Assembly: GCF_001194135.2 (NCBI RefSeq)
Contig: NC_068986.1
Span: 51,440,297 to 51,504,296, forward strand
Source of the DNA: Octopus bimaculoides
Taxonomy: Eukaryota
Reading direction: 5' to 3'
Length of the DNA stretch: 64,000 nt
Shown here: piece by piece, positions 1-64,000 of the stretch
Layout: every line of letters begins with the position of its first letter
How positions within the stretch are numbered: position 1 is the stretch's first letter
The notes under the pieces: generated by a model
The model's database searches: none
Told to the model about the DNA's origin: nothing
The model's input: only the letters and a program-made list of their open reading frames with translations
Made by a program: the position numbers and the translations under genes

Positions 1-3000
1 AAAACAATCAGTGAGTAAAGAGGTACAGGAAGCTGGGACACTGTTGATCAGTGCAAAGCACTGGTAAGGCCACTTGATGAAAAAAAATTTAAATTACACA
101 TAAATAAATAGAAAAAGGCAAAATGTTTTCAAAAAAATTAGCCAAAAAGAAAGGCAACCTGGAGTATATTATCAAGGAGAAACAGAAGCGAACTGTTGGT
201 GCAAGAAAGAAAAAGAAAAAAAAAATGGAAAACTATTTAATAGAACATGTACATTTGTACTGGTAATGAGTAGACAATGAAGCCATATGTAAAGATCACA
301 CAGAATCTATGATTGAATAAATGAATAAGTTTAGGGATATGTAGACACAGACATAGCTGTGTGATTATTGAGAAGCTTGCTTTGCAAACACATGATTCAG
401 GTTCAATCCCACTGCGTGTGGTAGTCTATCATATGCACATGTACATGTATGTGTGTGTGTGTGTGTGCGTGTGTGTGCATGTGTATATAGTTATCTGTAA
501 CTTAATGCAATAAAATGTTCTTTGATGATCCATTGTAATTGAGCATCTAAATCAGAACACTTACCTGAGGGCCCCAAACAACCATACTGGTGAAATATGC
601 ATAGGAACTATAATATAAACTCATGCTTATCCTTACTTCTTGTGTGTGTGTGTGTGTGTGTTTGTGATTATTCATTTTTATTTCAAGATTTCTTGCCAAA
701 AGAGAAAGAGCTGGTTTCTAGCCTAGATCCAAGGCTCCTTCATTGGAATTTCAACATCAACAACAGGGTATTTTTTGTGTGAGTATGTATGTATACGAGC
801 AGATTTGTTTGTTTTGCTTTGTGTATGTATGCTCATGCATGTAGTTGCATGTCTAGAAATGCTCATATATACTTAAATGTTAAACTTCTCAAAAGGTTTA
901 CAGAATTTTACAGTTCCAGTGATGACTTGGAACTGTAGTCTTTGAATAAGCTGTCTCCTTTCTGGCTTTGAGAAGCCTAATTTTTCAAGATTGGTATTTA
1001 GGCAGTGTGTTACATATCCCAGTACCCCAATAATTATTGTTATAAACTTGTATGTATGTATGTACGTATGCATGTATGTATGTACGTATGCATGTATGTA
1101 TGTATGCATGCAAGTGTATGCTTGTTTGTGTCTGTCTCTGCATGGTTTGACAACTGATATTGGTTTGTTTGATAATTTAGTGGTTCAGTAAAGTGAGTAC
1201 CAGACTTTCAAAACATAGGTACTAAAGGTCAATTTGTTTGACTAAACTGTTTAAAGCAGTGCTCTACTTGGATGACTGAAGCAAATCAAAGATTAAAGAC
1301 AGATAAAAGCCATACACTCATTCATTGTGTTTTAAATTGTAGCTCTACCTTCATGGGCTTCAGATAAAGCAACAAACTGAAGCCACTGTAACACAATTTA
1401 ATGAAAGTATATCACTGTTTCATGAGCCAATATGAGAGTCACTAAGCAGTCACTTGACCTATTATTTCTAGCAGGTTCATTAACGAATATGAAATTTTCT
1501 TCCAATCAAATTCTAGTGTTTCAATAAGAAAGGACACATTAGATAATGCAGTATGATATACCAAATGACAAGATGGTCATGGCAAAAGTGCTTTTTGCAA
1601 TAGAGCAGCTCCATCAAGGCTCACCTTGGATTAAACAACAAACTGCTGTTCATGTCATGTTTGTAGCAGAGTTAGAGAAATTATAAACAGATAGTTAAAA
1701 AAAAAAGAAGTTTAAATTCATTAAGCCATATTTTTCCTCCTTAGGACATAAATGAATTTATTATGAGCCAATGAGTAAGCTTCTTCCAACATTGAAAATA
1801 CCAGTCAACACTCTTTTAATTTGCAGCAAATCAGGGTAGCTTCAGAGGCAGTGTGCTTGTAAATAAGAGATGGTAACAATTGAAACACTTTTCATAATAA
1901 GTCTACTCTTTCATCATTTTCCCCGATGAGAATTGCTATGGCAAATAACACAAAGGTTGTATTGTACATGGATTTGTGTGCAGAAATGCTCAAATGTTTA
2001 AGATGTATACACTCCCATTCCAAATATTTTCACCAGGAATAGCATCATGTTTTTAGAATACCCATGTTCATAAAAATAAATATATGCTTGTTGTGTATCT
2101 CATTTATCAAATAGTAAAAAGAGCTGTACAAGAAAAAGGAAAAAGACTGTGTTTATGTTTGCACTCTACAAAAGTCACTCCCTATGAGGAGTATTGCTGT
2201 TGTCACTCCTGTCAACAAATCACCTACTTTCATGCTTTCAAAGATTTGTGAAATAAAATCACTCCCATCACTCAACTGGTACCTATTTTATTGATCCCAA
2301 AAGGATGAAAGACAAAGTTGACCTCAGCAGAATTTGAACTCAGAATGTGAAGACGGATGAAATATCGCAAAGCATTTTGCTCGGCATGTTAACAATTCTG
2401 CCAGCTTGCTGTCCTCATAATAACAATAATAATGATCCTTTCTACTAAAAGCACAAGACCTGAAATTTAGTGGGAAGAGGCTAGTTGATTACATCAACCT
2501 CAGTGTTTCGTTGGTACTTAATTTATCGACCCCAAATGGATGAAAGGCACAATCGACCTCGGTGGAATTTGAACTCAGAATGTAGTAATGTGCGAAATGC
2601 TGCAAGCATTTTGTCCAGTGTGCTAACAATTCTGCCAGCTCTCCACTTTAATAATGATAATTTATTTACCAGGATTTAAAACAGAACAAAGAATGTAGAG
2701 ATAGCAAAAATGGGCTGATGATGCTGCTATTATAGGTTTGTTTGATCAGTACTGACATGGAACTCAACAACAGTAGTAAATTGTTGATTGTGGATCTGCA
2801 AAAACATTCTTTTTGTAATGGGCTGGGTGAGGTAATTTATCTCTCATTCTTCACAGCTGTATGAACAGCACTTTAAGGTGAGGGCTTTGGCATATTTGTG
2901 CCTTATATGGGTGTCACCAGATGTTCAGGATTGAAGTATTCTCTAGCTCTGAGAAAGGAAACCCCAAAATAATTTTGTGTTTCAGCCCCTTGACTATGTG

Positions 3001-3805
3001 AAAAATGTAATGTAACTGTAAGAGTATGAAAGAAAGAATGAGAAGGAAATGACAAGTTAAGCACACACACACACAAACAGAAGCTCATATTACAGAATAG
3101 GTTTAATGTCTACTGAGGAATTCTTGCATCAATAGATACTATTAAACAACTCCCTCTATGTACACATGCATAGACAAAAGAGAAAGTTCATAAAAAATCT
3201 CATAGCAAAATACAAGTTTTGTTTTGTAATAGGAACATTAACCACATTGGTTTCACAGATTTCAGAGTGCCTGTGAAGTCCAGTGGGTTGGCTACTTCAT
3301 CCAGACCAACACAATATAAATAGATAAATAAAGCTAAAAAACAAAAGAATATTGCAATTAGAATTATCCTCAGTGGATTAACTGCTGCTAATTTTATTGT
3401 TCACTAAGTGATGACAGACAAAATTAATAACAGATACTCCAAAAATATGTGCACATCTGTATGGGCATGATTGAGCATATGCAAATTTATGTGATAAAGG
3501 GCAGAAGAATGTATAATCCTGAAATAAAAGAGTCTTTTGTTATTATCATTATTCTGTGTTCAATGACTGAGAGTGTGTCAAGGTAAAAAAAATAATCTAT
3601 ATCAAAGGAGATAATGAAGTCTAGAGACTCATCTACTAAAGGAGGATGGAGTATTTTCTATGTCAGAGAATACATCAAGGGAGAAAAACTAACCAGGAGA
3701 TAAGTTGTGAAACTAGTTTCTACTAGAATTGGTTTGGTTTGTAGGTTTTCGTTGTGCAAAACAATGGCAAATCCTAGATTTCCTAGAACTTGACCTTAAA
3801 CTGAC

Positions 3806-3985
3806 CTGATGCATGGTGAAAAGTTGCTAAAGAAAAGTTGCTATCACTTGACTGGTGAATTGGCTGTTTCTCTTTCTCTTTATCTGCATGCATATAACTT
3901 GATGATGGAAAAGTGTCCAGTGCTGTACTTAACCTATCATCAGAGCTGGTTTGAGATATTTTTCGAAAAAAATGAGATATGGTAC
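3806..3985 (-). CDS. NCX: Paralogous cassette exon 3 (180 nt, phase 1 to 1): GTISHFFRKISQTSSDDRLSTALDTFPSSSYMHADKEKEKQPIHQSSDSNFSLATFHHAS
   Basis: tgttctattctag|GT ... TCAG|gtcagt. It lies within ORF 3783..4133 and its N-terminus matches exon 2. Confidence 0.8.
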
Positions 3986-6900
3986 CTAGAATAGAACACA
4001 TGGCATATATTGACACACCAATATCGTTTAGCTCAAGTTTTAACATGAAATAATAGTGCAAGGCTGCTCGTTCCAGGAAAATGTGATGCCATGTATGAAA
4101 AAAGCATTTGAAAATTTTTGGTCTAATAACCAACAGCTACTGATAATTTTCACCTAATGTGAATAGAAATTTTTGAGTAAATACAATTACTAAGGAAAAC
4201 AAGTTTTTAAAAAAAAATATACTAGTTGTTTTTACTTATAACCAAAACATTTATTTAGAGAAACTATTTAAAAAAAGAAATCTTATGAAGTATATAATTG
4301 AAAATTATATATTCATTTTATAAGGATATTTTGAATAGTTATTTGAATATCAGTGTTTGGTGTATATGGAGCAAATTCCTCTAGAATAATATATGCTGGA
4401 AGAATTCAAACAAGAACTAATAGCTTTCACAAAACATAACAAAAGCTTCAGACCATTTTCTAAAGAATTGTCAGCTATCATGCTGTGCTTCACATTAACT
4501 GACTTGATTGATTAATTCAATAAGATTTTGGATAATTCTCAAAAGGTAAGAATAGTGAAAAGAATACTTTTCGTTTTGTTTTGGCTTTTTTTTTTTATAT
4601 AGAGATATGGCAATTGAATTATTTTCAATGCTGTACGAAATAGTTTGCATGACACTGTAGTTTAGCTGGTCACTCATTTCAGAATACTTGGCATCAATAT
4701 TCATTTTTAAGATAGATATATGGAAAAACAGAATATTGAACTCTTAATGATAGTGAAGACGACTGAAACAATACAGGCTTCCATATTATTCTGTTCTCAA
4801 ATATTGGTTTCAAATTTTGGTACAAGGCCAGCAAGTTTGGAGAAGCTCAGTCAATTACATCAACCCCAGGGCTCAAGTGGTACTTATTTTATTGACTCTG
4901 AAATGATGAAAAGCAAAGTCAACTTTGGTTGAATTTGAACTCAGAACACAAAGACTCAGCATTTTGCCCAGCATGCAAACAATTCTTCTATCTTGCCCTT
5001 TTACTGTTCCCAAATACTGTCTTCATCAATGTAAAAGCATTTTTACAACATTCTTTTCTTATACCTAGCTTTGCTAAAACATAATATTACAAAGATCTAG
5101 AACAGTTTGGTTATTTCATTCTTTTTCCCATAATGTCATTTGTTGCAATCTACAAGAATCATAATAGTCTGTGGAAAGTTTCATTTCTAAGCGTGATAGA
5201 TGGCAGAGTTGTCAGGATGTTGGAGAATATACCCTGTGTTAATTAGTTACATCTTTCAATGTTCTGAGTTTGAATCATGTTGGGTTTAAGTATGTTTTCA
5301 TCTTGCCAAGGGTCAACAAAACAAGTACCACTTGGTATACAATCAGTTGTTATCTGCCCACAAAAGTATCAGTGGGACTGACCATTCAACAGATGCCTCT
5401 CATCACCAAAAGATCACTCAACTGGTTATTGATCTGAACCGGAGCATGAAGTCATCATCATTATCGTTTAACGTCCGTTTTCCAAGCTGGCATAGGTTGA
5501 ACGGTCTGACAGAAGCTGGAATCACCAAAGAGCTGTCTAGGCTTCAACTGTCTGTTTTGGCATGATTTCTATGGCTTGATACCCTTCTTAATGCCAACCC
5601 TTTACAGAGCATGCTGGGTATTTTTTACCTGACACCAGCATGAGTGCATCGTACATGGCACTGGCATGAGTGCATTGTATGTGGTACTGGCACAAAACAG
5701 TAATAAACGTAGGTTAGTCAATCATAAAGAACCCCAAAGCAATGATAATTGGGTCATATTTAAAAACTAGCAGACTTGTTATGCCATCAACTAAATATGG
5801 TATACAATCTGACATCTTAATGAAGACAAACCCTACTGTGACCTTAAATAACATTACTTAACTCTGTCACAATCCAACAAGTGTGGTAACTATTGAAGAG
5901 TTTACACATCTACAAACCAACCAAAATGACTCAGTATGAACAACAATGTGATAATTGTATGATTATGTACAACCATAAATGGCATAGATTATAAGTAACT
6001 TAATTCCAAGAGAAAACATTATAGAAATTTTATATCTTATATATCAGACAACACATAAGTTTTGTGATGTCTTCTATATTCTGTCTTAAATTACTTTCCA
6101 CATTTCAAACCAATGGGAGAGCATCTGCACAAATGTTCAACCTACTAGAAACAACAGTCATATTTTCCTCCAACCATACCTTAGCATGTAAGAAAAAAGT
6201 GTGTATGTATGTGTGTGTGTGTGGGGGGGGGCATCACATTAGATAGTATAGTGCTTCGCATACATAAAAGTAGCTGCTGGAACACTAGTTATCATGATCC
6301 TAAATATTTTTTTTTGTACAATAGTTTCCTTTAAGTCTTTTCTTTTGATAGATTCTCTCATTTTAAGGTTTATTTGGCTGTTCACTATGCCAAGAAAGAA
6401 ACCTCTATGTGGTTGCTTGGCCTGCAAAAAATAGCAGCCCAGTCGCTTTCATATCACACATTAGCATTTTTTTAAAGGATGCATTGGTAAAAGCAGTCAT
6501 AGAATTACTGTAACAAAAGAAAAAGAAAGAAATAAAAATTATCGGATGGACGTAGCTGAAAAACTTGTGATCATAGGTCAGCTCACTCAGGAATTATTTA
6601 GAGTTAAAACACCATCACCACCACCACAACCTATACATATATCCATCATAATCAATGACTATGTGGATCAACCAGATGTGTTTCTATGGCAATGTGCAAA
6701 TGGATGGATAAATGCAGACATCTGCCATTATTATCACACATTATATCATTGCTTTGCTTGTAAATTACTACTAATCTACAAAATAGTTGTTAACAGACGA
6801 CAAGAATACACGCTAACTCACACAAACCATTTTGACCTGGAGATGGCAACAAAAGGCATGTTTTTTTTTCTTCTCTTTCCCTGATTTGGATGGTGGGGTG

Positions 6901-7273
6901 GGATGCCCTCTCAGGCTAATTTGTTATCAGATGGCATCAGTGCTCATGCAAAACATAGAAAGCTAAAGTGATATCTATAAATATAAACAGTGTATGTAGT
7001 TTATCAATTAGAAGTAGAGAAATAGAAAGGAGAAGGAAATTAATTGCCAGAAACCAGACTTGTTATATAGACAATTGAAATGAATGTATGTGTGTATGCG
7101 TATGTATACTAAAGTATGTGCACAAGAAAATGAGCAACATGAAAAATTGCAGGCACATATGAGAATAAGTGCTTTATTTGTGTATTAAGGCTACTGTTGG
7201 TTTCATGTTAAGGAAGTCTTCAACAATATTCGAGCCTATCACACAGAACATTGGTGTTTGTTTTCATTTTGGA

Positions 7274-7319
<46 letters not shown>

Positions 7320-7902
7320 CCATAATGCACGATATCCTCTAACACCTACCCTACAATGTCATTCTAAGAATAAAACAATCACATCATCAAAATCTCAAAA
7401 GTACAAGATAATGCATGATAGGCAGAGTAATCTGAGTGCTAAAAGGTTAAGGACTCAAAAGCTTACAGTTGGGATAAGGTAAAATAAGTAAATACCCCCT
7501 TTAGTCATGAATGACCATGGGATTGCACCTAGAAAGTTACCCTCCAAGGCACGAATCTGGGCAAGGTTGTTTATGGAAAAACAGCAATTGCCTATGCATA
7601 CCAGCCTCTCCTCTCCATCCCACCAATATTATCCAAGGGAAAGATGAAAGCTGATACAGCTTGGCACCAGTGACGTCACAACTCATGTCTATGGGTGAGT
7701 GAACTGGAGCAACATGAAATAAAGTGTCCTGCTCAAAAACACAACACACAACCTTGTCCGGGAATTGAACTCACTACTTCATGATTAGAACCTAGTATTT
7801 TATGTTTGCTATGTTTTGTGTCTCTCTGAATACTGAACTGCTGAAGACAATCTAAGGGATTAAATGATGACAGTTATCAGTGCGGCTGGTGCATATTCTG
7901 AC

Positions 7903-8094
7903 CTGACATTCTTTGATGCATGGGGGCAGTATTAGAAGTAGAAGGAGATTTAGGCATTGAAGCCTTTCCGCTAGAGTGTTTATCTTTCTCGGATTCGTTT
8001 TGCATCAAACTGACTTTGGCTGAGTTTAGCGTCTCAATTGTATCCTCAACAAAGCTGCTTTGAGAGATTTTGCGGAAAAGTGTTGACATTGTGC
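7903..8094 (-). CDS. NCX: Paralogous cassette exon 2 (192 nt, phase 1 to 1): GTMSTLFRKISQSSFVEDTIETLNSAKVSLMQNESEKDKHSSGKASMPKSPSTSNTAPMHQRMS
   Basis: ttattattttag|GC ... TCAG|gtcaga. It lies within ORF 7877..8158, shares QRMS|G with exon 1 and shares FRKISQ with exon 3. Confidence 0.8.
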
Positions 8095-9407
8095 CTAAAA
8101 TAATAACAACAACGATAACAACAACAACAACAATAATGATAATAAAAATAATAAACAAGACAAATAAATAGTAGCAGCATGGAGCTGAGCTTCTGTTTCG
8201 TATGGTATGATGGTGCAGAGAAAGGATTTTCTACTGAAAGGAACAACACAATCAGTAATTATTTTGTAAATTGCTAACTGAACTGATACTGCTGCTACTA
8301 CTACTACTACTAATAATAATAATAAAGAATACAAAAAGCAAACAAATGATAAAACTGACAACAGAATTTATCAGTGTTCAATACATATAAGGTGAAAATC
8401 ATTCAGTGTAGCTCATGTCACTGAAATAAATAAAATCTAATAATAATATTATTTGGATTGCAATTTTGTCACTTTTTATTGATTTTTTTTTCTTCTTGTC
8501 ATATTTAACATTAAAGATTACTGTAGGCCAAAACTATAGCATACATTGTTTAAATATGTTAACAATAAGAATCCAAGATATTCTTCATAAATGAAATAAA
8601 AATCAGAATGCCATACAAGAATACTTCTTCACTCAACAATGGCAAGGAAAGAAAAAACTAACTGTAGCTAATGAAATATTTCTTGAGAAGAGAGAGAGAG
8701 AGAAAAAAAAAACGAAAAGAAAAAAAGCAATATCTAAATTTGGGTTCATATACATGCAATTTATATCTGGAAAAGGGAAGTACAAAATTAAAAAAAGGGA
8801 TAGAATTTAGAGCAAGATACACGCACACACACATATATATACATATGTATACAGATATATACATAGGTTTATACATACATCACATATACTTGAAATTTAG
8901 GTATTTCTAATATAAACTTACAAAAATAAAAATAAATGAAAGTCCAGAGCTAAGAAACTAGTGAGTTCATTTAAAAAAACTTCATTTACAAAGCGAACAA
9001 TGGAAGTCATTATGCAGTCACACAACCAGCTAGAAAGAGCAGCAAAGTTCCTTTCAGATCCCATTCTAACCCCTCTTAAAAATAGGAAGAACACTCATGA
9101 TAATGCAGTTCTTGACCCTTTTTTTCTTTCTCATTTTTTGTTAAGATTTGATAATAGAAGAAACGAGTAAGGAAGGACAGCCCTCATGATATTTCCAATT
9201 TTCAGGGTGTGTGAGACTTACAGGAGGAACGGTGGAAATTATCTTCAGACTAAAAGCCTGGCCTGAATGCTTAAGATAGATGAGATTCTATGAAAGACAC
9301 CCACAAGCCAAGATGAATGTGTTGAAGTTGGCAATGGATTAAGTCTCCAACCTGAAACAGAAATGGTCTTTTCAATGAGCATCCACATTGTGTTCTTCCA
9401 CCAAATT

Positions 9408-9635
9408 TAATCCTTTAGCATTGAAACTGGCCATATCCAGCCAACATATTCTACCTGTTTCATGTTTAAACAAGGCAGATCCAGCCTCTCACACGTAGCC
9501 TGTAATATCATTCGAGAAATATACAATCACATCAATGAGATCTCAAAGCTACAAGATAATACAGGATGAATTGTAAACAATATGAATAAATAAGGAATAC
9601 AATAGATGGAGTAATCTGAATACTAAAGGGTTAAC
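9408..9635. mobile_element. piggyBac-like (TTAA) MITE, representative copy
   Basis: Termini ttaa(t/c)cctttag ... ctaaagggttaa. Related copies at about 16808-17035, 47870-48262 (interrupted), 7255-7450 and 49640-49780. A second TTAA family occurs at about 62738-62952 and 23080-23450. Confidence 0.75.
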
Positions 9636-11339
9636 TTACAAGATTTTAGTTGACCTAAGGCTATAGTAGAAGACTCTTACCTGAGGGGTCCCCATGGTGG
9701 TAGTTGATATTGAACCTTAAACTATTTAGTTGTGAAGCAGGTATTTCAATTATGCAGCCCTACCTGTGTCTCCAAAAGACAGGATGAACAGGGCAAGAAC
9801 AGTTAGCTTTGATTATATGTATGCTCGGTCAGAATTATCCTTGGGATAAGCAACTTAATTTCCAACAAGAAATGTGAAGAAAAATGAAGATAAATAAAAT
9901 ATTTGAAATTTCATCTTTTGACTAATCACAAAACTGAAACATTTTCCTTCTTATGGAAAGTCTTAGGGTAGACTGAGCCACTGCAAATTATTTTATCAAT
10001 CACCCTTTGCCCCAGAACTCAAACCTTAGATGAATGAATGTTAAAATAAACTTGAAATTGTGGTAGGTGGGAGAACTACATAGAGCAATTCATGTAGTCC
10101 AGATCAATAAGTTTTTCAGTAGTCAGACATATCAATTGGGGTGGGGTGGGCAGGGAGGAATGAATTGTCATTATAATGTTATGTCTTCAGAGTCATTCTG
10201 ATAAATGTCTAACATTTTTCAAAAATAGTATTGATGTATCTAAATAAAAAAAATGTCTAAGTTTTACTAGTTTGTCAACCAATTTAATCTAAGAATGATT
10301 TGAAGTAAACAATTTCTTAGTGGAAGAGACATGATAGTGGTTTAACACACACATAAATCTACGCACCATTATATTTGATTCTAGTTTATTTTGTAATAAT
10401 ACTATAATACACATCATAAAAGAATCAAAGTGTCTTATTTGTACATCTCTAACCTAGTCACTACTATTACTAAGTAGTACATAAAATACTATTATAGATA
10501 AACATAAGTAAACATGCAATATGAGTGTATTTTAAGTGGTTATCATGACGACTATAATGCAATTGTAAATGGAAAGTATTGACAAAAAATCAAATATCTA
10601 ACACCTGTAGAAATTTGGTGAGTAGATAATGACATTCCAGAACAAAAGACAGGCATATAAACTAAGAAATTATTTTCAGTCTAGCTTGTTTTAGCAGCCA
10701 TGTGGTTTTGGGTTTGGTCCACTGCACAACACCTTGAGCAAGGCAAGTGTCTTCTACTATAGGCCCGGATCAACAAATGCTTTGTGAGTGAATTTGATAG
10801 AAGGAAACAGTGCTGGAGCCTGTTATATATATATGGTAAATGAAAGACTAAAGATGGAATATACAAGAATTTATTATTAATCACGACAATTGATTTGACA
10901 CATCTAGAATCAATCCCTCACACGTGGGACACTCAACAACTGGTTCAGGTGCATCTGGTAGTGATAAATTGACACAACTCGTTAAAATAACAGTTCCGCA
11001 ATGTATCTTCTTTCATAGAAAGAAAAGCAGCAGAACGAAGGAAATACCTTCATTTACATAGAAGATCAAAAATAAAATCACAGATGCAAAAAAAAAAAAA
11101 CCAAACACACAATACAGTGAGAAAAGAATTGAAAATAATCGTTAACAAATATGGATGTATAAACACCCTTGAGCAAGCTGCATGGTGCATGTACACTCGC
11201 TCATACAAGCATCTGCGAAAATGTAAGCATATGCACATGTGTTTGGTGCACTCATGATCACAAAACAAGTTAAATATCTACTTGGTATTTATAAGAATGG
11301 AGAGGTTAAAACTAAACTTAATTTATCCATACTTTAAAG

Positions 11340-12030
11340 TAAATTATGATAACAGTTACTCAAATTCATTCCCACTGCATTGTGAGAAAGTACATTTATA
11401 TGAATGTAGGCATCATGAGAGTCTTTCAGAAATTCTATTAATGATCTTCTCATTAGTCCACAGAATAAACAGAGATTCCTTGTAGCAGAGATAGCATCTC
11501 CTGGAAATGATATTGTATGGTTATGCTGTATTTAATTTTATTCTCCTTCAGTCATCATACAAAATCAGCCAAAGATGTTGAATGTCTCTTATTGATTGTC
11601 TTAAAGCTGGCAACATGGTTATGATAACGATTCTTAAATGAATCAACCGTCTGTCCAATGTAAACATACGGCCCTCCCCTTGTGTGCATGGTACATTTAT
11701 ATACAAGACTTGTATTCATACGAAGGTTCATCAATTTGATTTTTCTCTGCACGTGCATTTATCATATCTATTTGTATATAAGGTAGTTCTAACTTTATTA
11801 CTGTGTTAGCTGTATCATAAGCGTTTCTACTCAATAAATTTGGCTGTAATTGGTGTTTTTCATTGTGGTTTATATCTCCTTTGTTGGTACTTAGATGCAC
11901 ATGTTTGCTAGATCCAAAAGGTGGGTTATTGAACCTTTGTTGCATTTTACTATTGTTTATGTGGTGCATAAGCTGCTCTAAATTAGCAGAGTTAGCATAG
12001 GAGACCTTCATGGTGTGTCGATTAAAAATA
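11340..12030 (-). mobile_element. Penelope-like retroelement 3' fragment with a decayed GIY-YIG endonuclease
   Basis: Frameshifted peptides KVSYANSANL..., LVYKCT...YVYIGQTVDSFKNRYHNHVASFK...STSLADFV and RCYLCYKESLFIL...INRISE match the Penelope GIY-YIG layout. Confidence 0.85.
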
Positions 12031-12394
12031 CATATATATACATACATACACAAACACACATGTGAATGTGTGTATACATATAAATATATTATCAACATAA
12101 CTGACTTAACAATAATTCAAAATGTGTTGTGTGTATTTTTTTGTTAATGTTTGTCCTCCCAAATCACTTGAAAACTGGTGTTTATTTGTCTCTGTAACTT
12201 ACCAGTTTGGCAAAAGAGACTGGTAGAATAAATACCAGTCTCTTTTGCCAAACTTAAGAAAAAAAGTACTAAGATTGATTTGTTGAACTAAACTCTTCAA
12301 GGCAGTCCTCCAGCATGGCTGCAATCCAATGAGTGAAACAAGTAAGAGTTAAAAGAAAATTATGTAACTACTACACACTACATTATTTACATTA

Positions 12395-12880
12395 TTTACA
12401 TTTGACGGATATTTGTCCTCATCTTGTTTGCTGTTAATAATAGACAGAGAACACCAATGGAAAATACGTAAACTAAAAGAAGCAGCACATATGCTAGGAC
12501 TCAACAACCTCCTAAGCAGACCGAGTGCAGATATGAGCAGCATATGGGAACCGGTATCAAGGAAGGATAGAAAAATATTAGATTTATAAGCCCTAAAATT
12601 CACTCCATAATTGCCCACGGGCATATGGCATAGTGGTTAAGAGCGTGGGCTACTAACCCCAAGATTCCTAGTTCGATTCCAAGCAGTGACCTGAACAATA
12701 GTGATAATAACATCGAAAAATGCCCTAGGAATGAGAACCCAGGTTCAAAATTTCTTCAAGACACCCGATAAAGGCTGGAGGGTATATCCACCGAAAAGTT
12801 GTGTTAACAACAAACAAGATGAGGACAAATATCCATCAAATGTAAATGTACGTAATTCCTCATCTCTTAAATATAGAATT
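12395..12880 (+). mobile_element. Penelope-like pseudo-LTR unit: inverted tail, GIY-YIG C-terminus, tRNA-like segment and degenerate hammerhead-like motif
   Basis: 43-bp inverted arms at 12395-12437 and 12804-12846 with 2 mismatches. Peptide IIDREHQWKIRKLKEAAHMLGLNNLLSRPS. A/B-box tRNA-like segment at 12619-12691. Confidence 0.75.
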
Positions 12881-13848
12881 GTACTACACACTACAGTTTG
12901 TCTTTTGATAGTTTGCTGTATCCATGTCTTCATTAGAAGCAATGTGATGGTATTGTGGAAGATAGACAAGGAACAGAGTTAACAGTTCAGAAGAAAGCAT
13001 TTCTATTACAAATGAATTCTCAAGAAAGTATAGTGGAGCCATAATCCACAAGACAGTGAATACAGGAAGCAAACCCAGTAAGTACTTCTGAAGAGAAGAC
13101 AATGAAGACTAAGATTTAAAACTTATTACGTAGCAGACCACAGAGAATATAGTTGCATTAAATTATTTGTAAATCTGCATGGCATTTGCATGTCAAGCGT
13201 TGGTCTGATATTAACCAGACAAAACTTAGTCAGTGTGAAAGATGATTTCTCTGGTGAATACACACATTTATATATATTTAGACATGGGTGTGGGGTTAAG
13301 AAGTTTGCTTTTTAACTGCATTGCTCCAGGTTCAGCCCCATTGAGTGGCATGTTGGGTAAATGTATCGTACAGTAACTCTGGGCTGATCAAAACTTTGTC
13401 AGTAGATTTGGTAGATGGAAACTGAAAGAAGCCCATCATAAACATAAATACATATTCTTTTACTCTTTTAGTTGTTTCAGTCATTTGACTGCAGCCATGC
13501 TGGAGCACAATCTTATAGGGTCTTTTCTTTAGTCGAAGAAATTGACCCCAAGACTTATTCTTTGTAAGCCTAGTACTTATTCTATTGGGCTCTTTTGCCA
13601 AACTGCTAAGTTACGGGGACATAAAGGCGAACACAGGCATAAAGACTTATTCACATAAATATACACACAGACACACACATATATATGACAGGCTTCTTTC
13701 AATTTCCATCTACCAAATCCACTCACAAGGCTTTGGTCGGCCCAAGGCTATAGTGGAAGACACTTGCCCAAGGTGTAATGCAGTGGGACTGAACCTGGAA
13801 TCATGTGGTTGGGAAGCTAGCTTCTTAACACACAGTCACACCTGTGCC

Positions 13849-13887
<39 letters not shown>

Positions 13888-15899
13888 GTAATATATCATG
13901 ATATATTTATTAATATTAGCAGAAGCAACAGAGTAACTCAAGGGCACATGTATGCATATGCATGTGTATGTGTGTGTGTGTGTGTGTGTGTATCATTGTG
14001 TCTCCTTGTCTTGACATCGTGTGATAGTTGTAATTGAGTGTCATTGTCATATAAGCAGTGTCTTTTATTTCCAAAAAACATGCCTGAGCTTGTGGGGAAA
14101 CATTATCTTACTTGGAAACAAGTTAGGGTTGTCAACAGGAAGGGTATCTGGCCATAGAAAGTCTTTGCTCAATAAATTCTATCTGACTAATGCCAGCATG
14201 GAAAGGTGGATATTAAGACAACGATGATCTAAAACTAATCATGTAAATCAATATATTTATTAATTTTAAATTAACAATTTAGTTGAAAAGAATACATTAA
14301 ATTTAAATTTACAACTTAAATATTAACCAGACAAAACTTTGTCAGCGTGAAAGACGAACTTAAAACTGACAATAAATTGAATTTGCATGCATATTTATTC
14401 AATAGCAAAAATGGCAACATTTATTAAAAATTCTTCTTCTCCACATCATCATCATTTAACATTTGTTTTCTATGCTGGTATAAGCTGGATGGTTTGACAG
14501 GTGCTGGTAAGCCAAGGGACTGTACCAAGCCCTGCTGTCTACTTTGGCATGGTTTCTGCAGCAGGATGCCCTTCCTAATGCCACCACTTTAACAAAGTGT
14601 AGTAGGTGCTTTTTTTGGTCTAGCTTGCAGAAAATAGGAGATAAATAAAATTTCGAAAATCTAGTAGTAGTAGTAGCAGTGGTGATGGTGCCATCAGGAG
14701 TAATAACAGCACTTGAATTTGAACACTTGACTATCCTCACAAATACTGAAACAAGATGTTCTAAATATCAAGGTAAACTTGAATACAATTTTCAGAAATC
14801 GGTGTCATAGACTCAATTGACAATATATAGCATCACTAATAATAGAATACAAGATAGTAAGGCGTAAAAAAATCTCCAAAAAACAAAGAATAAGCTCATG
14901 CTAATATATTCTTTTAAGTATGGAGATATAAACTGAAAACAAGATGAAACAAGATTGATGTTACCAAAATTAGTTTTCATTTTCAGTAATCAAAGACTAA
15001 ATATATGCTAAAACAAATAGAAGAAAAGAAAAAGCAAAACATATTTGCACCAAATGTTATGGTTTCCTTTTGTTTAACAGTGGTTTCAAAGTTTGGTGCA
15101 AGACCAATTTCAGGGAGTGAGGGAGGGGGTAAAATCGATTACTTCAACCCCTGTACTCAACTGGTACTTATTTCATTGACCCTGAAAGGATGAATGGCAA
15201 AGTTGACCTTGGCAGAATTTGAACTCAGAATGTAAAGAAGGACAAAATGCTGCTAAGCATTTTTCTCACAATACCAATGATTTTGCCTGCCTGATCACTG
15301 CTTTACCTTTTGTTCAATATTAAAAGGAAAAGACAAAGTTTGATTGCACAACTATGCACATAATCTAGATGCTTTTGGCAATGAAGCTCTGAGATATTTA
15401 GCAAAAATACAGTATAATGACATGTATCATTTGATGATAATTAATCTGACTCATGGATAAGTTTTATTTATATAGTTTTTGATGTTGTTGTTTTCTTTTT
15501 CAATAGTAATAGTTGTCATCATTTTCCACCTCAGTTTGATTTATAAACCAAGTTAAGACTCAAATGAAGCATGTTATCCTTCACTCAAGCTGTTAAAACA
15601 TTTATTTTAATTACATTGCATTATCTTAATTCTTTTAATTTATTATGTTTTAGCATTTTCAATTAGTTTAAACCATATGATTACAGTCATGCAAGAGCGC
15701 GTGTTATTTCAGGTGTTACGCAGTTAGTTTAGCTGCTTGGTATGCTAACAGATGTAAACCAGCTACAAAACGGGTGGTATCTAAGATATTGGACATGAAA
15801 TAAATATCAGCAAAATCACCATCAGATTTCAGATATTAAAAATTAAACATAATATGATACAATTTCAAATGAAAATACTAAGATCTAAATCATTGCCCA

Positions 15900-16440
15900 T
15901 CTTGTTTGAGGCACACGGAGAAGTTTAAATATCTTGGGGGCTATATTCATAAGTTTTGTGTGGCAGGAAGCTCAATTAGATGCTAAACTTGTGGTGCTGA
16001 CACAGTACTGTGCCAACTTCAACATCCAATTCTTAGAAGAGGTAAGAGAGAGGTTGGTGACGAAAGCAGTTTCATGTTTATCCTCATGAATATTGGGTAT
16101 TGATTAAAGGAGTATAGTCATGAGATTCTCTTAGAGTGAATAGCTCAGAGAGTTTCTTCAGGTTAAGCCACTACTTCTATGCATTGAGAGGTCACAGCTC
16201 TAGTATTACGACACGTGACCAGAATGTTGCAAGAAAGAATCACAAGAAGATTTCTTCAAGCCAAGTCAACTAACAAGAGACCTAGGGTAGACCACAAATA
16301 ACATGGTTGGATAATATTCATAGTCTCTGTTGGTTAAACTTGGGAATCTAGCTGATTCTGATAGGACCTATGGAAGAAGTGCTGAGAACTCTACTCTCAT
16401 GGCTCTCCCTGGAATGGTGGGTAGAGAAAACTAATAGATG
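15900..16440 (+). mobile_element. Decayed RTE-like LINE 3' fragment
   Basis: The peptide remnant RHVTRMLQERITRRFLQAKSTNKRPR resembles the RTE C-terminal HV.RM...R..R..L.....KRPRG motif. It contains many stops. Confidence 0.7.
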
Positions 16441-19214
16441 GATAACTTGGAATTGTTAAAATGTTATCAACATAGTTGTACTGCACCAGAATAACATTTC
16501 ATCATCATCATTTAATGTCAGTTGTCCATGCTGGATGGTTTGACCAGGACTGGTAAGCTGAGGAGCTGTACCAGACTCCAGTCTGATTTGGCATGGTTTC
16601 TACAGCTGGATGCCCTTCCTAACACCAACCACTCCAAGAATGTAATGAGTGCTTCTTACGTGTCGCTGGTATGGGTGCCAATTGATAAATTTTTTCTATT
16701 TCTGCTGTTATCTCAGGAAAATATTTTATCCTGCTAATGATTAAAAATATTAAAGTATAATGTCACAAAGAAAATATTGTGCCTTCAATTTCTATAGTTT
16801 AGACTGTCTAATCCTTTAGCATTTAAACCTGCCATATCTGACCAAAATATTTTACCTATTTTATGTTCAAATTGGCCAGATCTGGCTTCTAACACCAACC
16901 CTATGATATTATTCTAAAAATTAGCAGTTACCTCATCAAAATCTTAAAACTAAGATATAATGCATGATTAGTTCATAATAATGTGAATAAATAAGTATTA
17001 CTCTAGACAGAACAATCTGAAAGCTAAAGGGTTAAAGCGTTTCCTATATATAGTATTCTTTTGATACATTTTCAACAGAATGAATAACTTAATAACAAAA
17101 TGAATAACTCAAATAAAAATGGACCAGTAGATTATCATGAACAATTCTATGTGATTCAGTAGCTCTTTCATTTTGTGACATAAACATAAAAATAATTTCA
17201 GAGTTGTGCTTGTCTTGCAAGTAACTTGATCTGAAACCAGGTGTCAAATCATGGAATAATGATGCCATTTACTAACACATAAGGCTGTTGAATTCACTTC
17301 AAATTTATCTATTCAATTATTTTCCTTGCACAACTGTGACCTGGTCACTGGTAAAGTTCCAGCGTTGATAGTGGAACTGTGTTAGTGATGACATAACAAT
17401 TAAGCGATGAAAAGTTTGATACCTCATGAAATAAATTTAAAGGAAATTTAATAGCTTTGTGTTATCAAGTGGTTCTTCCACAACGTAGTTGATAAAAATA
17501 ATAGGTAAGAGCTTCCAAGGTAGATGAGAAATCAAGCGGCTGACAAAAAATACAGTTTTCAAAGATGCTCTCTTCTAAGACCGCAGTTTCAGTATTATCT
17601 AAATGGAACTTACACCATTTCAAAAATCAAATGTTTCAAGAAAAATGCAATCTAAAAGAAACTATGGTTCCTTATAAACTTCTAACCATTTTGTAGTTAG
17701 TTTATCTGAATAACTGAAATTTCCAAGAGCTAGTAATATACTATTTCCTGTCTTAAAAGCCACTGAAGTGAAAGTGTATGACCTAATGGTTAGGGTGTTG
17801 CATTCAAAATAGCAAGGTCGTGGTTTCAATTCCCAGACTGGGTGGTGTGTTTTGTTTGGAGAAAAACATTTCATGTTGCTGCAATCCACTCTGCTCTTAA
17901 TGAGTAACCCTGTGAAACACTGGAATCCCATTCAAGGTCAATATTGTGATTGTGCTCACTTATATGTAGTGGAAACCAAGTAGCAGGTTTCTATGAGTCC
18001 TAGGACTTGAGTCAGCAATGTCCAGGGACTGATGATGATGATTTCAATGATGATGACAATGTTCATAATGATGATGTCTATGACGATGATGATGATTGAG
18101 AACAATTATACACGAACAACCTGATACTGTCGTAAAATAGAACAACAGTAAGTGTAACAGTATAAACGCATTTTAAAGGACTGACATGAGTCATGGTGTG
18201 TATGTAACAAGCATGAAATATTAAGTTACATTAAGTTTAAAAAAATATTCATAAACCTTTTAGATGAAAGAAACTATTTAATCATATTTCATTAAGTTAA
18301 ACCTAAATTTGTGCATGTGTATGTGTGTGTGTGAGAGAGAGTGTATCATACCTGGATATCAAAGTAAAACAATTATTTCTAACACAGTAAAATAAACTGA
18401 TAAACCAAGTTAATAAAATACTTGCTAGACATAAAAAAAAAGATGCAGTTTCAAATATCAACATCATTAATGAGAGGAGATAGCTATGCTTTTATATGGG
18501 AACGATAGTTAGGTTTAGTGAAGAAGATAACTAGAATCATAAGAGGGGTGAGTAATCAATTAAAATATAAATACAAGTAAATAAAATATTACATGAAACA
18601 GAATATAATTGATTTGCATACTGACTATACTATGTACACAGCAGAGTAGGCAAGGAGTGGTTGCTTAAAAGCTTTACTATCACTAAGATTATAGATTTAG
18701 ACACTCATATGTTATAGGGGTATCTTGCTGAAAGGGCTGGTATTAGATAACAGAACAGGAGGGAGTATTAGTAGAAATTAGAAGGGCACTCACAAGTCTA
18801 GCAAAAAAGAAAAAAAAAAAAAAAAANNNNNNNNNNAAAAAAAAAAAAAAAAAAAAAAAAAGCCAGGTGATGGTGTGGGCATAAAGAGCTCTCAAATGCA
18901 TACCATTAGCATTATATAAACATACATATATTGCTAGGTGCTGAAAAATTGCCTTCTATGTAGGGCCCACTTAAGCAAAACACACAGATAAAGCTAAGTC
19001 ACTTCAAATTAAGTAAGGAGCAATAAAGTTCTACATAATTTGTTCATTCATTTTATTATAAATGCTATATATATATTTTTTCAACCTGCTGGGCTAACGC
19101 ATTACTTCTCAATAGTGCAAGACGCTTGGAACACATGAAAACGGTGGAGGCTTCATTCCTAAAAATCTACAAGACTGGTGACTGGTGACTGCTTTTGTGA
19201 CAGTTATGACTGAC

Positions 19215-19385
19215 CTGACATACGTTGTCGTATGGGTTCATTGCTTGCAGATGTAGAACTGCCAAAATCCTGTCTTTCAATAAGAGGAATCATATTTGAG
19301 TAGGGTGTCCCAGAATGTACCGAGACATTTGTCTCATCCAGAAAACAGCTGACATCACATTCTTCAAAATAGCGTGATATAGAAC
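19215..19385 (-). CDS. NCX: Paralogous cassette exon 1 (171 nt, phase 1 to 1): GSISRYFEECDVSCFLDETNVSVHSGTPYSNMIPLIERQDFGSSTSASNEPIRQRMS
   Basis: gctatttttag|GT ... TCAG|gtcagt. It lies within ORF 19204..19398 and aligns with the exons at 7903-8094 and 3806-3985. Confidence 0.8.
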
Positions 19386-20494
19386 CTAAAAATAGCATGC
19401 AATAGCTGAAATAGGGAGGGAAAATAAGAATGGTAACATAGGCACAAGACCATAATTTTGTGGGAAGAGAAGTATGATTGGCAATATTGAACCCAAAACT
19501 CGAGTGGTACTTACTTTATAATAGAATAAAGGAGAAATGTATATTGATATCTACATCATACAGTGATGTAACTTTACACAATTTCTGAAGCTTGATGAAT
19601 TTAAATATCATAAGACCTTAAAAGCTAATGAAGACACTTCTTTGTGCTTCATCAAATATGTAGGAGAAACATGACCATGGAATAGTGGATAGGGTGTTGC
19701 ACTCATAATCATGAGACCATGAGTTTGATTCCCAGACAGACTGGGTGGTGCATTGTATTCTTCAGCATTGTATTCTTCAACTCATGCTACTCTGTAATTA
19801 CTTCAACATCTGACATGTGGCACACTGTGAACCTGTACGGGCAATGTAGATTTCATGCAGGGAGTGAACCTATGTGTATCTGTGAATATCTATGGTTGTT
19901 TGGCAAGAAACTGCAGAACCAACTTCCTTTGATCAAGAGACAATCATTAGGAAAAAATATTACAAATTTATAAAGAAGAGAAAAATGTGACTGTAATATT
20001 ATACTTTTTCCTAAGGGCATGAATAAACATATACAGAACGGAATTATTCAAGCTGGAAGAGAAATTCTATAATGGACTTAGTTTGCTGAGAGCAAACCTT
20101 ACCTTTATAATATATCCTTAGATAATATAGACATGAATACATCCGTACAATTACTATATTATGATTGCAATAATATTATAAATGATTAAAACTGTATTAT
20201 GAATTATTAATATAATGTTATGAACGATTGTAATAAAATGACTAGTCACATATTAATATTTGTTTAAGCTGGTTAATAAAGAAGGTTAATACATTAAATA
20301 CATCAGAATATTTAGTGAACAAACCTGAATTGAGCAAATATATACACCATAAACAAGAGTAAATAGATTTCTATAATTAACACTTATAAATACTGAAGCT
20401 TTATAATGTCTTACAATTATAACTACAACAAAGCAATAAAAAGTTCCTGTTCTCACAAAAATATGAATTTAAGTAGACTCACTTCTCTCTATCT

Positions 20495-20542
<48 letters not shown>

Positions 20543-22213
20543 AACAATGGTTGTTTTCAAGTGTTACTATTTTTCAGAAGTTTTATTTTTTTTCCATATT
20601 ATTGTACAAGTTCCATCCAGTATACTTTGAATGGTGAAGTTCCAAAATCCATTATCAACATTTCTAATTCCTTCGTGGTCTCCTCTTCAGGATGAAGTAA
20701 TGTTGGTACATGTTACCAATGTGATTAGTGCAGACATTACAAGTGGAATTTGAATTTATACTCCCATTCATCAAGGTATTAATCTAGTAATTCCTGCTCA
20801 TACATGAGCGGGTTAAAGTCAACCTTGACAACATTTGAACCTTGAATTTAAGGAGCTATATTTTTGAACTTCATAACTTGGCTCTTCTGCTGCGCAACAG
20901 ATTTTGCCAGTCTACTACTCTAATTGTACTGTAACCATGTTGGATTAAAAGTTATAAGTGACAAGCAACTGATTATCTTGTAGCTACGAATTGAAGTCTT
21001 GCCAAAGTCACATTCCTGAACAGTTCATAGAATAAGAGCCAGTTTTAGATAGGAACAACTGATAACAAAAGTACAGATGTGCTACGATAGGCACAGGAGT
21101 GGCTGTGTGGTAAAAAGCTTGCTTCCCAACCACATGGTTCCGGGTTCAGTCCTACTGTATGACACCTTGTGCAAGTGTCTTCTACTATAACCCTGGGCTA
21201 ACCAAAGCAATATCAGTGGATGTGGTAGACAGAAACTGAAAGAAGCCCATTGTGTATATGTATATATCTAGGCGTGTGTGCTTTTGTGTCTGTTTTGTAT
21301 CCCCATCACTGCATGACAACCAGTGTTGGTGCGTCTACGTCCCCTTAACTTACTGGTTCAGCAAAAGTGACTGATAAAATAAATACTAGGCTTTAAAAAA
21401 TAAAGTCCTGGGTCAATTTGTTTGACTAAAACACTTCAATGCAGTGCTCCAGCATGGCTGCAGTCAAATGATTGAAACAAGTAAAAGAATAAAAGAATAA
21501 GTAAACTATATCTAAGGTCAATTTTGCCACCTAAAAGCTCCAATTAGATATCAGTGGTCAGTTACAGCTAACCACTGATATTTGACAGGAAATAACAGAA
21601 ACTGATCAAACAAGAAATAACACCCAGTGTGCATCCATGTCAGGTCAAGAGTAATTTAATCACAGGCTGATAGAAACCTGCTACTGGCAACCATGTATCT
21701 CACACCCTGTCACTTATGATGAAGGCTCCAGTTGATCTGACCAATGGAACAGCTTGCTTGTGAGATTAATGTGCAAGTGGCTGAGCACACTACAGACACC
21801 CATACTTCTCAGGGAGATTCAGCATGACACAGTGTGTGGCAAGTCTGGCCCCTTGAAATACAGGTATTACTCATTTTTTGCCAGCTGAGTGGACTGGAGC
21901 ACCTGAAATAAAGTGTCTTGCACAAGGACACAATGCGCCACCAGAAATCAAACTCGTGACCTTATGATCGTGAGCTGAATACCCTAATGACTAAACCACG
22001 TGCCTTCACAAGCCACACGCAACCATGTACTCCCACACTATTGGTTTTTTGTGGTGCAGTGGTCAGAGACTAAACCAGCCCCCTATTGAACTTGCCCAGT
22101 GAGGAACAAGGATAGACACTCAGCAGGATTAAGAAATAAAACCTGTGGAAAGAAAATGAATGTTTTGAGAACCAACAACGTCCATATTCTAGAGAGGAGA
22201 TGGGTGCTACTAG

Positions 22214-22570
22214 GACAGAGGCTCTCAACCATTTTTCATCTATGGACCCCTTTTGATCACTATTTTAATCTGATGGATCTCCCGTAGCCATTCAATGTTT
22301 AAAAACTAGTTTTATAGAAACACTTCTTTCAAAATTCCTAATTTGTTTTTTACCCATTCATTTGTGTAAGTTGAACTATGTAAAATGTTGGAGAAAGAAA
22401 CTTGGCTGTTTCTTGCAATACATACCAATACATACATCTAAAGCAAAATTTTTTCAGGGGCCCTTAAAATATTATCATGGATCCAGGATTTACTATTTTG
22501 TTGCAAGGACCTCCAAAAATCTTATATAGACCTTCAGGGGCCATATGGACCCCAGTTGAGAACCACTGTA
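22214..22570. mobile_element. hAT-like MITE
   Basis: Termini cagaggctctcaacc ... gttgagaaccactg, i.e. a CAGTGGTTCTCAAC-type TIR. Confidence 0.65.
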
Positions 22571-24493
22571 CAAAACCCAAAGCAGAATCTGAATGGAAAG
22601 TTACACCAACATTTTATTCTATACCAAGGAGGCAAGCAGGCAGAATCGTTACTTAGTAGCATTTCGTCTGTCTTTATGTTCTGAGTTCCAATCCCACTGA
22701 GGTCGACTTTGTCTTTCAATCTTTTAGAGTTGATAAAATAAGTATCAGATGAGAACTGGGGGTCGATGTAAATGACTTACTCCGTTTCCTGAAATTGTTG
22801 GCCTCATGCCAAAATTTGAAACCAATATTTAATTCTATACCAGGTTGGTTAAATGCATAAAAAAGCCCAGAATTGAATGGTGTAGAAAAGATGGGTAAAA
22901 AAAAAAAAAGAATTTTTAAACTGAAATTCAGGTACGTCAACAATGTTACATGAAAATAGAACAGAAATAGAGTGTATCAGACTGGCTAACAACAGAAAGC
23001 TTGGCAGTTAAAATCCTGTTATATCTACTGTACCATTTCTTTAACAAGACAGTCCACTTTAAAACAATCAAACACATTTAGATTTAACCCTTCTAGTTCT
23101 ATGGCACAAACACTTTCTATTTTAAGGTGATCTAAGTTAAAAACTTTCAATTAAACTCTCATGTTAATTTGTTTCAAACACCAGCTTAATAATGACAAAG
23201 CTATTTTATTAAAGTAATCATAGCAAAGAAGACACAAGTTAGCCATTCAGTAACACACAAACAAATGTTTCTGAATGTCTAATTTTGTACCTTCCATACT
23301 GTAATCACCTTAGTTTCAACACATGTTGTCAGATTAAAACACTTGCTATAGAAGTACATCTCCATATTTTACTATACTCTTCCTTATTTTTTAAAATGAA
23401 TTGAAAGAAAATAGTGTATTGCGACAAAAATAAGGTAACAAAAGAGTTAAGGGTGTTATATGTAACAGCAAGGTAAAACTGATGGAAGTCTCATTAACTT
23501 GCAGTATAGAGTTCCTCTCAACCTATGGGTCTTGAGAAAGCAATGTGAAACTCCTACCATCTATTTCTCCTCTGAATAACTAACTACACTGTTACTCAGT
23601 CACTTACCAATGAAATAACAAGACTAAATCATGATCACTTGACAAGAAAAGAGTTGCAGCAGAGCAATTTGACTAAGTGCTAAGCTATGAGCCAACAGAT
23701 CAATACATTGCTTCTTAACAATGCAACAAAATTCTTTGTAAACTCACTTAACAGGAAATCTTCTAGTAGCTGTATTGGCAACTATAGTTTGCTGTACATA
23801 GATTGAATTTAATACAATTGATCCGAATTTCATTAAATTACATTTCTGAAAGCAAATCTTGTTTGGGGCAGCAGACAATAAGAAGACACTTTGTAATATC
23901 CTCTTTTAAATTTACATAGGCAATCATCAAAGTATTTTTTGATGGTACAAAAAGACATGGGTTGTGAACTATAACATTTTATTCTTTACTGTTACTAGTA
24001 ATGAGTCTCATAACTGATTAGATTATAGGGGGACCTTTAGACTTCATCATCATCATTTAATGTTTATTTTCTGTGCTGGCATGGGTTGGACAGTTTGGTT
24101 GGAGCTTGTGAGGCCAGGGGCTGCACCAGGCTCCATTGTCTGTTCTCGCATGGTTTCCACAGCTGGGATGCCCTGCCTAATACTAACCGCTCCATAGAGT
24201 GTACTGGTATTAATTCTACTGTGGCAGATTGGCCTTCTTGAGCACAGCAATATATCAGATATTTCAGTCCTTAGTCATCCCCCTCAATGTCTTGGGATTG
24301 GCCTTCAATAATTTCTGGTCTCCCTCTTCCATAAGTTCCATCCACTTCAAATAATTAGCACTTCCGTATGCAACTATCTACATCCATACACATCACATAA
24401 CCAAACCAGCTTAGTTCTTCTCTCTTGTATACTGTATCTAATTCCTCTTATGCTCAACTTTTCCCTCAAAACACTAGCACTCTGGTGCACATG

Positions 24494-24714
24494 TACGAAG
24501 GTATGCTGAAAAGTTCCTGGCTTTAAGGGTATCCTAAAATGCCTGGTTGGAGGCCCAACCTTCAGAGTTCTTTTACAGGGCTTAGAAAAACTAAAGGATC
24601 ACTGCAATAAAAATGTGAATCTGAAATGGGAATATGTTGAATAAAATCATGATTAACTGATCCTTCTGTATTTTCTTTTACCCACAGCCAAGAACTTTTC
24701 AGCACCTCCTTGTA
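24494..24714. mobile_element. Tc1/mariner-type MITE
   Basis: Imperfect ~29-bp TIRs (tacgaaggtatgctgaaaagttcctggct versus reverse complement tacaaggaggtgctgaaaagttcttggct) with TA ends. Confidence 0.8.
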
Positions 24715-25129
24715 CATTGATATTGCACACCCAGTGGAACATACTAGCATCATTTCCCTTGAAAAACAGATGAAGTTTTTGCCCATCATACCTAGTAGAT
24801 TATATGAGAAACAAGAGTAGCCAGCTATGTAGAATCTATAAAACACAAAGTAATAATCACAGAAAGAGCTAAACTCAACACTACAAGTTTACAAAATACT
24901 TGTTGATTACACAGGGCTGTGGCAACTGAGAGTAGTGAGTTGTTCCTTCCACATTGTGCCTATTTACAGCTAAGTGGACTAGGCAAACATAGCTTAGCAA
25001 TAGACACAACAATGAGAGCAACAAGTTTCAAAACACCAGCTTTTAGACTGGGTTAAGACAACATCATGTGAGAGATTGCAAAGGTTACTAGTACAATTTC
25101 TCTTCTCCCTTCAATAACTTTTAGTGATA

Positions 25130-26025
25130 GTAGTTTCTGATATGGAACACAAGGCCAGAAATTAAATAACCAAATGTACTTGACTAATACTTTATTCTAT
25201 TGTCTTCAGAAAGATGAATGAGAAATGTGACTTTGGCTGGATTGAACTCAGAAAATAAAGAGCCAGAACAAATACAGCAATGTATTTTGTTTGATGTTCT
25301 AATGATTCTGTGAAACTACTACTGCTGCTACTACTACTACTACTAATAATAATAATTTCAAATTTTGGTTCACAGTCAGCAATTTTGGTGGAGGGGGCAA
25401 GTCAATTACATTGACCCTACTGCTCAACTGGTACCTATTTTATCAACCCTGAAACAATGAAAGCAAAGTCAACCTTGCCAGAATCTGAACTCAGAATGTA
25501 AAGATGGAGAAATGCAGCTAAGCATTTTACTTAGCATGCTAACGATTCTGCCAGCTTACTGCCTTGATGATACTAATAATAATAAACAATAATAACAATA
25601 ATAATAATAATAATAATAATAGTTTCAAATTTTGCTACAAGGGCAGTCATTTTGGAGGAGGGGATGAGTCAATTACGTTGACTCCAGTGTTTCGTTGGTA
25701 CTTAATTTATCGACACCGATATGGATGAAAGGTAAAAAGTTGACCTTGGTGGAATTTGAACTCAGAACGTAGCGGCAGATGAAATACTGCTAAGCATTTT
25801 GCCTGGTGTGCTAATGATTCTGTCACCTCACTGCCCTAAATAATAATAATAATAATAATAAAAAGAATAATCATCACTACTATCGGCACAAGGTCAGCAA
25901 TTTTGGGGGAGGGGTTAGTTGATTACATTCAACCTCAATGCTCAACTGGTATTTATTTTACTGACACCCCCTTCCTCATTGAAAAGGGGAAAGGTGAAGT
26001 TGATCTCCATGACCACTTAGATCCT
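25130..26025 (-). mobile_element. Head-to-tail stack of four ~210-bp SINE copies (family S2) joined through (AAT)n tails
   Basis: The core ...aaaggcaaagtcgacct..gaatttgaactcagaa... recurs four times, and the last copy is truncated. Other copies at about 2260-2650 (two), 4805-5000, 15080-15295, 32915-33365 (two), 47635-47750, 60025-60230 and an inverted copy at 22640-22820. Confidence 0.85.
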
Positions 26026-26506
26026 GGAAGTGAGTCAGGAACTGAAGTAATGTCTAGTTTGAACTTTTGAGGAACAACTGCTGAGGGGAAAATATATGCA
26101 AGGCAGAGGTTCTAGACTAGGTGCCATTTTAGAGAGGAAGATGCTTTAATGCAGGAAACTAAGCTATTTGAGGTGACCAATGTATTTACAACTGAGGAAA
26201 GCAAAATACTGTCTATTATAAGAACAAGTAGATTTGCAATACTTAATGATAGAATTTTAAAAGTAGGATGCATTATTTTAAGGATTCTGATATCGTAAAA
26301 CCTTGACTCCAGCTATGTTTGCAAATAAACCTATAACTTAAAACCTTTTAAAATGTAGAAAATTACAACAAAACAATACGCATAAAATATTTTGAATCAG
26401 ATGTCTATTAAAGCAAAGAGAATGTATTAAATTTAACTAACCGTAATCAGATAAAAACAAACAAACCAAAGTATCTGTTTTTACCATTCATATATATAAT
26501 ATATAT

Positions 26507-26830
26507 NNNNNNNNNNNNNNNNNNNNNNNNNNNNNNNNNNNNNNNNNNNNNNNNNNNNNNNNNNNNNNNNNNNNNNNNNNNNNNNNNNNNNNNNNNNNNN
26601 NNNNNNNNNNNNNNNNNNNNNNNNNNNNNNNNNNNNNNNNNNNNNNNNNNNNNNNNNNNNNNNNNNNNNNNNNNNNNNNNNNNNNNNNNNNNNNNNNNNN
26701 NNNNNNNNNNNNNNNNNNNNNNNNNNNNNNNNNNNNNNNNNNNNNNNNNNNNNNNNNNNNNNNNNNNNNNNNNNNNNNNNNNNNNNNNNNNNNNNNNNNN
26801 NNNNNNNNNNNNNNNNNNNNNNNNNNNNNN
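26507..26830. other. Assembly gap (N). Other gaps at 18827-18836, 40036-40317, 46982-46991 and 60846-61414
   Basis: Runs of n, mostly adjacent to (TA)n or poly-A tracts. Confidence 0.99.
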
Positions 26831-27040
26831 CAAATAGATATTATTAAAAAAAAAATCCAAAGTAAAATAAAAATTAACCCTTTTCAATTATCTATGCAAG
26901 ATTTACTTTGAAAATATATAGATAAGGTAAACAAATGTTTGGAAGTATAACAGAAAAAAAAAAAGAGCCATAAACTGTTCATGTTTTCAAAGCAAAAGCA
27001 TCTAGCATTTGGTGCATAGATATGTGAGGTGCTGCACTAC

Positions 27041-27089
<49 letters not shown>

Positions 27090-28733
27090 TGTATGTATAT
27101 ATATATGTATGTATATGTGTGTGTGTTGTGTTCAAATATATATATATACACACAAACACACATGAAAGGAAAGACATCATTACTTCAAATTTCATACTTG
27201 GTTAAATAACTGAATAATTTTCAAATGATAAACTGAACCATTTCTCTCAGAAAAATCAAGAAATATATCCATTTTTTTTTACAAGAATGGTTGCTTATCA
27301 TCTGAAGCTTACCTCATTTAACCTTGTATGAAATCTGAAGTGACAATCTTTTATCTTTTAATAAGTTATAGCATTACATATGTACACGCACATATTTTAC
27401 TCCACACTTGTGCTGAATACTTTATATTTGTTCATGTAGGCACCTATTATATATATACCCATCCATAAAAAAATATATATACACATACACACACATACAT
27501 GTATGCACATACGCAAGTACATAAGATCATCCATATATAGATAAACTTAAGTGAAGCAATTGACATTCTAGAATTAACTGCAATAAGAAATTGAATACAA
27601 AAATAAGAAAAAGAAAAAAATCCTGAAAAAGATTTTCACTCAAACTACATGGCCAAGATTCACTAATGCTTAAAAATTTGCTAATGCAAGAGGATAATGG
27701 CATGCATTGCCAATTTTTATTTTTTCAAATGCCAGCCCAGGACACGAGTTAATACAGCAAACTGTATATTTAAAAGGGTCTTGTGACCAGTTAGAATATT
27801 AGAAGAAACTATAAAATCAAAATTAATAAAGCAAAATCATCAAAACATACTGCATTAAAACATACTGCATTAAAACATACTGGAGACAGAAGAGTAGTCT
27901 TCTATTTACTAAATTACTAACATTGGAACTAATATACCTCTTTAAATGGTACATTAGTTAGCAAAAGCCATTGATGGGAAACTTAAGTATAAACATCAGC
28001 AATAAATGTGTGAGTGGGTCCATGTATATGCATGCCAGTGTATGTATATATGCACATATATAAAAATAATATAAAAATATATAGGCATGCATATGTATAT
28101 GTGTATATACATTTATATGTAATTAATATGTATGTGTTTGTTTAAGTGGTGTATGACAGTAGAATAGTGTGAAATATTTGAAAACTATTCCTGTTGCTCT
28201 TCAATTCTATCCTTATAAATATCAGTAGGTTAATTTCACTTTGTGAGAGATGCTTAATAGTGTGTTAAGAGATTATACTTGTCTCTGTGGTGCTTAAAGC
28301 CATCCTAAAGTAGAAACTTTTAATTTAATTTTGTAAGTGGAAACATATTCAATTATGCTGTTGGATAAGCAGTATCAAGAAATGTTTATATACTTTCGTT
28401 TTACAATCTCCCTTAATATACTCTTGTGATGCAACATGTGGATCAAACTTACTCATCAAATACTGATCACTTTGGACAACCCCTTGTTTTGTATCATCCA
28501 TATTTAAAAAACACCTATCATAATTGTATGCAGGAGTCTTCTGTTAAGTTATGCTCCAACACCAACTTAATACAGCATAAATGATAAAAGGTTGTTATAC
28601 TTGGGGATGGTCATATTTTGCCAATTAAACACTTGCACTATATATTTGGTTTTCACTTCAGCTCTATTATTAGTGGGGATTTGCTGTACTTGATAAGACA
28701 TGTCAAGCCAAGTAAAACTAATATATAACAAAC

Positions 28734-28838
28734 CTGGAGAAAAATTGTCAATGGTTAAAGAGACTTGATATAAGAAATCTTGACAAGATTCTAAAATTCT
28801 TATTGCCTGCTCTTCTTCATCTATTTTTAGTTTTAACT
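28734..28838 (-). CDS. NCX: 105-nt symmetric cassette exon, phase 1 to 1: ELKLKIDEEEQAIRILESCQDFLYQVSLTIDNFSP
   Basis: gttattttag|AG ... CCAG|gtttgt. The frame is open and protein-like. It is absent from the ORF track because no start codon opens a 60-aa ORF in this frame. Confidence 0.75.
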
Positions 28839-30204
28839 CTAAAATAACTTAACTGCAAGATTAAATATCTTTTAAATATATATGTTGTTGAAAAGCATTT
28901 ATACACACATGTGCCTTTCAATCTTTAGTAGAACTTAACTGTCATAGAATTCTTTAATGGATATTTTACTTCTTTGCACTCATGTAAATTGTTAAAACTG
29001 CAGCCAAATTTCCCTCAAATCACACTTTGTAATCTTTACAAAAGCAAAGGCTTCAGTGGATAAATGCTCCTTGATTGTGTATGTTGCCCTTTAGGTCCTT
29101 AAAAAGATGGACAGCCAGAATATCTTCCATCATGGGTCAAGCTATACTTTGACTGACCTGGGGGTACACAATGAGACTGGACATTGACTAGTTGTAAAAT
29201 ATTCATGAGATATATATGTGTATGTGTGTGTGAGTATACACACACACACACTCACACACACACACATGTATACATATATACTAACACTGAAACACCTTGA
29301 GCATTTTGGAATGCAAGTAAAATGGTTTTATTTTTTCCAATTGTGTACAAATATTCTTTCCCAAAATCACCTGCTTAAAACCATCTAATAAAAATATTTT
29401 CAGTATACGACTCTGCTCCAACACATTAAGATAGATTTAAGTACTTAAGTACTTGAATGCTATTTAAACACATGTGCATTTATGTGCGTGTGTGTGTGGC
29501 TGTGTATGTATGTACATACATACACAGATATATATTTGCATGTATATGGTGCATGTGTGCGTGTGTATACACATTTGTGTTTGTATGGATGCTTGTGGAT
29601 ACATGTATTGCTTAACTTCTACCTAGCCTTGATTGAAGAGATAAGTACAACAAAAGGTGTTCAAGCTACAACCATTCTGTTTTATTTCAGACACAGCACT
29701 AAAAGGAATATTATCCAATGTGCCTGTCCTTTCTTAATAGTTAGTCAGGGATGCTTTGTAGGAAAGTTGGCTGCTATTTCTAGCAAGTCAACGAACCGCC
29801 TTGAGGATCTCTGATGGGAAGGCTTTTACATATAAAGGTTCCTCCATGCATCTATGTGTGCTTATCTCCAGTGTTATGGAATCAAAAGAAAAATTTACCC
29901 CCTGGCATGAGCTGTGTTAAGAATTTACTTTGAAATTATATGGTTAAGTTGACACTGTCTACAGCAGGGTTTTTCTATGCATTATTATAGGCCCCCAGGT
30001 AAATCAATGTACTGGGCCCTTGATGTTTATTAATTTGACAGAATACATAGACCATAATTGAGCCCCAAGATCTGCTTGGGCTGCATTGGTCAACTGCATG
30101 GACATTGACAAACTGGTGTTCTCTACTATAGCTGTGGGTTGATCAATACCTTGAGCGAAATTGGTAGACAGAAACTAAAGAAACTCATTACTACATACAT
30201 ATAT

Positions 30205-30350
30205 ATTAGAGGAAAAGGATATCAAAAACCAGGGCAGGAGGAGAATCTCAAGTCATTTATAATAATTCAATTAGGATAAGGTTGATTTGAAATCTTAAAT
30301 TATCATAAATATTCGTCCTGCGTTGGTTTTTGATGTCCTTTTCTTCTAAT
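30205..30350. repeat. 35-bp inverted repeat with a ~76-nt spacer
   Basis: Arms at 30205-30239 and 30316-30350 with 4 mismatches. Confidence 0.8.
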
Positions 30351-31229
30351 GTATACCTGCCAACACAGAAGCCTAATACGGATCCTTAGCTACAGCCTCA
30401 ACTGTGAACTTGGAACCTAATGGATGACAAATTATAGCACTTACTCAGCGTACCTATTCATTTGGATCACCAGTGTACTAAACCTGTCATATTCTTTACA
30501 TTATATATATATCATGAGATGACAGAGGACTGAAATATGTGGTGCATTGTTGTACTTGAGAAGACCCACCTACTCACCATAACAGAATTGAGATCCTAAA
30601 ACCAAGGTGCCACAAGAAAAAAACACTGGTGCTGGTGCTGTGTAAAAAGCATCCAGTACACTTTGTAAAGCGGTTGGCATTAGGAAGGACATCCAGCTGT
30701 AGAAACCAAGCCAAAACTGACTTTGGAACTTGGTGTGGCCCCTGGCCTGTCAAGCCATCCAACCCATGCCAACAAGGAAAAACGGATGTTAAATAATCAT
30801 GATTATGTGCATGTGTGTGTTTGTATTTACTCTCATCTTCACATGTTGCAAGCTGTTTGTGAACAAAAGCTTCCCCATTCCTATAAACAGTGTCATTTGT
30901 AAAAGTATGTCCAGGTTGTTTACTGTTCGATAGATTGACACATTTATTACTTTGTCTTGAAACAAGTAACAGCTGACATGGGAAGGGCATCCAGCCATAG
31001 AAAAGTCTAAATATGGTAACGTACATGATGACAATGATGAGATGCCAGTCTAACTGAGATAACAATGCCACAAAATATCTGGTATCTGTTCTTGACAACT
31101 AGGTGGGATAAAGTATGATTAAGTGCTCGACCAAAATGTCCAAATAAATATTGTTGAAGTGAATTAGCACCAAAGGCCTATGAGCTACTAGTAAAATGTC
31201 AGGTCTATTGGAATATTTCATTTCTACTA

Positions 31230-31240
31230 GAGAGAGAGAG

Positions 31241-31315
<75 letters not shown>

Positions 31316-31320
31316 TAGAG
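31230..31320. repeat. Compound (AG)n(TG)n(AG)n microsatellite, representative of dozens of TA/TG/AG/AAT/CAT tracts
   Basis: Directly visible in the sequence. Confidence 0.95.
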
Positions 31321-31782
31321 ACTGAAAGAGAGAGAAAGGGACTGAGAAATCATGCAGGACTGCAGTTGTTAACATTCCTCGGTTTAAACAAGGAAACATT
31401 TTAATTGTAAGTAGTCCAATAATTTCCTGTACTGCAAAGAAATTTTGAAATAAATAAATAAATAAATAAATGAAATCTCTAAGGAGTGGAAGGAAAAAAT
31501 ACGGGTAAAAAATCCAGGCAAAGGATTTTCCACATTGTCAAACCTCAAGATTTTTTTTTTCATGGATATAAACATGCTTATAAAAGTGAAAAGAGCCGGG
31601 CAACTATTCATCTTTAATGCAGCCACACACTAATAAAAACTACATGGTTTCATACTAATAAAGTAAACAAAAAAAAAATATAGAAAAAGAAATTAAACAA
31701 AGATTGCCAGCCAACAGCCTCATTGCTTCTAACAATCAAAACACCTAAAAATCTAAGCACTAGCTGCTTTTCACACATTTAC

Positions 31783-31803
31783 CTGAGTGGGCAGATTCAG
31801 TAT
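31783..31803 (-). CDS. NCX: 21-nt symmetric microexon, phase 1 to 1: DTESAHS
   Basis: Long U-rich tract ttttgaattgtttatgctttgtttttatag|ATACTGAATCTGCCCACTCAG|gtaaat. It is open in the phase left by the CBD2 exon. Confidence 0.65.
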
Positions 31804-33119
31804 CTATAAAAACAAAGCATAAACAATTCAAAATGAAATAAAAAAGTAAAATAAAAATAAAATGTTATGTATTTATACTTACAAATATATATATACAGAC
31901 TGAGACATATGTATGGGTACATACATAACTATTTATAGAGATATATATTCACACATGTAAATATGTGTAGATGTATATGCAAACATACGCATAGACACAC
32001 ATACAAAATACATGTAACTCCAACTAAATGTGCTGAGTGCTACTTTCTTGTGATTATTCATTCACTCATGTATAGGTGTTTACGTGTGTGTATATTAGTG
32101 TGTGTATTAGTTTTCGGAATCTTGTTTCAAGTACCCTTTATAAAGTTGATAATTGGTGAAGTGTGATAGTGGTTGGGTGGCAAGAGAAGCTGTGGAAAGA
32201 GGGATGTGGAAAGAGGGATGTGGAATCGGTTCTCTAAACTGAATAATAAAAAAAAAATCAATGAAAGAAAGAAAACGTAACCTTGAAAATTCTTTTATTG
32301 ATTAAAAAGTTAAATTTCAGTTGAATTAAATTAAAAAAATTGTTTTTGCATTTTTTTTTTTTTAAAGACATTTGATTCAAGATTTTTCTGCTCCTATTAT
32401 TTTTCATTATATGTGAAAACCCATCCCAGTCACCTGCAGATTTATCAATTAGGGATTTGGAACCAGAAAAATATAACCAGGTAGAAAAAAAAAAAGAAGA
32501 AAAAGGACACCATTCCCATTCCTGATTATTTGCTATCTTTTGTATGTATAACAAAAAAAAAAGTAAAAATCAAAAAGAAAAATATATTTTGAATATTAAA
32601 AAACAGAAACATCTTTGAAAATCTAAGGAAACAAGAAATAATTGCAAGTATAACTATAGATAAAAATTAATAGCTCAGCAACAATATTAAGACATTAAAA
32701 ATATATTATGGTATTAATAAAAGAAGCAGATGATTTTTATGTAAAGTTTCTTTTTCTGAATAAAAGCAAAATATTCAAATTATTATCAGCATTGATGTTG
32801 AAGCACATTTTCTTTTTATTCTTCAGTGTTTTATACCAATGATGACATTGTGTCTACACAAATGAAAAATGGTGATTTCAATACAGAAGAAATAATAATA
32901 AAAATGATGATGATAATTTCAAATTTAGGCACATGGCCAGAAATTTTGGGGAAGGGGTAAATTGATTACATTGACTCCAGTATTTAGCAGGGACTTATTT
33001 TATCGACCCCACCCCCAACAGGATGAAAGGCAAAGTTGACTTTGAGAGAATTTCATAAAGACATGAAACTCCATTAAGTATTTTGTCCAACAAGTTAATG
33101 ATCCTGCCAGCCTGCAACT

Positions 33120-33151
<32 letters not shown>

Positions 33152-33377
33152 CTTCTCTACTATAGGCAAAAAGCCTGAAATTTAAGGAGAGGGGGACTAG
33201 TCAATATCATGAATTCCAGAGCTCAATTCGTAATTATCTTATCAACCATTCAATTATGAAAGGCAAATTCGATCTTGGTGGAATTTGAACTCAGAATGTA
33301 AAAATGAATGAAATACCTCTAAGCATTTTGTTTGGTTTGCTAACGATTCTGCTAACTCACTGCCAAAATAATAATAT

Positions 33378-33790
33378 CATCATCATCGTTTAACGTCCGC
33401 TTTCCATGCTAGCATGGGTTGGACGATTTGACTGAGGACTGGTGAAACCGGATGGCAACACCAGGCTCCAGTCTGATTTGGCAGAGTTTCTACAGCTGGA
33501 TGCCCTTCCTAACGCCAACCACTCAGAGAGTGTAGTGGGTGCTTTTACGTGTCACCCGCACGAAAACGGCCACGCTCGAAATGGTGTCTTTTATGTGCCA
33601 CCCGCACAAGCCAGTCCAGGGGCACTGGCAACGATCTCGCTCGAAAATCCTACAGGAGCCAGTCAGGCGGTACTGGCAACGGCCACGCTCAAAATGGTGC
33701 ATCTCATGTGCCACCCGCACAAGAACCAGTCCAGGGGCACTGGCAACGATCTTACTTGGCTTGCCGGGTCTTCTCACGCACAGCCCATTT
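33378..33790 (-). mobile_element. Retroposon with a (CAT)n tail and an internal GC-rich tandem repeat (family S3)
   Basis: catcatcgtttaacgtccgctttccatgc... recurs at about 5450, 14445, 16500, 24045, 36560 and 56938, and inverted at about 30610-30810 and 43290-43400. It accounts for ORFs 33442-33925 and 36688-36930. Confidence 0.85.
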
Positions 33791-35615
33791 CCAAAGAATA
33801 ATAATAATAATAATGAAAGAAAAGATTTTTATAATCAATTCAGAAAGCAAAAAATTACAGATGATGATGATGATGATGATGGTGATTTTATGAGTTACAT
33901 CATTTCCATGATCCTTGTTGGCTAGTACAAAAATACAGCAATAAAAATGCCACTCACTATTTTCCATACTTTGCTCAGAAGATAGTCTAGAACATTAATG
34001 GACATAGGGACATTATTGCTCCAAACTATACATAAAGGACGAATATGGAATTATGAAAAATCATTCATAAAAACACTGAACAGCTGTGTCTTCAATATAA
34101 TGTGTTTGAAGGAAAGAGAGAGAAAGCGAGATATTTTTTATTTCCCAACCACATATTGGCAAGAATCCAAAGTTATTGACTTCTATTACTCCCCCACTTC
34201 AGATTCTGGAAATGCTAGAGTCATACACCCATCTTCAAACAAACTCGAGAAATGAGCCAGGAAGAGAGCTTGAGTGTGCTAGCTCAACCTACTCGAAATA
34301 GGTTGAGCAACAATATTCAGCCTTTCCTCAAATCACACTCTGCCACCTTTAACAAAAAAATGCAAGGAAGGGTACTTCAGATAATGTAGTGATAAACACA
34401 ATGTCTAAATTATAAAAAGGAAAAACGAAATGGTATCATTTCAGTTGAAATACTTTTGATTGCGTGTGCTTAATTAGAGGTGACTGAGGTTAAAAAAACA
34501 CAATTATATCTCATAAGGAAAGAAAGAAAAAAAATGGCAATTATTCGTTTTTATCTCCAAAGCACCCAAACACAGTTAGCTGATCAAAAAATCAACCAAT
34601 CTATTTCAATCAGGGGGAAAATATTTAATTCAGAGAATTTTCATGCTTTAATCAATAAGAAATATTCGTATGGTTAGAAACATTTCATTAATGAAAACCT
34701 TGCTTCAAATGCTCAGATCAATCAATCAGTTAAGTCAAATCAATAGCTCCATAACCAAAGAAGGCTGTAGGTGGTACATCGGGTGATGTAATTCCGCCCT
34801 CCTTTACCTTTTGTTGTAATTAACTAGCTATTTACTACCCCTGTTTATTCCCTGATGTTGTTCAACCACTCTCTTCGTCGGGAGGGATCTTCATATATAC
34901 ACCTCTAAGTTATACATCTAAAAAAAGGGGGGGGGGGACAGCCAGATACAAAAATGGAAATGCATACATTAAACTAAATGTGAACAATAACGAGGAATAA
35001 CTCATTAAATCCACTGCAGTGTATTATGGGTGTGGGGGTCTATTTTACTGACCCTCCCCAGAGGAACTTGAACTCAGAACATAGAGGAACCAAACCAAAT
35101 ACAGTAAAGTCACTTAGTTTGGTACTCTGCCCTACCATTTCTGCTAAGCTTCCCTCTTCACAATGCAAATAACAAGTCCAGGACATTTCATAAATAGCAA
35201 TCGTAAAGATTTATTAAGATACTGTCTTTTCATCTTCACACAGTAAGTCATCTATAACTACAACCTTTTACATTCCCAAATGTTTTGACGTATATTTTAA
35301 GATATATGAAATAAGCAAGAACTTTGATGTTAATGAATATGCCAAGTAAAATATTTAGATAAGTGAGTGTAGCTGACCCAATGAGAACATGTATAACAAG
35401 ATCTGTTTGAGTGTAGACAGCTAGGCAGAAGGCCAAAACATACTGGAGGATACAGAGACAAGAGCAGATAACTGATTGCAATGCTAAGCGCAACAATATG
35501 TAGTTGAATATAAGTAACTAACTACAGTGAAATGAATGATGTATGGGAGGATACAGATAGGAATCAAAGTGATTAACTGAAAAGATATTACTGCTAATTT
35601 AATTCATTTTCTCAC

Positions 35616-35637
35616 CTGCTTCAAAAGGAAGCTGGAA
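35616..35637 (-). CDS. NCX: Candidate 22-nt microexon, phase 0 to 1: FQLPFEA
   Basis: tttttggcttctaattatcag|TTCCAGCTTCCTTTTGAAGCAG|gtgaga, with a branch-like ctaat. A second AG at +6 would give a 16-nt form. Confidence 0.5.
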
Positions 35638-38329
35638 CTGATAATTAGAAGCCAAAAACATAATTAAAAAAAAATCATTTATCAAAAAAAAAAAAAGAAT
35701 TAAGCTAATTTGTAAATCATATAGAATAATATTGTCCCAGTTGACCAGTTTAAAGAAATTCTTAATATATATGATATTGTATTCTAGGAAAGCATCAGAA
35801 GTGAGAAATGTTCTTACTGAAACTTATTTTCATTTATAGAAAATTAATTTGAAGTTCTTATTTTGTTTCCAAAGATTAAGCTTTCTTAACTTTGAAGTGC
35901 AACATTTGAAAATTAAGCAAATAAAAAAACGAGGAAAAAACCTAGTAACGCCTATTCATTTTTACAGATATTTCTTTCAGTTAGATATAAAGACAATTAT
36001 CTCATCTTGTGGAAAAGTTGAATAAAGCTCAGCAAATAACTGTTACTCCTTAATCTCCAGATGAAATGAAAGAAATGTTGACTCTGAATGAATTTGAACT
36101 TAAGTATCAAATTAATCCTTTTGCTGAAGAAATATCCACTCAAAATGTTGTAACTGTTAACTGTGGAAAACAGTTTTATATACCAACCTAGCTTTTGTTG
36201 AGGAAAGTGATGTTTGAAAGCATTTTTTTGTTGAGATTTGCCAAGTTTATTGAGACAATGTGACTTAGAGAAAATAGCAATTCTATTTTTTATTCTTTCT
36301 TGAAGATATTTAACATCATTGCTGGAATAACCACGAAAATTAATTTTGCAGTGAAAGGATTACTGGCAATGAGAGAGTTTGGTGCTCTGCTGTTTTAGTC
36401 CTCTCCACTGACATTTGCCTCTCCATAAATATTAAATATAAAAATAATCCATAAACTTTCAGGACATTAACTGTTGCTAGTCAAGGCAAAAGAGATGTTA
36501 GGTGGCTGATTGAAGGCCTACTGTAGCTTAAATCTCATTTTTATAGATGGATTATCTCCATCATCATCATCATCATCATTGTTTAACGTCCGCTTTCCAT
36601 GCTAGCATGGGTTGGACGATTTGACTGAGGACTGGTGAACCAGATGGCTACACCAGGCTCCAATCTGATTTAGCAGAGTTTCTACAGTTGGATGTCGTTC
36701 CTAACGCCAACCACTCCGAGAGTGTAGTGGGTGCTTTTACGTGCCACCGGCACGAAGGCCAGTCAGGTGGTACTGGCAATGACCACGCTCAAAATGGTGT
36801 ATTTTACATGCCACCTGCACAGAAACCAGACCAGCAGCACTGGCAAAGATGTCGCTCGAATGTCTTTTCACGTGCCAGGAAGGCGACACTGGTAACGATC
36901 ACGCTCAAATGGTGCTATTTACGTGCCTAACTCTTTCTAACACAATCCATAACAATGTAAATATGTACCCTAACTAGTCATATTTGATCAGCGGAAGGAA
37001 CAAGAGCTCTGTTGAATGATCAATTATTGAGTTCAAATCTTTCAATAGATTGGGCAATGATAGAAGCACTTTTACTGAAGTTTTAATAGGAACAAATAAA
37101 TAAATGAATTTACATAGGATAACAGTTAACAGATATATTCTACTGTCGAAGACTGTCAGAAAGCCAGCCTAAAACTTATTTGGTGATCAGTTCTGAGAGT
37201 TGCAGTTGGCTGAATTGTGATCATGTGGCCCTACCAAAGATATTTAAGTCTAAATAACTCAATCCATGTCGCTGTAAATAGGACTTTGGGGAAACCATTC
37301 ACTTGTAATAAATGGAGGCAAAAGAAAAATTGGTGTGTATTTTATAAACTTGTAGATTTTAGATCCAATTTCATGGAGGGGGTTGTAGTGAAAAAGCCCC
37401 TAATCTCACTAATCTCAATCAGTGATAGCAGTAGAAAGAATGTTTGAAGTTCTGCTACCACTCATGTCATCTCTAGCAGACTTTTACGTCCATTAGGATT
37501 TACAATATAAAATCACATTGTTGCACTATAGATATCTGTTTCATAACCACATGGTTCCAAGTTCAATCCACCCACTTTACACCTTGGATAAGATGTCTTC
37601 TGCCACAGTCTTAGATTGATCAATATTTTGTCAGCTGAATTTGGTAGTCAGAAACTGTATGGAAGCTCATCATGTATGTGCACATACACACATGTATATA
37701 TGTTTTAGTGATGTATATTGGAAAGGGTGGAGGCATATGGCTTAGTAGTTAGGGTGTTGGACTCATGATCTTAAGACTGTGGTTTCAATTTCTGAACTGG
37801 ACAATGAGTTGTATTCTTGAGCAAAGCACTTCATTTCATGTTGCTATGGTCCACTCAGTTTGCAAAAATGAGTAATCGTGTAATGGACTGGCATCTTGTC
37901 CAGTAGGGGAAATATATATGCCACAGAAATGAGGAAACTGGCTTTATGAGTCTATATGAGTCATGAAGGAGCTTTATTCTTAGTCCTAATATTGGAGATG
38001 ACAGGGATATAAACATTGGTGAGAAACTGAAATAGAGCAAACTAGTGGAGCAGTTGGGAAACTATAACTATGGTCGACAAATTGTGATACTAAACATTAA
38101 AAAATAATACATACGTAAATAAATATATAAATTAATAAATAAATAGAATACAAATGTTTTGCTTGAAGAATTGACCAGTTCAGCTATATTTTCAGCCAGC
38201 ATGGTTTTATAGAAAGACTAGAAGTGAAATTAAGTATGTTTACAAATACAAAGACAATCTAAAATCAGCAAGATATATGTATCTATCAACACACACATAG
38301 CTAGAAAACATTTTTCACTAAGAAGAATA

Positions 38330-38381
<52 letters not shown>

Positions 38382-41300
38382 AAGATCATGTAAATATGAA
38401 ACATACTAACATGTCTTTATACTAATGCTTTTACATTTTATTTTTCCTTTTGTCTTGATCAATATCCATTTTCCTATGCTAAATTGACAAAGTAGATTTT
38501 AGAAAGTTAGACATTCACTTATGAATAGTTGAAACAATTGATTTTACAACAAGATACCATTCTTACTTCCAAACACTCAAACCAGAGAGAGATACAACTA
38601 AGCACATCTAGGAGTCCATTAGGGTTGATAGGGTGTCAACAGACCAGCGGGTGAACACAGTACAAGGCATTGGTAAAGTTTCAGCTCATGAAAATGGGCT
38701 TACAATGATGAGGTGAAGAGCAATTAACAGACATGTGGTCCTGAATTCAATTACAATGTAGGGGAAGTGCTCTTAACAGTAGCCTTGGGCGGACTAATGC
38801 CTTGTGGGTGAAATTTGGTGGATAGAAACAATGTGGAAGACCTTTGTATGTAACTCTTTCTGATGCTAGCTAGCTGTCTATCTAAAGTTTGTTCTGTTTG
38901 GGTTACTTCCCTTTGTGTCTAGTTAAGTTGACTTCAACTTTCCTTACCATATGAAGGCAAGAAAACAAGAATCAGGCAAAGGAGTGAGTCAATATTGTAT
39001 GATAAAACCTTACTACAGCAGGGCTGCAAGACTGAAGCCAGTAAAAGAATAAAGAAAAAACAAAGACTATTTGGTATTCAGTCCAAAGTGGAAGTTGATT
39101 TCAGATGCCAACAAGCATATGTATATTTTTTATCTTTTACTTGTTTCAGTCATTAGACTGTGGCCATACTGGAGCACTGTCTTAAAGAATTTTTAGCTGA
39201 ATGAATTTACCCCAGTACTTTTTTATAAAGCCTTGTACTTATTTTATTGATATCTTTTGCTGAACCTCTAAGTTTTGGAGATGTAAACACTGGTTGCCAA
39301 ATAGTAGTGGGGAACAAACACAGACACAAACACACACATATATACAACAGTATATATGTGTGGTTTTAAGTTTCTGTCTACCAGATCCACCCACAAAGGC
39401 TTTGGTTGGCCCAATTCTATAGCAGAAGACACTTGCCCAAGCTGCCACACAGTGGGACTGACCCCAGAACCATGTGGTCGGGAAGCACGCTTCATACCAT
39501 ACAGTCACACCTTCAACCTGCCCATACCTGCGCCTATATACATGTATGTATGTATGTTGGTATGTATATGTATGTATGTTGGTATGTATATGTATGTATA
39601 TTATCATCATTTTAATGTTCAATATTTCATGCTTGCATAGGTTGGACAAAGTTTATTGAAACAAATTTTCTATGGTTGGATACCCTTCCCACTGCCAACC
39701 TTCAACTGTTTCCAAGCAAGATAATATTTTCCCCATAACCAGATATATTTTCACAAAAGACTGGAAATGAAGAACACTGCTTTTTTGATAGTGACATTCA
39801 TTTACAACCATGTCATGTCAAGACACACACAAACACACAATATATACTATGGGCTTTCAATTTCTATCAACTAAATTCACTCATTAGGCATTGAGTGATA
39901 AGGGTCTATAGTAGAAGACACTCGCCCAAGGTTCTCTGCAGTGGAACTGAACCTGAAACCAAGTGGTTGCAAAGTGAGCTTCTTAACCACACAGCCACAC
40001 CTGCATCTAGTCATATATATATATATATATATATANNNNNNNNNNNNNNNNNNNNNNNNNNNNNNNNNNNNNNNNNNNNNNNNNNNNNNNNNNNNNNNNN
40101 NNNNNNNNNNNNNNNNNNNNNNNNNNNNNNNNNNNNNNNNNNNNNNNNNNNNNNNNNNNNNNNNNNNNNNNNNNNNNNNNNNNNNNNNNNNNNNNNNNNN
40201 NNNNNNNNNNNNNNNNNNNNNNNNNNNNNNNNNNNNNNNNNNNNNNNNNNNNNNNNNNNNNNNNNNNNNNNNNNNNNNNNNNNNNNNNNNNNNNNNNNNN
40301 NNNNNNNNNNNNNNNNNACTTAAAAACATATATATATAGGCTTGGCATCATCTGAATATATTAGACACCATTTCAATTATAAACACAAGAGGTACAAGTA
40401 TGTCAGGGCCTCTTTGCTCTGCTGAAGGTTTACTTGATGTACTACTAAGGAGTGTCGGCAAAATAAATTTACAAACATTAATTTGTACAGACAGTCCAAA
40501 AAGTAATTGGTTTAATCTGGGTATTATATACAAAATGTTGAACATAATCATAAAAATCATAAAACATTAAATTTCTCCATATGTCTTTATACTATCATTT
40601 ATTGTTGTAGTCAGGCAAGGAAAGAGAAAGAAAAAAAAAAGAACCAGATATGATTGTTTGTAGAAATTATAAATATTTAAGAATGCAAGCACCTGAATGT
40701 ATGCAAGATTTAGAACGCTGAATTATGATGAATAAGCAAACAAGCAGCAGCCCAAAAAACAATGGAGGAACAACACACAGAAAGATATGAAAGAGAAAGA
40801 AGCTTTCACAGATAAAAATGGTAATGATGACAAGTATAACTGGAAGAAAGCCAAAAGGGTGTTAGGAAAAGAAAAGAAACCCAGCAAAAGAGAATAACAT
40901 CCATTATGAAGAGATTCGGGTGTAAATTAGAAAGAAACAAAAACTAATAAAAAAATTTCATTGCATAAGGTAAAGTTTGGCAAGAACACACGAGTGCCAG
41001 CAAAAGAGCTGTCTAAAATATCACCAAGCTAAATTTACTTATGTAGACAGGTGTTAAAATAATACATAGTTCACTACAGAATATAATGAGTAGTTAGCCC
41101 TCGTGGTTGCCTGGAATGTAATCTAATTGAATTGTTGAGCTAGTAGGACATGAATTAATAAAAAACAAAAAGTAGAGTTCTAGATAGATTTCTAGATAGA
41201 ATGTTTTACTATATTTCTTTTTGTCCACTCCAATCTGAATTCATGTTCTGACAGAGTTTATTTTGCAATTTATCTCTTTAGGTTCAATAAATACCAGATA

Positions 41301-42877
41301 AGACTGAGTCAATTCAGCCAGCCATACCAGCCATACCATTCTCCTTCAAAATTTAGTCTAACCAACCAAATTTTGAATCTGACAGGCTTTTAAAGGAGAA
41401 TTAAGAGTAAATGTTAGATTGCATAACTTTTCAATTAGAGAGTTATCAAAAATATCTGTGGAAAAAATATATCACATTTATAGATTAGAATTATGTTGCA
41501 TCCATGAGAGAGTCTCTGTGTGATTGTGTAACTTACTAGAAATAGCAGACAAATATGCAACAAATCACACTCTTTTCTTAAACACAGAGAAAGGACACAT
41601 TGAAAATAATGTAGTCTTATAGTAATCTAAAAATTATAGGATCATAGGTGTACATTAAAAACTACTTGAAGGCTTTGGAAAATCTAAACTTGAGGAAATA
41701 TAAGTACTTTGCGACTACCATCCAAAGAGTATACCAGAGAAAGAAGGGACAGAACTCAAATCTATTTTGTGCTGTCAGAACTCATTTCCAAATATTTTGT
41801 TTTTCATCTACTTATGTTACTAGGAGATATAGTGTGCTAGAGCCTATATAAGTTTCCATAGAAACAGTGATATATGTCTATTGTTGGACAGCATACTAAT
41901 ATGTTGTAGGTATTGCTCACGAGAGAATTTGAATTTCATGTAGTAAGCTAAATTTTACTTCCTCTATCTACTTCTTTCACTCTATAAAAACTTCAATAAG
42001 TCAAATTTTTCATAGACACTGAAGATTCACTGGGCCAGTGCTTAATTCTGGCTCCAAATCAATCTCAATCTACGCGAGCCCAATTTATTACTGGTAGTAT
42101 GGAAGATTTCTGATGAGAGACTCTGAACTCTGTATGACACCAACAAAGTAATTCTAAAGTGCTGTCACTTGCTCATCACAGTCATAGAGAAAATCTTGTG
42201 AAGTTTATGGTAAATACAGCAGGCTGCCCTGGATTGTGAAGAGCCACATTATACAACTCTAATGACAACTTACAAGCTGCAAAATGCCTCACTTCCTTGT
42301 CCAGTTCGTTAACTATCTACTAGTTATTTACTTATAACTTGGTGATGTGAGTATCCTTAACTGGCAAGTTTCTTTATTATGGTAATGATATTAAGAACTG
42401 TCAACTTGTAGGCCAATTGACAGAGAACCCATATAACTTAACTTTCTGTGACATGATCGAATGAAGAAATCTTCAAGTGGTCACTTAACATGGCAAGCCA
42501 CTAGATCTTCCACGAAACACACACGACTCTAATAAAATATCACATTGGATACTATAGACTTGGGTACACTCTTGCTGACAAAAAGGTGTGATGTACATAA
42601 CTTGAATGCTTTTGATCATAAGTCAACTTAATGATACTCTACTTGGAAACTAAGCAATAACAACAGTTATTGTTATGTTTTATGAATTTATAGGCACAGG
42701 AATGGCTGTGTGGTAAGTAGCTTGCTTAACAACCACATGGTTCCAGGTTCAGTCCCACTGCGTGGCATCTTGGGCAAGTGTCTTCTACTATAACCTTGGG
42801 CCCACCAAAGCCTTGTGAGTGGATTTGGTAGACAGAAACTGAAATAAGTCTGTTGTATATATAAATATCTGAATATG

Positions 42878-42911
<34 letters not shown>

Positions 42912-43412
42912 TATATATATATATATATATATATGCATGTATATGTTTGTCCCCCCACCATCGCTTTGATATTGACAATCAATACTAATGTGTTTACATC
43001 CCCATAACTTAGCAGTTCGGCAAAAGTGACTGATAGAATAAGTACTAGGCTTACAAAGAATATGTCCTGGGATCGATTTGCTTGACTGAAGGCAGTGCTC
43101 CAGCGTGGCCACAGTCAAATGACTAAAACGAATAAAAAAATTATCTTTAAAGGAACTGAATTCCACAAACAAAATGTAAGTTCCTTTGAGGCAAAGAAGG
43201 TTGTCATATTTCTACCCCTGTCAACCTATCCTAAGAATAGCTATCCCACTTTCTTACTAAATTAGCAATTAACCTTTCAAAAAATATGTTCTCACAGAAG
43301 TCTGGTGCAGGCTTCTGCCCGGCCAGCTCCTGTCAAACTGTCTCACCCATACCAGCATGGAAGGCAGACATTAAACAATGATGATGATGACGACGATATT
43401 GTGCAAATATGT

Positions 43413-43795
43413 GGAGGCGCAATGGCCCAGTGGTTAAGGCAGCAGACTCGCAGTCATAGGATCGTGGTTTCGATTCCCAGACCGGGCGTTGTGAGTGTTT
43501 ATTGAGTGAAAACACCTAAAGCTCCACAAGGCTCCGGCAGAGGGGGGTGGCGAACCCTGCTGTACTCTTCTACCACAGCTTTCTCTCACTCTTACTTCCT
43601 GTTTCTCTTGTGCATGTAATTCAAAGGGTCGGCCTTGTCACACTGTCACGCTGAATATCCCCGAGAACTACGTTAAGGGTACACGTGTCTGTGGAGTGCT
43701 CAGCCACTTGCACGTTAATTTCATGAGCAGGCTGTTCCGGTGATCAGATCAACTGGAACCCTTGATGTCGTAAGCGATGGAGTGCCAACAACAAG
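43413..43795 (+). mobile_element. Young tRNA-derived SINE with a 10-bp target-site duplication
   Basis: A box TGGCCCAGTGG, B box GGTTTCGATTCC and retained CpGs. It is flanked by gtgcaaatat at 43401-43410 and 43796-43805. An inverted relative lies at about 21700-21990. Confidence 0.9.
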
Positions 43796-45524
43796 GTGCA
43801 AATATAAACAAATCTGTTGTAGTGGTTTCAGTCATTAAACAGTGACTGTGCTAGAACACCTACTTCAAGGGTACAGTCAGATTCTATTGATTCCAGAAAG
43901 ATGAAAAGCAAGGTGAACCAAGATAGGATTTGAATTTTAAAATGTAAAAGAACATAACCATATCCTACAAGGTACTGTCTTTGATGCTTCACTTATTCGG
44001 CCATCCAAAATAGCAAGTAAAAATATATAAATATATCAATGGCAATTTCCCATCAGCAGGAATGTTTCTTTGGGGAAGAACTGCATTAAACAGCAATTAT
44101 GGAAATAAGCTGGAAATTTAGCAGCATAACATAAACAGTCAACTGCTCAAATCCTGTTCCACTGGAGCAGAAACAAATTATTTATAGCCAACCACTACAG
44201 ATAGAATTGCTGTAAATTTCTTTTGCAAAATACTTTGGGATTCAAGACAGTTGATTTAATTCAAGTTTGTTGGGGGTTAAATGCCAAGCTATAATGTCAT
44301 AGAAAGAAAGTATAAAGCATTGCCTAGTAAAAAGAATTTATTGCTGAAATCCAGGTCCTCTGTATGTTTTGCAAGATCTGTACTCAGAAAATTCCTTTTC
44401 AAGACAAGCTTGGGCAAATATTTTCTCTTTTTTTTAAATTTTTTTTTTATAGAAGACTAGTTTGTTTTCATGTTCATGTTTACCCCACCACCCTCATTTG
44501 ACAACTGATGTTGGTTTGTTTACATCCCCATAACATAGCAGTTTAGAAATGTGACCGATAAAATAAGTACTGGATTAAAAAAAAAAAATACTGGAGTCAA
44601 GTTGTTTGATGTTTGACTTAAACCCTTTAAGACATTGCTCCAGTATGGCTGCAGTCTATTTAGACAGATTTTATGGGCAAGGGATAGAATTGTTCTGTAA
44701 GGCAAAGTATTTCTTCCAAAAGTTAAGAACGCTGTTAGACAAATGGTTGGTACTATTCCTATTCATTCAACATGAAAATAGCAATCAAATCTATTTCCAC
44801 ATTGGCCTAGAGTAGTAAAGTATGCAGATTATCTTGCTTGAGAATAATTTCAACAATGTCACGAACAAAATATCTAGCTATTCTACTTATATAATATTCT
44901 AATTTTGCAGTAGTTGTTGTTTAGCCCTAGGGCAGACCTGTGTGAGTAGACTTAAGATCAAAGGCATTCCAACCATGACCATCTGACTGCCTTGTTTTTG
45001 TTTTTTTATTTATTGTTTCAGAGATGGTGAAGTATAATTTTACGGATGTCTTGCTACTTTTACTAGTAGGTTTAGCCCTTTAGTATTTAAACTAACCACT
45101 GACCATATATGGCCCAAGTCTAAGTAGAGATTCCTCCATTGGTTCAAATATACATAGCTTAGATGACTGTGAAATACAGGCATAGTTATATGTACATGTA
45201 TAGATGAGAGATAGAAAGAAATGAGTTACAAGTAAGTAGGTGAAAAATGAAAGTGTGGGGATGAGGTGAACTGGGAGAAAAGGGTCAGTGATATCAATGG
45301 CTGAGGGGCCCTACCAGAAGAGGAGTGAAGAAGATCATGTGGGCAGAAGTAGGACCAATGTGGGAATTCTTTGCTTCATTTTTCCAACTTGAGTGAACTG
45401 GACCAATATGGAATGAGAGGTTTGGTCAAGAATGCAACACATTGTCAGGTCCAGAAACTGAAACCACAATCTTAAGAACATGAGTCCAACACTCTAAAAA
45501 CAATGGCTATACACTTCCATTTTG

Positions 45525-45734
45525 ATACCTTACTCTTTTACTTGTTTCAGTCATTTGACTGTGGCCATGCTGGAGCACCGCCTTTAGTCGATCAAATCGC
45601 CCCCAGGACTTATTCTTTGGAAGCCTAGTACTTATTCTATCGGTCTCTTTTTGCCGAACTGCTAAGTTATGGGGACATAAACACACCAGCATCAGTTGTC
45701 AAGCGATGTTGGGGGGACAAACAGACACACAAAT

Positions 45735-45785
<51 letters not shown>

Positions 45786-45935
45786 ACGGGCTTCTTTCAG
45801 TTTCTGTCTACCAAATCCACTCACAAGGCTTTAGTCAGCCCGAGGCTATAGTAGAAGACACTTGCCCAAGGTGCCACGCAGTGGGACTGAACCCGGAACC
45901 ATGTGGTTGGTAAGCAAGCTACTTACCACACAGCC
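45525..45935 (-). mobile_element. Abundant ~400-bp SINE with an internal (TA)/(TG) microsatellite (family S1), representative copy
   Basis: Similar copies at about 21090-21500, 42692-43138 and 50227-50630 (+) and 13455-13848, 39128-39515, 48660-49005, 50805-51190 and 57405-57785 (-). Confidence 0.9.
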
Positions 45936-46669
45936 AGAACACCAAAAATAATTTGGGATGAAAATAAAAATTTAACAATTGGAAATGACATACATCAAAT
46001 AAATCATAAGTCCATATTCACCATTTTTCTAAACTATGTTACTTAAGATTTTGGTCATAAAGGGACATTCTGGTCACCGACTAACACCTAGATGTTGTTC
46101 TTAGCACCAGTTTAATTATAATTATTGTCTCAGTTTCATAAACATTAACTTTTAAGAGTTGTGTGATGATAAAACTAAAAAGAAGTAACTCTAAGACTGC
46201 TGCTTCATTACATAATCCTAACAACAAATGTAGAAGAAAAAAACATACAAAGAAACAAATATAACTGTCAAAACCCAGAATCTCTTTGAAAGCTCCCTCA
46301 CGTTCAGACATCCTATCTTATGAAACAAAATTCATTAGCGTCTATTTATACATATACACTATTGTGTGTATAAGCATACATACTTATATATTTACATGCA
46401 TAAATTTACACTCGTACACACACACACATATATATATACAGATCATGAGAATAATGATCTATCTATATATATATATATATATATAAATATATATATCATT
46501 ATCATCATGAAGAGGTCTGGAAGGTTCTGTCAAAATGTCCATATGTGGCACCAATAAAAAGCTAGCTACTAACCTACCCACATTTTTTCTTTTTACTTTT
46601 TATTTTTATCACTTTTTTTTTCCTTCTTGTAATCTAATAGGATGTAGAAAACTACAACATATCTGTTAC

Positions 46670-46717
46670 CTGTCATCTCTGCCATATTTAGTCCATCAGG
46701 CGTAACTATTTCTTATA
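46670..46717 (-). CDS. NCX: Candidate cassette exon with three in-phase acceptors (48, 42 or 36 nt), phase 1 to 1: (EI)VTPDGLNMAEMT
   Basis: A long pyrimidine tract is followed by tag|TATAAG|AAATAG|TTACG...GACAG|gtaaca. The 48-nt form has an in-frame TAA; the 42- and 36-nt forms are open. Confidence 0.4.
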
Positions 46718-46844
46718 CTAATATAGAGAAAGGGAAAGTGAGAAGGAGCAGAAGTGCACAAGTACTATTAGTAGTTAACTGATAGCCCCTGCATTGCAAT
46801 ATTTTCACACATGATAACAATCTCCTCTATATCAGATACACTGT

Positions 46845-46906
<62 letters not shown>

Positions 46907-47962
46907 GTATATATCTATTTACATATGTGTATATAAATATATATATAGACACACATTTATTTGTCTGTCTATCTATCTATCNNNNNNNNNNATATATATA
47001 TATAGGTATACACAATATATACACACACATATATATATACACATATTTATTCACATTTTAAACTTATGCAAAAGAAAAGTAGATAAAATTCAAAGGAAAT
47101 TTCTCATTCATTATCATCCTTCTTCTCCTCTTCATCATCATTCACATGATAAAATGTTTTAAGAGCCTAATAGCAGTGTTACACATGCCCCCCACCCCCA
47201 CTTACATACCTAAATGGTTCTTCAGAACAGAAATATCATAAATGGATAATATTTCAAATTGTACACCACAACAAAGTTACTTAGTATGTTTCCAGATTTT
47301 TTTTTTTACTTTCCTCAAGAGACAAACCTAAAATTGAAAATTTAAAAGCTATATCTAATATCAAAACTTCGAATATACATTATTCCATCATTAAATGTAA
47401 CTAAATTGAAGTGATTACTGTTCTTTAAAGTTTCTGACAGCTAAATGACTCAGCTCTCTGAATATGTGAGACAAAACAGAGTAAGGAAAAGACAGGGCAA
47501 GGCATGAGATCCAATTTTCAAGAACAACAACAGGTGATTTTGAAACTATGGGGAAAGTAATTAGCAAAGTTCATAATAAGAAATTCTAATGGAAGATCTA
47601 AACACCACAAATATTAAATTAAACAAAATTAATCCTTTCTGCTACAGGCACAAGGCCTGAAAATTTTAGGAAAAAAGCTAGTTGATTACATTGATTACAT
47701 CAACCCCAGTATGTAACTGGTACTTATTTCATCAACTCCGAAAGTATGTGTAAAATGCATCTCAGTTCTAATGCAGAGTATTCAGTTTTTTCTTGACTGA
47801 ACTACCTGCACATTAAATTAGCATATAAATGGCTGAGTATTCCACAGACATGTTGTGTAACCCTTTTGCATTTAAATCAACCATATCTGATCCTGTTATT
47901 CTACCTGTTTTATGTTCAAACTGACCAGATCTGGCTTCTAATACCTACCCAACAATTATTTA

Positions 47963-48122
47963 CATTATTTACATTTGATGGACATTTGTCTTCATCTTGT
48001 TTGTAGTTAACACAACATTTCGGCTGATGTTCGAAATTCCCCCAGGATACCTGGAGAGTACATCAGCTGAAATGTTAACAACAAATAAGATAAGGACAAA
48101 TATCCGTCAAATGTAAATAATG
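47963..48122. repeat. ~65-bp fold-back of the same Penelope-like family as 12395-12880, nested in a TTAA MITE
   Basis: Arms at 47963-48030 and 48060-48122 share aacaagatgaggacaaatatcc..caaatgtaaa with the 12.8-kb copy. Confidence 0.85.
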
Positions 48123-48524
48123 TGCATAATTTCTCATCTCCCAAATATAGAACAATCACATTGCTGAAATTTGGAAGTTATGCAATAATGCATGACTAAT
48201 TCAAAACAACATGAATAAATAAGCATTACATTTGACAAAGTAAGCCGAGTGCTAAAGGATTAATGTAAATCTTCAGGCAAAAATCAACATGACCCAGTGT
48301 GTAACAAATATGTATCATTGACTTATCTGCACTCTTTCTGTTAATCCATTTTTATTCAGAAGGTTTGGATTAACCCAAGTCTTTAGCAAGAGTCACTTGT
48401 CCGCCATGCCACACAGTAGAAGCAAACCCAGGATCTTGTGATTACAAAGAGGACTTGCAGTCATCCAATGTTCACACACACGCAAATGTATCTCTAAATA
48501 GATACACTCATACACTTGTGTGAG

Positions 48525-48569
<45 letters not shown>

Positions 48570-49005
48570 CATCATTTAACAGCTGCCTTCCAGGCTGGCA
48601 TGGGTGGGACACTATATATATACACACACACATACATACTTGTGTATCTATATATATCTTTTGTCTTTTACTTGTTTTAGTCATTAAACTGTGGCCATGC
48701 TAGGACACCACCTTAAAGAACTTTTAGTTGAACAAATCAACCCCAGTACTTTTATTTAAGATTGGTGCTTATTCTATTGGTCTCTGTTGCTGAACTGTAC
48801 ATAAACATGCCAACACTGATTGTTAGGTGATGGTGGGACACAAACACATGACAAGCTTCCTTCAGTTTCCATCAACCAAATCCACTCACAAGGCTGTGGT
48901 TGACCCAAAGCTATAGCAGAAGACACTTGCCCAAGATGCTATGCAGAAGGACTGAACTGAATGTCAAGTGGTTGGGAAGCAAACTTCCTACCACACAGCC
49001 ATGAC

Positions 49006-49036
<31 letters not shown>

Positions 49037-52000
49037 ATCACATAGGGAGAAGGAGAGAGAGAGATACATATATAAGAGTGTGTCGGTGTGAACAACTAAA
49101 AAAAATCTAGGATGGAAAATAAATGCTTTGCTTCACTGTTTTCATTTTCAATAAAAGTAACAATTCAAAAAAATGGAACATTGGGTGAAAATTGGAAGTA
49201 TGATGAATACTTATGTCTAGCAAGAGAAAATAAACTTGACTGTTGCTTCATAAAGAAACAAGTTAAGTCAGTAGCAATTATATTCTTGAATTTATTCTTC
49301 AATACACAAAAGTTTAACAATTTTATTTCTCTTTTTCGTTTTTCTTTGGAAACTACACTGATAGAGTTATTTCCCTTTACAAACAGCTAAAAATTGAGTG
49401 AAGTTGGGGGGAGGTTAATCATATTTGTCACAGATGATATGGTAGAAATAGGGAAGAACTAGATTGAATGATCTGCAGTGTGGCTGTGCAGTTAAGAAGT
49501 CTGCTTCCCAATCACATAGTTTTGGGTTCAGTCTCACCGCGTGGTACCTTGGGCTAGTGTCTTCTACTATTACTCCAGCCTCATTAAAGCCTTGTGAATG
49601 AATACAATCGATAGAAACTAAATGATGTGTGTGTGTGAGTATGATTTTGAAGATGTGATTGTTTATTTTTACAATGACATTGTACAGGAGGTGTGAGAAG
49701 CTAGACATGACCGGTTGTAACACGAATCAGGTAGAATATTTGGGCTGGACATGGCTGGTTTAAATGCTAAGGAGTTAACCTAAGCCATTTGAGTGAAAAT
49801 CGAAAGACAGAAACTATGTGGAAGCCTGTCTTTTTATGTTGTTATTGGGTGTTTGATTTATTCTTCATCTAGTTAACACCATCACTTTTTCTTTGAGTGC
49901 CTTTACCAGAGTAATCTGTGGCTAATTATTGGAGTTAGGTGTCCAATCTGAGTACAATTTCTGCTTGCTTTGCTCCCATCAGTGACAAAAGTTCTGTAAA
50001 GAAACTTTTCCTTTCTGACTAAATTATATGAAACAGATAGAAAGAAAGGAAGAAAGAAGAAAAGGAGAATCTGAAGAAATTTTTCAAGAATTTTTATTTC
50101 TTCATTAAATAAGAGATTCTGTCAAAATATAAATAACCAGATAAGCCATGTCAATGAAGTAGATTTACTTCCAAAAATAAAGAAAAATAATTACATGTCC
50201 CCCTTAAAATTTTCATTCTATTGTTGCAGGCATGGTTGTGTGGTAATAAAGCTTGCTTCACAGCACATGGTTCTGGGTTCTGTCCCACTGTGTGGCATTT
50301 TGGACAACTATCTTTTACTATAGCCACAGGCTAACTAAAGCCTGTGAGTGGATTTCGTGGACGGAAATTGAAAGAAGCCCATCATGTGTGTGTGTATATT
50401 ATATATGTATATATATATTTATGTGAGTGTTCCACCACCACTTGACAACCGGTGTTGGTATGTTTACATCCCCTGCAATTTAGCAGTTCAGCAAAAGAGA
50501 CTGATAGAATAAGTACAAGTTTAAAAAAAAAAAAAGTCCTGGGCTTGATTTGATTAACTAAAACTCTCAAAGGCAATGCCCCAACATGGCCACAGCCAAA
50601 TGACTGAAACAAGTAAAAGATAAAAGATAGATACAATATGTTCACGACAATGTAGAATAGGTTCTCCCTTTTTATGAGTTGGTCTAATTATTAAACATCA
50701 AAGAGGTCAACAAATTATCTAATATTCTTCAACGCTGTTTAAATCCAATATAATCTTTGTTGGGTGGAATGCCAACATCTTAGTCATCAAATCTTCATTT
50801 TATCTTTTATCTTTTACTTGTTTCAGTCATTAGACTGCGGCCATGCTGGATGCACTGTCTTCATTAAATTTTAGTTGAACGAATCAACCTCAATACTTAT
50901 TCCTTTTAAATCTGGTACTTTTTCTTTAGGACACTTTTGTGAAACTGCTAAGTTATAGGGACGTGAACACATCAACAGCAGTTATCAAGCAGTAATGGGA
51001 GACAAACAACACACATACACAAACACATAAGATGGGCTTCTTTCAGTTTACGTCTACCAAATCCACTTGCAAAGCTTTGATCAGGCTGAGACTATAGTAG
51101 GAAAAATTTGCCCAATTTTGCCATGCAGTGGGACTGAACCTGGAACCATGTTGCTGGGAAGCCACTTTCTTACCACACAGCTATGCCTGCATCTTGTTTA
51201 GGGTTGTTCTTTTTTTGTTTTTTTCTTCCCAGTGCATGCAACTGTACTGAGATGTAGTAAAGCTGTTATCAAAACTAGAACTTGTTTAATTACGGCTAAA
51301 AAACAAAACAAAACAGAAAACAAAGAAATAAACAAAATAAGAATGAATAGGAGAGGGAGAAGGCAAAGGACAAAATGAGCAGAAACAACAGGTGTAAGCA
51401 ACATACAAGGTGATCAAGAAGAAGAAGAAATAAGAGAAACTTTGTATATAAATAAATAAACAGAAAAAATAAGATACTAACATCAAACAATTGTGTCCAA
51501 AAGTACATGATTTCTCACAGACATTTATACATGAACAACACAAGAATTCCAAGATACATGAAAATAATAAAAAGCGAATAAATCTTCATGTCAAAATCAG
51601 GCACATTTCTTAAAGATTTTTCACGAGTAGTTTCCAAAATAAACTACTTTACTTAAAATTCATTTAGCCTCTAGCCTTCTCTGCTGTAATGCTTCCTGTG
51701 CAAGGCAGCATAATGCTTATTAATATAATTCTCATTCAGAAACACTCTTAAAAGCATTTCACAATAAATCTATTTCTTTGGCATTAATCCCTGATTTTAG
51801 ATATTTTCATAAAATTTTTTTACTTTAAATTTATGTTGTATAAATGTGTTTGCCACCCTTAAATGGCATTTTAGAAATCTTTACTACTTTTCACCCAACT
51901 GAGACTCAAATGGCTAAAAATATAAAAGAATATGGCTAAGGTTTCTAGAATATTTAGAATATAACTCAAAGTGTCAATTATTATTCATGCCATTTCATTC

Positions 52001-55000
52001 AATTAATCAAATGTTCCTCAATTATAAAAGCAAAAACTTATAAAATTTTCATATTTCAAACATAAAAATATTATAACAATGTTTCTATTTCAATGTGGTA
52101 CTGAACTAAACTGCAATAAAAAGAAACAAACCAAGCTAATGTAGGAACCTTTACGTAGCCTTCCAACCTTCTAGAAATAGTAGTCAAATATCTAACAAAA
52201 CCCACTCTGTCAGTTAAAAAGTTAGGACAGATTGAATAACAAAAATGGTATGATTACAGCTGGAATACTTTTGCTCATAATTCAGTTTGATCAATCTGTC
52301 CAGGCACTAAACAACAAGGCAACTACATATGACTGAAGGAAACAGGAATACATCATCCTAGCTTATCACTGAAGTGTGGTTTAAAAAAAAAAAATAGAAT
52401 GAATGTTTGATTCATTGACACCAAAATCAAGGAAGCCACATCAGGGAAGCTTCTACTGTCATGTATTTTCTTGATCATCTCTACCTTTTCCTGTAGAGCA
52501 TACATTTCGTTTGCATCACTTGTTAGAATTAGGTGTTTTTGTATTTTTTTCTGTTCACTGGTCCTACACTGATGGTATCCATTCATAAATTTGTATAAAA
52601 AATACACAACCTCCTAACATAGTCACGAAAACAAGCAACAATAAATGCATTTTGGGTAGTTGAACATTGTAGGTTGCCACTGGGGTGTGTTTTTGCAATC
52701 CAAGCGGAATCTTCGATAAATCACTGATCTGTGTTATCACAGATCAATTTGTAATAAGTATAACATGGTTCACAACTGAGCCTACCATGTCACCCCAGAT
52801 CAATGATGGATAGAATGGATTGGTGATAAACAAGGCTTCATGTATTTCAATAAGAAATAGTACTGAAATATATAATCTTACATTCATTCACCAAATTACC
52901 TTAGATAACATATGTTGAACTATATCAACACTTCATTACTAAAAGCCAACTAAAGCATTTGATGCAGCCATTCAGAGAAAAAAAAAAAAAAAAGGCCAAA
53001 TTTCTTTCAAAACATACTCTCTTCAATAAAATGAGATAAAAGTAGAGAACGTACATATTAGGAAGGCAGCAGTGTCTCTAGGGACATTGTACTTTTAGAT
53101 ATACTACAATTGCAAACAAGATAGAATGACCATAGTTAGAATGCTTTGATCATAAGTCTGTTTGGTCAAGGATATCTTGGGGCTAAACAACAACAGTACA
53201 ACTATACAAAGATAATTAAACAAATTCTAATCAACTTGGTTCACTGAGTTTGTGGACACCAATGAAGTTTTCAACCAACCCTGTTTTTACAAGTCACAGA
53301 TAACCTAATCATAAATGTCTGCTGCTGCTGTACCAAAAACATGAATACACATTACTCTATAAAATAGTGTTAATTAAGCTACTGTTTCTATGCTCAACTT
53401 GTTTCTTTTAAAAGAAAGGCACTTCTTCTATTTTTGATAAAGAAAAGAATCGAATTCAGTACTGCAATCTAACAAACACACATCAATTTCATAGTGCTGC
53501 TACTGCTTGCGACTTTGAATTCATTATAACACACCAAAATATCCATTTTGGGTAAAGTGATCTAGTGTATTGAAATTGTTTTTTAGTCACTGACACAATC
53601 CAGTCCCAGTGACTGAACATGGCATCTTATAAATGGTTTGGTTGTTCAGTTATTGATCACCTCAGATGACCAAACTTTCATTGTGCATGCACACACATAT
53701 ATTAATATGTATAAATAGGTACAGCCATAAGAGTATAGATAAAAATTCCTCCTTGCAGCCACATGGTCTGGGATAAGTGTCTTCGTTCACAGCTTCAGGT
53801 TCACCAGAGCCCTGTGAAAGAATTTGATAAATGGAAGCTACACCCATGGCCCATCATTTATACACACACACACAGATAAATAGATAGATAGATAGATAGA
53901 TATATGAGTATGCATATCAATGAGTGCATCAAACAAAAATAAGTGATATTTAACTTGTTTGAGTTATATCCCTTTATAACAAGGTGAATTTATCCATTTG
54001 ATAGAGATTGATAAAGCAAATACTACACTAAATACTGGGGTGGATATAATGTACTAAAATTCCTAGTAGATAGGGTCCTGAAGCCAACCAATAAAAGAGT
54101 ATATCCTCATTGTTTTAACATCCTTTTTCGTGTGCTTGCATGGGTCAGATAGAATTTATTAAGGTAAATTTTCTACAGTCAGATCCTCGCCAGTTTCCAA
54201 GCAATGTAGTAATATTTCCCTATAGCTAGACATGTTTTTCACAGAAGAGTAGAAAACTTGTCCAAGGTGCTGTGTAGTGGAACTGAAACCAAGACCACAT
54301 AGTTTGGGAAGTAAGCTTCTGAAACCACACAGCCACACCTGTATCTATATCAGAGTCATGTGAAATTTCAAACTATAAGCATTCACTATTTAGCAGCAAC
54401 TTGGCTTGTTTCTTCAAAGCTTCAATCAATCCACAACTTGATAGCAACTTGGTCTCATCTCATAAAATAGAATTTATTAAGATAAATAACTACAAAATAA
54501 CGCCAGTACTCTGAGTTTTTTCAGTGTCACAAAACAGATCTTAACTGACTACAATGATATATGAGAAGTGGAAAATATCTGAGAATATCTGAATATATAA
54601 AATGGAACAATTATAGTAACAGGATCTGTTGGCAATGATTCACCACTACATTTCTCAAAATGTTGGCATACTAGTACTTAAGCTGAAATAGCTTCTCTAT
54701 GAACATTTCTGTTTTCTTTAACAGAACAACCCACTCTACATTGCAAGAGTAATCATACTTATGTAACAGATACAAAGATAAATAGTAGAACCTGGAACCG
54801 TAACTCAAATGATATATAAAATAACTGTCTATTTAAGTTTCTTATGTGTCTCCTTTTACTAATTAATTATACACTTTGCAAATTAACAGAAATTAAATTG
54901 ATATGATTACACATTTTCATAATATAAGATAACAGGTTTGAGATAATGAATGAATGCAATTTCATCACTCAAAAATCTGCCACTAAGAGGCATTTTTTTT

Positions 55001-56386
55001 TTTTTTTGGTTTGTCTTTTCAATAGTTACTTTAAATGAAAATAAATATAACCCACTAAGTCTTGACATCACTTTGGAAGATGCAGAGGGGCTGGTATGAG
55101 AATGCCAGTGATGGAGAGCACTGGTTGGCTCTATGTATGATAATGCTTCTGGGATCACTAACTTGGAATGACCCCAGCCGAGTCAAGCCAACCCACTAAT
55201 TATGTTTATGAAAACAGATCATATGAGCGCATTGTTTATTGGGCAACCAAGATTTTCTTTTTTACAACTATATGCAGCAAAGTTTAAACTGTGTGCCTAT
55301 AATATTCTGTAGTACTGCACCATTTAAGAAAGGGGGTATGTTATGAAAAAAAGCAGAAAACAACCTATTTGGACTTTCTTGGCACCAATTTAAAAAAAAA
55401 AAAAACTAAACTACTCAATGTAATACAGCAGACTTCTCTATAAATCTCAAAGTGAAATGTTTTAAGTTTCAAAAGTGATTACATAGATATGAAGATTACA
55501 ACCTATTAGTGTTGAAACAGAAATTCTGTACGCTACAGCTGAGAGGATAATATTTCTCTCTGATATTTCCCAAGAAGTAAATATTTTTCTCATTGGGTTT
55601 TTGATGAAGTAAATTTAGAAATTGGATAATTGTGTTGGAGGGTGGGGGGAGGGAGTTAAAACTGAGATGTGAAGTAGAGAAATTTAGATATTAAACAATG
55701 TGAGAAGATAACTACAAGCAAATGTAAAAATGTTTTAAATTAAAATTTCTTTTATAGAAACGTGTGTGTATGTGTATGTATGCAATAATGATGACAGTTT
55801 TCATTTCAGTATTCAGTCCCAAAAGATAAAAAAAAAGCCCCCAAAAACTGCATGTCAAGTGTCAGAATAATGTGGAAGAAACTAGACTTCAAAAGGTAAA
55901 CCAGACTATAACAACAAGAAGACCATTTAAATCCTTACTGCAGACAAGATATGACTGGTGTCCAAATTTTAGTAGACTTAGAGGGTAATGAACCTCTTCA
56001 ATCATGAATGACCATGGGATTGCACCTAGAAAGTCCCTCTCCAAAGCACAAGTCTGGGCAAAGTTGTTTATGGAAGACCAGCAGTTGCCCATGCACACTA
56101 GCCTTCCCTCTTTCGTGCCACTGATGTTATCCAAGGGAAAAGTAAAAGCTGATTCAGCTTGGCATCAGTGACATTCATTTCTACAGCTGAGTAGACTGGA
56201 GCAACATGAAATAAAGTGTTTTGCCCAAGAACACAACACACAGCCTGGTCTGGGAATCGAACTCACTACCTCATGATTGTGAGCCTGACGCTCTAACTAC
56301 TGAGTCATGTGCCTTAGTTCAGTTTAAATTTTGTATGATGAATGTGTAATGCATGTTACAATGTGTATGTGAGTGTGTATGTATGC

Positions 56387-56434
<48 letters not shown>

Positions 56435-56872
56435 CATACAAATAAACATATAAAAGCTGTTCATAAATTGACTTTACAATTTGAAAAATAAAAAAAAAAT
56501 TAGGATAATTCAGTTAATTGGAAAACATAGGCAAACAAAATTTTAATAGAAATGTCAGAAGACTTCCATAACGGCAACATTGATTGCACACAGCCTGCTG
56601 AGTTATCCTTATTTTTCTGAAATTTTCAAATTGTAAAGGTAATTTACGGACATCCTGTGTATATACACATGTATATACATATAAATATATGTAATTAATA
56701 TAAAATCTATATTTTAGAAAATGAGATTTTAAATCATTTCCCTGGATTCCCAATTAATTATTTGAGATTATCAGAGCATGGAGCTTTCTTAACATTGTGC
56801 ATTCTTAAAGTGAACTGGGCGACTTTTCGACATGTTAACAGCAACTATTGCAAGAATAAGGCAAACCCTTAC

Positions 56873-56883
56873 CTCCAAACCTG
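56873..56883 (-). CDS. NCX: Candidate microexon, 8 or 11 nt (NAGNAG acceptor), phase 1 to 0: (A)GLE
   Basis: tctttctttttggttctcatcag|CAG|GTTTGGAG|gtaagg. Both splice sites are strong. The frame is restored only together with 35616-35637. Confidence 0.45.
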
Positions 56884-57849
56884 CTGATGAGAACCAAAAA
56901 GAAAGATTCAAAATCCCATGATACTCAACACAAGTATTCATCATCATTTACTCTCTCTTTTTCCCATGCCGGCATGGGTGGGACAGTTTGACAAGAACAG
57001 ATGGGCCACATGGCATGGTTTCTCCAGCTAGATTTTGCCTTTCCTAATAATACCAATCACTTAAAAGAGTGTACTGGGTGCTTTTTATGTGACACCAGCA
57101 CTGGTGAGATCACCAAGTACCTGCAACTGAGCAGGGTGCACAGTGGAGGAATAAGAAACTATGAAAGAGGGAGAGGAGCAGGTGACTTGCTGAAGATACA
57201 AAGCCAGAAAGTGAGAGAGAGAGAGAAAAAGAAAGAGATGTGAAGTCTAGGTACAACATGAATATGTGACATGATAGGATAGAAGAGGGGAAAAGATGGA
57301 AGTGAAGTGCACTGAGTGAAAATAGCATGATGGATGATTAGAGATAGGGAAAGAGTTGGATGTAGAGAATATCAGATCAGTGTAAGGAGAAGTGAAGATA
57401 TATACTCTTTTACTCTTTTACTTGTTTCAGTCATTTGACTGCAGCCATGCTGGAGCACCGCCTTTAGTTGAGAAAATCGACCCCAGAACTTATTCTTTGT
57501 AAGCCTAGTACTTATTCTATCGGTCTCTTTTGCCGAACTGCTAAGTTACAGGGACGTAAACACACCAGTATCGGTTGTCAAGTGATGTTGGGGGGACAAA
57601 CACAGACACACAAACACACATATATACGACGGGCTTCTTTCAGTTTCTGTCTACCAAATCCACTGACAAGGCTTTGGTTGGCCCGAGGCTATAGTAGAAG
57701 ACACTTGCCCAAGGTGTCACGCAGTGGGACTGAACCCGGAACCATGTGGTTGGTAAGCAAGTTACTTACCACACAGCCATTCCTGTATATATATCATTAA
57801 CATCATTATTAATCATATGATAATAATGAATAATAATTTGTAATTTGAT

Positions 57850-58700
57850 ATAGTGTCATAGTTGCTGACTGTATGTAACTTCTAGTAAACCCACTTCCCT
57901 TCTTGTCATTCCTTCTGATCCAGTCATTCTGTCACAAAATGCTTTCTTCAATAACTCCACCTATATCTATATTTGAACCCTAATCACTCATATTTTCAAG
58001 TTCGAACATGACTATAAACTGTATAGATTCAACAATTTTTATCTCTTAGTCAAGAAAAGCTAGAAAAATACTGTAGTTATATAAATGAAATATTGGCAAT
58101 GTGTTTTTAACTAGGTTCAATGATTTTTGTTCTAAACATTTAGTTTGCTAGTGTATTTTAAATTCTATTATTCTTGGGGTAGTAAAGTCCATTTTGAAGA
58201 CGTTTCTGCTTTCTCTGAAGAATTTCTTTGCTTCATAGCTACATGCAAGAAATGATTTATGTTTGAGCTTTGATGTCTGTATTTGTAACAATAAGTAGGT
58301 GTAGACTAATAAAAAAGTAGAAGTAAAATATTAGTGCAATATGTTCATTAATCCACTGGCAGCATCTATGTTTTAAATACTGTTGGCATCACCAGACTGA
58401 ATAGTACTGCTCAGGTGTTGAAATCATAATGATATTCATTTGGCAGCTGATGATGGATGTATACATTTGATGTGCTTGCTTACAGCTTATCTTTTGTGTC
58501 TTGTGTTCTCAAGGTTCTAAGTTCTTTTTCATTGAAATTTTAGTTCTCATAGTGTTAAACTTGCACAGGGGTAGTTGGCTTCTTGGTTATTTATGGTGAT
58601 TTTGATGTATACACTATAATATACACTGATATTGCATGATTGTCTTTCAGTCTTTCATAGAGATTCTAATTCTCTTAAGTGTAATGCTTGTCTAAGTGTT
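57850..58700 (-). pseudogene. Heavily decayed, probably retroelement-derived coding remnant (family not identified)
   Basis: A long minus-strand frame of about 150 codons with only sparse stops and no flanking splice signals. Confidence 0.35.
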
Positions 58701-59459
58701 CCAAATTTATGGAGATTTTGTTACACACACACACGGATATATATAAAACAATGATTTGGTAGAGGAATCATAAAAATGAATTAGCACTTGAGGATAAATA
58801 TTTTTATAGGCACCATTAAAAAATAAAATTAAAACAAAAATAAAAGATCTTCAAATTTATAAGTTATCCAGGCTAATAAAGAAACCCATTCCATAGAAAA
58901 CGTTAACTGAATAATGAGTTTTTTAAAAAATTATTAACTTGGACAAACTAGTAAAGGGGTAAAGCTTAATTCGGTTAGTTTGAAGAGTATTGTTTGCAAA
59001 GAGGAAAAACAAAAATATTATGAAGAAATATTTGGCAAATATTTTGGAAACAGAGGAAAGAAACATAATGAAGATGTAGAAGAAAAGAGGGACAATAATG
59101 AGAATGGGAATTAAATAATGTAGGAAATTGATATTTCAAGAAAGTTGAAAGTTGAAGAGAGAGAGAGAGTGAGAGAGAGGACAGGCAGAAATGAAGACAC
59201 TATTTTCTCATATTTTAATCAATTCAAATAAGATTAAAAAGAAAAGAGAGAAAAGAATGAGATGAATGAAGTATATATAGGAAATAAAAGATCAAGAGAT
59301 GGAAATAAGACACAAAGGAAAGAAAGCCTCAAATATTTCTTAAATTTTTTTTTAAAAATGATGCTTTCAATCTATTTATAAACATAGGTCATTTAAGAGG
59401 AATATATCAAGTTAAAATGTATTGATACACTCAGACACACACACACAAGCATACACAAC

Positions 59460-59491
<32 letters not shown>

Positions 59492-59624
59492 CTTTATTTA
59501 AAAGCAACAGAAATATAACAAAAGCTGTTACTCAGAGTTTCACATTCCTGTTCGGCGGACAGTTTTGTTAACGTGAAACTCTGAGTAACAGCTTTTGCTA
59601 TATTTCTGCTGCTTTTAAATAAAG
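59492..59624. repeat. 52-bp fold-back inverted repeat, probably Penelope pseudo-LTR type
   Basis: Arms at 59492-59543 and 59573-59624 with 2 mismatches. A partial second copy lies at about 60280-60405. Confidence 0.9.
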
Positions 59625-60566
59625 CATATTACTCTACCTCTGGTATTTGAGTACTCTTTTTTCCACCTTGTTTCACATTTATGTGCTTACTCCGGTATAT
59701 ATATATATATATATATGAAAGATATAAATGACAAAGGAACAAGAAATTATGTAATGAACATTGCTAGATTACAGCTGTTTCTACTATAAGATGAAATGTA
59801 TTCATAGTTGAGTACTTGCATATCACTTTATAACTTTGTTGGTCTTCATAAATGAAGAGTTTTAACAGAAACAACTGTAAGCTACTAAAATTCATTACGT
59901 AATTTCTTATTCACTTATTTACATAAACTCTTATTCCACTCTGTTCTCAACTAATGCTTTACTCCTGAAGCATACATACATTGAGTTATTGGTAGCACTA
60001 TGCCTAAGTGAAATATTGGTTTAAAATGCTGGTACAGGGCCAGAAATTTCTGGGGACAGGCTAAGTAAATTACATTAACCCCAATGCTCAACTGGTACTT
60101 ATTTCATTGAATCTGAAAGGATGAAAAGCAAGTCAACCTTGGCAGAATTAGAACACGGAATGTAAAGATGGACAAAATGCTGTTAGGCATTTTGCCTGGT
60201 GTGCTAATGATTCTGCCATTTCACTGTCTTAACTAAGTGAAATATATATATACATTTATATACATATAAATGTATATACCAAAGTAAGCACATGAATGCG
60301 AAACAAGATGGAAAAAATAGTACTTGAATACCAGAGATAGAGTTATGGCAAAGTGAAACTCTGAGTAACAGTTTTTGTGATATTTTTGCTGCTTGTTAAT
60401 AAAGTATAAATGTGTATATATATATATATGTGTGTCTGTGTGTGTGTATATACTTGTATATGAGTGTGTATATTCTTTTTATTCTTCTATTAGTTTCAGT
60501 TATTTGACTGTGGCCATGCTGAAGCACAGCCTTTAGTTCAGCAAATCAACCCTGGGATTTATTCTG

Positions 60567-60651
60567 CATGAGGTGGATGTAGGTGTCTTCAAAATGAAAC
60601 TCGACCTCTTACTGTCAAATGTCCCAGATGAACCAACTCCACAGCAGGAAG
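60567..60651 (+). mobile_element. LINE ORF2 3'-terminal fragment
   Basis: [26 protein letters not shown] resembles the FK..LD..L..VPD.P C-terminus of CR1/L2-group LINEs. Confidence 0.6.
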
Positions 60652-61414
60652 ATATATATAAATAGATAATATATGAATATATATATATATATATAAATAT
60701 ATATAAATATGTATATAAATATATATGTATATAAATATATATATATAAATATGTATATAAATATATATATATAAATATGTATATAAATATATATATATAA
60801 ATATGTATATATATATATATATATAAATATGTATATATATATATANNNNNNNNNNNNNNNNNNNNNNNNNNNNNNNNNNNNNNNNNNNNNNNNNNNNNNN
60901 NNNNNNNNNNNNNNNNNNNNNNNNNNNNNNNNNNNNNNNNNNNNNNNNNNNNNNNNNNNNNNNNNNNNNNNNNNNNNNNNNNNNNNNNNNNNNNNNNNNN
61001 NNNNNNNNNNNNNNNNNNNNNNNNNNNNNNNNNNNNNNNNNNNNNNNNNNNNNNNNNNNNNNNNNNNNNNNNNNNNNNNNNNNNNNNNNNNNNNNNNNNN
61101 NNNNNNNNNNNNNNNNNNNNNNNNNNNNNNNNNNNNNNNNNNNNNNNNNNNNNNNNNNNNNNNNNNNNNNNNNNNNNNNNNNNNNNNNNNNNNNNNNNNN
61201 NNNNNNNNNNNNNNNNNNNNNNNNNNNNNNNNNNNNNNNNNNNNNNNNNNNNNNNNNNNNNNNNNNNNNNNNNNNNNNNNNNNNNNNNNNNNNNNNNNNN
61301 NNNNNNNNNNNNNNNNNNNNNNNNNNNNNNNNNNNNNNNNNNNNNNNNNNNNNNNNNNNNNNNNNNNNNNNNNNNNNNNNNNNNNNNNNNNNNNNNNNNN
61401 NNNNNNNNNNNNNN

Positions 61415-61456
<42 letters not shown>

Positions 61457-62564
61457 ATATATATATTGTGTGTGTGTGTGTGTGTGTGTTTCCCTTTGTG
61501 TTCATCTGTATTGTAGTGTCATTCATTTCCAATCATCCATGAAAATATGTCTAGCTAAGGGGATAACTGACATGGAAACAAGTAAGGGTTGATGACACTG
61601 AGGGCATCTAGCTGTAGAAAATCTACCCACCTCAATGAATTCTATCTGACTCACATGAATATAGAAAAGTGAATGCTAAAATGATGATGATGATGAAATG
61701 ATATTTGTAGGAATGACTGTTGATACAGACTTCCCTTCATACCCACAAGGTTTAGGGTTCTATTTCACCATATGGCACTCTCAGCAAGTGCCTTGGACTG
61801 ACGAATGTCTTAAGTGGAACTGGCAAATGGGAGCTATACAAAGGCCTGTTGATTTACATTGTATGTCTCCGCATTACACTGTTTGAGCAAAATCATCATG
61901 TTATGTCAACATTCTCTGTAAATTATACATCGTGTGGTACACTGCTTTCAAAGACCAATAAAATAAAATTAAAATGTTCTAACTTGAAAAACTAGCAAGC
62001 ATTGGGGGAAAAAAGGGTATCAGGCTATAAAATGTTGTCTCAGGAGGTCTTTGTTCAACCCATGCCAGATGGGGTTATTGAACTGTGGTCATGCTGGAGC
62101 ATCACCTTGAGAAAAAAGTTGCAGGAAAGTTATTATGAGACTTGAACTTGTACCCCTCAGACACTGGCTGAGTGCTCTAACCATTAAACTAAACAGCCTC
62201 TGTACATGTAAGAAACAACATTACAGGACATTAAAAACTCACAAATGATGAGATAAAGTTTATAGGTATTCAAATAACTATGAAAACCAATGAATCAAAT
62301 ATTTGGTGATTGTTTTCAACTTCCTCCTCCGGCACCCCAACAAAAAGCAGGAGGAAAAAGAAGCAAAAAACAAAGTAAAGACACAATAGAAATATATTCA
62401 AGTAAAGATTGTTGATAAATTATGATAGCTATGATGATACTTTGGAAAAAGAATCAAACAATACAAGTTGAATAATAATGAAGAAATTGATCTAATACTT
62501 GAAAATTTACCAGGATTATCATCTTCATTATTATTCATTTAAAGTTTAATTTTTTTTTACTAAC

Positions 62565-62665
62565 CTGCTGGTTTCTTCACAAGGAAAGGTTCATCTAGCC
62601 AAATGAAAAAAGTTTCATTCTTTTCATATTCTTCATCATCAAATACCCGTACGCGAAGAAATTTT
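62565..62665 (-). CDS. NCX: Na+/Ca2+ exchanger internal exon (101 nt, phase 2 to 1), Ca-binding domain 2 (Calx-beta): KFLRVRVFDDEEYEKNETFFIWLDEPFLVKKPA
   Basis: Acceptor tcttctttcttgcag and donor CAG|GTTAGT. The translation carries the DDEEYEKN.TF motif of NCX1 exon A (KTISVKVIDDEEYEKNKTFF) and is close to squid NCX-SQ1 as I recall it (DDEEYEKNETFFIWLDEPYLVKKP). The ORF track (62595..62816) shows a different frame. Confidence 0.95.
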
Positions 62666-63965
62666 CTGCAAGAAAGAAGATAGAACATAAGTTATATGAA
62701 ATGATCAAAACTTCATTGAAATAAAGAGAAATCTTCTTAACCCTTTTGTTACCATACTTCTGTTGAGATACTTTGTTTCTTTCAATTAATTTAAAATATA
62801 ACAAAGAATTTAGCAAAATAACTTAGTTATAATTAAGCTAATGTTAGGAACTAAGGTTTGGTGGAAGATTTTAATTCAGAACTTTCAAAAATAAGACATT
62901 TGTACTACAGAACCAAAGGCAGTTTCAGCCACATTGGTATTAAAAGGATTAAAAATGTCTCTCTTCAGAGGATAAATAAGAAACCCTTGTACATACTCAG
63001 TCTACTAGATTCCTAATTATGACTGGGGAAGGGATATGCATGGTTTTGAATGTATACAGCATCCTCATTTTGGTTCATAGATAGAGTCACTTGCAATTGA
63101 TTCACAGATAGAGTCACTTGCTGTTCTCTATATCATTACACTCCCTTGAAACCATAGCATAAGATATAAGTCTGAAAGATGTCTAATCACTGAATTATTA
63201 ATGAAAAAGCTAATGCAACACTACATAACAGTAGTGTTGCATAAACTGGTTACTGTCACAATGTACATTGAACTACCATGCTAAATCTTCTAGTCTGGCA
63301 TAAATTTTACACAAAAATAAACATGTAAATTTAGGCTACTTTGGATAATACATGGTCAGAAACCAACAACAATGTCAAAAAACAAATTAGTCATGTAATG
63401 ATATTGCAAGAACAGAATTATTATATGAAAAATTATCTTCAGTTAGTAAATTTTCAATGAATAAATATATCAGCTTCTTGGTTTGCAAACATAATGCTTA
63501 TTAAAGGGGAGTGTGAAAACCAATAAGAAAGAAAAACAAAACTGAATGTAGACAGAAAGAATAAGGAAAATGAGTGAGGAATGAATTTAAATAATAAGCA
63601 GATTAAGAGACTAGTTAGTTAGGGGGAATGTGAAAAGCTTGAAGGGAGTTTTTTTTTTTTGTCTTGTTTTTGAGACAAGAGTAACAGCAAATAATAAACT
63701 ATCCCACCAATCTACCATCTGCTTAGTATGTACAATGATACAACTGCAGGGGTGTGCTATTTCAGGCCTAATGCTGGACTGTTACCTCATTCAGAGGAGA
63801 ATCACATACTTTCTGACATCTAAATGCTACAAGGATTTGGATAAGCTCCAGCCTAACAGACCTGTAAGCTCAAAACAGATTTATACATATACAAGCCTTT
63901 GCATATACATGTATGTATGCATGCATGTATGTATGTATGTATCTATCTGTCTGCCTGTGTGCCTG

Positions 63966-64000
<35 letters not shown>

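What the first reader, a model, noticed from the sequence alone, without database searches (positions are those of the whole stretch)
3806..62665. Greatly expanded alternative-exon array in the CBD2 F-G loop of a cephalopod Na+/Ca2+ exchanger
Seen: after the CBD2 exon (ends in phase 1) I found no constitutive NCX exon in ~62 kb. There are instead at least six frame-preserving units: 8+22, 21, 105, 171, 192 and 180 nt, about 233 aa if all were included, plus a possible 36/42-nt exon. Established: vertebrate NCX1 places its short cassette exons C-F (about 40 aa in total) at this point, and splicing here tunes Ca2+ and Na+ regulation. As I recall it, the cloned squid neuronal NCX-SQ1 has a short loop here, consistent with an all-skipped isoform. 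Inference: this lineage independently built a much larger combinatorial cassette at the same hotspot. That gives 64 in-frame combinations if the six units are independent, or 32 if the three paralogs are mutually exclusive or skipped.
Basis: partly seen in the sequence, partly recalled or inferred. Interest (0 to 1): 0.92.

Follow-up and report, generated by a model that had tools for sequence, protein, structure and literature searches.

The report
Octopus sodium-calcium exchanger extra loop exons
This stretch of the Octopus bimaculoides sodium/calcium exchanger gene holds four optional coding exons, already in RefSeq predicted isoforms, that can add about 188 floppy, serine-rich residues to a calcium-sensing domain, at the spot where vertebrates splice in about 40.

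Summary
The core observation is real, but smaller and less combinatorial than claimed. The window is part of the Octopus bimaculoides NCX gene on the minus strand.

- **Constitutive exon.** The CBD2 exon (62665..62565, 101 nt, exits in phase 1) is the only constitutive NCX exon present.
- **Optional exons.** Four phase-1/phase-1 exons lie downstream: a 21-nt microexon (31803..31783, DTESAHS) and three paralogous exons of 171, 192 and 180 nt (19385..19215, 8094..7903, 3985..3806).
- **Annotation.** All four are in RefSeq predicted isoforms. O. bimaculoides X1 and O. sinensis X1/X2 include all four. Other isoforms include only the microexon, or none.
- **Conservation.** The microexon also occurs in a decapodiform transcript. 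The three large exons were seen only in Octopus.
- **Position.** The exons sit between strands F and G of CBD2. This makes the loop 199 aa, against 56 aa in human NCX1.1, and the insert is predicted disordered.
- **Not supported.** The figures of 233 aa and 64 or 32 combinations are unsupported, and strict mutual exclusion is contradicted.
- **Gaps.** All five assembly gaps are intronic simple repeats.

It is a new variant of a known splicing hotspot. It is annotated by computer but I found no paper describing it.

The parts
62565..62665 (-). Constitutive CBD2 exon. It is the homologue of vertebrate NCX1 exon A/B, is 101 nt long, enters in phase 2 and exits in phase 1. It encodes strands E-F and the DDEEYEKN Ca2+-site region.
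   Evidence: sequence and splice sites. (homology to NCX1). (the same 101-nt exon with the same boundaries in a distant cephalopod contig, L001, 84% nt identity). (100% match to O. bimaculoides XP_052824690.1 residues 581-613).
31783..31803 (-). 21-nt alternative microexon (ATACTGAATCTGCCCACTCAG) adding DTESAHS. It is phase 1 in and phase 1 out.
   Evidence: tttttatag| acceptor, |gtaaatgt donor; present in O. bimaculoides X1/X2, in O. sinensis X1-X4 (as DTDSAHS) and in the decapodiform Logan transcript P0016 (DTDSTHS). Absent from O. bimaculoides X3, O. sinensis X5/X6 and squid NCX-SQ1.
19215..19385 (-). 171-nt cassette exon, paralogue 1 (57 aa, GSISRYFEEC...IRQRMS). Phase 1 in and phase 1 out.
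   Evidence: In O. bimaculoides X1 and O. sinensis X1/X2. 93% aa identity between the two species.
7903..8094 (-). 192-nt cassette exon, paralogue 2 (64 aa, GTMSTLFRKISQ...HQRMS). Phase 1 in and phase 1 out.
   Evidence: In O. bimaculoides X1 and O. sinensis X1/X2. 95% aa identity between species.
3806..3985 (-). 180-nt cassette exon, paralogue 3 (60 aa, GTISHFFRKISQ...FHHAS). Phase 1 in and phase 1 out.
   Evidence: In O. bimaculoides X1 and O. sinensis X1/X2. 95% aa identity with one in-frame one-residue indel.
3783..3805 (-). Intron bases read through by the O. bimaculoides X1 model (G-QFKVKF-stop). This is the truncated end of a gene model, not a conserved coding feature.
   Evidence: O. 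sinensis X1 instead splices the 180-nt exon to the next constitutive exon (GSSSENVQQ...), which is not in the window.
28734..28838 (-). Unsupported.
   Evidence: one of 32 chance 105-nt units, with unexceptional splice scores. Absent from every annotated isoform. No Pfam match.

Best explanation
**What it is.** The window is the intron-rich middle of the single Octopus bimaculoides NCX (SLC8-type Na+/Ca2+ exchanger) gene. After the constitutive CBD2 exon come four real, optional coding exons. One is an old 21-nt microexon shared with decapodiform cephalopods. The other three are large exons (171, 192 and 180 nt) that arose by tandem exon duplication and have so far been seen only in Octopus.

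**Splicing.** All four are symmetric (phase 1 to phase 1), so inclusion or skipping keeps the frame. Annotated transcripts skip all four, include the microexon only, or include all four together.

**Effect on the protein.** Inclusion puts 188 residues between beta-strands F and G of the second Ca2+-binding domain, the same loop that vertebrate NCX1 varies with exons C-F.

**Likely function (inferred, not shown).**
- The insert is an intrinsically disordered, serine-rich segment: Ser 21%, two RKIS sites of protein kinase A (PKA) type and two RMS motifs.
- Like the vertebrate cassette, it probably tunes Ca2+ activation and Na+-dependent inactivation.
- It may add phosphorylation-dependent control in the tissues that include it.
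For: **Annotation**
- The exhaustive protein search returned XP_052824690.1, 'sodium/calcium exchanger 3 isoform X1 [Octopus bimaculoides]'. It is 100% identical over the CBD2 exon plus all three large exons, with 7 extra residues that are the microexon.
- O. sinensis X1/X2 (1092/1091 aa) carry the same four exons joined to the complete C-terminal half. X3/X4 carry only the microexon, and X5/X6 carry none.

**Splice sites and paralogy**
- Every exon has a canonical AG/GT boundary and the same phase.
- The three large exons are paralogues, and their shared donor CAG|GTCAG and shared intron flank show it.

**Conservation**
- O. bimaculoides and O. sinensis are 94.5% identical in the three large exons (171/181, one in-frame indel), against 97.2% in the N-terminal 580 aa.
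- Between paralogues ex192 and ex180, the first 14 codons differ at 0.68 of synonymous sites but only 0.17 of non-synonymous sites. The peptide motif (FRKISQ) was kept while silent sites saturated.

**Position and structure**
- The insert lies between NCX1 residues 608 and 665 of chain 8sgi_A.
- The Pfam Calx-beta match is interrupted at profile position 104 of 119.
- In the AlphaFold2 model, strands A-F have pLDDT 81-96, the insert 35-51 with almost no secondary structure (one four-residue helix), and strand G 77-96.

**Skipped form and composition**
- The all-skipped form equals cloned squid NCX-SQ1.
Against: - No RNA reads could be examined here. Support for splicing rests on RefSeq computer-predicted models. 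That such alternative isoforms need transcript support is my own knowledge of the NCBI pipeline, not something I tested.
- The O. bimaculoides X1 model ends by reading into the intron after the 180-nt exon. In this species the junction to the next constitutive exon is therefore not annotated.
- No protein from a sequencing-run (Logan) assembly carrying the insert turned up, although the word-index search proved erratic.
- In the collection searched, the record for the Argonauta hians gene holds an 898-aa product, which by the tool's description is that gene's longest product. Its annotation therefore appears to have no long form.
- Neutral divergence between the two Octopus species could not be measured, so 94.5% identity is not a formal test of selection.
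- Low pLDDT in the insert partly reflects the lack of aligned homologues.
- The proposed regulatory and phosphorylation role is inference only.
Confidence: 0.8

Rival explanations
1. Free combinatorial or mutually exclusive use. Six or more units would be chosen independently (64 isoforms), or the three paralogues would be used one at a time (32).
For: All supported units are symmetric, so any combination keeps the frame. The three large exons are paralogues, as mutually exclusive exons usually are. Their acceptors score lower than the constitutive exon on my crude score (0.2-0.9 against 6.8).
Against: - The annotated isoforms of two species include the three paralogues together or not at all. 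This contradicts strict mutual exclusion.
- The 105, 8+22 and 36/42 units are absent from all isoforms and match chance expectation.
- Intron lengths of 3.9-12 kb give no steric constraint.
- I did not make a systematic search for competing docking/selector RNA pairings. A single 10-nt motif shared downstream of two donors has one plus-strand copy.
Confidence: 0.12
2. The three large exons are splicing noise or annotation artefacts. They would be rarely used cryptic exons with no protein-level function, giving truncated or degraded transcripts.
For: The O. bimaculoides X1 model is truncated in the intron after the 180-nt exon. RT-PCR in squid nervous tissue found no variants. No independent transcript-derived protein with the insert was found.
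Against: - All three reading frames are open with the same phase in two species, at 93-95% aa identity, and the only indel is in frame.
- Paralogues keep the FRKISQ and QRMS motifs despite saturated silent sites.
- The O. sinensis X1/X2 models join the exons to a complete exchanger.
Confidence: 0.08
3. The exon-like units belong to a separate gene nested in the NCX intron, or are exonised copies of a repeat family.
For: The intron is large and full of SINE-like repeats and microsatellites.
Against: - The units have the same strand and phase as the NCX exon and are joined to NCX exons in RefSeq proteins.
- tblastn finds only these three copies in the window.
- None overlaps the repeat families listed in the part of the repeat output I could see, which is the 20 largest of 40 families.
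Confidence: 0.01

Closest known systems
Vertebrate NCX1 (SLC8A1) alternative splicing region: mutually exclusive exons A/B followed by cassette exons C-F
   Same: Same gene family and same position. The optional exons follow the exon A/B homologue and lengthen the CBD2 F-G loop (described in PMC2217150 and PMC2408596). As I recall, the vertebrate cassette exons are also frame-preserving.
   Different: The octopus large exons are 57-64 aa each, against 6-23 aa as I recall for exons C-F. They are paralogues of each other and show no sequence similarity to exons C-F. Together they give a 199-aa loop against 56 aa. No second A/B-type exon is in the window. Annotated use is all together rather than combinatorial.
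Squid NCX-SQ1 (Doryteuthis opalescens, UniProt O02196; He et al. 1998, PMC2217150)
   Same: Orthologous gene. It is 83% identical to the octopus protein by BLASTP over 73% of P0002. The same exon A homologue is joined directly to GSSSGSVVE..., which is the all-skipped form.
   Different: No insert. RT-PCR of nine clones from optic lobe and stellate ganglion found no other isoform. Octopus annotations add up to 188 aa.
Drosophila CALX isoforms 1.1 and 1.2 (PDB 3RB5 and 3RB7)
   Same: An invertebrate NCX. Both CALX entries were hit. That the two isoforms differ by alternative splicing in the CBD2 region, and that this changes Ca2+ regulation, is my own knowledge.
   Different: As I recall, the CALX isoforms differ by only five residues. 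They are not a large disordered insert and not paralogous exons.
F-G loop variation in other molluscs and lophotrochozoans (RefSeq and Logan NCX proteins)
   Same: The same loop varies in length, is acidic and serine-rich, and carries DTDSA-like motifs resembling the octopus microexon (for example P0029, GSDTDSANS).
   Different: By the wider-anchor measure, loop length is 30-83 aa in the 38 non-Octopus sequences sampled (36-44 aa in the two short O. sinensis isoforms), against 226 aa in the octopus long form. None shows the three-exon repeat.

Membership tests
NCX / SLC8 Na+/Ca2+ exchanger, second Calx-beta domain (CBD2) | Sequence match to the Calx-beta domain and to CBD2 of solved NCX structures | tested here: met
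   Pfam PF03160 scores E 1.2e-58 on O. sinensis X1, with a stretch ending exactly at the window's exon. The PDB search hits NCX1 8sgi_A at E 3e-50 and also the CBD2 entries 2FWU and 2QVM.
NCX / SLC8 Na+/Ca2+ exchanger, second Calx-beta domain (CBD2) | Belongs to a protein with the two Na_Ca_ex membrane repeats | tested here: met
   PF01699 and PF16494 match O. sinensis X1, which contains all window exons. The membrane repeats themselves lie outside the window.
Alternative cassette exons | Canonical splice sites, and a length and phase that keep the frame whether included or skipped | tested here: met
   All four exons have AG/GT boundaries, lengths of 21, 171, 192 and 180 nt, and phase 1 in and out.
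Alternative cassette exons | Present in some mature transcripts and absent from others of the same gene | tested here: inconclusive
   Met at the level of RefSeq predicted isoforms in two species. No RNA reads or cDNA clones could be examined with these tools.
Alternative cassette exons | Coding-type conservation in related species | tested here: met
   The large exons are 93-95% identical at the aa level between O. bimaculoides and O. sinensis, with frames kept. The microexon is kept in a decapodiform transcript. Paralogue pN 0.17 against pS 0.68 over the shared motif. Formal dN/dS between species was not possible because no orthologous DNA was available.
Mutually exclusive exon cluster (as NCX1 A/B or Dscam-type) | Paralogous exons in tandem | tested here: met
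Mutually exclusive exon cluster (as NCX1 A/B or Dscam-type) | Exactly one paralogue per transcript | tested here: not met
   O. bimaculoides X1 and O. sinensis X1/X2 contain all three in series.
Homologues of vertebrate NCX1 cassette exons C-F | Sequence similarity to exons C-F | tested here: not met
   tblastn of the NCX1 region that includes exons C-F finds nothing in the window beyond the exon A homologue.

The most novel reading that the evidence does not exclude
Octopus evolved a lineage-specific regulatory module by tripling one exon. The result is a 181-aa disordered insert in the CBD2 F-G loop. Its repeated RKIS and RMS serines would act as a multi-site, kinase-driven switch (for example cAMP/PKA) on Ca2+ activation or Na+-dependent inactivation, used in particular tissues. 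This would be a mode of NCX control not found in vertebrates or squid.
Probability: 0.2. Interest if true: 0.6.

Novelty: new variant of a known kind. Interest (0 to 1): 0.4.

Why it matters
Splicing at the CBD2 F-G loop is the main way vertebrates make tissue-specific NCX1 variants with different Ca2+ and Na+ regulation. Squid NCX is a classic physiological model in which only the short form is known.

A much longer, repeat-built and probably phosphorylatable loop in octopus would show three things:
- The same hotspot has been elaborated separately in another lineage with complex excitable tissues.
- It offers a natural test of how loop length and charge affect CBD2 function.
- It may be relevant to the ATP- and phosphorylation-dependent regulation reported for cephalopod exchangers.

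The practical point is more modest. The exons are already in RefSeq predictions, and what is missing is experimental description.

Tried and rejected
- **Word-index searches.** A search with the concatenated exon peptides returned only a genomic ORF from a distant cephalopod and missed the octopus proteins. The third search was similarly patchy. Their negative results are therefore weak. The exhaustive representative search is what found the annotated protein.
- **Orthologous DNA.** All attempts failed. The O. sinensis, Argonauta and O. bimaculoides genes span 293-316 kb and no DNA was returned. O. sinensis X3 and the two Sepia pharaonis models are not on record. So I could not compare exons with introns, compute between-species dN/dS, or test whether the large exons exist outside Octopus.
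- **The 105, 8+22 and 36/42 units.** I list the likeliest 105-nt candidate (28838..28734) as unsupported.
- **Second exon A/B-type exon.** None found in the window.
- **Docking/selector element.** The motif ATAACTGTCA, shared downstream of two donors, has one plus-strand copy. I did not look systematically for pairing partners.
- **Rbfox-type GCATG sites.** They are not enriched near the exons.
- **Pfam.** No domain found in the insert.
- **Literature.** Three successful searches found no description of long cephalopod NCX isoforms.

Full report
**Layout of the window**

The window is 64 kb, AT-rich and full of microsatellites and SINE-like repeats. It has five N runs.

On the minus strand at 62665..62565 there is a 101-nt exon with a cttgcag| acceptor and a |gttagt donor. 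It encodes KFLRVRVFDDEEYEKNETFFIWLDEPFLVKKPA plus the first base of a Gly codon, so it exits in phase 1.

This is the homologue of vertebrate NCX1 exon A/B:
- The same 101-nt exon with identical boundaries is found on a 2.5-kb contig of a distant cephalopod, where only the exon is conserved (84% nt identity).

**Finding the claimed units**

I scanned the minus strand for AG..open frame..GT units in the required phase. This turned up two related peptides, GTMSTLFRKISQ... (8094..7903, 192 nt) and GTISHFFRKISQ... (3985..3806, 180 nt). tblastn with these found a third relative at 19385..19215 (171 nt).

All three have canonical splice sites, the same donor CAG|GTCAG and the same phase. DNA and protein alignments show that they are paralogues. 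The similarity is concentrated at the acceptor, the first ~15 codons, the last codons and the start of the downstream intron.

**Identity**

The exhaustive search of 1.84 billion representative proteins with the concatenated peptides returned an 808-aa protein that is 100% identical over the whole query. It is XP_052824690.1, 'sodium/calcium exchanger 3 isoform X1 [Octopus bimaculoides]', on a 117-Mb contig of GCA_001194135.2. The window is therefore part of the O. bimaculoides NCX gene, whose range is 315 kb.

The protein reads CBD2 exon | DTESAHS | 171 | 192 | 180 and then runs into the intron (GQFKVKF-stop). The seven extra residues are a 21-nt microexon at 31803..31783, with a tttttatag| acceptor and a |gtaaatgt donor.

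**Isoforms in the databases**

| Species | Isoform | Exons after the CBD2 exon |
|---|---|---|
| O. bimaculoides | X1 | microexon + 171 + 192 + 180, then read-through |
| O. bimaculoides | X2 | microexon, then GSSSENVQQEEDDPVLVELGKPRRG... |
| O. bimaculoides | X3 | none |
| O. sinensis | X1/X2 (1092/1091 aa) | all four, joined to a complete C-terminal half |
| O. sinensis | X3/X4 | microexon only |
| O. sinensis | X5/X6 | none |
| Decapodiform (Logan transcript P0016) | – | microexon, as DTDSTHS |
| Squid NCX-SQ1 (O02196), a second decapodiform transcript (P0017), Sepia pharaonis models | – | none |

- For Argonauta hians, the collection's record for the gene holds an 898-aa product, which the tool describes as the gene's longest. 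No long form appears to be annotated there.
- tblastn of the O. bimaculoides and O. sinensis proteins against the window hits only the CBD2 exon and the three large exons. The microexon is too short to be detected. No other constitutive exon lies in the window, and no annotated residue is unaccounted for.

**Assembly gaps**

All five N runs lie within introns, between the exons listed, and are flanked by poly-A or (TA)n. They interrupt no exon, and frame continuity across them is not an issue for the supported exons. An unannotated exon hidden in a gap cannot be excluded, but the longest annotated O. sinensis isoform needs none.

**The unsupported units**

Chance easily supplies them:
- Downstream of the CBD2 exon there are 3,282 frame-preserving AG..open..GT units, including 32 of 105 nt, 172 of 21 nt, 107 of 36 nt and 73 of 42 nt.
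- The first intron has 104 AG-8nt-GT and 96 AG-22nt-GT units.
Its splice scores are unexceptional and it has no database support.

The supported insert is therefore 7+57+64+60 = 188 aa, not 233.

**Position in the protein**

- Against the human NCX1 structure chain 8sgi_A, the octopus sequence aligns up to ...EPRLVE (residue 608) and resumes at SKEEEERRIAEMGRP... (residue 665). The same anchors are 56 aa apart in NCX1.1 and 199 aa apart in the octopus long form.
- Pfam Calx-beta matches up to profile position 104 of 119 at the end of the window's exon.
- An AlphaFold2 model with a 41-sequence alignment gives pLDDT 81-96 for strands A-F. Residues 101-300 have pLDDT 35-51 and almost no secondary structure (a single four-residue helix). 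Strand G has pLDDT 77-96. The insert has no aligned homologues, which by itself lowers confidence there.
- By a different measure with wider anchors (WLDEP to LGKPR.G), the loop is 30-83 aa in the 38 non-Octopus lophotrochozoan NCX sequences sampled and 36-44 aa in the two short O. sinensis isoforms, against 226 aa in the octopus long form.

**Evidence that the exons code for something**

- Between O. bimaculoides and O. sinensis the three large exons are 94.5% identical (171/181, one in-frame indel). The N-terminal 580 aa are 97.2% identical and the next constitutive exon is 74/74 identical.
- Between paralogues ex192 and ex180, the first 14 codons differ at 0.68 of synonymous sites but 0.17 of non-synonymous sites. 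The FRKISQ motif has been held while silent sites saturated. The sample is small.
- The insert has no Pfam domain. It is 21% Ser and contains two RKIS motifs (protein kinase A type) and two RMS motifs at exon ends.

**Interpretation**

The best explanation is a set of genuine optional exons at the known NCX splicing hotspot: an old microexon plus an Octopus-specific triplicated exon encoding a disordered, serine-rich loop extension.

That it modulates Ca2+ and Na+ regulation, possibly through phosphorylation, is inference from the role of the vertebrate cassette and from the motifs. Nothing here tests it.

The annotated patterns contradict strict mutual exclusion and give no support for free combinatorial use. 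The weaker acceptors of the large exons fit regulated inclusion, but my splice score is crude.

**Limits**

- I could not see any RNA reads.
- The statement that RefSeq alternative isoforms rest on transcript alignments is my own knowledge of the NCBI pipeline.
- The O. bimaculoides X1 model is truncated in the intron after the 180-nt exon. The nearest AATAAA is about 400 nt downstream, at 3398.
- Orthologous genomic DNA could not be fetched.

**Novelty**

Three literature searches found nothing on long cephalopod NCX isoforms. The isoforms do exist as computer predictions in RefSeq. This is a new variant of a well-known kind of splicing.

Noticed in passing
window 62124-62199, minus strand: A tRNA-Thr(AGT)-like sequence lies in the intron about 370 nt downstream of the CBD2 exon (ARAGORN; Rfam tRNA 33.1 bits against a 29-bit threshold). 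The low score suggests a pseudogene or the head of a tRNA-derived SINE rather than a working gene.
   Followed up: partly
window 13273-13850, 21087-21265, 39396-39516, 42690-42870, 45530-45945, 48768-49010, 51009-51192, 57410-57790 and others: Several families of SINE-like interspersed repeats (100-230 nt, 65-93% identical) and very many (TA)n, (TG)n and (TATG)n microsatellites fill the introns. Their translations give many long spurious open frames.
   Followed up: no
window 19400, minus strand: A TGCATG (Rbfox-type) motif lies 15 nt upstream of the 171-nt exon inside its pyrimidine tract, and another lies inside the 180-nt exon at 3891. GCATG is not enriched overall, at 0.9 per kb.
   Followed up: partly
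window 62565-62571 (the CBD2 exon donor, CCAGCAG|gttagt), compared with O. sinensis X4/X6: O. sinensis isoforms X4 and X6 lack the Ala at the end of this exon (KKP|D.. and KKP|G.. instead of KKPA|..). That implies a donor 3 nt upstream, but in the O. bimaculoides sequence that position is not followed by GT. I could not explain this without O. sinensis DNA.
   Followed up: no
O. bimaculoides RefSeq models (P0129, P0131, P0130), outside the window: All four O. bimaculoides isoforms are truncated. X2 and X3 end in ...AITVNAAEKSNAEDKKEKGFLITTRSLK, and X4 ends before the CBD2 exon. They lack the C-terminal membrane half that O. sinensis models have, which suggests an assembly or annotation break downstream in this species.
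   Followed up: no
window 7540-7770 and 56101-56262, minus strand: Two copies of another repeat give similar long open frames (VQFPDKVVCCVFEQDTLFHVAPVHS... and VRFPDQAVCCVLGQNTLFHVAPVYS...). One lies just downstream of the 192-nt exon. It is not part of the NCX coding sequence.
   Followed up: no

Follow-up and report, generated by a model that had tools for sequence, protein, structure and literature searches.

Tandem-duplicated cassette exons with conserved kinase-type motifs in the CBD2 loop of an octopus Na+/Ca2+ exchanger

Results

Three Small Exons in an NCX/SLC8 Gene

Three small exons, here called E1, E2, and E3, lie on the minus strand of the window, by which we mean the whole 64-kb stretch of Octopus bimaculoides DNA that was analyzed (Table 1). 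Their host gene is the O. bimaculoides Na+/Ca2+ exchanger (NCX/SLC8), named “sodium/calcium exchanger 3” in RefSeq. The earlier note had placed the exons in an exchanger, and both the CBD2 homology of the upstream exon and the RefSeq protein bear this out. The upstream exon carries the CBD2 signature DDEEYEKNETFF within Calx-beta (CBD2) sequence containing DDEEYEKN, aligns with human NCX1 CBD2 structures at E = 1e-60 (HMMER; 8sgi, 8jp0), and has Pfam Calx-beta PF03160 recorded on its database match. The alpha-repeats lie outside the window; the proteins that contain the window exons hold LGSSAPE (O. bimaculoides) and GTSVPD (Octopus sinensis), and the O. sinensis protein carries Pfam Na_Ca_ex twice. 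Spliced in order (the A/B homologue, a micro-exon, E1, E2, and E3), the five exons of the window exactly match residues 581–801 of XP_052824690.1. That protein was also the single match for a three-exon profile among 1.84 billion representative proteins (E = 1.7e-79, three stretches).

Table 1. Exons, motifs, and assembly gap in the window
Feature	Coordinates	Strand	Remarks
Constitutive CBD2 exon, homologue of NCX1 exon A/B	62565..62665	-	encodes KFLRVRVFDDEEYEKNETFFIWLDEPFLVKKPA; phase-1 donor GCAG|gttagt
Optional micro-exon, 21 nt, DTESAHS, phase 1-1	31783..31803	-	tatag|AT...TCAG|gtaaat
Cassette exon E1, acidic copy, 171 nt, 57 codons including split Gly	19215..19385	-	in O. bimaculoides X1 and O. 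sinensis X1 and X2
EECD in E1	19354..19365	-	column for column with RKIS of E2/E3; Asp at Ser position
Assembly gap in homopolymer of E1-E2 intron	18827..18836	.	no exon affected
Cassette exon E2, 192 nt	7903..8094	-	RKIS copy; cuttlefish orthologue
RKIS basophilic-kinase consensus in E2	8063..8074	-	inside conserved block LFRKISQSSFVEDTIETL
Cassette exon E3, 180 nt	3806..3985	-	RKIS copy; cuttlefish orthologue
RKIS consensus in E3	3954..3965	-	inside block FFRKISQTSS

The position of the insert within the protein is well defined. The constitutive CBD2 exon, which is identical in XP_052824690.1 and is the only A/B-type exon in the window, aligns with NCX1 CBD2 up to residue 608. The insert is placed between NCX1 residues 608 and 665, replacing 609–664 (HMMER against 8sgi and 8jp0), the segment in which the two solved isoforms differ. 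The micro-exon and E1–E3 sit downstream of the exon for the end of CBD2 (homologous to NCX1 exon A) and upstream of the exon for the CBD2 helix and last strand. When included, they add up to about 188 serine-rich residues to the CBD2 FG loop. The micro-exon is present in O. bimaculoides RefSeq models X1 and X2 and missing from X3; its cuttlefish orthologue reads DTDSTHS.

The lengths of E1, E2, and E3 are all divisible by three, and each exon is phase 1-1, in agreement with the flanking exons, the upstream phase-1 donor included. As the earlier note had described, all three start with G-[ST]-[IM]-S-x-x-F and end in TCAG|GTCAG; their acceptors read ..tttag|G or ..tctag|G. The donor 9-mer TCAGGTCAG occurs three times in the window, every time at a donor of E1–E3, whereas by our own estimate about 0.1 occurrences per strand are expected by chance. 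The E1–E2 and E2–E3 introns measure 11,120 and 3,917 nt, and all splice sites are of the GT-AG U2 type. The assembly gap falls within an A18-N10-A25 run, 379 nt past the E1 donor, and leaves the reading frames untouched; in the O. sinensis orthologue, E2 follows directly on E1.

Paralogy and Age of the Exons

The exons are products of tandem exon duplication and are real, ancient cassettes, so that the earlier description of them as tandem, symmetric duplicates stands. In shuffle tests, E1–E2 similarity reached z = 6.1–7.2 and E2–E3 similarity z = 6.0–6.2, with 0 of 1000–2000 shuffles scoring as high in either case. E1 and E2 also share S.F[LV][DE][ED]T...[VL][HN]S and P[IM].QRMS, as had been noted. 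Taken alone, the E1–E3 pair is weakly similar (z = 2.3–3.2); E1 against cuttlefish E3 gives z = 4.7. Neither tblastn nor a family HMM found a fourth copy in the window.

In the 88.7-kb cuttlefish locus we located orthologues of E2 and E3 that are new and unannotated. They are collinear with the octopus exons and have equal boundaries; the E2 orthologue has the same 192 nt (tblastn E = 4.8e-12), and the E3 orthologue has 183 nt against 180 in octopus (E = 2e-12). TCAG|GTCAG occurs only twice in this locus, at these two donors. The same two methods, tblastn and the family HMM, detected no E1 there. Octopus–cuttlefish orthologues score z = 13.7 and 14.9, compared with 6–8 for paralogues. The E2/E3 duplication is older than the octopus–cuttlefish split; E1 is nearest to E2 and was seen only in Octopus.

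In each exon the N-terminal ∼20 residues are constrained and read G-x-[IM]-S-x-[LF]-[FI]-R-K-[IF]-S-Q-[ST]-S-..., followed by a fast-evolving spacer, rich in serine and charge, that ends Ser|Gly. Between O. bimaculoides and O. sinensis the exons are 93–95% identical (E1 93%, E2 95%), and O. sinensis E3 has a one-codon insertion that keeps the frame. The check on RKIS that had been proposed earlier, dN/dS and conservation across coleoids, comes out in its favor: RKxS is conserved and lies in the slowest-evolving block of each exon. In E2, O. sinensis keeps RKIS and cuttlefish has RKFS, with the next 13 residues (SQSSFVEDTIETL) identical; in E3, both have RKIS. Between octopus and cuttlefish, dN is 0.15 in the first 22 codons of E2 vs. 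0.78 in the remainder, and 0.10 in the first 18 codons of E3 vs. 0.63 in the remainder; dS is saturated in this comparison, and dN in the motif block lies far below it. The RK[IF]SQ[ST]S block is under strong purifying selection at the protein level.

These results bear on whether the exons might be annotation artefacts or nonfunctional exonized intron, with an RKIS that has no function. Such an origin would fit the absence of the exons from the cuttlefish annotation and from squid cDNA, the lack of any homologue outside cephalopods in protein searches that included the 1.84 billion representatives, and the end of O. bimaculoides X1, which terminates in read-through after E3. The conservation pattern already speaks against it: Octopus and cuttlefish share the open frames, the exact exon limits, and the donor 9-mer, whereas their flanking introns are not alignable, and the low dN of the motif block and the in-frame indel between the Octopus species point the same way. 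In addition, the full-length O. sinensis models include all three exons and continue into the C-terminal transmembrane half. We regard an artefactual origin as very improbable.

Of the 181 residues of the insert, 21% are serine, in keeping with the Ser-rich character that the earlier note had mentioned. Composition and loop position suggest that the insert is disordered; a charge–hydropathy test on it did not discriminate disorder.

The Kinase-Type Motif and Its Acidic Counterpart

The earlier note had drawn attention to FRKISQ in E2 and E3 and to FEECDV at the equal position of E1, and this correspondence is confirmed. The three minus-strand frames of the window contain RKIS just twice, and the entire octopus protein has only four [RK][RK]x[ST] sites, two of which are the E2 and E3 motifs. 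These motifs, like the cuttlefish RKFS and RKIS, satisfy [RK][RK]-x-[ST]. In the gapless alignment, E1 has Asp at the position of the acceptor Ser and Glu-Glu at the positions of Arg-Lys, so that the term “phosphomimetic-like,” used earlier for E1, is literally accurate. The acidic stretch is kept in O. sinensis as FEECDA. Because E1 is undetectable in cuttlefish, the acidic/basic pair is not the ancestral design.

The motif says less about the identity of the kinase. PKA prefers a hydrophobic residue at +1, whereas the four orthologues have Gln there, and the pattern hydrophobic(−5)-x-R(−3)-K-x-S fits the consensus of CaMKII, PKD, AMPK-type kinases, and PKG as well as that of PKA. As read from the sequence, then, R-K-x-S fits PKA and equally fits CaMKII, PKD, and AMPK-type kinases. 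The conserved block could alternatively be a protein-binding motif unrelated to kinases. PKA regulation of vertebrate NCX is itself disputed (PMC7199655).

Inclusion and Skipping in Transcript Models

In the RefSeq models, E1, E2, and E3 appear in series in O. bimaculoides X1 (XP_052824690.1) and in O. sinensis X1 and X2 (XP_036359785.1 and XP_036359786.1), and all three are skipped in O. bimaculoides X2 and X3 and in the cuttlefish models. Both inclusion and skipping are read from Gnomon models, which are able to join junctions that were never on one molecule. The E3 donor is read through at the end of X1, so that unspliced RNA may account for some of the support for this model. Among the members of one 90% cluster, there was no annotated isoform with one or two of the three exons. 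The squid NCX-SQ1 cDNA “uses only exon A,” and nine RT-PCR clones from squid nerve yielded no other form (PMC2217150); expression of the inserted forms may therefore be rare or tissue-restricted.

The earlier note had proposed that the exons are alternatives to one another, the choice between basic RKIS and acidic EECD switching kinase responsiveness and E1 providing a constitutive phosphomimetic state. As in known mutually exclusive clusters, the exons are homologous, similar in size, and equal in phase, and E-E-x-D of E1 falls exactly on R-K-x-S of E2 and E3. There is also a vertebrate precedent, since the AD form of NCX1, unlike the BD form, is described as being under the control of cAMP-dependent kinase (He et al. 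1998, as cited in PMC2230537). The transcript models argue otherwise. Members of a mutually exclusive cluster never occur more than one to a transcript; in both Octopus species, every annotated model with any of the exons has all three, and frame survives their co-inclusion. Cuttlefish, moreover, lacks a detectable E1. In the annotation the exons thus come together or not at all and do not look like an either/or switch. The earlier note had rightly pointed out that the length of the introns leaves no steric exclusion, that all three exons keep frame, and that exclusivity would need some other mechanism. Steric, U12, and NMD mechanisms are all ruled out by the 3.9- and 11.1-kb introns and the U2-type GT-AG sites, and we found no frame-based, U12-type, or docking/selector mechanism: A k-mer scan for a shared complementary docking site returned only low-complexity matches, and one 10-mer did not exceed chance expectation and lacks conservation in cuttlefish. 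A mutual choice among the three exons is, in our judgment, quite unlikely.

A different possibility is that the exons are independent cassettes used combinatorially, like NCX1 exons C–F, and that the all-or-none pattern was created by model building. Any combination would be in frame with its neighbors, since all exons are symmetric; the micro-exon is already independently optional in the annotation (with it in X2, without it in X3); and E1, E2, and E3 have one suboptimal donor in common. NCX1 cassette exons do occur in tissue-specific combinations (PMC2217150; PMC2408596). Combinatorial use would allow as many as eight versions of the insert (16 once the micro-exon is counted), carrying 0–2 kinase sites. 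The lack of a one- or two-exon isoform in the cluster examined counts weakly against it, and we hold it to be unlikely.

Discussion

The reading that we consider probable is that of tandem-duplicated cassette exons in the CBD2 FG loop that carry conserved kinase-type modules and are, in the annotation, included all together or not at all. In the mechanism that we propose, splicing would set the presence of the insert, with all-or-none inclusion in the annotated forms and none in the cloned squid nerve form. The invariant nonconsensus donor GTCAGT, with C at +3, is likely kept weak for regulated inclusion. When the insert is present, its conserved R-K-x-S modules could dock a basophilic kinase (PKA, PKG, CaMKII, PKD, or AMPK-type) or be phosphorylated by one. 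Adjoining the CBD2 Ca2+ sensor, they might modulate the ionic regulation of the exchanger and, with it, transport. E1 is a copy that has diverged, its basic and Ser positions having turned acidic.

It is useful to compare this arrangement with exons C–F of vertebrate NCX1 (SLC8A1), a region that tunes ionic regulation (PMC2230537, PMC2217150). Like C–F, the octopus exons immediately follow the exon A/B homologue and precede the “...EEEERRIAEMGRP...” helix and last strand, and they are small, optional, in frame, and skipped in some isoforms at the annotation level. Unlike C–F, they consist of a single module in two or three paralogous versions, amount to 181–188 residues vs. 56 in NCX1.1, and have no sequence similarity to C–F, no part of the insert aligning with NCX1.1. 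The insert is also cephalopod-specific, and its origin is therefore independent of NCX1 C–F.

The octopus exons resemble exons A and B of NCX1 and NCX3 in being tandem homologous duplicates of similar length in the same gene region. Regulation by cAMP-dependent kinase is attributed to particular isoforms of that pair, AD as against BD (He et al. 1998, in the account given by PMC2230537). A and B are structured parts of CBD2 and are never co-included, whereas those of octopus specify loop sequence and occur together in the annotated models.

A further parallel comes from frog heart, where an extra 27-nt exon of NCX1, described by Shuba et al. in the J Biol Chem in 1998, reportedly confers cAMP-dependent regulation. 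That exon, too, is said to be a lineage-specific addition to the same splicing region with a proposed cAMP link. Unlike the octopus insert, to which it is unrelated in sequence, the frog insert is reportedly nine residues long, and its proposed role was the completion of a nucleotide-binding P-loop rather than that of a kinase substrate.

Another comparison is with squid NCX-SQ1 (Loligo opalescens cDNA, GenBank U93214), the product of the orthologous coleoid gene, which contains none of the three exons. Its known ATP regulation is ascribed to PIP2 and the soluble protein ReP1-NCXSQ and not to a loop phosphosite (PMC2217150; references in PMC5843346). The “47-residue deletion” of NCX-SQ1 relative to NCX1.1 (PMC2217150) falls exactly at the octopus splice region and corresponds to the form with all exons skipped, O. 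bimaculoides X3.

Results

E1, E2 and E3, the three exons considered here, lie on the minus strand of the window and belong to the Octopus NCX/SLC8 gene. When a three-exon profile was run against 1.84 billion representative proteins, it returned one match, XP_052824690.1, "sodium/calcium exchanger 3 isoform X1" of Octopus bimaculoides, in three stretches (E 1.7e-79). Word-indexed protein searches with the exon peptides came back empty or matched just one genomic ORF, taken from decapodiform reads. When the octopus region is aligned by HMMER with human NCX1 structures, its insert falls between NCX1 residues 608 (...GEPRLVE) and 665 (SKEEEERRIAEMGRP...), the stretch that differs between two solved human isoforms. 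This is the CBD2 FG loop, which in NCX1 is specified by cassette exons C-F. The AB exon, the constitutive CBD2 exon homologous to NCX1 exon A/B, has a phase 1 donor, matching E1-E3, and the five window exons, once spliced, equal RefSeq protein residues 581-801 exactly. A charge-hydropathy disorder test did not discriminate, as it placed the folded CBD2 control on the insert's side.

Features of the octopus window and of the cuttlefish locus
Feature	Position	Strand	Description
AB exon	62665..62565	minus	encodes KFLRVRVFDDEEYEKNETFFIWLDEPFLVKKPA, end of Calx-beta domain
Micro-exon DTESAHS	31803..31783	minus	21 nt; optional; phase 1-1; upstream of E1; ends TCAG/gt like E1-E3
E1	19385..19215	minus	171 nt; acceptor tttttag/GT; donor TCAG/gtcagt
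E2	8094..7903	minus	192 nt; acceptor attttag/GC; donor TCAG/gtcaga
E3	3985..3806	minus	180 nt; acceptor ttctag/GT; donor TCAG/gtcagt
X1 read-through past E3 donor	3786-3805	minus	GQFKVKF, then stop
10-mer ATAACTGTCA	19198-19207	minus	8 nt past E1 donor
10-mer ATAACTGTCA	7868-7877	minus	26 nt past E2 donor
Reverse complement of ATAACTGTCA	46261-46270		single copy; in long upstream intron
Ns in E1-E2 intron	18827-18836		break an A18-N10-A25 plus-strand homopolymer, 379 nt into the 11.1-kb intron
Gap	26507-26830		introns between CBD2 exon, micro-exon and E1 (all four gaps)
Gap	40036-40317		
Gap	46982-46991		
Gap	60846-61414		
SINE-like repeat, example	13546-14034	plus	
SINE-like repeat, example	21048-21197	minus	
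SINE-like repeat, example	42729-43211	minus	
SINE-like repeat, example	45510-45830	minus	
Cuttlefish micro-exon DTDSTHS	L002, about 30095-30115		unannotated
Cuttlefish E2 orthologue GRISSLIRKFSQSSFVEDTIETL...	L002, 39162-39353		E 4.8e-12; exactly 192 nt; unannotated
Cuttlefish E3 orthologue GTISQLFRKISQTSSIED...	L002, 40519-40701		E 2e-12; 183 nt; unannotated

The reverse complement carries the three open, symmetric exons that the earlier note had described, together with their peptide features: all three begin G-[ST]-[IM]-S-x-x-F, E2 and E3 have FRKISQ where E1 has FEECDV, and E1 and E2 carry QRMS at their ends. Their lengths are divisible by three; the first two bases finish a Gly codon and one base is left at the end, so each exon is phase 1-1. 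The proposed paralogy also holds for E1-E2 and E2-E3 (shuffle z about 6-7; score reached in 0/1000-2000 shuffles), while the same tests found E1-E3 similarity alone to be weak. Within the window, the top non-self tblastn match of E2 is E3 (E 0.002); at the DNA level, the FRKISQ codons lie inside a matching stretch of 34 nt. The 64 kb contain three copies of the 9-mer TCAGGTCAG, one at each of the E1, E2 and E3 donors. In the window, tblastn and a family HMM detected no fourth paralogue, and neither a second exon A/B copy nor alpha-repeat motifs were found. E1-E3 are lineage-specific cassette exons that arose by tandem exon duplication in a known hot spot of NCX alternative splicing.

How old is this arrangement? 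We searched the 88.7-kb locus L002 of the cuttlefish Acanthosepion pharaonis with the octopus exons. Between AB and the next constitutive exon, it holds the micro-exon and orthologues of E2 and E3 in the octopus order. The E2 and E3 orthologues are missing from the cuttlefish annotation (CAE1255968.1, CAE1255970.1 and CAE1255973.1), yet their open frames and splice sites are intact; both end TCAG/gtcagt, and the 9-mer is found nowhere else in the 88.7 kb. Orthologues are far closer to each other (z 13.7 and 14.9) than paralogues (6-8), so the E2/E3 duplication is older than the deepest split among living coleoids. An E1 orthologue was not detected in the cuttlefish locus by tblastn, motif scan or HMM. 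E1 is closest to E2 (z 7.2 against octopus E2, 5.5 against cuttlefish E2); either it is an old copy that the cuttlefish lineage lost, or it arose in octopods as a duplicate of E2 and diverged fast. Within Octopus, the comparison was at the protein level only (the O. sinensis gene spans 316 kb): O. bimaculoides and O. sinensis share 93%, 95% and 93% identity in E1, E2 and E3 against 97-98% in structured parts, and E3 has a one-codon in-frame indel between them.

Conservation is concentrated in one block of each exon. Between octopus and cuttlefish, synonymous sites are saturated and the flanking introns are unalignable past the splice sites, with no intronic conservation around E2 and E3 beyond the sites themselves. 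Over their first 18-22 codons, E2 and E3 have a dN of 0.10-0.15, against 0.63-0.78 for the remaining ~41 codons and 0.06 for the CBD2 exon. The conservation of RKIS on which the earlier note depended is thus borne out: the RKxS module evolves slowly and is kept from octopus to cuttlefish. Octopus E2 and E3 differ at three synonymous and zero non-synonymous positions in the six FRKISQ codons. The low dN of the block, together with these solely synonymous differences, indicates that constraint acts on the peptide; it centres on [LF]-[FI]-R-K-[IF]-S-Q-[ST]-S. In the rest of each E exon, length, Ser-rich charged character and the Ser/Gly end are kept, but sequence is not.

The shared donor is a second conserved element. 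Its C at +3 is non-consensus, yet invariant in five exons over the two lineages, whereas the donors of neighbouring exons vary between species. We infer that the E-exon donor is kept weak so that inclusion can be regulated. The end of isoform model X1, which reads through the E3 donor, would fit inefficient use of that donor.

Exon use was read from annotated gene models and from a cloned squid cDNA. In O. bimaculoides, X1 runs AB-micro-E1-E2-E3 and then past the E3 donor to a stop; X2 joins AB, the micro-exon and the next constitutive exon, and X3 joins AB to that exon. The two O. sinensis models examined are full length (1092 and 1091 residues) and carry the micro-exon, E1, E2 and E3 serially, followed by the C-terminal membrane half. 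The cuttlefish models skip the micro-exon and all E exons, and the squid cDNA NCX-SQ1 "uses only exon A", with no other form among nine nerve-tissue RT-PCR clones (PMC2217150). Since models join E1, E2 and E3 or skip all three, the annotated behaviour is inclusion or skipping of the whole block with no picking among its exons. This gives no support to the earlier proposal that a choice among the three may switch kinase responsiveness. Mutual exclusivity fares no better: besides the tandem arrangement in the models, all splice sites are GT-AG, every exon combination is in frame, and no credible docking site was found. The intron lengths rule out steric exclusion, as had been argued. A k-mer scan for a common complementary docking site gave just AT-rich or microsatellite matches. 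The 10-mer ATAACTGTCA was rejected in this role; its pairing does not extend, chance alone predicts ~0.1 such matches, and cuttlefish lacks the 10-mer. A decapodiform transcript contig from Logan was set aside as splicing evidence, because it retains the intron upstream of the next constitutive exon and is therefore uninformative on which exon joins it.

Several observations concern the assembly. Each of the four O. bimaculoides isoforms is truncated, and the assembly splits the gene: its C-terminal membrane half, XP_014790009.2 (223 residues), lies on an 11.6-kb unplaced contig. No exon or reading frame relies on the gap in the E1-E2 intron, and in the O. sinensis orthologue E2 follows E1 directly. 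Judged from the window alone, a small exon could hide in one of the four other gaps; the O. sinensis protein has no extra residues at the matching stretch. A dispersed SINE-like repeat yields recurring ORF fragments, ...EDTCPRCHAVGLNPEPCGWEA... among them, on both strands. The window is also rich in (TG)n, (TA)n and (TATG)n microsatellites, and these sequences make up the bulk of its long ORFs.

Discussion

The squid exchanger is the classical preparation that defined Ca2+- and ATP-dependent regulation of Na+/Ca2+ exchange. Its insert-free nerve form alone has been cloned and studied (PMC2217150). There is also an alternative form of NCX, whose core module predates the divergence of octopus and cuttlefish and is centred on a basophilic-kinase consensus. 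Optional exons have thus elaborated the CBD2 FG loop separately in vertebrates and cephalopods. What is new is that the exons are modular paralogues, that the R-K-x-S module and its donor are deeply conserved, and that the cuttlefish exons are unannotated; the splicing logic, as far as annotation shows, is ordinary cassette behaviour. We found no paper on cephalopod NCX splice exons in the literature searched.

The E2/E3 module offers a concrete candidate site at which phosphorylation could directly regulate an invertebrate NCX. In the full octopus protein, R-K-x-S-type sites number only four: those in E2 and E3, the conserved TRKLT site and another close to the N-terminus. The earlier assignment to PKA agrees with the consensus, but the conserved context, with a hydrophobic residue at -5, Arg at -3, Gln in place of a hydrophobic residue at +1 and, in E2, Phe at +4, suits CaMKII, PKD, AMPK-type and PKG consensus as well. 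PKA is one candidate kinase, and an effect on transport is a hypothesis. In vertebrates, PKA effects on NCX are disputed (PMC7199655); a report cited in a passage of PMC2230537 describes an isoform-specific effect, for AD and not BD. E1 has E-E-C-D at the aligned residues, which puts Asp in the acceptor position, and O. sinensis keeps this. "Phosphomimetic-like" is thus apt as a description of E1, but E1 shares its annotated protein with E2 and E3 and was not detected in cuttlefish.

A bolder and rather improbable reading is that the Ca2+-sensor insert of coleoid NCX is a deeply conserved, undescribed modular phospho-rheostat, assembled from repeats of a kinase-gated module of 20 residues. The strength of coupling between a second-messenger kinase and Ca2+ extrusion would then depend on how many modules are present and of which kind. 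One kind would be open to phosphorylation (RKxS); the other, in Octopus, would be permanently acidic, with Asp in the acceptor position. The count of modules would be varied by splicing and by lineage-specific exon duplication. Such a device would have evolved independently of the cassette exons that vertebrates have in this loop.

Outside the window, O. bimaculoides X2 and X3 end in AEKSNAEDKKEKGFLITTRSLK after ...EAITVNA, and one cuttlefish model has AKDEGGGSEEKASKGFATIS at that position (protein records P0003, P0005 and P0011). The loop may therefore have one more conserved optional exon farther downstream.
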